The notes beneath the pieces are model-generated. The model saw only the letters and a list, made by a program, of their open reading frames with translations, searched no databases and was not told where the DNA came from. A DNA stretch of 64,000 nucleotides from Camelus dromedarius. Taxonomy: Eukaryota. The stretch spans positions 248,001 to 312,000 of the forward strand of contig NC_087436.1 of NCBI RefSeq assembly GCF_036321535.1, written 5' to 3'. A program made the translations under genes and the position numbers. Below, one piece after another: positions 1-64,000 of this stretch (the stretch's first letter is position 1; each line of letters starts with the position of its first letter).

Positions 1-454
1 CAGGGGTAGACAGCAGATGGTGGGCTGTGTGCATGGGGCTGTGTGTGTGGCCTGGCCTCAGCCCAGGTGGGTGCAGGGATATTGTTCATTCACACCAGGC
101 CAGAGGGAAGAGGGACGGGAGATTTTAAAGCGTCAAAGTTAGGAAGCTAAGGCTGGAGAGAAAAGTAGGAAGGTGCACTTGCCTGGCCACCATGGAGCCC
201 GCCGGCGACGCTGGTCCCTTGCATCAGGGGAGACTGGCAGTTGACTGGCCAATGGGACATCCCCTGCTGTGGTATAGTTTACAGGCAATTGAAGGGATTT
301 TGACAGGTAATTTTAATCCAATAGTTGTCACTTTCTCTGCGGGAGATCATGTCCAAAGTCATGGTGAATCTGGCAGGGTTCCTGCCTGAACTCCATCCTG
401 GGACAATAGAGGACCCACCCAGGAATCATACTCTTAGCTCTCACCCAAAGGCAC

Positions 455-884
455 TGTAATAAAGAAGAACAAATCTGACTCCATATTGGATGTGTGCCTT
501 TTCCTTTAACCCTCTGCCGTGTTTTCTAGGCTTACTCTTGCTAGCTCTGCACCTTTTGTAAAACAATGTTGCCTTTAGCCTGAAATAAACAGAAGATCCT
601 ATTCTCAAAACTCTGACCTTTAAGGATATTAACACTTTTGCACTCCTATAAAGATAACAAGTTGCAGAATAGAAAAAGTTTGTTTTGTTGCAGGTTTTAC
701 AGGAACACCATGATCTGACCCACGTGGACAGCTGCAAAGGATTCCAAAGAACAAAGTAATCCTACACCAACAAGTTTGCAAGAACCAACCACAGCCTCTC
801 CCCTATTTACTAGAAAAGGAGCCTAAAGTCTGACTTGGGGAAGATGGTTCTCCAAGATATTAGTCTGCCATTATCTTGGTCTGA
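455..884 (+). mobile_element. ERV solo-LTR, 3'-truncated (same family as 885-1167, 49744-50264, 50920-51403)
   Basis: Begins TGTAATAAAGAAGAACAAATCTGACTCCAT. Colinear with the near-complete copy at 50920-51403 (shared AAATCTGACTCCAT, CTCTGACCTTTAAGGATAT, GATAACAAGTTGCAGAA, CTGACTTGGG blocks). Lacks the 3' end. Confidence 0.8.
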
Positions 885-1167
885 AGCTGTCTACGTAGAC
901 CAGGTCATAGTGCCTCTGTAAAACCTCTAATAAAACAAAAGTTATTTCCTATTCTGCAACTTGTCATCTTTATATAAGTGCAAAAGTGTTAATATGCTTA
1001 AAGATCAGAGCCTTGAAAACAGGCTCTCCTGTATATTTCAGGCTAAAGGCAACATTGTTTTACAAAAGGTGCAGAGCTAATAAGATTAAGCCTAGAAAAG
1101 AGGGCACAGGGTTAAAGCCAAAATGACCGATCTTCTATGGAGTCAGATTTTTTTCTTTTTTATTATA
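885..1167 (-). mobile_element. ERV LTR, 5' part only, inverted relative to 455-884
   Basis: Reverse complement begins TATAATAAAAAAGAAAAAAATCTGACTCCAT and aligns to ~455-735 and to 49980-50264. Confidence 0.8.
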
Positions 1168-1169
1168 CT

Positions 1170-2155
1170 ATATTCTATTTTTGTTTTAAGTTTATAAGAA
1201 TAAAGTTTAGCCTTTCCCATTTTAAATTGTGCAATTTTAAGGAGCATTAAGTGCATTCACAATGCTGTGAGACCAATACCACTTGTTTAGACAATTGCCT
1301 TCTCAAACTAAAAGCTTGTATACAAAGCGCACCCCACATCCTACCTCCCCCAGCCCATGAGAAGCAATAATCCCCTTTCTCTCTCTATTTCTTTACCTAT
1401 CCTGGAGGTTCCCTATCAATGAAATCATATAAAATGTGGCTTTTTTTTCTCGCTGCCCATATATCTTAAGTAGGGACGGGTGAATTTTTTGTTTATTTGT
1501 TTTCATGTTAATTAGCATTTTTGTATTTTGAGAGGAAAATCCAGATGGATTAAAGATGAGACGTACCAAATGACGCCCTTTTGGTAACTCTGTGCATAAT
1601 CTCGTGGTAGGCACTGCTGTTCTAAGTGTGAAACCAGAGCCAGAAGGGAGATGCTTAGCTCTTCTTGTGGCAAAATAAAACCAAACTAAAGCAGAAAACA
1701 AAGGCCAAGAAAGACAGCTGGAAAGAAAAAACACAACCTGGAAAAAGCTTTCCTCAAGACCTAAGGTCGGAGTAAAGCTTCACATCGCTGTGGTGCAAAA
1801 ACCTCTTGAAGCCCAGTGTTCTGAAAAGAAACAAAACACACACAGGCAGTTCCAACGAGAGGCAGTGCAGGTGGCCAGTGTGTGCTAGAGATGCTCGACC
1901 TGTAAGTTGAGGACATAGGCAGATGGACAGACTGCAGAGATAGCATTGGCCACCTTCACACTGGCAGGTCTTTAGCCCGGTGACAACCAGCCCTGGTGAC
2001 AACGTGAGCAGGCAGAGGCCCCAGGAGGTCCCCTGGAGGGAAGAGCAAATGGACGCTCCTCTCCGGCAGAACAAGGTACAGGATACATCAAAGTGCCACA
2101 GGAACATCACTTCCCTAGCAGTGCTGGTCCTTAGAGAAGATCCCACCAAAGTGCA
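1170..2155. repeat. Copy 1 of a ~1-kb direct segmental repeat (copy 2 at 4800-5790)
   Basis: Long colinear blocks shared with 4800-5790, e.g. TTTTAAATTGTGCAATT, GTAACTCTGTGCATAATCTC, GGGAGATGCTTAGCTCTTC, GGTGACAACCAGCCCTGGTGACAA. Offset is ~3.63 kb. Confidence 0.92.
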
Positions 2156-2249
2156 CAATTTTCAAAGATAATTTTTCTTTAGTAACATGAATTCAAAATA
2201 ATCAATATGTCATCAAGGGATTTTCAGAAGTGACCTGCCCTGGGCCCGA

Positions 2250-2412
2250 AAAATACACAAACATAAATACACACATATACACATAAATATATACACACAT
2301 ACATACAGGAAAAGAGACAGACAGACTGAAACACAGAGAAGCAGGGGGACAGAGAAACAGAGAGAGAGACAAAACAGAGAGAGAGGCACTGAGAAACAGA
2401 GACAGAGAGAAG
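2250..2412. repeat. (CA/TA)- and (GA/GACA)-rich simple repeat
   Basis: Visible ACATATACAC and AGAGACAGAG runs. Confidence 0.85.
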
Positions 2413-3312
2413 GAACACTGGAGCTGTGAAGGAGTGGAACTCACGCACATTTTCACAAGTCAGTCTGCATGTCAGAACCTGGTCTCAAAGTCCATCCACC
2501 CTCCAGAGGAGGGTGTGGGGATCACACAAGGGCGTGGGAACAGAAGGCAAAAAATATGAAGCCATTGTGGGGCAGCCCACCACAGAGGCCGAGATGGGAC
2601 ACTGGGCCTGTATGTCAACATGACAGAATGACCTAGGAGGTTGTATGCCAGAGCGGACGATGTCAGAGTTGTATTTAAATTTAGTCGCACGACTGAGAGC
2701 TGGGAAGCAAGCAATAAGGAAAGAGACTTTCTCCAGACCTCAGGGCAGACCCAGGCCTGTGTGGCATTTGCTCTGCGCTCCGCCAGCCCTCTGTGGGGTC
2801 CTTCATTTGCTGAGTCTGTTCATGAGCTCCCTGTGATGCCAGCCTGTGTGGGTGAAAGATGCAGTAGGTGTTTCTAGGTCTAGAGACAGGATGGCTTCTC
2901 TAGGAAACAGGGGCCAGAATGATCCCCAGTGTGCTGATGGGAGATTGGGGAGACCCTGAGAGGCACATGGCTTTTCCATGTTGATAGCACTGCTGAGTGG
3001 GGGGAGCCATGTCTGAACCCAGCTGTGTCTTCAGAGCTGCAGCCTTGGCTGCATCCAGGCCTCTCCAGGGCTATGAGGGCGGCTGAGTTGGTGTCACTGT
3101 GTGTGGACATGGCATGGAGTGAGAAATGAGAGATTGGCAGCCCAGAAAGGCCCTTGGGGAGCTATGTGTCAGGAGGAAGCTTGGGTAAGTGGACCCCAGG
3201 AAGTGACCTCACTTCCCTGGCAATAGAGCCCAACAGAACTTGGAACCAAAGTCACCAGGCACCCACTCTGTAGAGAAGTCCCTACTCAGCTCACTTGATT
3301 GGAGACAGAGGC

Positions 3313-4844
3313 ATGTTCTGCTGCATCCCACTATCCCGAGGCCGCAGCTCCCGGAAAGCCCGCAGCGAGGGGCTGTACCAACGCTGCCGGCGCTGGGTCA
3401 TGTCTCACCCAAGATTCCTCTGGACTTTTGGCCAGAGAGACCCAAAGGTAACACAGGGAGGCCCAGAGCAGGCCCGCCCAGGCCGGGCCACCACTCAGAT
3501 CCCACCCAGGTATCCCCACGGCCCCGTCCTGGCTGGTGGAGGTGGAGCAGTCATGCTGGGGATGGTTTTCTGCCTCAAGCAAGAGCAGTTCAGAGGCCTG
3601 GTGGGCCGGTCACATCCACAGCCCAGGGCAAAGCTGGCTGGCTGGGATGTGGAGAGCCAGGGAAGGGTCCTGCTGCCCAAGGTGGAGCCCATGCATTCTG
3701 GGTATGTCTTTTCCCTCCCGGGTGTCTGAGCTGAACAAAGTCTCGGTCTGATCTGGCAGCAGAGGGTCGAGTGGACAGAAGCAGGAGTGTTCCTGGCCGG
3801 GCAGGGCTCTGAGACTTCCAGGCCGGGTCAGCTGCTGGTCACTGTCATTGCAGAACTAGATACCATATATTGAACAGCAGCTGATGAATAAGAATACCAG
3901 CGCCCCCTCCCCAAATGAAGGGCTGATGTGCCACTCTTCTGAGGGCCAGCGCAGTATCCAGGTGGGTCTGAATAATGAGGGGTCCCCTCCACCATGGCCC
4001 AGGAATCAGTGGGGCAGGCCTCCGACCCAGACAACACCCAGGGCTCCCCCCAGGGACCTCTCCGGGGCAGACGGGTTACTCAGCACACCCGGCTCTGACC
4101 TGGAGCACCGTGCCCACCTCGCTGCAAGTAAGGTGGAGGACCAGGAGCCCCCGAAGCAGAGCCCGAAGGTCAGAAAGGCAGGGCTGGTGCATGTGTGCAG
4201 GTGGGGGAGGGGAGAGGGCTGGGCCACACAGGGAGGTGTCCCCAGAGGCTACCGTTGGGACCAGAGCAAAAAATGGCCTCAGACCACCTGTCTGGAAGAA
4301 TTCAGTCACAGAACACATCGTGTGGGCACTTTCTGGGTGGGAGCTGTCTGGAAAGCTCTGGGAAGGTTTCTGTCTTTAAAGAGGCATATGGAAAAGGAGT
4401 CAGGTGGATAAATTTTTCCTCTCACAGCATAAGCTCTTCCACAAGTCTTAAAACACTCTCCACATCCAATAGTTACAGAGGAGGCAGGGGCAGGGGAAGA
4501 TGTCAGAGACCAAAAAAAGGACGATCTGGATCCAGCAGGAGACCCCGAGCTCCCTCCTGCCACTCCTGCAGCTCATCCTGAACTTGCATCTGCACCTGGA
4601 CTGCTGGGCAACGGAGAACCAGTTCAGACATCACCACCCCCTGGGGCAGAGCCCCCTCTGCACCCACCCACACCTTCTTCTACAAAATGTACTCCAAAAT
4701 CCCACCGTCAGTCCCCCCCCCAAACTTGCTGTTCCTTCCGCTGGAGATGTTTTTGTTTGGTTTTCTTTAGTTTCCTTTCTTTGTTTCACATCATTTATGG
4801 CATCCTTTATTTTTCTTTTTAGAGTTTCATGTAATAAAATATAG
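3313..4844 (+). pseudogene. CDRT15-like / RALGDS-derived multi-exon pseudogene. Exon 1 3313-3447, exon 2 3854-3961, partial exon 3 ~4133-4190, terminal exon ~4428-4844
   Basis: Exon 1 reads MFCCIPLSRGRSSRKARSEGLYQRCRRWVMSHPRFLWTFGQRDPK|GTAACA. This resembles the CDRT15 N-terminus (MFSCCFPTSRG...[22 protein letters not shown]), and the match continues through the donor (VTQGGPEQARPGRATTQIP vs VPQDSPGQALAGQATPEIP). Exon 2 (108 nt, AG/GT) N*IPYIEQQLMN...CHSSEGQRSIQ resembles RALGDS exon 2 (SSTQEIGEELIN...HHGGNKGQRWLG), with an in-frame TAG at 3857. KVRKAG resembles RALGDS KVRTVKAG. The last exon is Pro/Ala/Glu-rich, ends in a hydrophobic stretch and has AATAAA at ~4833. Confidence 0.72.
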
Positions 4845-5790
4845 ACTTTTCCCCTTTTAAATTGTGCAATTCATGAGCATTATGGGCATTGACAATGTTG
4901 TGAGACCATCACTAACATCTAGTTTCACACTATTTCTTTCCTCAAAGTGAAACCATGGATCCAGAGAGCGCACTACCCTCCCTCCTCGCCCAGCCCCTGA
5001 CAACCCCAAGTCCTCTTTCCTTCTGCGTGTCTTTACCTCTGCTGGGTGTTCCCTTTCAATGAAACTTTATGATAGTTGGCTTTTTGTGCCTTCCCACATG
5101 TTTTCAGCAGGGGCTGCTGGTTTTTCAGTTTTCACTTGAAACAGCATTTTTATTATTTTAAGGGGATATACAGGGGGATTAAAGATGTGATGTACAAAAT
5201 GAAGCCCTTTTAGTAACTCTGTGCATAATCTCAGGGTAGACACTGCTGTTCCCCTTGTGACACCACAGCCAGAAGACATAAGGGAGATGCTTAGCTCTTC
5301 CTGTGGCAAAAACAAAACGAAACAAATCAAAAAAATTAGCAAAAGCCCAGAAAAACTGCTTGAAAGACAAACCACAACCTGGAAAAAGCATTGCTCATAA
5401 CTCAAGTTTGGAGAAAGTTTTCCCATCCCTGTAGTCCAAAAATCTTTCAAAACGCAGTGTTCTAAACAGAAACAGAACAGACATGGTCAGTTCCAATGAG
5501 AGACAATGAAGGTGGCCAGTGTGTGTTAGAGATGCTTGACCTCTCAGGTGAGAACACAGGCAGATGGAAACACTGCAGAGACAACACCGGTCACCATAAC
5601 ACTGGCGGGTCTTTAGTCAGGTGACAACCAGCCCTGGTGACAATGTAAGCAGGCAGAGGCTCCAGCAGATCCCCTGGAGGGAAGAGTGAAGGGACGCTCC
5701 TCTTCAGGAGAACAGGGTGCAGGACGCATCAAAGGGCCACAGACGCATCTCTTCCCCAGAAGTTCTGATCCTTACAGTTCATCCCACTAA
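4800..5790. repeat. Copy 2 of the ~1-kb direct segmental repeat; its first ~280 bp look like an antisense L1 3' end
   Basis: Aligns to 1170-2155. Confidence 0.92.
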
Positions 5791-6449
5791 AATCCTTACA
5801 CACCTATTCAAAGATGCCTTTTCAACGGTGTTCATCACAGCACTGGTTGCAACAGTCGGAATTAAAGCAACACTAATGTTGATGGAGAGGGGATTGGGTC
5901 CACTCGTTCTGGTTCATGTGGATGAATGAATGCTGTGAAGTTGGAAAAGTGGGTGTCTGGTCTCAACCCAATGTCAAGGGAGGCCTCAGGGTGGAAGTAT
6001 GCAGACCCACTGTCTGCATCCAGGGTCCCATCTGCATGACCACATATGTGTGAAATCAGTATAGATGTAAACTGATCTGATTGTGAGTGTGCGAGAGACA
6101 GAGATGGAGAAAGACATACTGAGAGACACAGAGACTGAGACATAAGCACCAAATCATTCATGACAGTCACCTCTGTGGGTGGGAATTACAAATCTCTTCT
6201 CTTTTAGGCAGTATTTCAATTTTTCATACTGTGTCTTTATTACTCTACTAATCCTAAAAGGATTAAAATCCTATGTTACTGTGACCCATTCATTGCTCAT
6301 CTATGGAGTAATTAAAGTACATTAATCCTATTTTTAAAGGAATATAAAGCCTTCTCAGGACTCAGTTCCATGTCAGCTCCGTGGCAGTAGAGGTTCTCCA
6401 GGAGGTCGTGTCTCTTCTGAATCAGCATCCAATAGAGGTGAGGAAGAAG

Positions 6450-6732
6450 TACCAGACATGGACACTGAAGATTACAATAGATGAGAGATTCTGTCAAGAG
6501 AAATTAAGACCTACATTCACAGAGAATAATCCCATATTCATGGAGCAGAAGGCTTCATTCTACTAAGATGACAGTAGTCCATGAATAGATGTAAGGATTC
6601 AAAGTATGCCTACCCAAATCCCAGGTGGTGTTTTCCAGGAATTGACAATCAATATAAAATTCACGTGGAAAAGCCAGGGGCTCAGAATACATGAGTGAAT
6701 CTTAAAAAAGAAGAACAAAGTTCGAGGAATGG
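6450..6732 (+). mobile_element. Old L1 ORF2 fragment
   Basis: L1-like motifs: CCCATATTCATGG, CAAATCCCAG...GAATTGACAA...AAAATTCACGTGGAAA, ATCTTAAAAAAGAAGAACAAAGTT. Confidence 0.7.
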
Positions 6733-6789
6733 AAAGTCAGATGGAACCCACGGTTAATACAAAAGCACTTTAGCTGAAGATACCTGAGA

Positions 6790-7400
6790 TTCAATAGATG
6801 TAGAAGAAAACCTGTCATGGAAACCAATTTTCTCCTCTCCCTTTGCCCTATTAAGTTAGGTTGATAAAAAAAGCCTTCAAATTTCACCATTTAACATGGT
6901 AGTTACTTTTCTGTTTGGCTCCTACGTGTGTATAAATAAACCGTTTCTCTCGTTCATCTCCTCTTTACTTCTGTGGGCTCTTTGGGAGGGACCCTGGATG
7001 TTGGGGACCTGCTCTTTTCTAACCTTCTTTAGTGATATCTTTTGTCCATGGTGAAGTGATTAAAAAAAAAAGAAAAGCTCATTGCTTTTGGGCCAGATTT
7101 GGAACATGTATACCTTTGGAGACCCCCTGGAGGAACAATGGGGTTCAATACTGCTGGGAGAATTTACTGGTTGTCTTGTCCAAATGCCTAACAAGACGCT
7201 ATTTGCAAGGTTTTTTTTTTTTTTTTTTTAAGATTCTTACCCTAAAACAAATACCCTATCTAAACCTCTTGGATGATCAAATAGAAAGAAAAAAGGAGAA
7301 TCATGTCTGGCCTAAGAACACTTCCTTAATAAAATGGAAGGACAGAATCAGATTCAGAGCAAAAATTAAAATCCATTTATACCATCAACCCTCCCACTCT
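6790..7400 (+). mobile_element. Probable ERV LTR 3' end followed by degenerate internal (leader/gag-like) sequence
   Basis: AATAAACC followed by a pyrimidine-rich U5-like segment. Downstream ...HVWPKNTSL weakly resembles the ERV1 matrix WP motif. Confidence 0.35.
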
Positions 7401-7949
7401 TTTGTACACTGTCCTCATGTAATCTGCCAGATGGCGCCCTGGAGAAGGCCCTTTGCCCGGAACTCGTGCTCATTTTCAGAGCTCGGCCAAGAGGGAGGTT
7501 GGTCCCCAGGGCCTGAGAGGGGCTACTTGTGAAATCTTCTCTGCTGAGACCCCGTGGACTGAAGGGAACTGTGTGCTCTGAGTGAGAGAGAGCACACCGA
7601 GCCTCTGTGTAGGCATCTCTGAGATCATTCCAAAGGCACACAGCTCTAACTGTGGACACGGGAATTTTTGATAGGCATCTTAGTTGGAAATCTCCTCCTG
7701 GATAGAAAGAAGCAGATTCAAGATGTTGCAATTGGATGGGCAGGTCGGCCTCTCGAATTTGTCGATGAGGGAGACACGCAATTCTCTGCAGAAGTAGGAA
7801 CACCCATCCCTGCTCTGCTGACTTCATCTACAGAGAAACAGAGACGCGGCTCTAGGGGGAATTAAACACCCACCAACCCTTCTTACCAACGTCAACGTCC
7901 CCACTTTATTCTCCTGTCAGGTCTCTGTACAAAAACTGTGGCTCAGCCC

Positions 7950-8690
7950 CAAATATCACATACCCATCACCCTGAACCACTCTGTGTCTGTGTCCAACTC
8001 GAGCATTAAGGCCTGTGACCGTTACTGTCAAATCGTGTCCCCATTTCAGCCCTTCTCCCACCATCATCCCAGCCCAACCTCGGTGTCTCTCTCCAGGTCA
8101 GCAGCACTCTTCCCAGTGCCTTCCCATCAGCTTACCTTGCCCTGCTTCCATTGCTTATTCCCCATAAGTTACCCACAGCGGTCTTATTAAAGTATGAATC
8201 AGATCAAGTTGTTCTGCTTTGCAAAATACTCTCGTGATTTTCTGTTGTATTCAGAAGGATATCCGGAGTCCCTACCAAGGCCCTGTGTGATCCGGTCCCT
8301 CACCCGTCTCTGCAGCCTCAGGTCTCACCGTTCTGCTCCAGCCCATCTTCACCGCCCAGATGGTCCCCACTGGGACAGCTGTGTTTGTAACTCCAAGTCT
8401 CGTACCTACACTTCTCCCGGCCTGGGAGGCTTTTCTTGTCTGTTACATACGTGGCTTATTCTTTTGCTTCATTCAGGACTTTGTTCAAATTATTTTACCC
8501 ACAGAAAGGACTTATCTGACCACATTATTTAAAATAGCACACACATATTTCTTATTCAATCATTTTCTCTCCTAATAAGTTTTATGTTTCTTTGTGGCAA
8601 ATATAAGCACCTGGCAGTTCATAATATATTTATTTGCTTACTGGCTTATTGTCTATCTTTCTTACTAGACTTATATTCATGGAACCACAA
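7950..8690 (+). mobile_element. L2 LINE 3' region
   Basis: L2-like motifs: TCAGATCAAGTTGTTCTGC...CAAGGCCCTGTGTGATCCGG, TGCTCCAGCC, TTATTGTCTATCTTTCTTACTAGAC. Confidence 0.65.
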
Positions 8691-9004
8691 ATAACTGTTT
8701 TAACCAGTAACTTTCATGCCACCTTTAAATGAATTCTTTATAAGGTGAGAATTTCAGAGGTTTCCACGGGTTGCTTAGGGGAAAAAAGAGAAAGAATTCA
8801 GGTTGAACTAGGTTATTAAGGACGTGGGAGTTGGTTATTTATTTTATTCATTGTAGTGTGTATCTGTTAATCCCAAACTCCTAATCTAGCAAAAGACTGA
8901 GCTGATTACTATGTAAAAAATGATTTTTTGTTTTAAAGTTGGATTGTTTGAGATATCTTTTCTTCTTTGTTCTTTTTCTTTTGTTAAAACAGAATTTTCC
9001 TTAT

Positions 9005-9077
9005 TATTTTTTTACATTGAGGTACTGGGAATTGAACCCAGCACGTACTCTACCCCTTGAACTATACCCTCCCCTCC
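9005..9077 (-). mobile_element. tRNA-derived SINE (camelid type), internally deleted
   Basis: Reverse complement GGGGAGGGTATAGTTCAAGGGGTAGAGTACGTGCTGGGTTCAATTCCCAGTACCTC plus A-rich tail. Confidence 0.75.
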
Positions 9078-10269
9078 AAAGACAATTATTTTTATACTTT
9101 GACAATACCATACTGAATTAAGAATTTTTTACTCCATTTTCCCTTCAGAGAGTTTATAACTGAGGGAGAGAGTCAGAGGAAGCCCTGGGCCATCCCTTCA
9201 TTCTCAGTGGGGTACTACACAGCACAGAAGCTAGGCTGTCGCCAGGCCCAGCTCACCTTTCTGCTCTGAGGGTAGACTCAGGCCACTTCTCTAAACAGAG
9301 ACGTGTTAGAAGCAGCAGAAAGCCAACTAGTGAGCAACAATGACAAAACTGACCCACCTGCAGTTGGACATCATCTGATCTGAAATGACCCTCTTAAAGC
9401 TCTTCTTCCTATTAGTGGATGGTTTTCAAAAATATTCCCAAGGAGATGACTCTCACTCTATTTTTCTGGATTTCTTGGGCATTCTATGACTTTGACTGCA
9501 GGCTTGATTTTCTGCACAACTTCTGCAGGGAAGCCAGGCAGAAAACGTGAACAGACCCTGCAGGCCACAGCTGAGGCCTCCGGTCAAAGCATCCTTGTTG
9601 TGCAGAGCCTACGTTCATGGGACCATTTTCATTACTGCTGTAATTAGTTCTCATCCAATTGTCCCACTGAAAATGTTTATAGATGGAAGGTGGTCTGACG
9701 CAGGTGACCACCTTCCATCTATCCCCACCTGAGCAGTGGGGATGTGGGATGAAGATGGCAGACAGACTGGAAGGAGAGACGGGAAATATTTCCTCAGGCT
9801 TCAGTTTGGAAGATTTCTGATTTTCATATGGACATTAAACTGGGTCAGGATGAAGCGCCGTTTACTCTATGACGGGGTGATGTACACGTATCCCTACAAC
9901 TTCTAAAAAATATGTTGAAGTTGGACGTGACAGCCTAGGGGACAGACAACTTAGAGTGACACCTCCGTTCCAGGCTGCCTATGATCTTGGGCTCACAGAG
10001 AGAAAAAGAATACACATATTTTTCCTGTGTAGCTCTATGTGAAATTATTTTGACCCTTGCCGAATGGTGTAAGATCAGAGATCATGTAGTCTGTCTTACG
10101 TCGCAAAGGCAACAATTCTTCTTGATGAGTCAGCAGACTGTTTCCGATGGCCCGGGGTCTGTGCCAGACATTAGCTGTCTAGACAAATACCACACAGCCC
10201 CCATCCCTCAAGGAGATCACAGTGTGTCATGGAAGAGACAAATTTAAATAGGTTTTCAAAACAATGTGT

Positions 10270-11130
10270 TAAGATTCACTTGGCATCATGTTTACTGTAT
10301 GTTCAGAGGGGCTTTTGCACTGCCTGGGGCAGGGTTCTAGAAGGTAGGGAAGGTGTCAGAGAGGAAATGCTTTCTGCACTGACATCTGAAAGATTCCAGC
10401 AAATCTGTAGACCAGGAGAGTGCGTGGTGGGGACGGGATTCTCAGCAGCTTGCGTGTCTCGTGCAGAGGTCTGGTCGTGTCTAACAGCACTTTGCAATTA
10501 GGGAAGGAAGGTCAGTGAGGCTAGAGGCTGTGAGGAACTAACGGAAGCTGAGGCTGAAAAAAAGCAGCAACTAGGTTATGAGAAGGTGTGACGTTAAATC
10601 AGGGAGCTTGGACTTCCTCACTTATGCAGCGGGGAATTCTTTGGGGTTTTAAGGAGGAGAGTGACACAGATTAGCCATTAAAAGTGAGCAAAGTGGATTG
10701 TTCACTCTAAAGAACAGCACTGGGGAGACTAGCAAGGGGTGGGAATTAATGCACTGGGTAGTGAGGGGCGTGGACTTAGTTGGGGGATATTAAGGAATAG
10801 AATTGTAGTACTGACGGGGGTGAGGGAGTGGAAAAGTAAAGGAAAACTCCCAGATGTATGGCACGGAAAACAGATGGGATAGTGATGCCATTGTTTGAAG
10901 AAGTAAACCTACTACTGAGCGAGTGTAAATTCAAACACACAGAGCTTGAGATTTTTATAGGCTAATCAATTGGGAATGTCTACTTGTCAATTATAAGTAT
11001 ATTTCTGGGACTGAACTGAGATGTCCTTGCTGGAAAAGATTTGACAGTTAATCAGTGGACAGAGAGGAGTTGAAGCCACGGGAATAAATGCCACCCACTG
11101 ACATTTTATCAAAGAAAAGGGAAGGAGGGC
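10270..11130 (-). mobile_element. L2 LINE fragment
   Basis: Antisense L2-like motifs: GGAGCTTGGACTT...GGGTTTTAAGGAGGAGAGTGACA, GATGCCATTG, GAAGCCACGGGAATAAATG. Confidence 0.6.
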
Positions 11131-11219
11131 ACTTCTGGTTCAGAAAATATGGCAGACCGGAAACTTGAAGACCCACTCACTAAAGACACATAAAAACGTA
11201 GGACACAATGCCGCCAATC

Positions 11220-11875
11220 TTTTATTTATTTATTTATTTTTTTACAGGCACCTTTATTGTGGTATGATTCCTGTAAAGTAAATTACACATATTTCACATG
11301 TACTATTTGATGAATTTGGTAGATGTCTACACCCAGAAAACCATCACCACAATCAAGATAGCTAACATTTCCGTAACTCCCCAAGAGGGACACTTTTCCA
11401 ATTCCCATAATTATCCCTTCCCATCCACTTCTCTCCCTGGTAACCGTAAGTTTGTTTCTCTATGTCTGTGGGTCTGTTTCTCTTTTGTAGTTAAGTTCAT
11501 TTGTGTCTTTTTTGATTCCACATATAATTGAAATCATATGGCATTTTTCTCTTTTTCTGGCTTACTTCACTTAGAATGACTATCTCTACGTCCATCCATG
11601 TTGCTGCAAATGGCATTATTTTGTTCTTTTTAATGGCTGAGCAGTATACCTTTGTATAAATATACTACTATATCTTTATCCAGTCAGCTGTCGATGGACA
11701 TTTGGGTTGTTGCCATGTCCTGGCTATTATAAATAGTGCTGCAGTAAGCATTGAGGTGCATGTGACTTTTTGAATTAGAGTTTTCTTCTGACATATGCCC
11801 GGGAGTGGGAAGGCTGGATCATGAGTTAAGTCTATTTTCACCTTTTAAAGGAAATTCCACACTGTCTTCTCTAGT
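11220..11875 (-). mobile_element. L1 3' UTR/ORF2 end, composite of an older and a younger L1
   Basis: Poly-T head, then TTAGAATGAC...GTCCATCCATGTTGCTGCAAATGGCATTATT, GATGGACATTTGGGTTG, GGAGTGGGAAGGCTGGATCAT. Confidence 0.85.
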
Positions 11876-12084
11876 GAAAATGCAGCCCATTTTGTGAAAG
11901 CAGACCATGCTCAGAAAGTAACTGGTATTTCTAGGGGCCAGACATGAAGCGCAGTGAGTGTGGCCTGTTCAAGAATAAGAGGGCAGTCTGCCAGGTCTGG
12001 AGGAGAGTGACAAGGGAAGTGTGGTACAGGTAGGATTCAGACCACGTGGGGACATGACAGGCTGGGATAAGGAGCCTGGACTTC

Positions 12085-12209
12085 CAGTCATCCCTTGGTA
12101 ATCATGGGGCACTGTTTCCAGGACTCCCCCGATGTCAACATCCATGGATGCTGACGCCTCTTGTATAAAATGGCATAGGACTTGCATGGAACTTATGTGC
12201 ACCCTCCCA

Positions 12210-12261
<52 letters not shown>

Positions 12262-12575
12262 AATATTTTTTATTGAGTTATAGTCATTTAACAATTTTGC
12301 ATCAAATTCCAGCTTAGAGTACAATTTTTCAGTTATACATGAATATACACGTACATTCGTTGTCACATTCTCTTTTGCTGTGTCCTCCTGTGCACTTTAA
12401 ATCATCTCTAGATTACTCACGGTATCTAATACAACATGAAAGCTATGTAAGTAGTTGTCAGTGTATGGCAAATTCAAGTGATGCTATTGAAACTTTCTGT
12501 TTTTCCACGAATATTTTCAAACCACTGTTAATTGAATCTGCTGGATAGGGAGCCCCTAGATATGGAGAACCCCCA
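12085..12575 (+). mobile_element. MER2/Tigger-type DNA transposon, interrupted by a (TA)n plus L1 3'-end insertion (~12214-12383)
   Basis: CAGTCATCCCTTGGTA...TCCATGGATGCT...TATAAAATGGCATAG and ACTTTAAATCATCTCTAGATTAC. The insert is flanked by degenerate direct repeats CCTCCCATGTAC / CCTCCTGTGCAC. Confidence 0.75.
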
Positions 12576-13711
12576 AGCTCTTCCTTTCCACCCCCTAAAT
12601 TTCCACTGCAAGCACTTAAGTGGTCCAAACATAGAAGAGCACCATCTACCTGCTGGAAACCCTGAGGAATTCCTTCAGCTTATGTAGCATAGGAGAGAAT
12701 GTATAGGGACAACTAGTCGGAAAGGACTGCCTGCCTGGAGAGGAAGGAGGAAAGACCGCAGTGGAAGCCAGCTCGCACCCTTACTGGAGCTAGCTGATAG
12801 CAGTGAGGGACGCCGAGGAACTGGAGGCACGTCACATGGGGGGCGATCCTGGCCACCATGTGCAGGGTTCGCATAGCTGGGACCCAGTTTGCAAGATTAA
12901 AATAACAAGGGGGGAGAGGGGCTGCCTCAGCCCCGGGATCCTGACAACGGCCACAGCGCCGTGACCCCAGCTAATGCAGCTCCCCTAGTAAGCCAGAAAA
13001 AGGAAACTCTGAGCCAAGATATTGCAGATTCCACCGCAGCCACACGGATAACTAGATCTCTAAGCTGACAAAATGTAACCAATGGAAACAGGAATCTTTC
13101 CTTTTCTCTTCATTTGGACCTTTGGACAGGGAGCCACAAATCTCGGATGGGAACCATCTTTAATCCAATAGAGAGCTCACTTTTTCAGGAATAAGCATGG
13201 AGAAAAAGAGTGGGGTGATGGTTTAAAGCGGAAGTCAAAGTGGAAGCCCATCTGAGAAATGGTAAAAACATGCATCTCAATGAATCCGAGTTATGGCGAA
13301 AAGAAGGAGGAAGGTTAAGGAAATCTCTATCCAGCAGACAAGACTAGCCAGTCATAAAAAGACAGCACTTTAAATCAAGAAAACTGTTTTTGTTTTTTGG
13401 TGATGAAAAACAATGCCATAATTTAAAACAAGGCTTGGGCCATCAACAACACCCTGAGAGTTGTTGAGGAGGAGAACATAAAGCTGCATATAGACATGAA
13501 TGGTTTCCAAGTCCACCGCTCGGAAAAACTTAGCCAATCATGTGTCCAGTTGATTTGAAAATCCCGATAAGTAAATAACTCAAAAGTGGGAAAGACATGG
13601 TATTAAATAGTGATAGTGAGCAATGAAATCCAAGAAGTTTATACCTATATTTTCATTGTTAATATAACAAACTGAAAGCAACTGTCAAAAAGTAGTAACT
13701 GGAGGACACTT

Positions 13712-13748
13712 ACACACACACACACACACACAAACGCACACACACACA
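13712..13748. repeat. (CA)n microsatellite
   Basis: Direct read. Confidence 0.9.
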
Positions 13749-14759
13749 ATCTGGAACAGCAGAGAGGTAAAATATGCTAAATTTATCATTATTGTGGAAC
13801 AGGATCTAATAATTATTTCATTTTTGATAGTGTTATAGGAATACTGGTCCAATTACATAGAAAGTTATGAACTTAGAGATATTTATAAAAATTTAGAGAG
13901 AATTTTCATTAAAAGGCAATATAGCTTCCAAATCATTGAAGAGAAAATTAACAATAAAAAAATTAATCAATCCAGCTAATATGGAGTAACAGAGACCATA
14001 TTTACCATCCTAAATTAAACCACAAAATGGATACAATATATGAAGCAATGATTTTTAAGAGAGGTGAAACGATCATCCACTAGGACCCTGTCCTGCCACC
14101 CCCATAACAAGGCTGCTAGGCCTCCTACTGCCATCACCAATAATGTCCACCAAGAAACGGCATTTCCTTCCTCTGCTCCTACTGCAGAGCCAGTCCTGAG
14201 CAGTCCTTTTCCAGATTTTGACAGACAGCTCCCAGAAGTGCTCTCTTGGGTCTTGGTCCCTTTTGGCCACCAGCAAAGGGATCAAGGATGAGCAGTAAGC
14301 CTCCTTACTCATCCAAGACCTAGGAACCTATCTGATTTCTGAGCAGGGCTTCACTCTTGTCTGCTGTCTGGTACTCTCTGCCCGGCTTCCCGAGTCCTCG
14401 GATTGGGCAGCCTGCACGCTGGCCACAGCCCATCAAAATCTGTTCCCCCGCCATGAGGCCACGCGTGATCGTGAGCAGGGCTCCAGGCCTCTGGAGCAGC
14501 GTGGCTTGGACTGCGTCCTGGCCCTTGGCGCGTGAGTTCCATGCCCTTGGTTGAGTCAGTTAACATCTCTAAGCTAAGTTTCCTCATCAGTAAAATGAAA
14601 ACATATCAATATGGTAAAAAAAAAAATCAGAATCAGGGCGGAATAAATTTCTGATGACTGAAGATTTTTTAAATTTTTAATTATACAGCAAAAGACATCA
14701 TACAAATTTTACTACTTCAGAATTCTAAAGGACAGCTTCTACTGTTAAAACTAATGCAT

Positions 14760-14965
14760 GAACGTACACACAAACACACGTGCAGACACACTGACTCTGA
14801 TCCACATACATCCCTACACACACACGTACATGGACTCATGTACCACACACACACATAGCATGCACACAACCACATATATCCCCAGGGGCGCCTGTGCACA
14901 GCCACACACACACTCACAGTCATGTACCACAAAATTCCCCAGGTGCGTTCGTGCGCACACACACG
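14760..14965. repeat. Degenerate (CA)-rich low-complexity tract
   Basis: Interrupted CACACA runs. Confidence 0.8.
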
Positions 14966-17354
14966 TCATAACCACCTTTGGCATTATTCTAAATCAATTT
15001 ACAATTGAGGGTCTCAGTGTCCATTGTTTTATCCTCTCAGAAGATCCTGACTTCGGAGCGTGAAGCAGAAGCCCTTCGTCGCTGGAGACGGTCTTTGCCA
15101 CTTACAGTCTCAGTAGAGCCAACATAAATGCTCTGGACCTTTGGAAGTGCAGTTCCAGAGCATACCTGGGAGCTCACATCCTATATATCTAAACATTTTA
15201 AGTGCAGTAGGTTCTAAAGTCCTGCCTTTACAAATATATATTTATTATAAGCAGGAAGGCCAGGTTCAAAATTAGAATTCCCAGACACAGGGGAGTCCTG
15301 CAAAGAAAGTGAGCGTGTGGGGAGAGCTGATTCCCAGACTCTGATCACTAGCCTGACCCTTTTCTTCCCAATGCTGGGTCCATCCCTTGCCATAAGGGGC
15401 CTTGGATGTGCACAGGGGGACACTCAGATTTCACGTCCGGGCTCTGCCTATAACCTCCATGCAAACAGCTGCCCTTTAGTCTCTCTGTGAGTCCTGGGTA
15501 TCTGAAATCCGGGGAGAGCCAGTGCAGGCACTAGAAATGGGTCAGGGGCTGCTGAGGCAGGGCATTCGGGGTCCTGGGTTTCTAGAGCACGGGGTGGAGC
15601 CAACGACCATGTCCCCTTGGTCCTGCTGACGCCACCCGATGGAGGGGGTGGCCAGAGGAAGTGTCAAGGCCAGGGGGACAGTCTACAGTGCAGGACCGAG
15701 GGCAGCGTGTCCCCTTGCAGGGGTCTAAGGCGAGAAGCCCTAAGGAAAGTTCTGAGGAGGCTGTAATGTATCATCATTCCCATTAATTAAAAAAAACAAA
15801 AGCTTACCACAGGCGTGCGTGGGAAGGGTTTTGTTCTAACAAGGGAATGCACTTGCCAACGTCTGGCCATAGAGGGCTGGTGGGCTTGCCAGGTTGACGA
15901 GGAACCGAGAGGCCGTTATTCTCCACTGGGTCTAAACACTGCCTGAATTCCTCCAGGTGACACTTAAATGCAGTGAGACATGGAACCCTCTCAATTTGTT
16001 AAAATATTCATGGTGAGCCATGCAACTCTCTCCTCATTCTTGGCTACGAAAGCACGATAAACACAGGTGGGAATATCATCAGCCTGTTGGTTGGTTCACT
16101 GTCCATCTGGTGCCCCCTCTTGTAGGAGGCTTTATCACATCACCCAGGGCTGATCCATCTCACGATCACAGCTGATTTTCTGCAGGTGGCATCACTTGCT
16201 GGTGACACGAAGGAGACATGTTAGCCACCTCCCAAACACTGAGGCTTCTCCTGGGAGGAGCCTGCAGACCACCAGTCCAGCCTCTGCAAAATGATGCTCC
16301 TCAGTGTCACTTCCGGCTTGCTGCCCTGGCCTCTAACTCTGGCCAGAACCTCGCTGGATTGTCGATAAATGTCACCCATGCACCACGTCTAAGCTTCGCG
16401 TCCAGATGTGACCATGGTTCTTCTTTTCTTCCCATCGATGGATTGTTTGATCTTTGTGTAATCGTGTCGGCAGGAAGGCCAGTACCGCCCTCTTGAGGTC
16501 TCCCAGAACCGCCTCTCTCTGTAACTGTCCTAGCGCCCCAGGGGATCGGGTCTGAAGCCTGGCACTCAGACACGAGGATGACAGCTGGAGAGATAGGAAT
16601 CCACTCCTGCTGTGGCTTCTACTGAGGCTCGATGTGGCCATAGAAACGGATCCCACAGGCCCTGACTTCACTTGACTCACTGCAGGGATGCTCCCAAACT
16701 GCCCCATTCCCCCCAGAGACCGAGGGCTTTCGGCTTGTTCCCGAAAGCCCCACCCCCGAGGGGGCACTGGGTCCAGTGGAGCGTCCAGCCTGGTTCCCCG
16801 CCAGCCCTTAGGGCTTTTGTGGGGCCTGGAACATCAACTACCCTCCCCTTAGGGGCCCGTTTGTCCTTTCCAGCCAACAGACCTAGGTCATAAGCACTTT
16901 AACTCACCTGAGGGTGTTTTCCTCACTTCAGGGGCAGTGAAGACGGGGCTTCTTCACACTCCAAGTGCCCCCGGTCTGGATGCAGACAGTCTGGCTCTCC
17001 ACCCAGTCCTGCAGTTCCCGGCCACACCTGCTGCTGGTCACTGAGTCTGTGCTGTGTTCTCTTCCAGGACAAGAGGTGCACTCTGCCCCCAACCCCGCCC
17101 CCACCAGCGGTGGCAGAGGCGGCGGACAGGCAGGTGAGATGGGGCCTGAGACAGTGCCCACAAATCAGTGCCCCAGAGGCCGCTGGTGACTAGAGGGACC
17201 ACGCGGCAGAAGCCAGCATGGGAAGGGAGGAGGAAGAAGGTTCAGGATAAGGAGATGAAAGGGGGAATGGATAGCACCGTGAGTACCTCGACCATGAAAG
17301 GGAAGAGAAAAGACAGTGACAGCTGGAGCGGTGTTGGTGTTAAAAGCTGAGGGC

Positions 17355-17780
17355 TTTTTTTTAAAATTTTATTAATTACCAATATATATTGACAGATTTC
17401 TTATTTTATTAAAGATTATGTGCCATGTCATATAACAAGATATAGTATGTTATTATTTATTAAATAATACATAATAGAAGATATACTAGCATATTATGTT
17501 CTGTTTATTTATTAGCAGATAGTATATAATATATATGTAGGTGTTTATATACATAACATATAATTCATGCATCTATGTAATATATAACCCATAACAAATA
17601 ATGTAAGATTATCATTAATATAAAATATAACAAGATTACATAACAATAATGATGTAATATTACCCATTGTATGTCTTGGTTCATGACACATTCTCATCAT
17701 AGATGCCTGTCAGAGGTATTTATGTATTAAAATTAATATTAAAAGACACAGTTATGAACATATCACCCAGCATCATAACA
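17355..17780. repeat. AT-rich low-complexity tract merging into old L1-like sequence
   Basis: Very high A+T content with TATA/ATAA runs. Confidence 0.7.
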
Positions 17781-19559
17781 GGAATATTGACAGAGACATA
17801 CTGTGTCCTCTTTCCCTATCCTGTTCTTGGCCTCTTCTCATAGGAAATAACCATCATCCTGACTCCTGGCTTACCCTTCTCTTGTGTTATTTTCACACAC
17901 ACAATATTTAAGATCAGTTAAAACAAATGAACTGCAGGTACATGCAATGAAATGGATGAATCATACACTCTATGTTAAATTGAAAAAGTAAGCCCTAGAA
18001 GGTGGCCTATAGTGTGCTATGCTTTTAACTGTGTATATATATGACAAATAAACTCACTAAATTAAGAACAACTACAGCTAGAGTCCAGGTGGGAGAGAGA
18101 CAGATAAAATTTGAGGTGAGCAGGTTTGCTGCAGGTGAGCGAGATCCTTTCCAGTAACATGTCATTCTCTCTGAAGCAGGAGGCAAGGCCATCTGCTGGG
18201 AGTCAGGGAAGAGACAGAGGGAAGCTTCAAGGTGTGCAGAGAGCAGAGAACGTTAACACCACTGAGTGATAAGTGGGGAAATGTGCTCACTAGAGAAATC
18301 CTGGAGGATTGCCTGGCAGCGGCAACATGGTGGGAATTGATTTGTAGTCTTAGAAACCTGTGCTGGGAGAGCCTGCTGCCTGCAGGCTCAGAGCAAGTAG
18401 AGCTGGGTGAACCGAGATGGAAGTCGGCCTGGTGAGGAACTGAAAAAGTCAAGGCTCAAGGGGGTTTTGTCTCTCATAAAGAGAGTGCTGACTGTGGATG
18501 CAGAGCTGGAAGGTGGGGAAGTGGAAGTTAGAGGAACGAAGACAGGCAGGAAAGCAGAGTCAGTGCATGATGCCCCAGTGAGGGTGAAGGAGTGCCAGGG
18601 AGGCTGGTGGAGAAGCAGCTTGACGGCTAGAGGTGGGCACTTAAAGGAGAGGGCATGGAACTTGGGTGGAGACATGCCCGGGTATGAGCCCGGGGGTAGG
18701 GTGAATTGGGGGTGGCTGGCTCAGGCTGACGGAGAAGAAGACCCTAAAATGACCACACTGGGTGGAGGAGGGAGAATGAATTTTGACGTCTTGATGGTAG
18801 GAGGGGAGGCAATACAGAGCTGGTGGTCCAGGTGTTCCTGACTGAGGCAGATGAGCAGGGAGGCCAGGGTGGCAGGCACTGATAGGAAAGGATCCGTGTT
18901 TTCCAGGTGCTCCCACTAGGGGAGGAGCAATCATCTGAAGGTGGAAAGTGAGCACAAGGAGGCCAACCCAGGCTCCTGGTCAAACTGGGGTTGTGAGGGG
19001 GCAAAGTGTCAACTCCAGAGATGGTTACCCAGGAAGCAGGGACCACGGGTGAAGTGAGGGGACACTCAGAGAAGAGAGGGAGAAGAGTCTTCTGGGTGTA
19101 GGGGGAAGAGAGGCCCCAGGACAAAGGAGCACAGGGGCACAGTGATGAGGATGGACTGGCTCTATGGTGACACTGAAGGGATGGCTGGATCTTTGTCCTG
19201 AGGGCTTAGGTTGGGGGGGACTACTGGCCTCATGAGGATCCCCTCTCAGCAGCCTGGACAGACGCTCCCGCTCCTGAGGTCTGTGTGGCCACCACTGTTC
19301 CCGGAGGGGCCCTGCCTCCATCTTTTCTTATCAGACTTTCCTGCCCAGCCCCCGACTGCCAGCGAGGGAGCCTGGGCCTCGAAGCTGCTTCCCGTGGAGG
19401 GACACAGGCTCCTCGGAGAAGCAGGCTGATCTTAATTTTCTCCGTAACCCAGAGCCTAGCAAAGCGCCAGCCCATATGTGGGCCATGTAGGGGCTCGGAT
19501 ACTTACCAAACTAACTCAAAGCAGTAGAATAGCAGAGCCAGAGGAAGTGATCACTGAGC

Positions 19560-19905
19560 CCACAGATTTCACTGCCCACACCTCCATTCTACAGATGAGG
19601 AATCCGAGACCAAGCGGTGAAGCAGCCTTGGCCTAGGTCACGCTGCTCTTAAATGCTGGCCTGTGTCGGGCATGCCAAGTGATGTGCTGCAGTGAAGGGG
19701 CTGAGAGGGGGCTCTGGGGCCAGACATCTTGGGTTCAATTCCCAGCTCTGCCATTTATTAGCCGTGTGATTAATTAATGTCCTTACCTTTAAAGTGGAAC
19801 TCATAGTGGTGCGAACTCATTGGGTTGTCATGAACACAGCGTTCATGGAACAGCAGGACAGAGTTCTGTAAGGGTTTGCTATTGCTTTGGTTACTATTAT
19901 TATCA
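19560..19905. mobile_element. Two MIR fragments in opposite orientation
   Basis: CCATTCTACAGATGAGGAATCCGAGAC...GGTCAC and CTTGGGTTCAATTCCCAGCTCTGCCATTTATTAGCCGTGTGA match the MIR core. Confidence 0.75.
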
Positions 19906-20989
19906 CCAATTGAACCCTGAAATGAAGAACAAAGGCAGCAAGAATTTTTATTTTAAAGGAGTTTCAAATCCTCTGATGAATGCTTCATTTCATCTATTCA
20001 AGTTTGCATTTGACACTTATTAACAACTACACAATGGATGACTTTTGAGGCACTCTTGCTTCATGTCTTTAATTCTCACTAATGACACAGGCTATTTAAC
20101 AGGCAGCAGTTTCTTTTCCAGGAAGAGGGACAAAAGGTTAAAATGTCTCAGTGCCTCTCGGTCCCCAGTGAGTTGGTTGTGACCTGTCAACCCAGCTTTG
20201 GGGAAGTGCCCGCTCCCCCTGGGCTCGCTGAGCTGCCCCGCAGCCTCCGGGGGCGCCGTACCCCCACACGAATCCAGTCTCTTTGTTCCTATCTTTGTTT
20301 CATATCCCTCAAGGACTGCCCATGCCCCAGGGCCCCATCTGCCCCGCCAGCCTCGCCTGCTGGAATCCAGGACACTATCCTGGGTCTCAACCATCCTCTG
20401 TTCATATGACCGCCCCACTACTCTACATTTTGTCCTACAAGTGTGGGCTCCTGTGGCTCGCCACACAGCAGGGGTCTCCCAGTCCTCCACCTTGGGTAAC
20501 TGCATTGTCCTGCACAGTGCCTAGCGAACCCGTGTGGAGGCAGGAAGAATACAGAACAACAGGTGCTCAGAGGGGCTGCCTTTCCCACTGCAGGGGCCCT
20601 AGAGAGCTTCCTCCCGGCAGGTTATTCACAGGCGCTGAAGCTGTGGAATCTCGATCTCACCAATTTAAAGGGCACCATCACTAATTACACAAGCAATCAT
20701 TTCTTCAGTAGCAAAAGGAGAAAAGACTTTGTTCCCCACCTCCAACTTTTTTCCTCCACCTTCAGATGTTTCTCATCTTTGGACTAGGGTAGAAAGCAAC
20801 TCACAGAATATTATTTTTCAATGTTTTTCCCACTCTGAAGATTGCTTTCCCAGAACCGATGAAGGCTAGAATGGACTTAGCTTTCCTGGACTGAGTATTC
20901 AGAGGCCTGGGGTGGGAAGGGGAGGGGAGAGGGGAGATAACTCAGCAATATTGAACCTAACAGAGACATTACAATGTTCTATTCTAAAC

Positions 20990-22515
20990 AGAAAGGAAGC
21001 AGGGTGCTGTAGAAACAGGAAAACCATAGTTGGAAATGCAAAAACGAGTTACAAGAGAATAAACATAAAGATGTAAAAATGAAAAAGGACATCAAAATAA
21101 AAAAAGGTGGGAATGGGAGAGGGGAACAAGAAAATATAGATTTTTTTCTTTCTTTTTTTTCTTCATTATTCTTAGGATGTGTTGGAGCCTAAGCGATTAT
21201 CAGTCTAAAGAAAATAGATATAGTAATGGGTTGATATATTTGAAGAATAAGGTAACCACAAATCAAAAGCATACAATACAGTCACAAAAAAACCAAAAAG
21301 AAACAAACTCAAAATGGCTTAAAGACTTAAATATTAGACAAGACACTACAAACTTCTCTCAAGAAAACATAGGCAAAACATTATTTGACATACATCTCAG
21401 CAATGGTTTCCTAGGGCAATCTAAGCAACCCAAGCAACAGAAATAAAAGCCAAAATAAATAAATGAGACCTAATTGAACTTATAAACTTTTGCACAGCAA
21501 TAGAAACCATAAGTAAAACAAAAAGACAACTTATGGAATGGGAGAAAATATTTGCAAAAGATGAGACTGACATTGGCTTAATTTCTAGACTATATAAATT
21601 GTTCATACAACTTAATAAGAAAAAAATAAACAACCAAATCCAAAAATGGGCAGAACAGCTAAACAAGCAATTCTCCAATGAAGACACACAAATGGCCAAT
21701 AGGCATATAAAAAAATGCTCAGTATCGCTCAATTATCAGAGAATTGCAGCTCAAAACTACATTGTTATCATCTCACACCAGTCAGAATGGCCATCATTCA
21801 AAAGTCCACAAACCATAAATGCCGGAGAGGCTGTGGAGAAAAGGAAACCCTCCTACATTGTTGATGGGAATGTAGTTTGGTGCAGCCACTGTGGAAAACA
21901 GTATGGAGATTCCTCAAAAGACAAAAAAAAAAAAAAAAAAAAAAAAGACTTATCACCTAGTCCAGCAATCCTGCTCCTGGGCATATATCCAGAGGGAACC
22001 TTCATTCCAAAAGATACCTTCACCCCAATGTTCACAGGAGCACTCTTTACAATGGCCAAGACATAGAAGCAAACTAAACGTCCACTGACAGATGACTGGA
22101 TAAAGATGTGGTATTTAGATATAACAGAATATTACTCAGTCATAACAAAGAAGGAAATAAAGTCATTTACAGCAACTTGGATGGAACTGGAGATTATCTC
22201 ACTAAGTGAAATAAGTCAGACAAAGTCAAATATCATATGATATCATTTATATGTGGAATTTTAAAAAAAAGATACAAATGAACTTATTTATAAAACAAAA
22301 ACAGACTCACAGACTTGTAAAACAAACTTAGGAGTTTGGGATTAACAGATACAAATTACTATATGTAAAACAGACAAACGACAAGGATTCACTGTAGAAC
22401 ACAGGGAACAGTATTCAGTATCTTGCAACCTATAATGGAAAAGAACCTGAAAAAGAATAGACTATGTATATTTACAACTTAATCACTATGCTGTATACCT
22501 GAAACTAACAAAACA
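20990..22515 (+). mobile_element. L1: inter-ORF segment joined to ORF2 C-terminus and 3' UTR; internally deleted, no poly-A tail
   Basis: ORF 21533-22066 ([45 protein letters not shown]) is L1 ORF2 C-terminal. The 3' UTR ends at CTGTATACCTGAAACTAACAAAACA. Confidence 0.93.
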
Positions 22516-22799
22516 GCACAGGGAGTGAGTCCTTCTGGGACAAGGCCTCTGTGGCAGTGGCCTCCTTGTCACCGCTCCATCTCACCAGGAGGCCAGGTTT
22601 TTCAGAGGTGAGCGGACATAGAGCTCATACACTTCAAATTGATTTCCCGAAAAATCTATGGAAAAACCAAATTCACCTGCAGTGTGGGAAACATGAGCAG
22701 GGCCCCTAAGCAGACCAACAAACCCAAAGTAAGATGGCCCGTTGTTCAGATCGGAACCAGAACAACGACCACCTGGCCCCAGTTAAATTACCACCTCAC

Positions 22800-24530
22800 C
22801 TGCAATGAACTGCTCGTACTCAATGTCAGGGATGTTTCTGTTGAGACTTGGGAGGTCAAAGGAGTCGGACCAGGGATCGGGGCTCTGCCAGTGGTAGAGG
22901 TGGCCCCAAGGGAATAGCACCAGTACCGGCTCCTCCATCTTCAGCAGGGTCTTCAGGAGGAAGGCAATGTGGATGCAGACGTTCCTACGGAGGCTGAATC
23001 CCTCTGGAAGGTTGACGTCACACAGAAGGTACCTGGCTGGGAGCAAAGGAGAGCGGGTCATCAGGGCCAGGCCTCTGCACAGGAATCCCGGCTTAGATAG
23101 AACAGATACAACGGGAATCCCTGCACAGCCCATGGCCTACAATCCAGACACATTCAGCAGCTTCTGGTTTGTAAAGTGGAGGCACTGCCCACCCATCTCC
23201 ATGTGGCCAATTACTTCAAGTCCGGGAGCAGTTGTGGAAGACATCTTGGCATCTGTCTAACATCAAGCACCTGACTAGCACCTGAGCACCCGTTCTCCAG
23301 GGGCTCTCAAACTTCTTGTTTTACAGAACCCTATACATTCTTAACAATTACTGAGAACTCCAAAAGGCTGCTATTTATGTGAGTTAAATCTATCAATATT
23401 TCCTGTGTTAGAAGTAAAATAAGAAGTTAGAAAAAGTGTATGAATTCACTTAAAAATATTAACAATCTACTGTACGTTACCATTAATACTCTTAAACAAA
23501 ATATAATTCTATTTTTCAAAAGAAAAATCATTAGTGAGAAGAATAGCAGTGATTTTAATTTCTGCAAATCTCTTTTGGACTGGTGAGAGCTGAATTCTCC
23601 TATCTGCCTCTGCGTTCCCTGTTTTGTGATATCACAGGCCAGGTTTTCCCTGGAAAACCCCACAGGAACTCGGGAGAGCAAGAGTGTGCAAAAGGCAGGT
23701 GACATCCAGGCGTTTCTATGAAAATGGTTTTGCACCTCAGGGGCCTTGGATACACTTTGATAACTGCTGCCCTATCCAAGGCGAGACTCTTCTACACAAG
23801 AGCCAGGCAAGGGTCCTGGATTCTGTAATGAGTTACCGCCACCACACCCCTCCCTTTTCTGTGTGTTTCTCACAAACTCCATTACTGCAGATGAGGATGT
23901 AATCCTCAGCTGGGGCCTCTAATCCCAGAAGGCTGCTAACTTCAAGAGAGAGGGTCCCATCTACCATCCCTACACCCCGCATAGTTTATTTTGAGTGAAG
24001 CCCTAGATAACTACTTATCGGCACAGACCCTTGTGTCTTATTCCTGAGGTTGACTGAAGGAACCAACATCTGGATGGAACTGAAATTTCCCTGCAGATAA
24101 ACAAGGCTGATAAACCACATCATTCCAACATGTGACTCTGGGGCTCTTCAAAACCCGGGTAAGGACCCGCTTCATCTAAGAGGGGTCCTCCGCCTGCCCG
24201 TCCCGGTGGGTTCTGGGAGGCCGCGGCCACCAAGGGCTACCCAGACTCGCGGCCCCAGCCCCAGGGCCTGAGGGGGAGGAAAGCTTGAGTCTGTGCCCAA
24301 GCCCTGTCCCGCCCCGCCCCAACACACTCCCCGGCACCACAGCCCTCCCCGGCCACCACCCCAACACCGATCCCACCCTGGTTCATGTCCACCGGCCCCG
24401 CCGACGGCGCGGATGTACGTTTACCATCTGTGAGACGCCGCCCCAGACAAGATGTCGGCCGCCTACTGACCAGGCCAGAACTAGTCGCCCGGCCGAGCAA
24501 GCCGCCATCCCCAGCAGCAAGCACCGCCAT
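22800..24530 (-). pseudogene. POFUT2: POFUT2 5' partial duplicate (unprocessed pseudogene): coding exon 1 24530-24425, exon 2 23032-22800
   Basis: Exon 1 reads ATG GCG...LLLG... then [24 protein letters not shown], vs human [21 protein letters not shown]; TAG stops at 24483-24481 and 24465-24463. Exon 2 (CCAG|G...GCAG|GTGAGG, 233 nt) reads [77 protein letters not shown], vs [83 protein letters not shown]. No exon 3 seen downstream. Confidence 0.95.
23298..23769 (+). mobile_element. hAT-Charlie (Charlie1-like) DNA transposon relic in POFUT2-copy intron 1
   Basis: Termini CAGGGGCTCTCAAACTT ... ACACTTTGATAACTGCTG; internal ACATTCTTAACAATTACTGAGAACTCCAAAAG. Confidence 0.7.
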
Positions 24531-25050
24531 GGTCCCGGGCAGCTGCACACTTCCGGAGCCCGCTGCCCGCCCCAGAAGCTCAGGCCGGCCCGCGCGGAGC
24601 GCGGCGCCTGTAACCATGGCAACGCCGCAGGGCCATCCTCTAGCGCTTGCGTCGAGTGTCTTCCCGAGTCTAGATGTGCTAGGGCAGAACTTGCGGAGCC
24701 AATGGGAGCCAGGGCGCGGCCAGGACGGAGGTGGGGGAGGCTTATTGGGCAGTCGGGCGGGGCCGCTCGGAAGTCCTGACCTGCAGGTGGCGCCGGGCGG
24801 AGGCTGGGGCGGTGCTGCCACCAGTGGGCGGGGCAGTGGGGCAGCGGGGCAGCGAGATGGGGACACCCACACCTGTCCCTGTGTGGGGATCAGCCTGGGC
24901 TCCGTGGCCTCCGCTTGCACCGGACGTGGACCCAGGCTACCAGTGGGCAAGATAGAGGACTGAGCCCAGGCACGCACGGCTGGCCAGGTAGGGCACCTGA
25001 AGTGCAGATCCGCCAGGCCCGCTGCCGGCCTTGAATACTCGCTGCTAGGC
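24150..25050. promoter_or_regulatory. CpG-island promoter of the POFUT2 copy, probably bidirectional
   Basis: CpG-dense. RFX X-box GTAACCATGGCAAC at 24610-24623, CCAAT at 24699, inverted CCAAT (ATTGG) at 24744, GC box at ~24755, ETS motifs CGGAAGT at ~24768 and ACTTCCGG at ~24549. Plus-strand donor CCAG|GTAGGG at ~24987. Confidence 0.85.
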
Positions 25051-27289
25051 AGTTTCCAAGAAGACGGGATCTGTCATAAGAGGGGAGGTAGGGCTGGTGT
25101 GCCAGATGCCGGGTTAGGTGCAGTCTGACAGGAGAGCCATGGTGAGAGGACTCAGAGCGGCCCCTGTGTAGGCGGGGCTAAGAGTTTGAGGTATAGGGTG
25201 GGGGTGGTGTGTGCCTTTCTCTGTGGTCTCCTCACTCCAGAGCAAGGGGCTCTGCTCCCCCCACCCCTCACTGCACTCCCTGCCTTCCCCAGCACCATCT
25301 GGGGTGTGGTCATGTCGGGGCAGGGAAGGCCCAGGCAAGGGGCTCATTCAGGGGCAGGGGCCACTCTGCAGGGATGCTGGACCTGACAGCGATGTGGTGC
25401 TTCGGAACTCCCCTGGGCTGGGTTTCTAACCAGTGTGATGGAAGGGCCTTTCCTTCCTGGGGTGCAGTTGGGGGAAATAGATCCATCATGAATGTCAGCC
25501 CTGAAAATGGAGGCTGCGCTACATCCATTCCTGGAAAGAAAAATCAGGCCCCTCCAGTCCAGGTGACTCAGAAAGTCATTCAGCAATGTTTGGGGTCCCC
25601 AGTTTACGTTTTCAACTAGAGCTGAGCTGCTCAGGAGGCCAGATCTCTGTCCGTGGCTCCAGGAGTAGGCTTTCTGTTGGGCGACAGGATCCTCACAAAC
25701 ACGTGTGTCTTTGTGGGTCACTCCCCTCTGACAAGCTGGGAGGCAGGGTGCAGTTGTGGGAAATCGTGTTTCCATGAGGAGAGGGCCACCAAGTGGTGGG
25801 GGCACAGGAGACAGTGAGAAAGAGTCCCGCAGCCTTTCTGGAATCAAAAAACTGGCAAATGTGAAGAAGTGCATAATTTGTTTTATTGAACAGGCTGCTT
25901 ATGTACGTTTGGAGGGCCAGGTTCAAGGACTCTGCATCCCTCCAGGACAATAGCCTCAAGAGAAGAACAGAGCAGGAGGAGATATGGGGTTTCTCCCAGG
26001 AATGAGGCAGAACAGGGATTTCTGCAGATTTGCAAGGAGACCCCGACCACTGAGCACGGGGTTACAACCCCACATGACCCCTGTCGTGTTTGGCTTGGGC
26101 TCTGGGTCTGGCCTGATCATGTATTCTTCCAGCTGAGTTCCAGAAACTCAGAGGGTAGATTTAGAGAGGCTGCGTTTGGAACCCGGTGTGGAGACGGAGG
26201 GTCGTTTATCCTGAGTCCCTTCAGCCTAATCACTGTAGCTCAGTTCCAACACCACCCAGGCCCCCAGGGTGGCCGTGGAGGGAGAGCAAGCCTGGCAGGT
26301 GACCCAGGGGTCCCACTGCTGTTCCCCTCCTTTATCTTTGTTCCCTTTCATCCCGGAAGGTGTGATTGTCTCATGTCATGGTGACAAGCCATCTCTCCTC
26401 TGTCAGGTGAGGTCCCCACCCCCACTCAGCCTTCTCTCTGCATGGATGATGAAGGACCAGGCTCACTTGAAGTTCTGAGCTTGAGCAGTAAGGTGGAACC
26501 AAAGAAACCAATGGAAACAAAGAAACAAATCATTGTGGCAAATCTCCCCACCACAGAGAAGCTGCCCTGAGTGGAAGGGTGGGTGTGGGCATGCCCATTT
26601 GTTTCCTGTCTCCCAGTGCTCTTCGCTTTCTTATTGCAGACCTGCATGGTTACAACAAAATGATCTGCAAAACTGAAAATATTTACTCTCTGGCTTTTAC
26701 AGAAAAGGCTGACCAGCCTCTGGTTCCCGTACCGGTCAAGTGATAGGAGTACCTTTCCAGTTTGGAAACATCTGGGCAGGCCCAGGTTTGCAAAATTCTT
26801 TAAGAGTAGTTATGGAGTTTTGCTTCTAAACATTTTTACGGCTGTATACTTAACTGTGGTTGTGCTGTGTAATTCTGAGCCAGGATTTTCTCAAACTGTT
26901 TCTCATTTCTTATACCAGACACCCCTAAATTCCAAGGGGAATGGGATGTTAAGGAAGCCATGGAGTTTAGGAAAAAGATACAGATTTCATTTCCATTTAA
27001 GCATCGATGTATCTCCATCCTAGGCAGTATCTGTTCTGTGGTATTGATAGGGGAACTAAATAGCAACCAAATTTATAGAAAATAGTGGGTCATTGGGTAC
27101 ACAAGTTCTTCTTTTCAACATTTTTGTAATGTTTGCAGTTTAAGATGACCATTCCTGAGAAACAGGCAGCCTCTTAGAATGAAATAGCATTTTCCCTGAA
27201 CCATACTAAATTTTTATTTCGTAGACAGCAGGAAGGACAATCACACATTCAACAATTGGGGACCTCAAAGATAAATGTAACTTTCTGAG

Positions 27290-29765
27290 AGCACACTCCC
27301 CCCGTCTCCCTCTGTTCTTTTCACTGTCCCATTGTCCCTGAAGGCTCTTTCGTATCTTCTGCTCATGACTCCAGTAACTCTTCCTCCTCTTTCCTCAGCT
27401 GGTAAGTTTACTTTTCTACTTTAACCAAGCAAACTGAAGCCAAAAGAAGAGAACATTCACCAGCAACTCCTAGCACATCCGCTCACCTTCTGATGTCTGT
27501 GACCTCACTCTCGCTTCCCCACCTCTTATTACAGGTGACATCAAAAGCCATATCATCCAAAAGTCGCCAGGGGGCCCATCCATCCAATCTTCTCCAAGCT
27601 GTCTCTCCCACATCCATCCTCTCTGTCACTACCTCATCTATTTTGTTCTCCTGCTAGTTGGCTCCCATCAGTATATAAAAGTCCATCCTCTTAAAAGAAA
27701 CAAACAGCACTCCTTGACTCTAATTGGCCCCCACCAATTGCCACCCCATGTCTTTGCAGCAAATCTTTAATGAGTAGTTTAAACTCACTGTCTAAATATT
27801 TTCTTGAGCCATCCGCTTTTGCACCCACTCTGGCTTTTCCCCTGATCCCTCGCTCTATGGAAACTGCACTGTCAAGGCCATCAGTGACCCCACGTTGCTA
27901 AATATAGTGGTCAGTTTTTAGTCTTCGTCATGCTTGGCCCTTTGGCAGCATTTGACCCAGCTCTTCCATCCCTCCTCCCCCGTGTTCCTGCTTTACTTGA
28001 CCTCCAGCCTATCGCTCTGCTTTCGATCTTCTGGCTGGTCTTTTGCCAACGTCTCCTCTTTTTTCCAAACATTTACTGCGAATGTGCCCCGGAGTTGGGT
28101 CCTGGGTCTCTCCTCAATCTCTCTGCTATAACTTTGGTGGAAGCAACCAGACTTGGAAATTGACATGCCATCAATTTCTCGATTTGTCCAAACTCCCTGA
28201 TTTGCCCTTTCCATTTGGAACTCTCTCCCTGATACTCATATTCTTTTTCTTTCACTCATCTTGCTTTCACATTCATACATATGTTCTACTGTGTAAATTA
28301 CTTTTCCAAATTTTGAATCAGTCCATATATATCATGTAAAATGCTCAGATCTCTATTATTTCCACTAAGATGCTTATTCTACCTTAGAACCTTTCTGCAT
28401 TTCTGTATTTATGTCAATAAAGTGAATAGTATTTCTACAAGCCTCATAGTTAAACAGTGTGTTTGTTTGGGGCTATTATGTAACATGAAATAATGATACA
28501 TCAACATAGTCTTTTTTCATTTAATTTTATGTAACACCAAGATGAGGTTTTTGCATGAAGACTGGTTTTATTGAAATTTTACCTAAGTTATGGACAGTCA
28601 GTTTATGTGAAAGCCCTCATTTCTCCTCTTTTCTGATATATTTTCCATTTGGCTATTATAACATATACATTGGCATGAAATAAAATTCCAAAATCATTCA
28701 CATAATAAAATCAATACATTTAAATTATATTTTTTAATGTTAATAAGAAAGAAAAAGAAACCCAAACTCCTCTACTTATTAGGCATTTCTGTGGCAATAT
28801 CTAATAGACTCCTTAACCATGACATTGAAGAACTGAGCTGATTCCTACCCCTTTCCACCTGCTCAGCCCCATATTGTCCCATCCCCTGTGGATGGAGAGG
28901 ACATCCATCCCATTTTCCAGGTCCAGATATTGGAACCATGTTCTTTCTCTCTCTTTCACTTACACACACACACACACACACACACACAGCAAATACAGCT
29001 TGTTAGAAAATCCTGGCTACTCTGAATTCATTAACCACCTACTCCCTGTTCCCCACCCTCCTAGGAGCCACCTTCAACCCCTTGTTGGACACCAAATAGC
29101 CTCCTTCTTCCATCTTTGCTTTTCTACAATCTCATCCACACAGAGTCAGAGGGAGCCTATAAAAGCATACATTGAGGGGGTGGGTGTAGCTCAGTGATAC
29201 AGTGCATGCTTAGCATGCATGGGATCCTGGGTTCAAACCACAGCACCTTCACTAAAATAAATAAATTAACCTCCTCCCAAGAAAACCCAAAACAAAAGCA
29301 TAAATTGGACATCACCCATCCCATCAAAACTCACTAAAAGGGTCACCATTCCATTAGGAGCCAAAGTCGTCCCAAAGTCTTCCAGGACCCGGCCTGCTCT
29401 GCCTCTCCGCCCACACTCTCCCCATCACTCTGGGGGCCTCTGGCTCCGGCTCTTCCTTCTTCCTCCGGATCTATTCTGCTTCAAGTTCATTACTCCGTGA
29501 GATCTGCCAGGATTGCCTTATTCCCTCCTGCCTGCCTCCCACCCCACCACCATCACCTGAGTTTGCTCATATCACTCTTATTTTTCCCCAAGCTCTTGCT
29601 ACCCCCATCATGTTGCCTGTTTTCTCTGCTAAAACTCTGAGCCCCCAGTGATGGGGAGTCGTGTCTATTTTGTTGACTAATAAAGCCCAAGAGCCTTGGG
29701 AACGGGTATAGTTACTAGATTCCCATAAGTAGTAGGAGCTTATACAGATTTGCTGAATGAATGCA
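27290..29765 (+). mobile_element. Fragmented L2 LINE, interrupted by an AT-rich element (~28200-28760), (CA)n and a SINE
   Basis: L2-like motifs: GAAACTGCACTGTCAAGGCCATCAGTGACCCCACGTTGCT, CAGCATTTGACCCAG, GGGTCTCTCCTC; 3' end TTTGCTGAATGAATG. Confidence 0.7.
29175..29293 (+). mobile_element. tRNA-derived SINE (camelid type) with target-site duplication
   Basis: GGGGGTGGGTGTAGCTCAGTGATACAGTGCATGCTTAGCATGCATGGGATCCTGGGTTCAAACC with A/B boxes. Flanked by AAAAGCATACATTG (29161) and AAAAGCATAAATTG (29294). Confidence 0.88.
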
Positions 29766-30447
29766 GAGGTCCTGGTCCAATTCGATGGAGCACTTCTGTG
29801 TCCTGCTCAAAGATTAACTCTCCTTTCCTCCTGAGAGAGGGTGACCACTTCCTTGGTGATCAAAGCAAGATCTATTTTCTTTATGCTGTTAACCTTAGGC
29901 GGGGAGACTGGGGGATCTTCATTTATATTTTAAAATTTGATTCACTCTGCAGTTTGTCTCCTGTCTATGTATCCTTTTGAGAAACCGTTTATGAGTGATC
30001 ATTCTTCCATCAGATTGAACAGGATCCAGGGGGAAGCACCAAGCCTGTCCCATCGGCCATCCTGTGTGTCATGTCCTGTGACCCAGTGGATGCTCAGCAT
30101 GTATGTGAACCAAAAGGAGTGAGTGAAGAGATGGGAACATCTCATTATTGTGGTGGCTGCACTCTGTCCGATGCCTTGAGATATGGGGAAGGGTTTACAA
30201 CTGCGGAGGCGAGATGTCAGGTCCTCTGTGCTCTTCCTGAGTGCCCTGGCCTTACCCATTCCCCCAGCCCCCTCTGGGCAGCCAAGCCCAGGAGCTGGGC
30301 CACCGGCAAATGTGCTGATCAATAATCCACCTCACCCAAAGTCCGGGGGTAAGAGCGGCCAGCACAACTGGTTGTAGACTCTGAAGTCAGGTCCTTGGAG
30401 GAATTCCTCACTGAACAATGTTTTGGACCTTTTATTTTTCTCTATAG

Positions 30448-33400
30448 CCTCCAGCTGAAGAAACAGATTGCCTTAGGTACATGAAAGTGAGGACACCTAC
30501 TATCCCCATGGAGCCCAGTTGGGCCTGGGAGTCTGCTGTTTGTACAGCCGGTGGGCTCGTGTTGCTTTGGGCATCCCTGTGCCTGAATTCCTGCAGTACA
30601 CTCGGTGGTAAGAACGGGGGTGCCTGGCAGGGAGGGAAGCGGGTCGGGAGACTACACAGCTGGGGAGACGTTAACCTGGGGTGAGCGGGAGCCGGCTGAT
30701 GCATGGAATCTCGGTGCAAGGAACTCTCCAAACTCAGAGAGGTTCCCACTCCCGCAGGGTCCCTTTGATCAGGGTGCTAGGCTGTCAGCACTGCAGGATC
30801 CCTGTGAGGATCACGGTGCCTTCAGGCAGTGGGAATTAAGGGGTCCAGTGGCAATTAAATTGACTGTGCACCCAAAGCCAACCCCTGTCTGTTTCAGCCT
30901 GTTTCCTAATCTGCAAAACTGGAATGATGTTAACCATCCCGCAGGTTTGTTGATGGGCTGGGACACACTAGACAGCCAGGAGCTGGAATTCCTCTGTGCC
31001 CTGATTGTTATCCTTCCTTCACACTATTTACTCTCACAAGTTCAGTCTCTCTGTCTCTCTCTCATTCACTTGTAACTTTCTCTACTGCTCTGATTTCATT
31101 TGATTCCCACCCTCCTCCCAATCCCCAGATGAGTGAAATTAATTTCTGTGTGTCAGTTCCAAATTCCTGGGAAAGATGCTCTGTCCTCTCTGGATTGGTT
31201 GTCCAACCCATCAGTTGCAGTCAGAGGAGTGAGTCCCTCTGTGACCAGAGGAGGGGCTCTGCCCAGCCCCCCAGCCACCACTGTGGGAGCACATAGCTCT
31301 CCGAGGAGGAGGTACTGGCTGTGACTTGGTGTCACTAAGTGTGAATTTATCTCTCCTCTTGCCCCACCTTCATCCTCCTAAACAAAGATGAAAATTATAC
31401 ACTCCCGAGATTTGTGTCATGGAACACTCAGGGTGGGGGCTAAGAGGGCTGGATTCCCTGCTGAATGTAAGGGGCTACAGTGATTCCCCAACGAGAGCTT
31501 GTAAAGGAAACAGCACCAGCCCCACTGGACACTTAGGGTGCTGAGTCTGCGTGACATTGAGCCAGGCTTCTGACCACAGCTCAGGGGACTGGTCCGACCG
31601 GTTAGTCTTTGAAACCAACCAGCTTTGGATTCCTCAATCCCTCCCTGAGGTTTTACCTGAACCACGAGCTTCTGTATCTCTGAAGACAGATGATGAGGAC
31701 CCTTCACGTAAGGCATTTGCACAGCCCTGTGCGGGAATTTGTGCTGCACGGTCTGCCCGGCGAGCTGACCAAAGTTCGTATTTTACTGATCTTAGAAATA
31801 GTCTGGTTTCCTGATGCACTGTTTCACTGAACAAGCAACAGAAGCCACCTCTGGCTGATAAAAATCAAAAAGGGACTTAATGAAAAGATACTGGGAGGGT
31901 GCATGGAGTGGCCCAGACCAGAGCCGACCCTGGGGCCGTAGGAGATGTTGGGGAGCCCCAGGCACCAGGCTGCGCAGGGTGCTACCGGGCCCCCTGCTGC
32001 CCCAGCAGGGACCCCCCCTCCTCCTGACACTCCACCTCACTGCAGGTTCATGTCCCGGCAGGGCCAGGTCACACTGAAGCCACCAGCACACACCTCAATG
32101 GGGGAGTTGGCCCCTTCTCAGCTGAGGGCGTGCCTGGTGTAGGGAGAGGCCCAGTTAGAGGAAGACGGTTCCCCTACTGTTCCGAGTTAATGCGCAAGTC
32201 AGTGCCCATCACTCAGGAGAGCCGGGCTGGCCTGACCTCATTGTGGTGACTAGGCCGTCTGAGTTCACGTATTACTTTTTAGGTTGGAAGGCCCAAGAGG
32301 GAGAAAAAGTGGAGGTTCTAGTACTTATTTTATATTTCCCATGTACCAGGTGCGGTATGCAAGCCACTTCAGACAAGGCCCATAACAACCACATTAATAG
32401 GCCACGGAGAAAGTCGTGCATTCAGGCCTCTGCAGCCCCGAAACGCGTGTCCTCATCAGTTCCGTAGTTACCAGTGGAAGTTGTAGGGATTTATGGGACT
32501 GTGTGCTCCTGTGGGGCTGGGATGTGTGTGTTTAAATCCACATCTTCAGAAACTCGGCCAGAACCACAGCCACTGATTGTCTGCATGGAGGCAGAGGAGG
32601 GGAGGCTTCCAGCCTCTGGTCCAGCTCGTGTGGAGCTCAGAAATTGCTCCTTCTGTCCTGAAAACAACACCAGAGCTGAGGGAGCTGAAAACCCACTGCT
32701 GTTCTTAGACCCACAAGAAAACTGAGGGGGAAAGCTGCTCCCAACCCAGAGAGGCAGCCGGGCAGGCTTGGAGAGTCACAGCTCCCAGGGCAGAACCCGC
32801 TATTGTAAGAAACTAGGGGGCAGGCAGATTTAACAGGTCCCTGAGGCCAGCTGGAAACAGCGTGGGGAAGTCTGAGTGTGACAACTTCAGGGGGCCAGTC
32901 AGAGGGGCCCCCTGCTCTTTTTCATGCATTTTACTTCGAGGACAGTACCCTGTTCTCAGAGTGAAAATCATAGGAAAACTCCTCATGCTTCCTGCCAGGA
33001 AAGGATAAAATAACTCTAATGAAATACACCCAGAACATTCTCTTCCATTGTGGGGGGTTGTGTTTTTTTTTTAAATGAGAAATTATTTTACCAGAGCCTA
33101 ACCAGCCTGGGGGAAGGGAAATCCCTTCTGTCTCACCCAAATTGGGGTGAAGGGAAAGAGACACACTTGTGGAGGTCACAGCTCAGGGCACAGGCTAAAT
33201 GAGAACTAATCACAGGAGTATAGATGCCCTGCTCTGTTCCACTACCCCAACACCTTACCTCCATGTCAGTAGGGCCTCTGTGTAATAACAGGAATAAAAT
33301 TAAAAGAAGTTAATGTCTCAGGAGTGTCTAGGGAAAACCCAAAGACAGCGGGCGGATGAAAACAAGGACACACAGGCAGCTTTAGCCTCTCACACCAAAG

Positions 33401-34089
33401 GCTGTAGCAAACTACACACAGCCCTTCCCAGTAGATAAACAGAAAACCTCACAGAAAAAACTATTTATTTTGGTTCTCTTACCCAGTGCATTCCATGGTG
33501 CATCCTCACCTAGAATTGAGTGGAAGCAAGTCCATTTCAGAAGGGACATAACTGAAGAGGAATGGCTTTCCAGACTCTGAAGGGCAGAGAAACACCAGCC
33601 TGGGTTAGAGAAAGGTGAGGGGTGGGGTAAGGGGTGGGCTGCCTTCCCCAAATAAGGAACCTTCCTGAGGCCAGCACAGTGGGAGGGAGGGCCATGGGGT
33701 GGAAGCAGATAGACTTCTTCCTGAGAACTGATGGGATGCCTCAAAGGGACCATTCAGGTGCCCATTCAGGTGTCTTGACGGTGGGAGCCAGTTGGTCTGC
33801 CTCAGAGCCCAGGACTGAGTTGGGTGCATAGCAGGCAGGTCTTACTTAGCCGGATCCATTTCACTTCTCCGAAGCCCTGTGTAAAACATGAAGCGTGAAC
33901 GGCCTGGTGAGCACAGCTCTGCCCTCAAGACCGGTTTCTACTCCTCTCTTCCCAGAGAACAGCATCTCTGAGCCCGTCCTGGGTGACCTCACAGAGATCA
34001 CCCTAGTGGCCCAGGCTAGTGACCGGGAACATGTACCTTCCTGCAGCCAACCCCAGACGTCCACTGATGCATCATATACTGGCAAATAT
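30448..34089 (+). pseudogene. Candidate degenerate exons of a fibronectin type III domain gene (30448-30550, ~31580-31707, 33956-34089); parent gene not recognised
   Basis: Good splice signals: TTTTTCTCTATAG|, CAC|GTAAGG, CTCTCTTCCCAG|, TAT|GTGAGT. 31707 joins 33956 in frame: SGDWSDRLVFETNQLWIPQSLPEVLPEPRASVSLKTDDEDPSQNSISEPVLGDLTEITLVAQASDREHVPSCSQPQTSTDASYTGKY. GDWSD.L.FET resembles an FN3 C-terminal strand, and LGDLTEITLVAQ resembles FN3 strands A/B. Confidence 0.35.
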
Positions 34090-34149
34090 GTGAGTTCATG
34101 TGCATTGGTCTAACAGCAGAGACTCTGCCACAGGCCCAAGAGGTGGTGT

Positions 34150-34330
34150 GTGGGACATACAGGGGTGCAGGACTGTAAGCAGTGCAAAGGTGTAAGTGGT
34201 GGCAGGGGTGCAGGGGCTGTGGAGGGTGAAGGCAGTTCAGGGGTTGTGGGGGTGCAGGCAGTGCAGGGAGTGTCAGGGGTGCAGAGGTACAGGGAGTGTA
34301 GGGGTGCAGGGAGGTGCTCAGGCAAGTGCA
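34150..34330. repeat. Degenerate GGGGTGCA(G) minisatellite
   Basis: Repeated GGGGTGCAG / GGGAGTGT motifs with ~9-12 bp period. Confidence 0.8.
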
Positions 34331-34369
34331 CATCCTCGCAGTCAGCCTGACCACGGGAGGCTAGTGCAA

Positions 34370-36450
34370 TGGTTTGGGGCGGCGGAAGCGGAGGCGGCGG
34401 CGGGTGGGAGGCTGCCCGGGCAAGCCGGTCGATTTCTTCTTTTCCCTGCAGCCTGGCCTGGGGGTGCTTTGGCCGCCGGAGATTCGCCAGATGTTGGACT
34501 CCAAGTAAGCTTGCTCCTGGGAGGTGGGGCGGTTAGGTCAGCAGGCGGCGGCAGCGGTAGGGGGGCGGAGCGGGGCTGCCCCTGGCGAACTGGTGGAATA
34601 GCTGCCTTCTCCCGGCTGCCGGGCCTGGGAGCAGCCTCTGCTGCCCCAGGTCGCCGGACACACCTGTCCCACTCAGCTTGCTGAGTGGGGAGTGGAGGCG
34701 GTGCCGTTAATGTGCGGGGACCACGGGGGTAGGGGGGCTGCCGCGGGGGAGCCGGTCAATTCTCTCCGCACTCCCCCGCGGCGGAGCCTGGGGGCGGCCT
34801 CCGCTGCCCTAGAGGCGGGACGCCGGTCTCCAGGTGAGCTTGGTCCTGGGAGGTGGGAGCAGCGGCGCCAGGGGGAGGGGGTCCTTTCCAGGGAGCTGCT
34901 CCATTACTTCTCTCCCCCGCGGCCTGGCCTGTGGGCGACCTCTGCCGCCGGAGATTTCCCTGAGTCCGACTCCAGGTAAGCTTGCTCCTGGGAGATGGGT
35001 GCGGTGCGGTCAGGGAGCTGGTAAGGTGGTGGCTGCGGGGATAGGGTGGCTGCCCCGGGGTAGCTTGTGTATTAGCTCCATGTCTGCACCGCATGGCCTG
35101 CAAACGGCCTCTTCTGCCCCAGGTCCCGGGACACCCCTGTCCCACTTAGCTAACTGGGGGCGGGAGGCAGGGTAGACATGGTGCAGGGGTGGCGGGGTTC
35201 GGGGGCCTGCAGCTGGGAAGCTGGCCCATTTGCTCCCATCTTCCCCGCGGCTTGTCCTGGGGGCGGTCTCTGTTGCCCTGGGTTACGGGACACGTGTATC
35301 CTAGTCGGCCTGACCCCGGGAGGCTGGCGTGGTACGTTGGGGGTGGTGGCAGCAGCGGTGGGTTTTCCCATGAAGCTGGTCCATTTGCTCCCATTTCCCC
35401 TCATGGTTTGCTCTGGGGGCGGTCACTGTTGCCCCAAGTTCACCGGACGTCCATCTCCAGGTCAGCCTGCTCCCTAGAGGCGGCCACCGAGAGGTCAGGG
35501 GGCAGGAGCGGTGGCTGATGCGGGGGGATGGGGATGCCTTGGGGAGTTGGTGGATTGGCTTCTGTCTCCCTGATGGCCTGGTGTGGGAGCCGTCTCTCCT
35601 GCCCTAGATCACCAGACACACCTGTCCCATTCAGCCTGCTGGGAAGGGTCGCCCTGGGCGGTGCCTTTAAGGTGCGAGGGTGGCAAAGGCGGAGGTAGAG
35701 GACCTGCAGCGCGGAGCTTGTCAATTTGCTCCCCTCTTCCCCGCGGCCAATCCTGGGGGTGTCCTCTGCTGCCCAAGAAGCTGGATGCCCGTCTCCAGGT
35801 CAGCTTGCTCCTGGGAGGCGGACGCGATGAGGTCGAGGGGCAGGGGCAGCCGGCCGTCGCAGCTTCCTAATGGGGCCACTTCTCCTTTCCCCTGACCTGG
35901 CCTGGGGACGGCCTCTCCCGCCCAAGATTCGTCTGACACACCACACCAGGTCAGGTTGCTCCTGGGAGGTGGGCGCGGTGTGATCAGGGGGTGGGGAGGA
36001 GAGGGGTGCTGCCTATTGTGAGCTGGAGGATAACCTCCCATCTCTCTGGAGGCCTGACATGGGGGCGGCCTCTGCCGCCCCTCGTTCCCAGGTCACACTT
36101 CTCAGGGTCATATTGCCCCGGGGATGAGTTAAGGTGCGGGGGTGGCGGGGTGATGTCGAAGGTATGGAGCCTGCCGCTTGGGAGCTGGTGGTTTAGCTCC
36201 CATCTTCCCAGCAGCTTGGCCTGGGGGTAGCCTCTGTTGCCCCAGGTTGCAAAGCACAGTTTCCCTGACAGCTTAGCCACCTGAGGTGGGCAGGATGTGC
36301 TGAGGGGGCAGAGGCAGCTGCCAAGGCAGTGACGGAGGGGGCTGTCCCAGGCCAGCTGGTCTATTTGTTCCCATCTCTACCTTTGCTGCCCTAGTTTCGC
36401 AGGACGTCCTTCTCCAGTATTTCCTTCTCCTGGGAGGTGGGCGAAGTGCA
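34370..36450 (+). repeat. GC-rich tandem array, ~13 diverged units of ~160 bp, with trimeric higher-order structure
   Basis: Variants of the core CCTGGGGGCGGCCTCTGCTGCCCC at ~34456, 34624, 34787, 34928, 35097, 35256, 35412, 35583, 35752, 35901, 36058, 36220 and (partial) 36380. Most units end in CAG|GT(A/C/G)AGCTTGCTCCTGGGAG. Confidence 0.88.
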
Positions 36451-36743
36451 TGCAGCCCAAGGTCTGGGCTCTCCCCTGGGGAGGGGCAGAACTCTATTGT
36501 TCTCATTTGTCTTTATTCTTCAGCGAAGGGGTTACTGGACCCAATTCTTAATTCTGAGAATGTGTAGCCTATGTTAAGGAAGAGCTGCTGGACAGTGTGG
36601 TTTCTAGGTGGGTTTTCACATCAGCTGATGCCCAAGGCAGGCAGGAAAGCTATTACTCAGAGCTCCTTAGTGTGGAGTTGGGGGGTGGCCCTGCTGTCCT
36701 CACCATACTTTTTAAAAATGTGTCACTCCCCTTTTTTTCCTAG

Positions 36744-36856
36744 GTGACATTTTAGGTTATTGGGTCACAGATTCCTGGCACAATCATCCCTGTTCTCAAA
36801 CATCTTTTAAACTTGGATGAAGTGATAAGTAGGGGAAGAAGATGATTTGCTGAAAG
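36744..36856 (+). other. Candidate 113-nt non-coding internal exon
   Basis: Acceptor CCCTTTTTTTCCTAG|G and donor AAG|GTAAGA are near-consensus. Stops in all three frames. Not MRAP2 exon 2 or 3. Confidence 0.55.
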
Positions 36857-38255
36857 GTAAGAATACTTAAATTTGCATTAAAGCTACATTCTGTCAATCT
36901 TTCTCAAATGATTTTTCTCGGATTCAAAATCCACGACCTAATGAATGTTGTACTCCTGTGTAAATCATTGATCTTCAGATCACATTTGTTAAATGGTCAA
37001 TGAGATTTGTTAAGTAGATTATTCCTGAAAGGAAAAGCTCAGGCTTTTGAGAATTCCTTGTCTGATGTCACCCAGGCAGTCACAGTAGAAGACAGAACTG
37101 ATATAAAAATCCCTCAGCTGCCTGAACTGCAAAGCTTCTGGGATTACTGATCCCTGAAATGCAGGTGACTCTTGATGATATTCTGGGGCTTGGTTTACAT
37201 GATCAGATTCTTCCAGTCCTGTAAATGGGTTCCGTGGCCCCAGCCCCGGGAGAGCTGGTCATAAGGTCCATATCGTGAGGGGTGGGATGGGAAGGCAAGG
37301 TCTAAGAGCTGGAATCACTGAGATTCCACACTCGCTAAACACAGACTCCAGAGCCTAATTATTGTCAGGTTCTGTTCTGGATTTGAGAGTGTGTTCAGAC
37401 ATGATTCTTGCCCTTCAGGGGTCACTGCCTGGGTGGAAGTAACCTTTACACAAATCTGGGAAGGATGGCAATTAAGTAGATGGGCTGTTATGGTCCTCAG
37501 TATGCCCAGGCTCACTCTTCCAGGCACTCTTGGGACTAACGAGAGTCATGTTATTCACTCATTCACTGATTTATTACCCTTGAATTGATCATTTGTCCCA
37601 TAGTAAGTGAAACAAGGGATCAGGAACATGAATTTTGTCCCCTCTCCCATCACTGATTGTATCTGTCAGTCGGGCGCCCTGTGTATGCATTGTGAAATGG
37701 TGGTATTTTTTGCCCAATGGGGCAGCACTGACAGTTCTGAGAATCAGGGGAGTCTCGTGGGTAGGACAGAACCGTGACACACAAGGCAACACGCCACCAT
37801 GTGAGACAGCATTGTCGATGCTCAGGTGACCCGATGTAGACCGCGGTGCTAAACCTGAGCGTGTTCAGTGATCTTGGCTGCTCTAAAAATACAGACTACA
37901 GGTCCCAAACTCTGGAGACGCTGAGGGTCTGCACCTCAGAATTCTGCATTTTAAGAAGCACTTTAACTAATTCTGATGAAGATGATCTGAGTGTCCCAAT
38001 GAGAAACACTGGGGTGCGATTCAGCAATACTGAGGATTCTCAGGGAACGATGTCTTTTCAGGTTGGTTCAAGGTCCCTCACTTGAGACTTTTGCCTTGGG
38101 TTTAATTGTATGTGTTCAGAAGTGATGTCTCTCATTTCCAGTGCTTGTCAGCATGCTCTGTGCAGGGACTTGCACTCAGTAGATGGCAAAAACTATGATT
38201 CTTCAGGTCACCGAGCTAGAGTGTGAGTGATCTTTTATTTTGGTTTTCTTTATAG

Positions 38256-38645
38256 CAATGCAGAGTCTCCCGAGAAGAGATTCAGTCTGAACAGCTTTGT
38301 GTCAGACTTTGGAAGACCGCTGGTGCCCAAGGTGTTCTCTGGCAGGGCAATGACGAATCTAGGTCCCTCTTTCACTGCTACATCAATCATGTGGGCCACT
38401 TGGACAAGGCCAAATTTGCTATCCCAACCATAGCCCTTGACAGAGATATTCAGCTCCAGGAAGCCATCAGATGCAGCAGGTGGCCAGAGGAGGAGGCGAA
38501 CGGGCTCATAAAATGTGACATCCCCAACTTCATCAATACGGACCAGAACTCTTCCTTTGGGGAAGATGATCTCCTGATTTTGGAACCACCAATTGTTCTA
38601 GAAGATAAGCCAGTTGCTCAGACCTCACACATAGACTTGAATTGA
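38256..38645 (+). pseudogene. MRAP2: MRAP2 last coding exon, isolated frameshifted duplicate
   Basis: Acceptor TTTTCTTTATAG|C, then NAESPEKRFSLNSFVSDFGRPLVP-KVFS, a 1-nt deletion at ~38341, then QGNDESRSLFHCYINHVGHLDKAK...ALDRDIQLQEAIR...CDIPNFINTDQNSSFGEDDLLILEPPIVLEDKPVAQTSHIDLN*. Human MRAP2: NAESSEKRFRMNSFVSDFGRPLEPDKVFSRQGNEESRSLFHCYINEV...FGEDDLLISEPPIVLETKPLSQTSHKDLD. MRAP2 exons encoding the N-terminus and TM helix not found in the window. Confidence 0.93.
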
Positions 38646-40289
38646 GAAACGTGCTTTGTCAAGTGTCTTTCTGAAGATGTGAAGTTTGTCTTTGTATGGC
38701 AGGAATTCCCCTTTCACAAAATTGTATGTGTTTGTGTCTGAGAGAGAGAAATGGAGACAGACAGAAAGACGGAGACAGAAGAGCACCCCCTCAGAAGAGA
38801 GCTAGTTAAGGTGAGTTTTGTGCCTTTAAAAACATTTGGGGTTTTGGTGGGAACAAAGTATTTACATTGTCTCATTCTCCTAGTTGGAAACCTTGGCCCC
38901 ATACTCAGTGTTAGCGGCCTTGAATGGGGATTGGCACGGTGCATTTCATCTGGCGCTGCCACATCCATGCTCTGCCTTTAGCACGTTGCTTTGCCTCTCA
39001 GGGCTGCCACCCTTTTAACTGTAAGGAGAGGAGTCTGGAGTAGGTGATCCATCCCAGCTCTGCTGTTTTGCAAATTTCTGATTTCGTATTCGGATGAGGC
39101 TGGGATACACCCAGAGCAGTATAAACCAGGCCCTACCTCCTGTCTCTTGCTGGGGCATCCCTTAGGCCTGTGCTTCTACCCAACCCTTTACTGAGCCCAG
39201 CTTTTGTCAGGAGCCCAAGAGCCTACCGAGATGGCAGGGGACGTCTCTCGTGGTCACGGTGGCCATCATTTCTATTGGTTGTGCTGAAACAGCTCTTCTG
39301 AGATCCTCCGGCCACCCTTGCTCCAACCTGAGGACAGCCCTACCGTTTCTTTCCTAGGAGGAGGATCAATCCATGGTGCATTTTATGACAATCCTGTCCC
39401 CAGGAATGCACGGAAGGTTATCAGCTGAGTGAGGTGAGGTGCCTCTGTTTCTCTGCGTCCCTGTATCTCTGTCTGCTCACAGTGCCCTGCCTCCGGCTAC
39501 TGAGCAAGAAAAGTGCTATTCACCATGATGGGTGTTTTGCAGATGTGTAGGTGATGGTCGTGTAGCTCATGTGTGGGCTTTGAGCTGGGATGGTGAAGAG
39601 CTTATAAATACCTCATCAACATTTATTCGAGGTGGCCTGGTGCCACACAGACTTGATTAATGAAGGCATCAAGCCTACACACTGGTTTGGAAACAACTTG
39701 GTTTTGATCAGTCACACTGCATGCATGACTCGCTGCTAATCTCTGGGTGGTTTTTTCATTTTAGATTTATTCACCCAGTGTCTTGCTTAAGCTGAAAAAT
39801 ACTTTTATTTCACCAGAATATTCTCTGATTCTTTGTTTTCACTCATCCAGTTTTTTAATTCCTTTAAAAATGTTGTGTTTATAATGCCTCCTTATTTCTA
39901 TCATCTCTAGGTTCCCAGTGGCCTGAGCCATGCAGCAGACTTTATGTAGGAACTGTACCACCAAAAGAAATCCCCTCGCCATAATGTCTTTTGAGGAAAA
40001 TATTATTCTTTAAGACTCTAACACTAAATCGTAGAAGAAAGCATGGAACATTTCTTGTAGTTAATACATGTTCATGCAAAAAGAAATTTGATATTTTCAT
40101 TGAAAAATGTTGACTTTAATAACTTTTACTAATGTGAATATTATTATTCATTATTTAATTAACCAAATAATACCACAGTTATTTATTATTAAGATTGAAA
40201 ACTATTTACACAGTCTCTCAATTAGAAGACTGAAGTGTATTTAAAAGATGGAAAAATACCCATGATGACACCATCTTTTTTATTAACTA

Positions 40290-41110
40290 AATATCAAGAA
40301 CTGTGCAGGGTTAAGATTTGACCCCCTGCAAGCTGCCAGGTTAGCATGAGGTAGTCTGTGGATGCTGCCAGAACACAGGACACTCCCCCAGGATCAGAGA
40401 CAAAGGACTTCCTGCCGGCACAGCAGGCAGCCTGGGGTTCATGTTCATGTTGCTTCCTGAGCTCTTTTCCTATTGCTGTTGTAACTAAGGACCACAGACT
40501 CAGTGGCTTAAAGTAACACACATCCATTGTCTCACTGTTCTAGGGTGCAGAAATGCAAAGTCAATGTCAGTGGGCTAAAACCAACGTGTGGCCAAGGCTA
40601 CGTTCCACACTGAGGCTCTTGGGAGGGATTCATCTTACTACCTTTCCAAGCTTGCAGAGGTGCTCACACTCCTTGGCCCAGAGTCCTGTGTCACTGTGAC
40701 TTCTGCTGCCACATCACATCTCTGTCTCTGACCAATCTGCCTCTCTCCTCTAAGGACCTCCGTGATGACGTTTGCTTCCCACAGTGATCTGCCATCCCAA
40801 GGTCCTTGACAGTCACACCTGCAGAGTCCCTTTTGCCATGCACAGTGACATTCCTAGGTTCTAGGGATCAGACCGTGGACATATTGGGGGCCATTATTCT
40901 ACCGAGTTCTTCCCTTTGGCCCCACTGATTCTTGTCCATCCCACATGAAAAATGCATCCACCTCATCCCAACACCCACCAGAGTCTCATTTACTACACCA
41001 TCAACTCAAAGTCCAACATGTAGTCTAACTATTATCAGCTCAAAAGCCTAAGTATTTTCATCCTCAACACCTAAGTCAGGCATGATTGAGACCCTGGGTG
41101 TGATCTTCTC
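40290..41110 (-). mobile_element. LTR fragment followed by an antisense MaLR (MLT1-type) LTR
   Basis: TTTCCTATTGCTGTTGTAACT...ACCACAGACTCAGTGGCTTAAAG...CACCTGCAGAGTCCCTTTTGCCATG. Confidence 0.65.
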
Positions 41111-41317
41111 TGTTCAAATTCCTGCAATGGCTTCTCATTTTACTCAGTGAAGAAGCGAGTGTCCTTATGGTGACCTTACAGCTTTCCTCCCCCTCCCGAA
41201 GCTGAGCTCATCTCCGGTTTTCTCCCTGGCTCACTCCGCTCCAGCCACACTGGCCTCCCTGCTGTCCCTTGGGAATATCAGACATGCACCCACAGGCCTG
41301 TTGCCCTGGCCGGTCTC

Positions 41318-41712
41318 TGTCCAACTCATATGCTGAAGTCCTGAACCCCAGGACTACAGAACATGACCCCACTTGGAAATAGGGTTGTTGCAGATGTCAT
41401 TGGTTAAGAAGAGGCCATTAAGTTGGGCCCTAATCCAGTATGACTTGTGTCCGGATAAATAGGGGCAATGTGGACAGAGAGACACGTGTACATGGGAGAT
41501 GACGTGATGAGATGTGGAGAGAAGACGGTCGTCTCCAAGCCAAGGAGAGAGGCCTGGACCAGCCTCTCCCTCCCAGCCCTCAGGAGGAGCCTGCCCTGCT
41601 GACACCCTGCCTGCAGACTCCCCGCCCCCAGGGCTGTGAGACAGTGAGCCTCTGTGGTTCATGTCACCCAGTGTGCGGTGCTGTGTTAAGAGGGAGCTCA
41701 GCAACTAGCACC
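41318..41712 (+). mobile_element. MaLR LTR (MLT1B-like)
   Basis: TCATATGCTGAAGTCCT...TTGGAAATAGGGT...GGGCCCTAATCCAGTATGACT...CAAGCCAAGGAGAGAGGCCT. Confidence 0.8.
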
Positions 41713-44059
41713 GCGTTCTCAAGGTCCTCAGTGAGCCCAGCTCTGGCCATCTCATTTTAACCTGGAAACTGCCTTCCCCTTGTCTCTGCCCCAGAAACCC
41801 CCTCTCCCTGATCATATTATTTCTATCACCTTCTAGAATACCATATATTTCACATGACTGTCAAGACTGTAGTTTATGTTCTTCTCCTCCTCAGTCCTAC
41901 AGGGACAAGGATCCTTATTTGTTCACTGACGGACCTCAGGTGGCTTGACCTGTACCCGTGGCACAGCAGTCAATACAAATTGGCCGGATGGAAGGAGGGA
42001 TCATTCCTTACATTCACAGGTGAGTGAACGAAGATTCCGGGGGACTGAGAGTTTCGCTCAGGCACAGAGCTGGTAAGTGTCAGGCCAAGGTGGGTTTCAG
42101 GTACCTATGAACCTGAGGGAGGCTTGAGTGATTCTCTTTCCATTGATTAGTATTTCTCAGGTGTCTCTTTTTCTGGCTCTAACTTTTGACTTCTTTCTGT
42201 TATTCTTCTAAGCTTTCAACCAGTTTTAAGTTTTAATTCTGCTTTGTCTCAGGTAAACAAATAAAATCTGTAAATCTTTCAACTCATTATATATTTCATC
42301 TAAATACATTGTGATTAGTGATGATGTTTTATTTCTGGCATCTTGTTTTGTGATTTCTATTTGCTTTGCTCTGCTTTTCTCCTGCCTGTTATATACCTTG
42401 CAGTCATGGTTAAGAGCATGGCGTCTAGAGACAGCCTATCCGGGCTTGGTTCCCTCCCTTGCTAACCATGTAACCAGTATATGTAATCCCTTTGAGACTC
42501 ACTTTCTTCATGTACAAAAAGTGGTACTATCCGCCTCAAAGACTGTGAGCATTAAGTGATAAAATAGATGAAGAACTTAGAATAGTGACCGGCCTATTTT
42601 GGGTTCTTCATTTTGACTTCTTTATTTTTATTCTCTTTTTAAACAATTACTTTAGAGATTACTGTTGAATTTTAATGAACACCCTAGATATTGAAGATTA
42701 AAATGTTACTTAACCCATTCATTGAATTTTATATACCAAATGATATCTGTGTTTTATTTCCATAAGTTCTGTTTGGTTCTTTAAAAAATTGATCTGTTTT
42801 CTTTTTCATGATGTCCTGATTGTTCATTATGTTATATAAGATTCATTTTATCTTTTAATGATTCAGTCATACTTCTTTTATGCTCTCTCTTAGATTGTTT
42901 CATAATTTTAGGCTCTGGAATATTAATCATCTTGTGTTTTACGGTTAGATCTTTCTTCCCAGTGGCACTGATTTCCTTCTGTTTTTAGTTGTGTGTCTGT
43001 GTGTGTGTAGAGTTGTGGGAGCTTCTCTATAGTGAGTACATATTTTTTCCTATGATTGTCCCTTACATCTTGGTTTTTAAAGTTTCCCTAGAGAACAATT
43101 TTGTGTTGCTTATCCTAAGGCTCCAGGTGATATGATCAACCTTGAATTATTATATTTTTGGTTTGGGAATTCCGGAATCTTCAGTGGAGTATCAATTTGG
43201 ATTCCACATTCATATAAAGCAGGGGCGTGGAGATTAGATTTTTTAAGGGAGACTTTGTTTTTCCCTAGAGTACCGGTTGTTACACCCCTTTCCTGTGTGC
43301 ACATGTGGAGAACTTTGAGTCTCCCTTTCAGTGAAGAGGCAAGTCTTCCAATACGTCTTATGCAGAGGTTTCTATAAAGGAAGACTCTTCTACATCTGGT
43401 ATGGACCCTGTTTCCTAAATGGACATTGTATCCCTATTTATGTGCAGATGAAAACCCCTTCCCTCCAGGGTGCGGTGGCATCAGCTCACAAGATTACCAT
43501 TTTGGCGTTAAGTGTCCTCTTTGTATTGTAACCTGGGAACTTCTCTTTCCATAGTTAGCTCTGTGTTACTTTTGTTGTATTTTATCCGGCATTACTGAAA
43601 GTTTTACTTAAAAGGGATCCTAATTAGCTCTGTTTACCTGTTTCCAGAGCTGAAAGCTTCAGTTCTAGAGTATCTGTTTGATTTTTCTTAAAAATACATT
43701 CCAGTATATTTCTCTGGTGAAAGTCTTGACCCTGTTATATATTCTCCCATCATTTCCTTATTTTCTTGAATGTGTTAAAAGTATTTTATAGCCTTTATTT
43801 TTAACTCTGATGCCTACATCACCTGGGGTTTGCATCCTTTGTCTAATATTTCTTATTCTCATTTTATCCATCATATAGTCTTGACATGTTGCATGTCTAG
43901 AAATTCTTTATTACATGGAAGACATTGCAAATGAAAAATCCATATCTTATCTTCCGTAAGAGGTTTTCTACCTTCCCGTTAGGCAGACAGGGTGAGGGAC
44001 TGATCATCTCACTCCAATCAGGCCCTGAGTTGTGTCAGGACAGAAGTGCCGTTTTTCTT

Positions 44060-45620
44060 AAGACAGCTTTGAGGTATACTTGGCAAAATAATTTTCACAC
44101 ATTTAAAGTGTACAACTTAATACATTTTGACATGTGTATCCCCAAGAAACCATGACCACATTCAAGAGAGTGAACATACCCATCACCCACAAAACTCTTC
44201 TCCTGCATTTTGTTGTCCCTCCCTCCCTCCCCATCTATTCCTCTGGAAACCATTGATCTGCTTTCTATCACAACATACTGGTTTGCATTTTCAAGATCGT
44301 TGTATGAATGGATTCATGCAGTATCTACTCTATGTTGTCTGACTTCTTTCATTCAGTGTAATTATTTTCAGAGTCATCTGTGTTCCTGTATTAATAGCTT
44401 ATTTTTCTTATAGCAGAGTATTGCTTAGTGCTGAGTTTTTCCTGAATAGCTTATTGTGAGCAGTGTTTGGATAGAACATCCTTTGTTTCTTCATTTACTT
44501 CTTGATGGATGCATGGGTTGTTTACAACTTGAGCTATTATAAATAATATTGAAGTGAATATTTAGTTACAAGTCTTTGTATGGACATATGCTTTTATTTT
44601 CTAAAGCATCAGATGAGGAATATCTGGCTTATATGGCAGATTGGTGTTTACCATTTTTAAAGAAACTGTTAAACAGTTTTCCAAAATGGTTGTGCTATTG
44701 TAAATTCCTCGTGGTGTGTATCAGTTCTGGTTGCTCTATTTCCTTGCCAGCACTTTGTAAGGTCGGTCTTTCTAATCGTATACATTCTAGTAGGTATGTG
44801 TACTACTATCTCACTGTGGTTTTTAAAAGCATTTCTCTAATGACTAATGGCATCTTTAATCAGCATCTTTTCATATGCTTATTATCCATCTGGATATCTT
44901 TACTGAAGTGTGTTTTCTGGCCTCATTCATTCATTCAGGTGTTTGCATTATTATTGAGTTTTGAAAACTTTTTATTCTGGATCAGACACAAAGAAAGACC
45001 TTTACCAGATATATGATTTGCAAATAGCTTCTGTCTATGGCTTGTCTTTTCATTTGCTTTGCAGTGTTTAGAAGAGCTTTGAAGAGTCTTCATTTTTGTA
45101 AAGTTCACTCTATCAGTTACTTTTTTTAAAATAGATTATACTTTTGGTGTCATAGCAAAGAAATATTTGCCAAACCCAAGATCATAAAGCTTAAGCCTAT
45201 GCTTTTTCTCCTAGCTGTTTTATAGTTTTACATTTCCTATTAAGATCTATGATCCACTTAGAGTTAATTTTTGTATATTTTGTGAAGTGTGGATCAAAGT
45301 TCATTTTTTTTTTTTTGCATATCACTATCTAACAATTCCAGCACTACTTGTAGAAAAGATCCTTTTCTCCACTGCAACCTTTTGAGAATCAATTGTCTAT
45401 ATAAGTGTTCGTTTAGTACTGAACTTTCTATTCTGCTCCATTATTCTACTTCCCTGTTTTACACCAACACCATACTTTCTGATTACTGTAGCTTTATAAA
45501 AAAAGTCTGAAAATCAGATAGTGTAAGTCTTCCAAATTTGTTTTTCTTGTTCAAAGTTGTTTTGGATATTTGGGATCCTTTGCATTTTCATGTGAATTTT
45601 AGAATCAGTTTTTAAATTCC
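44060..45620 (-). mobile_element. Old L1 (L1MB/MC-like) 3' end and ORF2
   Basis: Antisense L1 motifs: CATTTAAAGTGTACAA, ATACCCATCACC, TTTTCCAAAATGGTTG, ATTTCTCTAATGACTAATG, GATTACTGTAGCTTTATA. Confidence 0.85.
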
Positions 45621-47294
45621 TTACATCCTCTTCTGCCAAAATTCCACCCATGTCTTTGGCCATCTCCAAAGCCACATTTTCTGAAGAGGTCTCTCTAGAT
45701 CCTAGGTGAAAGTAATTCCTCTTTCATCTGTGCTCCATTCACATTTCTTAATATTTGATTACATTTATTCATATTTGGCTTTATGCACTTGTCTGATCTT
45801 TCCTGCCATATAGTAAACCTCTCAAGATTAGGAATCTTGACTTGGTTCCCTCTGTCTGCTGAGAAAACTAGTTCTATGCTTTGCAGGAGTGAGCCCTGCA
45901 GTAAGAGGTATCTGCAGCACACGTCTATCTCATTGTTTGCATATTGTCAAGGAATCCTGCAGATTTGGAATTGTTTATTGATTGTTGTCTCCAAGACGGC
46001 TAGGTCTTTTTTATTTCTATTACTACTGCTGCAGTTTCAAAGAACAATGGGCTAATTATTTTCCAAATATGAAAACATACTGTAATTGAGTTGTGATGCA
46101 AATTATGTGCTGCTGTGTCTTAAAAACCTGCTTAGTGTTCACAGGCCCCTTCACTCATGGAACTTTTGGGAGAATGACATATCCTTAGAGATAACACTGC
46201 TGACTTTGGCGACTTGAGCAGCAGTATCTGAACTCACTCCTGCTGTTTTTCCAGTGTCCCCTCTAGCCGTCCTCCAGCCCTCCATGCCCGAACCTGCAGT
46301 TCTGCCCTCGAAATGCCTATTACTTCTCAGGAAGACTTCCCTATGAAACATAATCATATCCTTCTTGTGGGGACATTCAGTCCAGTGACCTGACAGCAGG
46401 GGAAAATGTTTAGTCTGCTCTTGGTAGAGCCTAAACTCTTCCATACTTATTAGAAGCAAATCCAATGAGGAAACTGTGTTGGCATCTAACAAATCAGCAT
46501 AAATGTCTGATGAGGAAGATCAGCTTCCCCATCCCACTCAGGCGTCATGTTGGTGTGACACTCACCATGGCTAACATTTTCTCCTGTGTGCAATGTAAGT
46601 TTCAAGACATTATGAATGGCTTTTTGTTTTTCTTCATTGGTCTTTCCACATTTACTGTGTCTGGTGAGATTATAGGAATCCTGCTTATTTTCAGCCCAGC
46701 ACTTACCCTTTTTAAAGGATCACGTGTTTAAAAGGCTAGTGGACAATTTGTTAGAAGATAGAAATCCTTAGATTTTGGTCCTAGAGTTGAATCTTGGTTA
46801 GGGGTGAATGAAAATTCCCATTAAAATTTTAAGTTCAGTGTTACAAAGTTTTAAAAATAGTTAAATATTAGCCAATTCCATTAAACACTTTAGCAGTTAT
46901 TTACTTTTAATCCTGCTTCTGGGGCAATTTTGCAATGATTCCCTCCCTTTGTTGATTCCCTCTTTGTCAGAATCCTTGAGAGGCCCCTGTCATCACTGTC
47001 AGTATCATCATCATCATCATGATGGAACTGATTCCTCTGGAAAGTTCTAGGAAAATAAACAGATGTGTGGGGTTATGTGTAGGTCAATGTGTGCATATAC
47101 AATAAGAACAGTTATCAGACATTAGATGCAAGATATCCATTTTATTTAGAGAAGAATGTGGTCATGAAATCCTGATGTGGTGAATGAAGGAGCAGTGGGA
47201 ACAGGATAGTCAGTGGAAAGGAGGAGGAAGTGAGCGAAGCGGGGAGCATAGATCCTTGGTTAGCCGATCATCAAATTGGTGTGAATGAGGGGAG

Positions 47295-48058
47295 TGTGGT
47301 GGCAGAATCATGTTCCTCCCCTGCCACAGGTTAGCCAACAGTGACATGTTTCTGTACATGGCAAAAGGGATGACAGATATATTAGGAGAAATATTTTAGA
47401 GGATTTCGGTATTCTAAATTCTCTATTAGCCTTTTAAACCCATGATACATTATTAAAGTTTAGTGGAGGGCCACAAATAAAAAGGATTCATATAATCTCA
47501 CCACACATACTGAAGGTAGAAAGACTAAGGAAGAAAAACAAAAAGTCATTCATAAGTGCCTTGAACCTTAAATTGCTCATGGGATGAAATGTCACACAAG
47601 GTGAGTGTCACAGCCACATACATAATGCCTGAATGGGAGGGGAGAAGGGGATCCTGAGATGAGACAATAGGGTGAGTAGCCTGGATTGTCCAGGTGGGCC
47701 CAATGTAATCACAGGGGTCTTTAAAATTGAGGACGTAGCCCAGCTGAGTTTAAAATCAGAGGGAGGTGTAGCCATGGAGCAGTGTTCAGAAAGGCTGCTG
47801 GCCATGAAAATGGAGGAAGTCGTGGGACACAAGCTAAGGAAGGTGGGTGACCTCTGGAAACTGGAAAAAAAAAACAAAAACGAGGAAACATTCTCTTCTA
47901 GATCCTCTAGAAGGAAGGAACTCTGCTGGCAACTTGAATTTAGCTCAATGAGAACTGTGTTGGATCTCTGACCTCCACAGCCATAAGCTGATAAATCTGT
48001 GCTGGTTTAAGCTGTTAAGCTTATGGAAGTTTGTTACAGTGGTAATAGAAAAATATCA
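47295..48058 (+). mobile_element. MaLR LTR (MLT1D-like), interrupted at ~47380-47660
   Basis: TGTGGTGGCAGAAT...ACATGGCAAAAGGGA; CCTGGATTGTCCAGGTGGGCCCAATGTAATCACAGGGGTC; GTTGTTACAGTGGTAATAGAAAA. Confidence 0.7.
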
Positions 48059-48380
48059 TAGTGAGCGGTAGTGTAAGGGATTAAAGTTCTAGGCTGGGGT
48101 GTGGAGAGGATTCTGACATTTACACCTAAAAAACAACCAGGTGCAGTGGAAAGGTGTTTTAAGGAAGACCTACCTGGCAGGGCTGTTAATAGGACTGTTT
48201 GGTGTGAGGAGAGCATTGGAGTAGAGGAATCAAATAAATCTCTACCAGAAAAATAAGGAATAAAATATAACAGTGCTTCAGTGTTAGTGGATGCAGGAAT
48301 GGAAATGGGCAGAGAGATATAAACATTACTTTGAAATTAGCTACAGGTTTGATGATTGCATGTTGGGGAGAGTTAGCCAA

Positions 48381-48725
48381 TGTGTGGACTGAATGTTTGC
48401 ATCCCCTCAAAATCCGTATGTCAAAACCCCATCTCCCAGGGTGATGGTATTGGGAGGCGGGGCCTTTGGGAAGTGATTACTAGGATAAAATAAGGTCATG
48501 AGAGTAGAGCCCTCATGAATGGGATTAGTGCCCTTATAAAGGGCCCCAGATTGCTTGCTTCTCTCTGGCCCATGAAGATAGTGGGAAGACAGCCATCTTC
48601 GAGTCATGAAGGCTATCATCTCCCAGATGCATTGACCTCAGCCTCCAAAACTTAAGGAACATGCTGGTTGTTTAAGCCACCTGGCCCATGGTAATTTGTT
48701 ACAGCATCCCAGACTGACGAAGACA
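48381..48725 (+). mobile_element. MaLR LTR (MLT1A-like)
   Basis: TGTGGACTGAATGTTTG...GGAGGCGGGGCCTTTGGGAAGTGATTA...AGCCCTCATGAATGGGATTAGTGCCCTTATAAA...GAAGACA. Confidence 0.85.
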
Positions 48726-48886
48726 GTGGAGAATGCCTCTGAGTTTGACACTGATTGCCTGGAGAATGCTGAAACCCAGGGAAGTGGGCAGCACAGACGT
48801 TTACTCATTTAATCCTGGCAACACGGTACGAGATAGAGTCGACATATTCCTCGCTATTTAAAAGGGAAGGAAAAAGAGGCACAAAT

Positions 48887-48887
<1 letters not shown>

Positions 48888-48932
<45 letters not shown>
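48888..48932. repeat. (AAC)n microsatellite
   Basis: Direct read. Confidence 0.95.
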
Positions 48933-48934
<2 letters not shown>

Positions 48935-49743
48935 TTTTCCAAGATTCACACAGAACCCCTGGAGGCAGAGTGAGAATTTATACTCAGGCAGGCTGACCAG
49001 AGAGCCCCTGCTCATAACTACTAAGTCAGATCACCTTGCTTATGTGGATCAATTTTTTTCAAGTGTGATATGAGGGTACTGTGTCCAGTAACTTATAATT
49101 TCAAAATAACTCACTGTAAGGGAAACATTAGTCGCAGGCATTGCAAACCACAGTAAGCTACACATACAAAAATAACTCGTTAGGGCAAGATAACCAATAA
49201 TGTTTTTAAATATTATACTTTCTGTACCTTTGCAATAAAATGTGTATTTATAATTCTGTCTGCCTACAGAATAACTTCATAATCCTGAATGTGGCTGGTG
49301 GCTCCCATGGTGGACAGCACGGGCCTAGAAAATTTAAGTGACTTGTCCAGCCTCGCCCAGGAAGCTAGTGGTGGGATCAGAGATATAGGTTGTGACTTTT
49401 CCTTCCTATCCAACAAGTCCCTCATGGAGGCTTAGAAGCTTCTCCTTTGGTGCCCAGCTGTCTATTCGTACTTATGACATCTTGTCAGGTGTCCCAGCCT
49501 GCTCCTGAACATAAGCCAGTAACAACATCTGCTCTTTTCTGGCCAGGTAATACATTCTAGCAGCTTCCATTGACTTCTTGGCATCAGTTCTTACCTGGAA
49601 GGGTAGTGGCTAGAGATGCAAATGTGTCCACATGACAGGGTTTTCGTAAACATAGCAGGAGTTGTCAAGAGAAGAAAACGTCAGGAAGACGAGTGGAAGC
49701 AGGTCATTTAATATACCAAATGGGTACTTTCAATGAATGTTTG

Positions 49744-50264
49744 TGTTTCCAAGTCCAGACTTGCTCTGCTCGTGCATTACAGGCCAATAAATCGGGAGAC
49801 CAGGTTTTGGGGGCAAGAAACAGCGACTTTAATTTGGAAACCCAGCTGAGAAGATGGAAGTCTAATGTCCTGGAAAACCATTCCCCAAAGTCAGAATTCA
49901 GGCTCTTTTTATATTAAAAAGGGGAAGCAGGAATGCTTGGTTGCTGCAAACTTGGTTTATGAATTCTTTGCTGTTAGAGCCTTTTGTTCTTGCAGCTCTT
50001 AGCCTGGGTCAGATCCGTGTAAACCTCCAACAAACAAATGTTATTTTCTATTCTGTAACATGTTACCTTATATGAATGGAAAAGTGTTAATATCCTTTAA
50101 AGTCAGAGCCTTGAGAATAGGGTCTCCTGTATATTTCAGGATCTAGGCAACATTGTTTTACAAAAGGTGCAGAACAAACAAGACTAAACCTAGGAAACAG
50201 GGCACAGGGTTAAACTCAAAAGAACAGATATAACATGGAGTCAGATTTGTTCTTTCCTATTTCA
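49744..50264 (-). mobile_element. ERV solo-LTR (same family as 455-1167)
   Basis: Reverse complement TGAAATAGGAAAGAACAAATCTGACTCCATG ... GGACTTGGAAACA, with TG...CA ends. Confidence 0.85.
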
Positions 50265-50919
50265 GTAGTGCCATGGAGAAGGCACTTTGGGCAGCTTGTT
50301 GTAGGGTCCTGGAGGCTTTCTCTCTCAGCCTCTGGGCGCCTCTATTGCAAACCCTTCATAGCTGTTTGGCCTGCTGGAAAACCACTCCGACTGTTTTGCC
50401 CGTAAGATGCGTTCTGTTTATAACTCATCTCTACTCCTTGGAAAACAACTCAATAAAAACTCAGTTGGTTTTCCACCAGCCATGGGCAGGGGTGAGGAAT
50501 AGCACTTTATTATTTTATAAAAAAAAAAATAAAAGAAATCTTAAAACAGCACTGGGCACATAGGAGAGAGTCAATAAATGCTTCCTGGCTAAAATCAAAA
50601 TTGATGGCTCAGTGATTCCATGGCTGCTGTATTTGCTGAGCTTGCTACTCCTTTGCTCCATTACACATTTTTTTTAACTGAAAAAGAAATACATGCATGT
50701 GGTTAAAAAAATTCAAACAGAGCACAAAAATACACAAGTGAAAGAAGTTTTCCCTCATCCTCTCTTCTTTCAGCCCTCCCTGGAGATGCCACTGTTTATT
50801 ATCCTTTGTTTGCTTTTCCAGATAGGCTATGCACATTCCCACCTATGTATGTAAATTCCTTTAAACTTTTACTTATTTTTAACTTAAAGGGGTTTAAATC
50901 CTCAAGTGGCTTCTGCCTG

Positions 50920-51403
50920 GGTAATAGAACAGAACAAATCTGACTCCATACTAGATCTTTTCCTTTGAATTTAACCCTGTGCTCTGTCTCCTAGGCTTCA
51001 TCTTGCTTGTGAAACAGTGTTGCCTAGAGCCTGAAATATACAGAAGAGCCTAATCTGAAGGCTCTGACCTTTAAGGATATTTAACACTTTTCCATCCATA
51101 TAAAGATAACAAGTTGCAGAAAAGAAAATAACGTTTGTTTTGCTGGAGGTTTACAGAGATTTGACTCAGGCAGATAGCTGCAAGAACAAAGGATTCTAAC
51201 AAAAAAGAATTCCTACACCAAGAAGTATGCTACAACAAAGCACGTAGGAAAGGAGCCTGAATTCTGACTTGGGGAGATGGTTTTCCAGGACATTTGTTTG
51301 CCATCAAGGTCTACAGAAACTTGCTATTCCATGCCCCAACACCTGGTCTCTGAAATTATTGGCCTGTCCTGCAATGAGGAGAATGAATTTGGACTCGGTA
51401 ACA
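50920..51403 (+). mobile_element. ERV solo-LTR (same family as 455-1167)
   Basis: GGTAATAGAACAGAACAAATCTGACTCCAT ... GAATTTGGACTCGGTAACA. Confidence 0.85.
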
Positions 51404-52019
51404 CTCCTATCTACCTAGCAAGCTGGGCACTGGATCTGAGGACAGCTCTCCCACACCCAGGGACCTACTGTGAGCCCTTGATGGTTCCACTAGGGTGGGG
51501 TGTGGTTTATTCAGGAGGGATGGGCACTATGCACCAACACTCAGGCAGTCTGCTCTGTCTGGGGCTCTGATCTTGTACCTCCCGCTCCCCACCAGCCCAA
51601 CACCTGGAACAGTGGAGCTAAGACAGAGATCGTGCCTGCCTGTTTCCCAGCGTGTAAAAGGGGAATATGAACTCTTCCCAAGGTAGTTCTGAGCGACAAC
51701 ACCTTCGGGTGCTTGGTTCCCAGAGCAACAGGGAACCCAGCTCCGCGTGGGATCAACGGGTGTGATCCCGTAGGGGTTCTGCAGAGGCCTCGGCTGGAGG
51801 GCTGGACCAGGGAGGGAAAATTTGAGTTGCGGGCCTTGAAGTGTTAGTGAAGGGTACAGAGGCAGGACTGAATTCTGTTTCAGGATGCCACCAGAGGTAA
51901 ACCTTTTTCTCTACATCTCTGCTACTCCCCTCCCCTGTCCAGATCCCTCCCTTCTCTCTGCACTTCCTGTCCATCTGTCTCCCTCCACTTTTCTCCTCCT
52001 CCCCTCCTCCTCCCATCTT

Positions 52020-52830
52020 CTCCCTCCCTCACTTCCGCAGCTTCTCTCACAGAAACCTGAGGATCGCTGGCCCTCCTGGGCATGCGCAGTCAGTGCCAGG
52101 TGGACCGCGGTTTGGAAGCTCCATCTCCGAGCCGGGGATCTGCCCCAAAATCTTCTCAGCTATGTCGCCCGGTAAGCCTTTAGCTCCTGCCCCGGGGCCG
52201 GGGCCTCCGGCTGTGGAAGTGCAAGGTTGGGGGCTCACGGGAAAGGTTCAGGCGGCTGCGGGAGGGCGGTCCACGTGTCACAGCCCGCGAGGGCATGATT
52301 CAGCATGTGTTCAGCTATATTGCTCGGGCCAGGCCCCTCTGCCCGCGCCACCTGCCCCGGCGCCCCGGCCACAGCTGCTCAGGGCCAGGTGTGCACCTGC
52401 CGCCTCTCGCCCCAGCTGGTCTCCCCTCAGTCTGCGGCTGGAGTCCTCTTCCGCTCTCCCGCCCGCGAGTCCTCTCTTCCCGGGCTTCCTCTCCTCAGCC
52501 GCCGGCCCGTCCCCGTCCCAGGGCGGGCTGTGTCCCGGGACGGCGGTGTCTGCGGACCCGGACGGGGCAGCTGGGACTGGGGCTGGCCTCCGAGAGGAGC
52601 TGCAGCCCGCGTCCCCAATCCCCCGCTTTCCCTGCCCCGTGACCCCTGGGCTGCCCTCCTCTCCCTTTCCCGCTCCCTCAGGACCAGCTTGGTGGCGTGG
52701 GCGCTGCTCCCCCGGCTGAGAGCCTCCGGCCGGCCGTAAAGCCCAGCTTGTCCTGGTGAAGTCTGCAAAAGGGAGCGTCAGTGCTGAGGGAGCTTCTGTC
52801 ACCTCCCTCAGTGTTTCTGCCTCAGGTAAG
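52020..52830 (+). promoter_or_regulatory. CpG-island promoter of the TRAPPC9 copy
   Basis: CpG-dense. ETS motif CACTTCCG at ~52030, NRF1-like GGCATGCGCA at 52079-52088, donors CCG|GTAAGC (52171) and CAG|GTAAGT (52825). Confidence 0.8.
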
Positions 52831-53844
52831 TTCCTTGAACACTTTCAGGTGTCATGATGGCGGTGCTTGATGATGTCACGTGGTTTTATACTGAGAGGGA
52901 TTACAGTGTTGAAAGCAGGACTTGGTTCAGTTAAAAATGAGCTGAAGGCATGAGTATGTGACATCCTCCAGGCTTCCCTCTCCCAGGCTGAAACGTGTGA
53001 CCGTTGATTTTAGAAAGATAGTTACAGTCCCTAACTAGCCCAGCCCAGCTTGGGTGTGTTAACAGGAACAGCACCACCAGAGGCGTTGGAGACCTAGGGA
53101 CATTGCAGTCCTAAAGAGCTCCTGGCACACAGTTTGGTTTGTTTTGGTTTTTTCTTTTTCTTAAATTGTGCGGCAGACTAGTTGTATAGAGGGGAAAATA
53201 ATTGTCAAGAGATTATTTTTCATATAACAGCTTTATTGTGATATTGTTCACACACCGTGAAGTCCATCCATTTAAATGGTACAATTCAGCAGCTTTTAGC
53301 ATATTCACAGTGCTGCAACCATTATTATTCCAGAACGTTTTCGTCACTTCAGAAAGAACAGTGGAAATCAATGACCTATTCACCCTTACCCAGTGGTGGT
53401 TCTAAAGAAGTTTCTTGGCTGTTCCTGACCATAAATTAACTTGCTATATTCCATGAAATATCTGGTAGTAATTCTAATCAGAATTGCATTGAATCTGTCT
53501 ATCAAAACAGGAAGAATTAATGTCTTTACGGCATAAACTTCTTCTAACCATGAATATATCTGAGACCCTACATTTTCATCTGTCCAGAGCCTGGCCCATG
53601 GGAAGTCCTCACTAATTTTGGGGCTTGTGAATGATGAGATTCTATACATTGTTAGTTGCAAATGTAGCCTTTCACAGAAGAGAAAAGTAACCTCAGTGAA
53701 GCCAAGTGACTCTCTGATAGTCAGAAAGGGTGACAGTCAGTGCTGGAGTGATACAGTGGACTTGCTGCTTGCAGCCAGAATTTTCCACCACCTACAGCTA
53801 CGGGGATTACAGTGTTCTTTTATTTTTTTAAAGACTTGCTTTTA

Positions 53845-54115
53845 TTTTTCTAATAATTTTTTATTGAAGTGTAGTTAACTTACAATGTTAGTTTCAGGTG
53901 TACAGCAGAGATTCAGTTATAAACATATTCATATGTATATACATACGTTTTAGATTGTTTTTAGTACAACTCATTACAAGAACTTGAATATAGTTCCCTG
54001 TGCTATATAGCAGGTCCTTGTCATTTATTTTATATTTATTAATGTGTATCTGTTAATCCCCCTTTTCCTGCCTGCTAACCACAGTTGGCTTTCTATGCCC
54101 ATGAGTCCATTTCTA
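53845..54115 (-). mobile_element. L1 extreme 3' end
   Basis: TTTTTATTGAAGTGTAGTTAACTTACAATGTTAGTTTCAGGTGTACAGC...GAATATAGTTCCCTGTGCTATA. Confidence 0.8.
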
Positions 54116-56244
54116 GCAGCACCATTTTTCCTAGTTAATATATGCTGCTTGGCTGCTTTCAGTTTCAGTAATTCCATCTTATCTGTGGGCGTTTTTCTTC
54201 TGGTGGACCTGTATGTGGTTTGCACACGTGGTAATAGAGATCTGTATTTTGGAGAACTCCAGGCCTCGTGTAGTCCCTGGTAGAGAGCGCCCACTGAGCT
54301 GATGCTTGAACTGGGAAAAAAGCATAGTAAATGTTGGTATTTCCACTATAGTTGAGACTTCCAGGTTTCTATAACCTCTCTAGCCAACCTTAATGTTGGC
54401 TGCACCCATACTGGGTAATTTGGTGGTACTCCATGGTATGGTGATGTAGAGACAGGGCTTTGTATGCTCCTTCTCTATCCTTTTTCTAACACTCATTCTC
54501 CTGGGCCTCCCAGATCCTCCCACAACAGTGCCCAGGGCTGGCTTGGTGCTGCACTCAGGCAATATTTGTTAATAAGGCCCTTTCCTCATCTCTTCTGAGC
54601 CTCCGTTTCCTTCTCTGCACAATGAGACCGTAGACTAGATAAGTCCTTTTCAGTTTCTTTTAAAGCCATGTTTCCTTTGAGAAACAGAAAATGCAAATCT
54701 CTCCTCTCATTCCAACCCTTTAGATTTTGATATGTCCTCCAAAGAGTGACATAGTTCTTTGTGGAAAGCTGATGTGATTGTGATTCCAGGTGGCACAGGA
54801 AAGACTCTTCAGAGATTTATTGCAGGGAAAGGGCAGGAAAGGAGCAGTATGTCACACTTTCTGGTGTGAGCAATGGAGCAGGGGATTGGGTTTAAATACG
54901 GTGTCTGATGTGGCCTCTCTCTAATCTTGCACAATGTGATAAACCTCTCTCCCTCAGTTTTTTCATGTATGAAGTTGGGGTGATAGTATTTTAGGGTTTT
55001 TGTGAAACATTATACACATAATCCATTTGTTTCTCGGTAGAAACAAGAGCTGCTAGGGAGTCAGTGATTTCTTTAAAAAAAAAAAAAATCTTGTCCATAG
55101 CACTCTGTCTGTGTGTATTTTGAAGTTCCTGGAAGGTGAGTGTTGAAACTAAAGTCCATCATGGGACAGGTGGCCCATAGTCCTCTGTGCCCCAGATTGC
55201 CCCCTCCTCCCCAGTCCTCTTCCTCTCAGTCCAGAATGACGTTCCCTAGTAGATTTATACAGAGTTCTTGTGGAAATAGCTTTTCATTTTATTGTTTCAC
55301 CAAGAAGGGCTGCCATCATGATCTCTGTGGTCAGGTTTTGCTGACCTGAAGGCTATGCAATTGGGGGTTTCTATTTAATAAAAAGAAAAAAAATTACAAA
55401 TACAAACTTAGACCTAGGGTGGTGACAGGGGCTCTTGGAAGTGGGGGCCATTAGCTTTGTTAGCTTCAGGTGCAGTGGCCTTTGGCCACGAGGACCCATC
55501 CTCGTGCTCTGAAATTGGAGGGACCAGTGGGTTCAGTGGGAAATTTGAGTGTATCTCATGGTCTAGGGATTGTCCTATTTGTGCTGTGTGTTCCTTATTT
55601 GAGACAGTGAGCTCATTTAACCTCAATAGCCTCTTTAAAAATTAGACTTTTAATTTTGTGATGTAACTTAGATTCCCATGTAGTTGTAAGAGATAATATG
55701 GAGAGGGCCTATGGACAATTTGCCCAATTTTCCTTAACGGTTCAATCTTGCAAATTTCGGGTACAATTCATTACTGACTCACTAACCCTTTGAGGTTTAT
55801 GTTATTGCCCTCATTTCTATTCATGATTAAACTGGGGCTTAGAGAATCACACAGGCCTGCCCAGGTCACACACATGGTTAGTGTAGAGTCGGGTGAAAGT
55901 GGGCTTGGGATTTCCAGGCAGTACCATTATGATGGTCTGTGGCAGGGAGCAGCATTCACTTTGCTTGTTTATTCATTCAACAAACATTTATTGAATAAAC
56001 TCTGTGTGTCAGATGCTTTAATAGGGTTATCAGATTCTTCAGCAGTACTGAAAATCAGGTAATGTTTTCTGTTTTTTAATCTGAGAAAATTAGCTCTGAG
56101 AGGTTATAACCCCCCGAAAGGTAATATAGCTGATAAAGGAGGGATAGTAAATTTCTACAGTCCCCCCTTTTTATGCAGGTTGTAACCTAGGCATTTAACA
56201 TTTGCAAACTTCAGTAATCCAGATAATTTCTTCTAAGGCAATGA

Positions 56245-56450
56245 TTTTTTTTAATTGAAGTATAGTCAAGTTTACAATGTTGTGTCAATTTCAAGCTGTT
56301 TTTTGAATTTTGAATTAAAAAATATTTTTTGAGGAGGGTAATTAGGTTTTTTTATTTGTTTCATTTTTTAAAATGAGGTACTGGGGATTAAACACAGGAC
56401 TTCATACTTGATAAGCACGTGCTCTACCACTGAACTGTACCCTCCTCCCC
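56245..56450 (-). mobile_element. tRNA-derived SINE (camelid type) with an L1 3'-end fragment in its tail
   Basis: Reverse complement GGGGAGGAGGGTACAGTTCAGTGGTAGAGCACGTGCTTATC...CCTGTGTTTAATCCCCAGTACCTC. Flanked by AAGGCAA repeats (56235, 56451). Confidence 0.8.
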
Positions 56451-59400
56451 AAGGCAAGTTTTCTTATTCATTATTCTGCAGCTTAGGAGTTCAAATAAAT
56501 TGGATAGAAATCCAGATATTTTGATCCCACTGTGGTTCTTTTCTTTATATTCTGCTTAAAGGGGTGTGGAAAGCAGTTCCTTTGTTCATTTCTTTATTCA
56601 GCAGTTTTGAGCACTGTCTTTGCATTAGGGTTTGGCTAGGTGCTTGGAACAGAAAACAAGAAATGACCCTGCTCTGCAGGGGCAGAAAGCCTAGACCAAA
56701 AGCTGGGTAATGTGATCCGACCTACAGTAGCCATGTGCAGGCACTGAGGACAAACTGTACCCCCGTCTTTGCTTGGGCTTCCCTTGCCTTCTGGCTGATA
56801 CACACCAGCTCACCGCAATCCAGAGGGGCCCACAGCCCACAGCAGAGTAAGTATATCGATCTCCTCTCCCCTCTCGGCAGGGGCTGCAACATGAGCACCC
56901 CTGATTATGTGCAGTGCGCTGAGAACGACCAGATTCTCCCCGTGGTGGTCCAAGCCATTGGGATCATCTCAGAGGAGAATTTCTTTTGCATCTATAAGCG
57001 AATCACCTTGGTGAGCCAGATCAGCCTCTGTGGCTCCCATTGGGCACTCTGTATCCACTACTACAGGCACCACTATGCACCCGAGAATGGGTGGGGAATC
57101 TTCCAGACCCACAGCAAGGTAGTGGGCCTTGTCACCATTGCCGACTGCCTCTCGGCCAAGGCCTTCGAGAAGCTCCACGTGCAGAGGAGCTGCATGGCAC
57201 ATCGTTAATGACTCTCAGTTCTTTGTGCTGCATAGGTAGGTAGCCGAGCAGAAGCGCACCGACGTGGCCTTCAATCTACGAGGACTGCAGGCTGGTGGAG
57301 AAGACGATCGAGGACTTCACTGTCTCTCTCTTCATCATGCTCAAGTCCAAGTGGCTGGATAGGGCCCCCAACAAGTCTGGGGATAAGATCCCCCTCCTCT
57401 GCACCTTGTTTGAGAAGGAGGACTTCATGGGATTGGACACAGACAGCAGGTAAGTCTACTTGGAGGCCCGGCCACCCTCGATGTGTGCCAGATTGCTTCC
57501 CTATATCCAGGAAGGGATCATCAAGGAAGAGGGCTGTCTTGTAGCCAAGAGTGGATAGAGGTGCAGCCCGCTGGTTTACAGACATTTAAAAGTGAATCCG
57601 CCTTTGTTTCAGAGAGATCCTTTTAGGGATATTGTGGACACTTACTCCAGCTTTTCAGCCAGGACCCCTGGTGGGACCCCTGGAGTTGCTGTCCAATAGA
57701 GTAGCCACAGCCTCTGATGCTAGGAGAGCTGGGGAGGAGGCTGGTCTGAGCTGACATGTGCTGTAGGTCAAATGAACATCAGATGCTGAGACATCTAATA
57801 AAAGGAATGTAATCTACCTTGTTCCTTTCTATATTGATTACATGTCAAATTGATAGTATTCTACGTACAGTAGAATAAGTAAGATCTGTTCTTAAAATCA
57901 CTTTCTAGTATTTGTTTTTTGTTTGTTTCTTTGTTTACTTTTTAAATGTGGCAACTGGGAAACTTTCTTTACATGGATCTCATTTCATTTCTCTTGGGCA
58001 GCCTGTCCTGCGACAGTCTCATCCCTTTGCTTAGATAAGAGATTCTGAATCCCGAGATGCAGAACGAGGCTCTGGTTGAGCTGGGGGTGGACCCGGTGTC
58101 TCCTGACTCCTAGGCCCAGTACCTGCACTGCTCATGTCCTCTCTTCATGCCCGACAGCCACCATGCCAGGTTAGGTCATCAGAAACACCGCCAGGGATTT
58201 ACGAATGAACTCCTTACACAGGAAAAGGCGTGTCACGGAGTATGGGACAGAGCAGGGAAAGGTTCATCCTCACTTTGTCCCTGTGATTAGGTCAAAGGCC
58301 TCACTTTGCCTCGAAAGTGCAGATGAGCTCTTATGGGCTGCCTACCCACCACCCCCACTTTCTGCTCTGTTTCCCCGTGTGTCCATTGTGCCGTCCCTCG
58401 GGCAGAAGAGGTTGAGATGCCTTTGCCGAGAGGTGGTCCCCCTTTGCTGGGGAAAGTGAGGGAAGTTGTGTACCCCCGGCCTACGGCCTCGGGCCTTGAG
58501 TCTGGAGAGCACTTATGGCGGTCTCACAGGTGACGGTCGGAGAACCTAGCACGTGCAGCCGGGTCCGCTGTGGAGGCGGTGATCTGTGATTCTTGAACTT
58601 GCCCAAGATCAGATCCTACTTTCTGGTTGTTGGTCAGTTGGAGGAGAAGGTGCCAGAGAATTGAAAAAAAGAATGTCCAGACCAGCCCTGTGAGTGAGAG
58701 GCACAGGGGACCTGAGTCCCACCTGCCTGGGGATGCCTGGGGAACTCTGCATGAATTTTCAGTTCCTCCCCGGATATTCCTCTATGGCTTAAGGAACGGG
58801 CAAGGCATGTCGTGGCAATGATCTGTACTTGTCCTCACAAGGCCCTGCGATCTACATGTCCGCACTCCCCTCCTGCTCCTTGGAGATGAGGTGGCAGGTT
58901 TAGGAGCCTGGGCACTGCTGAAGGCACAGCTGCCAGCACCGGGCTTCTCCCAGACTGGCTCCGTTCACCTCACCTGTCACCTCCTGCTGAGCCCCCAGGC
59001 ATTAGTCCAGGTAGGTGCATCAGTGCAACGTAAGAAGGGACCAACTTCTCCCCCTGGACAGACTGTTCGGTGAGCAGTGGATGCCTGGAGCCATGCCCCA
59101 GCCCCATGGCCAGTGCTTCCTCTTATGTCATAGGAGGCACTGGTGACATTTTTGCTCAGCAACTGCTTTGTTCTGAGTCTGTAGACCCACCAGAGAATGC
59201 CAGCTTGTTTTTGCCTTTACAAGTCTGTCCTTGGGATTTGGCAGAGTAGTTGGATGTGTGCTTAGCCCATAGTGTTTGACACTGTCACCATTGTTTACCC
59301 AGAATCTCGTGTACCAGGCATGGTTCTCGGCATCAAAATACAGCAGCGCATTAAACCTCCCTCCTGGTGGGTCTGTCTGTTGTGGTACAAAAAGCACCCA

Positions 59401-62400
59401 GCCAGCATCTGAACGTCAGTGAGATAACGCGGCCAGTGAGCTCGGGTCAAGCACGTTCTTCTCCAGTCACTTTTACTCCATTGTTCCTTTTACTATTCTA
59501 CAGTCATTAATTTATAAAACAACGCTTTAGTGCAGGAGCAGAGCCTAATCCTCTAATGCTACTCTTGGTGGGAGTGAGTAAAACTGTCCAGCCTGAAATG
59601 TGACCACAATTTGTAGCTCAAAAGCTGTCTAGACGCATGTAGGTGGAGTTTTGGTTTGGGGCTCTGACCACGTTGGTGTCCCCTGGCAGCGCTGCTCCAC
59701 ACAGGCCCCTGCCTTCCCGGGAGCAGGAGGTGAGGATGGGTCTCACTGTCCCTGCATCCCTGGCCTCACACACTCACGTAAATTCTTGTACAGGCTGTCA
59801 AATTCATTTTTGTTCTTGTGTGTTTCTAATTTTCGCTTGTTCCTCTTTTCCTTTTTCTTTATTCCTTTTTCTCTTGTACTGCCCTTTGAGTATGTTGTTG
59901 CATCTGAAAAGGTGGGCTGTGCACACCCTGCATTGGAAATAGCTGGATCGCCCTCCATGCTTTCTCCATCGCTTTAAAAACCAAAAACTTAACAGCTGCC
60001 TTGATCCATGTATTATCCTAGACAGCTTTTAATTTTCTAATTTTTTGGAATATTTGCTTTGTTAACACATCACCCACTGGTGTTTGATACCTGTTAAAAT
60101 CCTTGCTTTGAGGAACCTGTTTAGTCCTCCTCATATTTGGTGACGAATGCGCACTTATTAAATTTGTTCGTTTGTTTTGAAGAAGTGAGATGGGAATTGA
60201 TTTAGGCGGCTGCTGAAGGATTCTTTTCATGGAGTATTTAAACTTCTAAAGTCAAAGTCTGCAGCACCTTGCTCGATATCTGCTTTTACACAAAAGTGCT
60301 CAGCACGCGGTTCCTGGCTGTCGCTGTGTGACGTGCGTGATAGCCCTTCTTGGCCGGTGGTCACTGGTGAGGAAGTGGCATGCTCGGGGGTGAGCAGCTG
60401 CAGGGTACGCTGTTGGAGGAAGCAGTCACTTTTTTTTTTTGCATTCAAATTCCCCTATGTCATTTACTTTACTTTGCCTTCATAAAGGGGCAGTATCGGG
60501 TCCAAAATCCATGCCACTCTTTTGTTCCCTGTACGAGGCTGGTTTTTCTGAGTATCAGGACAACATGGCCTTCTCCGAAGAGGCTGGCTTACCTGGATCT
60601 GGTGGACACAGTGACCTCTAAAGGGGACCGTATGTTACACTCTGCTTCATCCAGTGGGCATTCAGAACTGGGTCTGTGGTTTGCCTCAGCAGCCGTGGAG
60701 GCCTCCCTGCACTGGCCTTTACTTTTAACCCACGTTGGCAGTAAATGGCTGATTCAGTGTCTCTTGCAGCTGACGTCCACCACTGACGGCCATGTCGTTA
60801 CTTTTCGGTAGTGAGACCCCAATACCCTAGTCAGCCTTGAAGGAAGATGCTTTGGCCGACCAAACCTTGCATTCTCACCCCTACCATGGTTCATCTCACC
60901 CAGGGGAAGGGTTTGGCCACCACCATAATGCTGACCTTGAGGCTTTGTTTCTCCTTTCATGCTCTGGTCCAAATGTCGACACTGCGTTTTTCACTGACTT
61001 GGTCTTGCTTGAGACAGGCCAGAATTTATGAAAGAGTCCACCACATTCTGGGTGGGGAACAGAACAGAAATAAATGTCGCAAATAGAAGGAGTCTAGGCT
61101 GTCCGGGTTGGCAAATGCAGGCTGGGATCTGTGATGGCTGGGCTGTGCCCTGGACACAGGCCTTTCCCGTGGCTCCTGAGAGCCCAGGGGTCGGAGTGAG
61201 AACAGCCTTGCCTGGGTTCCTCCATTCTCTTCTGCTCACTGGCAGGTGTGTCTGCTAATTAGGAGCTCCCCCAGACCTCGGGTCCTTCAAAGCTCAGACC
61301 ATGGACGAACCTTGAGTCCCTTCTCCTGGGCCTCCTGTGTGAGAATACAGTGCCTTCTGAGGTGACCAGCGGCAGGAGATGCCTCCTCCTCCAGGGAGCA
61401 CCATTTGGAGGACTGTGACTCACTGCACCATGCTGTGAGCTTATGGGGTGACGGCCATGGTCCCTGCAGAACCAGACTTGAGATGGGCTTAGCAATGGAA
61501 ATAACAGGACTGATTCCAGGGCAGGGCTGGTGGGAGGGAACAGGGGATATTGAATGTGACCTCAAACACCTAGGTGGGTGATGGTTCTGTTAGTTAAATG
61601 GGGAGCCTGGGAGGTACCTGCCAGGAATTGAATTCCAGAGTAAATGGTGGACATGAGGCATTTTTAAGATGCCATTTGTCATCCAAGTTAGGACTTCAAA
61701 GAGGCACTCGGGTCTATGAGCCTGGGGCTCAGGTGAAGGTGCCGGACTAGAGACACACGTTGGGATTTGTCCTTCTTAGCTGGAGTTCACAGCCTTACAT
61801 GTGGGTTAGCTCTTCTCAAGAGGTGCAGACTGAGGCTGAGGGAGGGCAGGGCTGTGCCTCGGTTGGAGGAAAGCCCAGATAATGCAGCTTTGGTGTGTCA
61901 GTCAGTGGCATTTGGGATTTTCAGAGCAATGCCATTTATCCTTAAAGGGCCGGGTGGTGGGCAGGGCCAGCCAGGATGAAATATAAAGGGAGGGTCGTGG
62001 CCACGTGTGCGTCTTGGGAAGATGCAGAGGCTTCAGGGTCCGGGAGGGGAGACTCCTCAGAAGCTGGAGTTGGATTGGGGAGTGGGGAGAAGGTAGTCAC
62101 ACTTACCTGTGACGGTGGGAAAGAGTCCTAGGGAGTCCCGACCCTACCGGACTCTCTTTCCCATGAACAGAAGGCAATTAGACAGAGGATCTGAGATGAA
62201 AAGGGATGGGTGCTGTGAGGGGAGCCAACCTGGAGAATGGTGCTTGGACAGTTCTGGAATAGTCTTCCTGCAAAATAGAGTTAAAAAAACACAGACTCTA
62301 AAGAATATTGACAGTAACTGAGGAGGAGGCAGTTTTTCTGGCCTCCTAAGAGTAAGTCATGTATACGGGGATACACAGAAGAATCGGGCAGTCTCTTGCG

Positions 62401-64000
62401 GGGGCTTGATCCTTACCAGAGGCAACAGTGCAAGTTTAAAGGGGGAGAAGGGCAGCGGAGGTAAACTAGCCAGGCCTTGTGTCAGGTACCAGTTGGCCGC
62501 CCTAATTGCGTGTTCCATTCACATCCATCCCTCCCATGTGGGCGGTGGCAGCCCCCTTTTGCGGATTGACAAGACTTCTCAGAGGGGTTAAGGTATCGGT
62601 CCATTTAGCGGCTAGTAAATGCTGTAGCAGGATTCAAGCTGGGCCTTGTCAGACTTAAAGGGCATGTTTTATCTACTAATTCCGGTACCTCCCTGTTGTA
62701 CCTGGAATGGTGAAGTGGGTCAGTTTTGGAGCCTTTCAGAAAAAGTGTGATTTAAGTGCCTCAGGACTGTTTCACAAAGCTCAGTGTTCTTTGATTGTTC
62801 GGAAACAAAGCAGTGCTTTATGCCCCACCGATGTAAGGTCTTACTCCTTTGACGATGACGTGGTTGCAAATGACATACAGGTGCAAAACCAGACTTAGCA
62901 GCTTCTGAAGGGAAACTCTCCAGTTCTTCCTTGATCCGCTGTCTTCTGCGGGATGTAACTCTGCTGCAGCGTAAGCCTGAGTTTTCCGTATGGATTGAGG
63001 GTTTGATAACCAATGTTAACATAAAACGATCAGATGGAGAAAATCGACGTTGGCAATTTATTTTTGGGTATCATTAGACAAGATGCACTATCGGTTAATG
63101 GCCCATATAACGTATGAAATTGAGTACAGAACATTGCATTTCTTACTTTCTACTTAGAACTGTGTTCCATTGTAAGGTTGTCTGCTTTGAAAATTCAGCT
63201 CAGCCACTAGGGCGCCTGTCAGTGTGTTGGTGTGATTGCATTTACACAGTGCATGTAATCTGGGCTTCCTCAACCCCAAACACTCCAGTGCAGAATCATG
63301 GGCTGTAGCAATCACTTAGTTATACAAATACTTCTGAAACTATGATTCCAAAAAAAAAAAAAAAAAAAAAAAGGAGAGAGAGATTGCCTTTATCATAGTT
63401 CCTTTGGAATTAAACTGCAAACTGTTGTTGAGCAGTTCTGGCTTGCTTTATATATGAATATATACATTTCTTTGCATGTAACTTGGTTTTTGGACTAGAA
63501 CACCAAGCTCTTGTTTTCCATGAGCCACAAAAATCGTAGCCAAATGACACACGTATGAAACATTTTATTCCTTTTTTCTGAGAAAGGATACTTAAATTTT
63601 GAACTTAGTCTCTGATTTTGGTTTTAGCTCTTCCCTACCCTCTTGTCATCTCACTCCTATTTCCCACGTGGCCTCCAAGATGTCATGGTCTCAAAGGAGT
63701 GGGTGGACAAACACCATTTGGTCACCATGCAGTGCTGCTCTAGATGAAGCCCAGCCCAGAACTAAAGGACATTATCAGAGAGGACTTCCTGGAAGAAATG
63801 GGCTCTACATACAGTTCTGAGGACAGAGTAAGAGTCAGCCAGGAGAAGGAGTCAAGAAGGTGGCTCAGGTGGCAGGTGAAGCCCGGGCAGAGACATGGAG
63901 GCTTGTGGGGTGGGGACCCGGGGAAAGTGCCCTCTGTGGTCCAGGGTGAATGGTGCCCTTACTGGGGAGGACAATGGAGAGGACCTGGGAGGAGGGCTTT

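Follow-up and report, generated by a model that had tools for sequence, protein, structure and literature searches.

A high-copy camelid segmental-duplication block that joins fragments of POFUT2, MRAP2 and TRAPPC9

Primate genomes contain mosaic pericentromeric and subtelomeric segmental duplications, described by the 'two-step' model of Eichler, Horvath, Bailey and colleagues, and core duplicons, such as the NPIP, NBPF, GOLGA, TBC1D3 and RGPD families. Pachytene piRNA clusters can contain pseudogene pieces. The locus described here resembles the primate mosaic duplications in that intron-bearing fragments of unlinked genes adjoin, with intact parents elsewhere, and in that the mosaic appears to have been copied later between chromosomes as a large block of high identity. 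It differs from them in its lineage, the camelids, in its gene set (POFUT2, MRAP2 and TRAPPC9) and in its copy number of about 90 to more than 150 per piece, far above that of most human mosaic blocks.

In the alpaca, a published study describes repeat-rich domains of multi-Mb size that hold numerous broken copies of the unrelated genes NEK10, ATF5, FMN2, uS3m, ACTB and ABHD17A, which its authors read as duplication followed by degeneration; these pseudogene-rich blocks are reported as absent or reduced in camel assemblies (PMC13751797). Those blocks are chromosome-confined, whereas the POFUT2 and TRAPPC9 copies among our listed matches lie on 64 contigs together, and the paper contains no mention of POFUT2 (0 occurrences; PMC13751797).

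The window, the whole 64,000-nt stretch of dromedary DNA analysed here, represents a single copy within a very large, lineage-specific, high-copy camelid segmental-duplication family. The kind of genome feature is ordinary; its scale is unusual.

1..64000, strand not assigned: copy of a segmental-duplication block, recognised by collinear near-identical copies and extending past both window ends

Collinear with the window are C3:118905124-118969055 (minus strand; 99.36% identity in the alignment), C22:4237435-4301353 (minus strand; 99.14%) and C22:4889630-4949000 (plus strand; 99.12%), the last over window positions 1-59417, where the compared segment ended. Homology between the contig of the window (C1) and C3 continues for at least 10 kb beyond each window end at 99.4-99.6%, which gives a homologous span of at least 84 kb. 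Four 1-kb probes (window 3.3, 24, 35 and 52 kb; 40 scored places each) were all found at the expected spacing in 21 of 40 anchor places, the window counted, with identities of 92-100%; besides the three places at 99.1-99.4%, another 20 show collinearity across 49 kb or more. The block is thus a sequence of at least 1 kb with at least 90% identity elsewhere in the genome that is not a transposable element. It holds gene fragments and CpG islands, and interspersed repeats are only scattered through it:

21467..22063, plus strand: interspersed repeat fragment, a 68% match to a repeat adjoining the MRAP2 parent exon
29180..29251, plus strand: tRNA-like SINE head (Rfam tRNA, 42.1 bits; ARAGORN)
56374..56444, minus strand: second tRNA-like SINE head (Rfam tRNA, 32 bits; ARAGORN)

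The first of these, which we take to resemble the end of LINE-1 ORF2, has further copies at 11.4-11.9 kb and 53.9-54.1 kb. The SINE found at 29180-29251 also adjoins the MRAP2 parent exon.

Misjoined or over-duplicated contigs might have produced the mosaic junctions or the multitude of copies, many of which sit near contig ends or on small unplaced contigs. The 99% copies also show an odd substitution spectrum: transition:transversion counts between the window and these copies are 139:163, 202:227 and 200:223, all below 1, against a ratio of 1.7 among older copies, so that assembly or polishing noise may account for some of the recent 'divergence'. As an explanation of the family, however, an assembly artefact is highly improbable. 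The copies share one architecture and fall into identity classes that grade from 89 to 99%, and both C22 copies have 210 sites in common that set them against the window and C3, which speaks for real descent. The same exon combinations occur in predicted proteins of other camelid species, and excerpts of a dromedary association study that used a different assembly give 'TRAPPC9, POFUT2' together beside single markers (PMC10357240).

Within the window, significant matches identified pieces of three genes:

23251..25297, minus strand: POFUT2-derived promoter, exon 1 and intron 1, 76.3% identical over 2191 columns to the parent at C2:121612580-121614725
24427..24489, minus strand: remnant of the coding part of POFUT2 exon 1, interrupted by two in-frame stops; donor GTAAAC intact
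22801..23034, minus strand: POFUT2 exon 2 copy, frame open, 6-residue deletion; acceptor and donor kept
38254..38642, plus strand: copy of the last coding exon of MRAP2 (about residues 78-208) with a single frameshift; acceptor and stop codon intact
56891..57450, plus strand: copy of the first coding exon of TRAPPC9 (residues 1-195) with frameshifts and one stop; acceptor and GTAAGT donor intact

The POFUT2 exon 2 copy matches the Pfam O-FucT profile (PF10250; E 2.4e-7) at positions 1-78 of 326 and, by tblastn, camel and human POFUT2 (74-75% identity, E about 1e-30); tblastn found no POFUT2 exons beyond exon 2 in the window. The MRAP2 and TRAPPC9 exon copies gave tblastn identities of 66-79% (E 2.8e-44) and 64-74% (E 2.6e-54). 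A sequence-only reading of the window had named five gene pieces, and these three of them stand. Its FN3-like and CDRT15/RALGDS-like pieces were not confirmed: Pfam searches gave no fn3 match in 100 open reading frames, most of them located at 25-38 kb, although E values as high as 1 were admitted, and no RasGEF or RA match in open reading frames of 1-20 kb. These two misses are weak evidence, as Pfam failed on the genuine MRAP2 and TRAPPC9 exons too.

The same reading rightly saw that no piece keeps an intact gene frame, since stops or frameshifts hit all three (in POFUT2 in exon 1), and that splice sites are intact. All six sites examined are canonical, namely the donor of POFUT2 exon 1, the acceptor and donor of exon 2, the MRAP2 acceptor and the acceptor and donor of TRAPPC9. 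Intron flanks and promoter align to the parent and the exons stand singly or adjacent with their splice sites kept, which points to the DNA-level origin that had been proposed. We also considered a processed pseudogene or retrocopy and ruled it out, as the intron and promoter are homologous to the parent and the single exons carry acceptor and donor and have no joined neighbours.

The parent genes are unlinked in humans, and the genome search placed each, as a single locus, on a different contig: POFUT2 at C2:121.60-121.61 Mb, MRAP2 at C6:63.145-63.155 Mb (exon C6:63145103-63145492) and TRAPPC9 at C20:2.92-2.93 Mb (exon C20:2920148-2920732, stop-free and 93% identical to mammalian TRAPPC9). 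In addition to these parents there are at least 90 copies of POFUT2 exon 2 (172 first-look candidates), at least about 130 places with the MRAP2 exon (267 candidates) and at least 149 copies of the TRAPPC9 exon (783 candidates), so the window does not hold the sole copies of these genes, which would have spoken against the earlier reading. The counts derive from the best 40-150 scored places and are therefore floors; the matches listed do not include the POFUT2 and TRAPPC9 copies of the window itself, whose MRAP2 copy appears there as C1:286343-286639. As a gauge of core-duplicon focality they place TRAPPC9 before MRAP2 and POFUT2, a ranking that is not firm.

The pieces recur in a fixed arrangement. 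In 45 of the 90 listed POFUT2 copies a divergent TRAPPC9 partner lies 27-39 kb away (34.1 kb in the window), with order, orientation and spacing of the two pieces as in the window; the 39 of 90 that lack a partner among the matches listed are uninformative. By hand reading, MRAP2 copies lie between the two in several contigs, for example in C72 at 11067, 26683 and 42504. As in a mosaic block, segments from unlinked donors on C2, C6 and C20 stand side by side with the donors still present, and the assembled mosaic has spread secondarily as a unit. The idea of a special 'hub' that collects gene pieces is therefore not supported: what we see is one module repeated, with the window as one of at least 21 collinear copies, and this fixity suggests a single origin of the mosaic, followed by amplification. 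Most copies sit within a few Mb of contig ends. No telomere repeat was detected in the first or last 1.2 kb of C1, C3 (end) and C4; the telomere array of C3 is at its opposite end.

We consider it probable that three partial genes were joined once by DNA copying and then amplified as a block, and that their pieces are decaying pseudogene fragments with by-product transcripts. The core module would consist of the POFUT2 5′ end (CpG-island promoter and exons 1-2), the MRAP2 last exon and the TRAPPC9 5′ end (CpG-rich region and first coding exon). According to a two-step mosaic model, the donor segments would have been seeded once into an acceptor region, all as genomic DNA, and the module, later within blocks of more than 84 kb, would have been copied to many chromosomes, mostly a few Mb from contig ends. 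The gene pieces themselves decay as pseudogene fragments, and the kept promoters and splice sites would probably yield, as a by-product, some chimeric transcripts, most of them non-coding. It is the order of events and the transcription that we infer; structure, copy number, parents and decay are observed.

Downstream of the POFUT2 piece, the window contains exons known from camelid gene models:

19788..19919, minus strand: exon of alpaca POFUT2-like gene models, 86% identical to residues 145-188 of P0085 and 82% to P0108; acceptor (ending TTTCAG) and donor GTAAGG canonical
18742..18879, minus strand: terminal exon of alpaca model P0085, 87% identity; acceptor and stop codon present
18083..18196, minus strand: terminal exon of Camelus ferus model P0001, with its acceptor and stop codon
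16931..17164, minus strand: terminal exon of alpaca model P0108, 85% identity; acceptor not obvious in the window copy

Camelus ferus, C. dromedarius and Vicugna pacos supply the best protein matches, which are short predicted proteins 230-240 residues long in the three species, and Camelus and Vicugna proteins fuse POFUT2 exons 1-2 to such downstream exons. These gene models provide the one hint of chimeric transcription. They could also be taken to mean that the POFUT2-derived part is a young protein-coding family, with chimeric frames as annotated in camels and alpaca and kept by selection like primate core-duplicon genes. In the window, exon 1 has an open alternative frame of 80 residues, and exon 2 is free of stops in 68 of the 90 copies among the matches listed (hand count). 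When the window's exon 2 was aligned with the parent and 19 other copies, the pooled pN/pS was 0.46 for these 20 of at least 90 copies. Together with the open frames, this value makes some constraint on the POFUT2-derived frame possible, but the low ratio is probably due to fast CpG-rich synonymous sites. Mean divergence among the 20 copies is 8.6% in exon 2 and thus not below the 7.7% of the flanking intron, and pN (0.067) is near the intron rate. Moreover, the models differ between species in frame and terminal exon, the window copy has its 6-residue deletion and a broken POFUT2 frame in exon 1, and the catalytic part of the enzyme is missing, as the profile match indicates. We therefore regard a coding family as quite improbable. 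That exon-2 copies evolve about as fast as the flanking intron fits decay or neutrality. Divergence between parent and copies is 24% in promoter and intron 1 and 27-32% in the exon-2 flanks, and stops are present in 133 of the 149 TRAPPC9 copies among the matches listed (hand count).

Three CpG-rich, promoter-like regions had been proposed for the window, and we characterized all three:

24001..25000, minus strand: partly eroded CpG island from the POFUT2 promoter, GC 0.61/0.71, CpG obs/exp 0.64/0.65
52001..53000, plus strand: CpG-rich region 4 kb upstream of the TRAPPC9 exon, GC 0.67/0.62, CpG obs/exp 0.60/0.54
34377..36248, strand not assigned: GC-rich tandem repeat with units of about 470-600 bp, 65-67% alike; no clear CpG island

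Those at 24-25 kb and 52-53 kb hold up: taking GC >0.5 and obs/exp >0.6 over at least 200 bp as the definition, CpG islands are found at 24001-25000 and at 52001-52500 (0.67 and 0.60). The third, at 34.4-36.5 kb, turned out to be the tandem repeat, with obs/exp of 0.26-0.58 across 34-36.5 kb (GC 0.65-0.70 and obs/exp 0.46-0.58 at 34501-36000); the 35-36 kb probe gave 477 first-look candidates in the genome. The 52-kb probe has at least 40 scored copies at 89-99% identity. The region it marks presumably derives from the TRAPPC9 promoter, an assignment made from the window copy by itself.

A POFUT2-derived promoter on the minus strand and a TRAPPC9-derived promoter on the plus strand would form a divergent pair about 27 kb apart. 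On this layout the family could be a functional germline RNA source, in which the two CpG-island promoters drive long chimeric transcripts that give rise to piRNAs matching POFUT2, MRAP2 and TRAPPC9. The only partial erosion of the islands would fit continued germline activity: CpG-rich promoters were kept at 24% divergence from the parent, splice sites are intact, and the camelid models link POFUT2 exons with downstream ones. Judged from the DNA, the locus also resembles pachytene piRNA clusters in having gene fragments in a region of tens of kb with CpG-rich promoters. Those clusters are usually described as discrete loci, whereas the camelid family comprises at least 20 near-identical copies. 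At 24001-25000 there are 69 CpGs per kb compared with 111 in the POFUT2 parent island; of the 111 parent CpGs, 45 persist and 26 have become TpG or CpA. This retention of 41%, against about 65% expected from a site identity of 81%, means that parent CpGs were lost faster than other sites, which argues against full protection from methylation. As the gene pieces also decay at an intron-like pace, we think a germline RNA function unlikely.

By-product transcription from a decaying, amplified block thus stays our preferred reading. Like the primate core duplicons, the module may be a focal gene-derived segment found in most blocks, and it is spread over many chromosomes, with promoters kept and chimeric gene models; unlike them, its pieces look neutral or decaying, and most listed TRAPPC9 copies contain stops. 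It is conceivable, if rather doubtful, that the POFUT2-MRAP2-TRAPPC9 module is a camelid 'core duplicon' that drove chromosome-end blocks to well over 100 copies, with divergent CpG-rich promoters active in the germline and producing multi-copy chimeric transcripts. If so, these transcripts could be either piRNA precursors matching three dosage-sensitive parents or the products of a fast-evolving POFUT2-derived gene family.

The full-length POFUT2, MRAP2 and TRAPPC9 proteins were aligned to the window by tblastn, the latter two having been found via the parent exons on contigs C6 and C20. This revealed pieces of three of the five genes named in the sequence-only reading, lying in the order in which it had named them (window positions):

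22801-23034, minus strand: POFUT2 exon 2, tblastn 74-75% to POFUT2 of camel and human; 6 residues deleted
24427-24489, minus strand: remnant of POFUT2 exon 1, with two in-frame stops
38254-38642, plus strand: last coding exon of MRAP2, tblastn 66-79%, E 2.8e-44, with one frameshift
56891-57450, plus strand: TRAPPC9 residues 1-195, tblastn 64-74%, E 2.6e-54; one stop codon plus frameshifts

With the full-length protein, no POFUT2 exon beyond exon 2 was found in the window by tblastn. Canonical splice sites were present in all six cases inspected, in line with the earlier impression that such sites are kept. The introns of the POFUT2 parent could be aligned to both flanks of exon 2 in the window, and the parent promoter, exon 1 and intron 1 matched window positions 23251-25297 with 76.3% identity. 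As these flanks, intron 1 and the promoter align with the parent, the gene pieces are genomic copies and not retrocopies. The blastn matches linking the window to the parent locus of MRAP2 are interspersed repeats present in both.

We also scanned stop-to-stop ORFs against Pfam, covering 450 of the 467 ORFs of at least 58 residues (all except the last 17, at 61.6-64 kb). From the list of shorter ORFs remaining after a composition filter, which also includes those 17 long ones, 300 of 519 were scanned, spanning 1-39 kb, and 100 ORFs were put through Pfam again allowing E-values up to 1. The sole solid match was to O-FucT (profile positions 1-78 of 326; 22786-23136, minus strand; E 2.4e-7 in the ORF scan). 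Pfam did not recognize the genuine MRAP2 and TRAPPC9 exons in the window and is thus a poor test for single exons. This limit also applies to the two other pieces that had been named, an FN3-like one expected at 25-38 kb and a CDRT15/RALGDS-like one expected below 22 kb, for which the lack of a Pfam match is a weak miss; of the five named pieces, those of POFUT2, MRAP2 and TRAPPC9 are real. The MRAP domain of Pfam matched only at the two parent genes in the genome; the part of MRAP2 present in the window falls outside that domain. A TRAPPC9 match at 27209-27394 on the minus strand (E 0.0012) was rejected as chance, since about 750 ORFs predict about that many matches; a word-based search yielded no homologue, and full-length TRAPPC9 did not align there. 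Separately, the window contains a 1-kb direct repeat (1176-2150 and 4808-5791, 76% identity), each copy with a short Cys/Pro-rich frame weakly matching Vitelline_membr (about 2.0 and 5.7 kb; E 3e-3 and 2e-4), which is probably a composition effect.

Searching the genome (2.31 Gb, 171 contigs), we found the whole window to be collinear with C3:118905124-118969055 (minus strand, 99.36% identity). Two more collinear places lie on C22, at 4237435-4301353 (minus strand, 99.14%) and 4889630-4949000 (plus strand, 99.12%). The homology between C1, the contig on which the window occupies 248001-312000, and C3 extends at least 10 kb past each window end. Four 1-kb probes from 3.3, 24, 35 and 52 kb were then compared with the camel's own genome, and the best 40 of 160-477 first-look candidates were scored per probe; these best 40 places had identities of 89-100% for the four probes. 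All four probes occurred at the expected spacing in 21 of the 40 scored places of the 35-kb probe, the window counted, and three probes in 4 more. The window had been described as a hub collecting pieces of unrelated genes; it is instead one copy among many collinear places. The own-genome search of the blocks, which had been proposed as a check, located the parents on C2, C6 and C20 together with many paralogous mosaics.

Beyond the window, an extra copy of the TRAPPC9 exon recurs about 63-66 kb past the 52-kb probe, on C1 (365,796) and in 16 collinear copies compared by hand, so the common block probably exceeds 115 kb. Further, older module copies flank the window on the end of C1, at 28979 (an MRAP2 piece) and at 44821 and 365796 (TRAPPC9 pieces). 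The unplaced contig C150 matches C1 at near-equal start offsets (44621, 252224, 272848, 283867, 300878 and 366675), and for this reason the paralogous C1/C150 block may span about 366 kb or more. On C42, C72, C6, C169 and C15, POFUT2 island copies belonging to the 92% class form inverted pairs 26.7-33.2 kb apart, so that the module is arranged as a palindrome.

The individual exons are present in still larger numbers, all given as lower bounds, as the best-scoring matches listed do not include the POFUT2 and TRAPPC9 copies of the window itself. For POFUT2 exon 2, 93 matched places were listed, comprising three parent exons at C2:121601217-121612429 (minus strand) and at least 90 copies; 68 of the 90 copies among the matches listed are free of stops (hand count). 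The parent of the first coding exon of TRAPPC9, at C20:2920148-2920732 (plus strand), is 93% identical and has no stop, and at least 149 copies match at 56-64%, with stops in 133 of the 149 among the matches listed (hand count). The last exon of MRAP2, with its parent at C6:63145103-63145492 (minus strand), matches at least about 130 other places (hand count, 150 matched stretches). The listed POFUT2 and TRAPPC9 copies are distributed over at least 64 contigs.

These pieces recur in a fixed arrangement. A TRAPPC9 copy lies 27-39 kb away in divergent orientation for 45 of the 90 listed POFUT2 copies (34.1 kb in the window); a further 39 have no TRAPPC9 partner among the matches listed, and 6 have one at other spacings. 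In the contigs read by hand, MRAP2 copies lie between POFUT2 and TRAPPC9, for example on C72 (11067, 26683 and 42504). Because the order and spacing of the three recur as a fixed module, we infer that the mosaic was put together once and then copied. A single assembly followed by copying of the whole would amount to a two-step pattern. This pattern is familiar from primate pericentromeric and subtelomeric duplications, which the camelid module would resemble in this respect.

Three CpG-rich, promoter-like regions had been noticed in the window, two of which are indeed CpG-rich. The region 24001-25000 (GC 0.61-0.71, CpG observed/expected 0.64-0.65) can be identified by its sequence as a partly eroded copy of the POFUT2 promoter island, with 69 CpGs per kb versus 111 in the parent, of which 45 are kept. 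The region 52001-53000 (GC 0.62-0.67, observed/expected 0.54-0.60), with the TRAPPC9 exon 4 kb downstream, is a candidate copy of the TRAPPC9 promoter. The third, at 34.4-36.3 kb, consists of GC-rich tandem units of about 0.5 kb, with an observed/expected ratio of 0.46-0.58 in its core (34.5-36.0 kb), and is no clear CpG island. Inside single copies on C6, C158, C150, C23 (32.3 Mb), C15 and C96, divergence is 3-7 points higher for the probe of the POFUT2 island than for its flanks; on C6, for instance, the 35-kb probe matches at 82355193 with 99% and the 24-kb probe at 82366198 with 92%. This extra divergence may stem from a patchwork origin of the copies, from gene conversion or from the CpG island decaying faster.

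For the mode of evolution, we aligned exon 2 with 150-bp flanks from the POFUT2 parent and from 20 of the at least 90 copies, namely the window copy and 19 others spread over the score classes. In the flanks, these 20 copies differ from the parent by 27-32% and from one another by 7.7% on average; for the exon the values are 13-17% and 8.6%. Pooled pN is 0.067 and pS 0.147. As the exon is kept no better than the intron and pN is near the intron rate, the copies appear to decay neutrally, with low-level constraint possible; rapid change at CpG-rich third codon positions probably explains the high pS. Among the 99% copies, transitions are fewer than transversions (139:163 for C3, 202:227 and 200:223 for C22), including at the 210 sites common to both C22 copies (100:110), against 113:67 for older copies and 83:32 for parent versus copies. 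The low ratio reflects either noise from assembly or polishing or a recent spectrum of mutation in the blocks that is unusual.

Most copies are found no more than a few Mb from a contig end. The outermost 1.2 kb at the start of C1, the end of C3 and the start of C4 contained no TTAGGG array, and the telomere-repeat array of C3 (48-971, start) is at the end opposite the block copy, so that these results neither show nor exclude a subtelomeric position. A query of eight TTAGGG units matches the genome about 38,400 times.

The sequence-only reading had considered the window a candidate locus for chimeric non-coding RNA or a piRNA precursor. Short predicted proteins from Camelus ferus, C. dromedarius and Vicugna pacos give the best protein matches to the POFUT2-like frame of the window. 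In the predicted proteins of three camelid species, POFUT2 exons 1-2 are joined to exons that are also present in the window:

19788-19919: exon of the camelid POFUT2-like models, canonical splice sites
18742-18879: exon of these models, canonical splice sites
18083-18196: exon of these models, canonical splice sites
16931-17164: exon of these models

Some camelid models read exon 1 in another frame. These gene models indirectly suggest that such loci may give spliced chimeric RNA. Since alpaca and camel models have the same exons, the family appears older than the divergence between camels and South American camelids, as judged from common exons and not from a tree. We also counted sampled words of window positions 16500-25500 in public sequencing runs; the shares, which we do not count as evidence of transcription, were 0.22-0.25 in four runs recorded as RNA (all from one study), 0.25-0.29 in eight runs guessed to be RNA and 0.39-0.44 in likely DNA runs.

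A study of alpaca satellite DNA (PMC13751797, 2026) describes pseudogene-rich repeat blocks with other genes, which it reports to be missing from camel assemblies or smaller there; POFUT2 is not mentioned. In a dromedary association study (PMC10357240), 'TRAPPC9, POFUT2' are given together beside markers at Chr14:31,079,211-246 of a dromedary assembly, and adjacent markers are named for other unlinked genes (DDX27, ARFGEF1, CSE1L and SUPT20H). Because the true POFUT2 (C2) and TRAPPC9 (C20) are unlinked in the genome analysed here, the markers so annotated most likely sit in a copy of the pseudogene module. Association signals may accordingly be located in mosaic duplication blocks and take the names of the parent genes. 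Among accessible papers that name POFUT2 or TRAPPC9 together with camel or alpaca, we found unrelated or incidental mentions and no description of this family.

The camelid family is thus new and very large, and its type of genome feature is already known. Caution is required in these blocks when reads are mapped, variants called and genes named. A mosaic module of gene fragments has been built and amplified outside primates, with a copy number comparable to that of primate core duplicons, and it offers a second system for studying the spread of such modules and the question of whether the promoters in them remain active.

What the first reader, a model, noticed from the sequence alone, without database searches (positions are those of the whole stretch)
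34370..36450. ~160-bp GC-rich array with trimeric higher-order repeat and serial splice donors: a possible battery of alternative first exons
Seen: ~13 units spaced 141-171 bp. Every third unit shares GACAC(A/C)CCTGTCCCA (~34656, 35129, 35614; period ~480 bp), and units 1 and 4 share GCCGCCGGAGATT...GACTCCA(A/G)GTAAGC. Donor-like sites recur: CAA|GTAAGC ~34504, CAG|GTGAGC ~34833, CAG|GTAAGC ~34975, CAG|GTCAGC ~35460 and ~35798, CAG|GTCAGG ~35949. Unit 1 also has an acceptor (TTTTCCCTGCAG ~34450). A strong acceptor follows ~300 bp after the array. Inference: an amplified promoter/first-exon unit feeding a common downstream exon. The G-runs could also form G-quadruplexes.
Basis: partly seen in the sequence, partly recalled or inferred. 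Interest (0 to 1): 0.7.

Follow-up and report, generated by a model that had tools for sequence, protein, structure and literature searches.

The report
Repeat-derived exons in camel chimeric gene
An old GC-rich tandem repeat supplies optional middle exons to a many-copy camelid transcript stitched together from the start of one gene (POFUT2) and the last exon of an appetite regulator (MRAP2); it is probably non-coding.

Summary
The array is real: 13 units of about 160 bp (34341-36454), about 60% identical, with a significant 3-unit period (0 of 10,000 permutations). All 72 related models I mapped (70 with camelid names) carry upstream exons. They splice through unit 1, units 3-4, unit 7, a 21-nt microexon in unit 9 and units 12-13 to the 36744 exon (27 models) or to a frameshifted copy of the MRAP2 last exon at 38256 (4 models). 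Two models start 10 kb upstream, in a CpG island shared head-to-head with a broken POFUT2 copy. The block has at least 20 loci on 8 Bactrian-camel contigs, with copies in dromedary, wild camel and alpaca. The unit-1 exon is annotated in all three frames, which points to a non-coding chimeric transcript. The evidence is from predicted models of paralogs; I have no read-level data, so starts inside the array are not excluded. My searches found no paper on it. This scan noted the same array family earlier in another genome (e1-7859016).

The parts
34341..36454 (+). Degenerate GC-rich tandem array, 13 units of about 160 bp, with an old ABC trimer order
34452..34504 (+). Unit-1 internal exon (53 nt; CAG acceptor, CAA|GTAAGC donor), annotated in three different frames across models
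   Evidence: 70 of 72 models; frames 48/17/5; splice sites
34787..34975 (+). Exon spanning units 3-4 (189 nt; alternative acceptor near 34813); reads through the 34833 donor
   Evidence: 50 joins in, 37 out
35416..35493 (+). Unit-7 cassette exon, donors 35460 and 35493; the acceptor differs between paralogs
   Evidence: P0109, P0113, P0126, P0064, P0076
35778..35798 (+). 21-nt microexon in unit 9 (longer forms exist in some paralogs)
   Evidence: 19 models join the unit-4 donor to it; splice sites
36272..36461 (+). Exon from units 12-13, donors 36436 and 36461
36744..36856 (+).
   Evidence: 27 of 72 models
38256..38645 (+). Copy of the MRAP2 last coding exon. The first ~29 codons are out of frame relative to the parent, the next 100 in frame (75% identical to camel MRAP2). 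No transmembrane exon; no in-frame ATG within the exon
33956..34089 (+). Exon immediately upstream of the array (ATGs at 34031 and 34067)
33487..33614 (+). Upstream exon; in this copy it has a stop and a frameshift in the frame annotated in Camelus paralogs
30014..30944 (+). Three upstream exons: 30014-30100, 30448-30607 and 30898-30944
27493..27534 (+). Coding-annotated part of a further upstream exon
24780..24987 (+). Probable first exon of the + strand transcript (donor CAG|GTAGGG); exact start unknown
   Evidence: P0114 and P0131 (C. ferus) map here at 76%
24200..25000 (.). CpG island (70% GC, CpG o/e 0.65) with RFX-, CCAAT-, ETS- and GC-box-like motifs (motif patterns recalled); probable bidirectional promoter
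22801..24617 (-). Broken 5' fragment of POFUT2, divergent from the array transcript (first-exon part 24369-24617; O-FucT exon 22801-23091)
   Evidence: Pfam PF10250 E 1.8e-7; paralog model P0138 matches human POFUT2 in PDB 4ap5 at E 6e-39
34202..34311 (+). Separate 26-bp minisatellite just upstream of unit 1

Best explanation
The array lies inside a camelid segmental-duplication module made of a POFUT2 5' fragment with its CpG-island promoter, then upstream exons, the array, and the MRAP2 last exon. The module is present at 20 or more loci. RNA polymerase II starts at the POFUT2-derived island and transcribes away from POFUT2 (inferred from two models). Each 160-bp unit holds a pyrimidine-rich stretch with potential AG acceptors and, in most units of classes A and C, a GT donor. 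The array is therefore a row of weak, competing splice sites. The spliceosome picks variable sets of cassette exons and a microexon from it, then joins them to the 36744 exon or to the MRAP2-derived exon (shown in predicted models of paralogs; inferred for this copy). The products are most likely non-coding or nonsense-decay-prone chimeric pseudogene/lncRNA transcripts. The isoform variety is then a by-product of repeat amplification rather than a selected code (inferred). The array was formed and had decayed before the module spread, because the same units lie in the same order in alpaca and camel models.
For: Models map colinearly to canonical AG/GT sites of the window, and 15 join types were counted. 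At least 20 C. bactrianus LOC ids on 8 contigs, 7 in C. dromedarius and 4 in C. ferus, with alpaca models on 5 contigs (lower bounds, since one cluster of 84 showed 15 members). The dromedary POFUT2-side model P0137 and MRAP2-like models P0006/P0057 share a contig length of 912,551. The unit-1 exon is annotated in three frames. The array has 14-18 stops per frame. This copy has a stop in an upstream exon. The model-supported routes (e6 to unit 1 to MRAP2; e6 to unit 1 to units 3-4 to MRAP2) give no through ORF from either e6 ATG. There is no Pfam family on P0089, P0061, P0001 or P0005. MRAP2-derived copies are 75-81% identical to camel MRAP2, whereas camel and whale MRAP2 are 89% identical.
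Against: All splice evidence is from predicted XP_ models at paralogous loci. I could not see their supporting reads, and no reads were laid on this locus. The model set was found by protein searches and is biased to long ORFs and to upstream starts. The first exon rests on 2 models of one C. ferus locus. The 129-codon MRAP2-derived frame is open in this copy and in several paralogs, and 68 of 288 hypothetical routes put an ATG in frame with it. No AATAAA/ATTAAA lies in 38646-41500, so the 3' end is unknown.
Confidence: 0.65

Rival explanations
1. One reading: several units are also promoters whose first exons splice to a shared downstream exon, as in the UGT1 or PCDH variable-first-exon clusters.
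For: The array is 66% GC with 11 GC-box matches, and CpG o/e is 0.58 over 34501-35000. Donors and the 36744 acceptor are used in models. A protein search is blind to ORF-less starts.
Against: 72 of 72 models carry upstream exons. The units that are used have working acceptors. Whole-array CpG o/e is 0.49, and only 1 ETS-like and 2 CCAAT-like matches occur in 2.1 kb. The unit is not significantly similar to the 24.6-25.1 kb island (10 of 100 shuffles score as high).
Confidence: 0.12
2. Inert decayed satellite: the gene models reflect low-level read-through and annotation noise, and this particular copy may not be transcribed at all.
For: No read-level evidence here. The frames are incoherent. 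Alpaca pseudogene-rich repeat blocks are thought to accumulate through genomic context (PMC13751797, Discussion part read).
Against: The same exon boundaries, including a 21-nt microexon, recur in models from four species' annotations, with isoform numbers up to X10. Such models usually need transcript alignments (recalled).
Confidence: 0.13
3. A young protein-coding family: array exon choice gates translation of a soluble, transmembrane-less MRAP2 C-terminal domain that could modulate GPCR signalling.
For: The 129-codon frame is open in the window and in P0001, P0002, P0056, P0057, P0061 and P0070. The frameshifted 5' part is shared by Camelus and Vicugna copies. Routes through unit 7 give 141-246 aa ORFs in this copy, and routes through the long unit-12/13 exon give 133 aa. 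The MRAP2 C-terminus is required for modulating MCHR1 (PMC8931191, abstract).
Against: Annotated proteins are selected for open frames. Several copies end early (P0003, P0004, P0005, P0044). Only 4 of 72 models reach this exon in frame. The N-terminal frames differ between paralogs. 68 of 288 routes (24%) is no more than chance would give. The copies diverge faster than the parent.
Confidence: 0.1

Closest known systems
Chimeric pseudogenes made by segmental duplication (ANAPC1P2, HYDIN2; PMC13122177, abstract and outline seen)
   Same: Pieces of unrelated genes fused by duplication, driven by a promoter co-opted from the upstream parent, giving spliced chimeric RNAs of uncertain coding status.
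   Different: Here the promoter appears to be used in the direction opposite to its parent gene, the middle exons come from a tandem array, and the module is dispersed at 20 or more loci in camelids.
Primate core-duplicon families (LCR16a/NPIP; PMC7419210, abstract and outline seen)
   Same: A transcribed, lineage-restricted, interspersed multi-copy module with variable exon structure.
   Different: NPIP keeps an open reading frame and shows positive selection. Here no frame is kept across the array exons, and no role as a duplication driver was tested.
Variable-first-exon clusters (UGT1, GCNT2, PCDH; PMC1885805 and PMC3325998, search listing with abstract start)
   Same: Tandem units that splice to shared downstream exons.
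   Different: Those units are long coding first exons, each with a promoter. These are 21-190 nt internal exons entered from upstream.
Tandem repeats that affect splicing (ABCA7 intronic VNTR; PMC5954066, search listing only)
   Same: A tandem repeat inside a transcription unit shapes the isoforms.
   Different: This array is old, about 60% identical between units, and structurally stable across species rather than a homogeneous length polymorphism.
Alpaca pseudogene-rich satDNA blocks and VpaSat families (PMC13751797: Results part 1, section 14 and Discussion part 1 read; term search of main text and the one held supplement)
   Same: Multi-copy gene fragments in repeat-rich camelid regions.
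   Different: The listed monomers are 1.8-8.5 kb, and the named genes are NEK10, ATF5, FMN2, uS3m, ACTB and ABHD17A. MRAP2 and TRAPPC9 do not occur in the main text or the supplement; POFUT2 was searched only in the supplement (0 hits). Those blocks are reported absent from camels, whereas this module is shared by camels and alpaca.

Membership tests
Variable-first-exon cluster (UGT1/PCDH type) | Tandem units each ending in a donor that splices to shared downstream exons | tested here: met
   Joins from 34504, 34975, 35798, 36436 and 36461 to 36744 or 38256 in paralog models
Variable-first-exon cluster (UGT1/PCDH type) | Units are the 5'-most exon of their transcripts | tested here: not met
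   72 of 72 models carry upstream exons; the set is biased to ORF-bearing transcripts
Variable-first-exon cluster (UGT1/PCDH type) | Each unit has its own promoter and start site | not testable with these tools
   No CAGE data; the motif scan is only suggestive
Segmental-duplication chimeric pseudogene | Contiguous pieces of two or more unrelated genes | tested here: met
   POFUT2 fragment and MRAP2 last exon; a TRAPPC9-like piece is recalled only
Segmental-duplication chimeric pseudogene | Duplicated with introns and flanks, in several copies | tested here: met
   Intron-spaced exons and intron-derived peptides are colinear with the window; at least 20 LOC ids in one species
Segmental-duplication chimeric pseudogene | Transcribed and spliced across the fusion | tested here: inconclusive
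   4 predicted models join array exons to the MRAP2 exon; no reads seen
Core duplicon (NPIP type) | Maintained ORF under selection | tested here: not met
   Three frames annotated for one exon, and stops in this copy; dN/dS of the MRAP2 part was not computed
Core duplicon (NPIP type) | Shared core with differing flanking duplications | not testable with these tools
   No genome held; only proteins of the paralogs were seen
MRAP family protein | N-terminal and transmembrane region (Pfam PF15183) | tested here: not met
   PF15183 hits parent P0058 at E 7e-36 but not the window exon, P0001, P0005 or P0061
Satellite with higher-order repeat | Diverged monomers repeated as a multi-monomer unit | tested here: met
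   Period 3, 0 of 10,000 permutations
Satellite with higher-order repeat | Long array of highly homogeneous higher-order copies | tested here: not met
   Only about 4.3 trimers, at about 64% identity
Known camelid satellite or transposable element | Sequence match to a library entry | not testable with these tools
   No repeat library was available; published VpaSat monomer sizes differ; Rfam finds nothing in the array

The most novel reading that the evidence does not exclude
Camelids carry their own core-duplicon gene family in which a decayed higher-order repeat works as a splicing switchboard. Exon choice in the array sets whether an upstream or array ATG is in frame with a captured MRAP2 last exon. 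That yields soluble MRAP2 C-terminal proteins, fast-evolving and in many copies, that could tune MC4R, ghrelin-receptor, prokineticin-receptor or MCHR1 signalling and hence feeding and fat storage.
Probability: 0.08. Interest if true: 0.8.

Novelty: new member of a known kind. Interest (0 to 1): 0.42.

Why it matters
It defines an apparently undescribed multi-copy transcribed module shared by camels and alpaca, with identifiable parents (POFUT2 promoter, MRAP2 last exon). It is also a clear case of a tandem repeat supplying cassette exons and a microexon. There is a practical point: MRAP2 is listed as a selection candidate in Kazakh Bactrian camels (PMC13564503, passages seen). Many diverged copies of its last exon could disturb short-read variant calls and expression counts there (inference). 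If any copy makes a soluble MRAP2 tail, it would bear on camelid energy balance.

Tried and rejected
Tandem Repeats Finder misses the array. No whole genome is held, so paralog DNA, breakpoints and dN/dS could not be examined. Splicing and strand at this exact locus therefore remain open. A 25-letter unit motif gave 1 match in metagenome contigs, a chance hit inside a bacterial gene with no flanking similarity. Origin of the unit: a 61-bp, 72% match to the 24.8-kb island did not survive a shuffle control (10 of 100) or the profile search. The 52-kb island scored marginally on its - strand (0 of 100 shuffles; 1 of 8 tests, GC-rich, not seen by nhmmer), which I treat as compositional. Homologs outside camelids: the array peptide gave 10 hits among 993 candidates, all camelid. 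P0089 against 1.84 billion representatives gave 15 hits: 12 with camelid names, 2 not looked up (97% identical to the query), and 1 unnamed 51% match to an upstream exon, not to the array. This does not test non-coding homologs. The TRAPPC9-like piece got no support from Pfam, PDB or the ESM Atlas. Literature searches found no description of this module: MRAP2+camel, alpaca+segmental duplication+satellite+assembly (23), Bactrian camel+T2T+segmental duplication (43), camelid/gene family expansion/multicopy/lncRNA/POFUT2 with 3 of 5 terms (65), LINC00205+POFUT2 (58), plus general ones. The library lacks most subscription papers.

Full report
OBSERVATION. The sequence holds 13 degenerate units between 34341 and 36454 (profile search), spaced 141-170 bp. 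Units are 54-72% identical, against 49 +/- 3% for dinucleotide shuffles. Identity peaks at lags 3 and 6 (0.639, 0.657; other lags 0.585-0.610), and 0 of 10,000 permutations reach the period-3 contrast. 11 of 13 units have their closest partner in the same class mod 3. The trimer is ancient: trimers are only about 64% alike, and trees support only the group of units 2, 5 and 8. That group is the one with the GACAC(A/C)CCTGTCCCA motif, and it lacks the GT donor. Donor-like sites are enriched on + (23, against 10.2 +/- 2.8 shuffled and 7 on -; matrix recalled), but this is one repeated motif counted many times.

DOWNSTREAM EXON. An exon at 38256-38645 is a copy of the last coding exon of MRAP2. 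The best hits are camelid 'MRAP2-like' models at 73-85% identity, followed by true MRAP2 of many mammals (55 hits among 57 candidates). Its first ~29 codons are out of frame relative to camel MRAP2 and the next 100 are in frame. The shifted peptide is shared by Camelus and Vicugna copies. The transmembrane MRAP domain is absent. The window is thus camelid-like; this rests on these hits and on near-identical Camelus models.

THE ARRAY IN GENE MODELS. Two alpaca models begin with a peptide from an exon at 33956-34089, continue with array-coded peptides, and then join the MRAP2-derived exon. Searching with the array-coded part and with a long isoform, then listing cluster members, gave 72 distinct model proteins. 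70 carry camelid names; P0104 and P0106 were not looked up. I left out the unnamed P0115 cluster and the MRAP2-like models that lack array peptides. All 72 carry a peptide from exons upstream of the array, and 70 contain the unit-1 exon. Peptide signatures across joins show use of donors 34504 (59 models), 34975 (37), 35460 (1), 35493 (3), 35798 (12), 36436 (6) and 36461 (9). Joins go to the 36744 exon in 27 models and to the MRAP2-derived exon in 4. 19 models include a 21-nt microexon from unit 9. Each boundary falls on an AG or GT in the window. Donors 34833 and 35949 were not given signatures. These are predicted models of paralogous loci; I did not see their read support, and the set favours long ORFs.

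COPY NUMBER. The listings name at least 20 C. bactrianus loci on 8 contigs, 7 in C. dromedarius and 4 in C. ferus, with alpaca models on 5 contigs. These are lower bounds, since one cluster of 84 members showed 15. The same units appear in the same order in alpaca and camel models. So the array was fixed in form before the module spread and before the two lineages split (more than 11 million years, PMC13751797 abstract).

PROMOTER. Models run upstream through exons at 33.5, 30.9, 30.4, 30.0 and 27.5 kb. Two C. ferus models start at about 24780-24987, in a CpG island. On the other strand the same island heads a broken POFUT2 fragment: Pfam O-FucT at 22801-23091, and paralog P0138 matches human POFUT2 at E 6e-39. 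The + transcript is therefore the divergent product of a duplicated POFUT2 promoter (inference from 2 models). The array is GC-rich with many GC boxes but has lower CpG o/e (0.49 against 0.65) and lacks that island's motif set. Starts inside it are not excluded.

CODING OR NOT. The unit-1 exon is annotated in three frames (48, 17 and 5 models). The array has 14-18 stops per frame, and this copy has a stop in an upstream exon. From the two ATGs in the 33956 exon, 8 of 128 routes reach the MRAP2-like stop, and none of these is a route seen in models. With all exon forms, 68 of 288 routes give an ATG-ORF through that exon, no more than chance would give. The copies are 75-81% identical to camel MRAP2 over the C-terminal part, while camel and whale MRAP2 are 89% identical: relaxed constraint or positive selection, which cannot be told apart without DNA. 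Against the non-coding reading, the 129-codon frame is open here and in at least six paralog models. I put non-coding or decay-prone well ahead of a functional protein.

MECHANISM. Shown in sequence: the array, its period, the splice sites and the parent fragments. Shown in predicted paralog models: the internal use of units and combinatorial skipping. Inferred: the start at the POFUT2-derived island, transcription of this copy, non-coding status, and isoform variety as a by-product of repeated weak sites.

COMPARISON. It works like a duplication-born chimeric pseudogene (PMC13122177, abstract) spread like a primate core duplicon (PMC7419210, abstract), but it fails the maintained-ORF test of NPIP. 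It fails the first-exon test of UGT1/PCDH-type clusters (listings). The alpaca satellite survey (PMC13751797; parts read as listed under Closest known systems) describes pseudogene-rich blocks but not this module or a 160-bp unit. Ten literature searches found no description; they are listed under Tried and rejected. I take it to be the same family, though a sequence look-up did not return it. As shown, it does not mention POFUT2 or MRAP2.

VERDICT. Observation confirmed; interpretation partly supported. An apparently undescribed but mechanistically familiar camelid duplicon transcript: new member of a known kind, interest 0.42.

Noticed in passing
window 52000-52800 and 56891-57450 (+): A second CpG island (o/e 0.61) and a broken exon that I recognise from recall as the TRAPPC9 N-terminus; Pfam, PDB and the Atlas did not confirm it. 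No model examined joined the array to it.
   Followed up: partly
window 27493-34089 versus 34787-38645: Within single paralog models the upstream exons are often 93-100% identical to the window, while the unit 3-4 and MRAP2-derived parts are about 73-90%. This suggests mosaic copies, gene conversion or faster change at the 3' end.
   Followed up: no
window 29180-29251 (+): Rfam tRNA match (42 bits), followed by an A-rich tail; probably a tRNA-derived SINE (recalled).
   Followed up: no
window 1370-1978 and 5010-5619: Direct repeat of several hundred bases, 77-79% identical, 3.6 kb apart; could be an old LTR pair.
   Followed up: no
window 453-1160 and 49773-51373: Two related long inverted-repeat structures (arms 83-88% complementary) that also match each other; possibly copies of one interspersed repeat.
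   Followed up: no
window 46547-47619: Inverted repeat with arms of about 200 bp (78-79%) around a 666-bp spacer; DNA-transposon-like.
   Followed up: no
window 30395-30600: An unnamed 74-aa cluster from ENA/Logan matches this upstream exon region at 51%; it may be an older repeat or a homolog outside camelids.
   Followed up: no
window 38646-41500: No AATAAA or ATTAAA follows the MRAP2-like stop in this range.
   Followed up: no
L001 5001-5025: Chance 25-bp match inside a bacterial gene; unrelated.
   Followed up: yes
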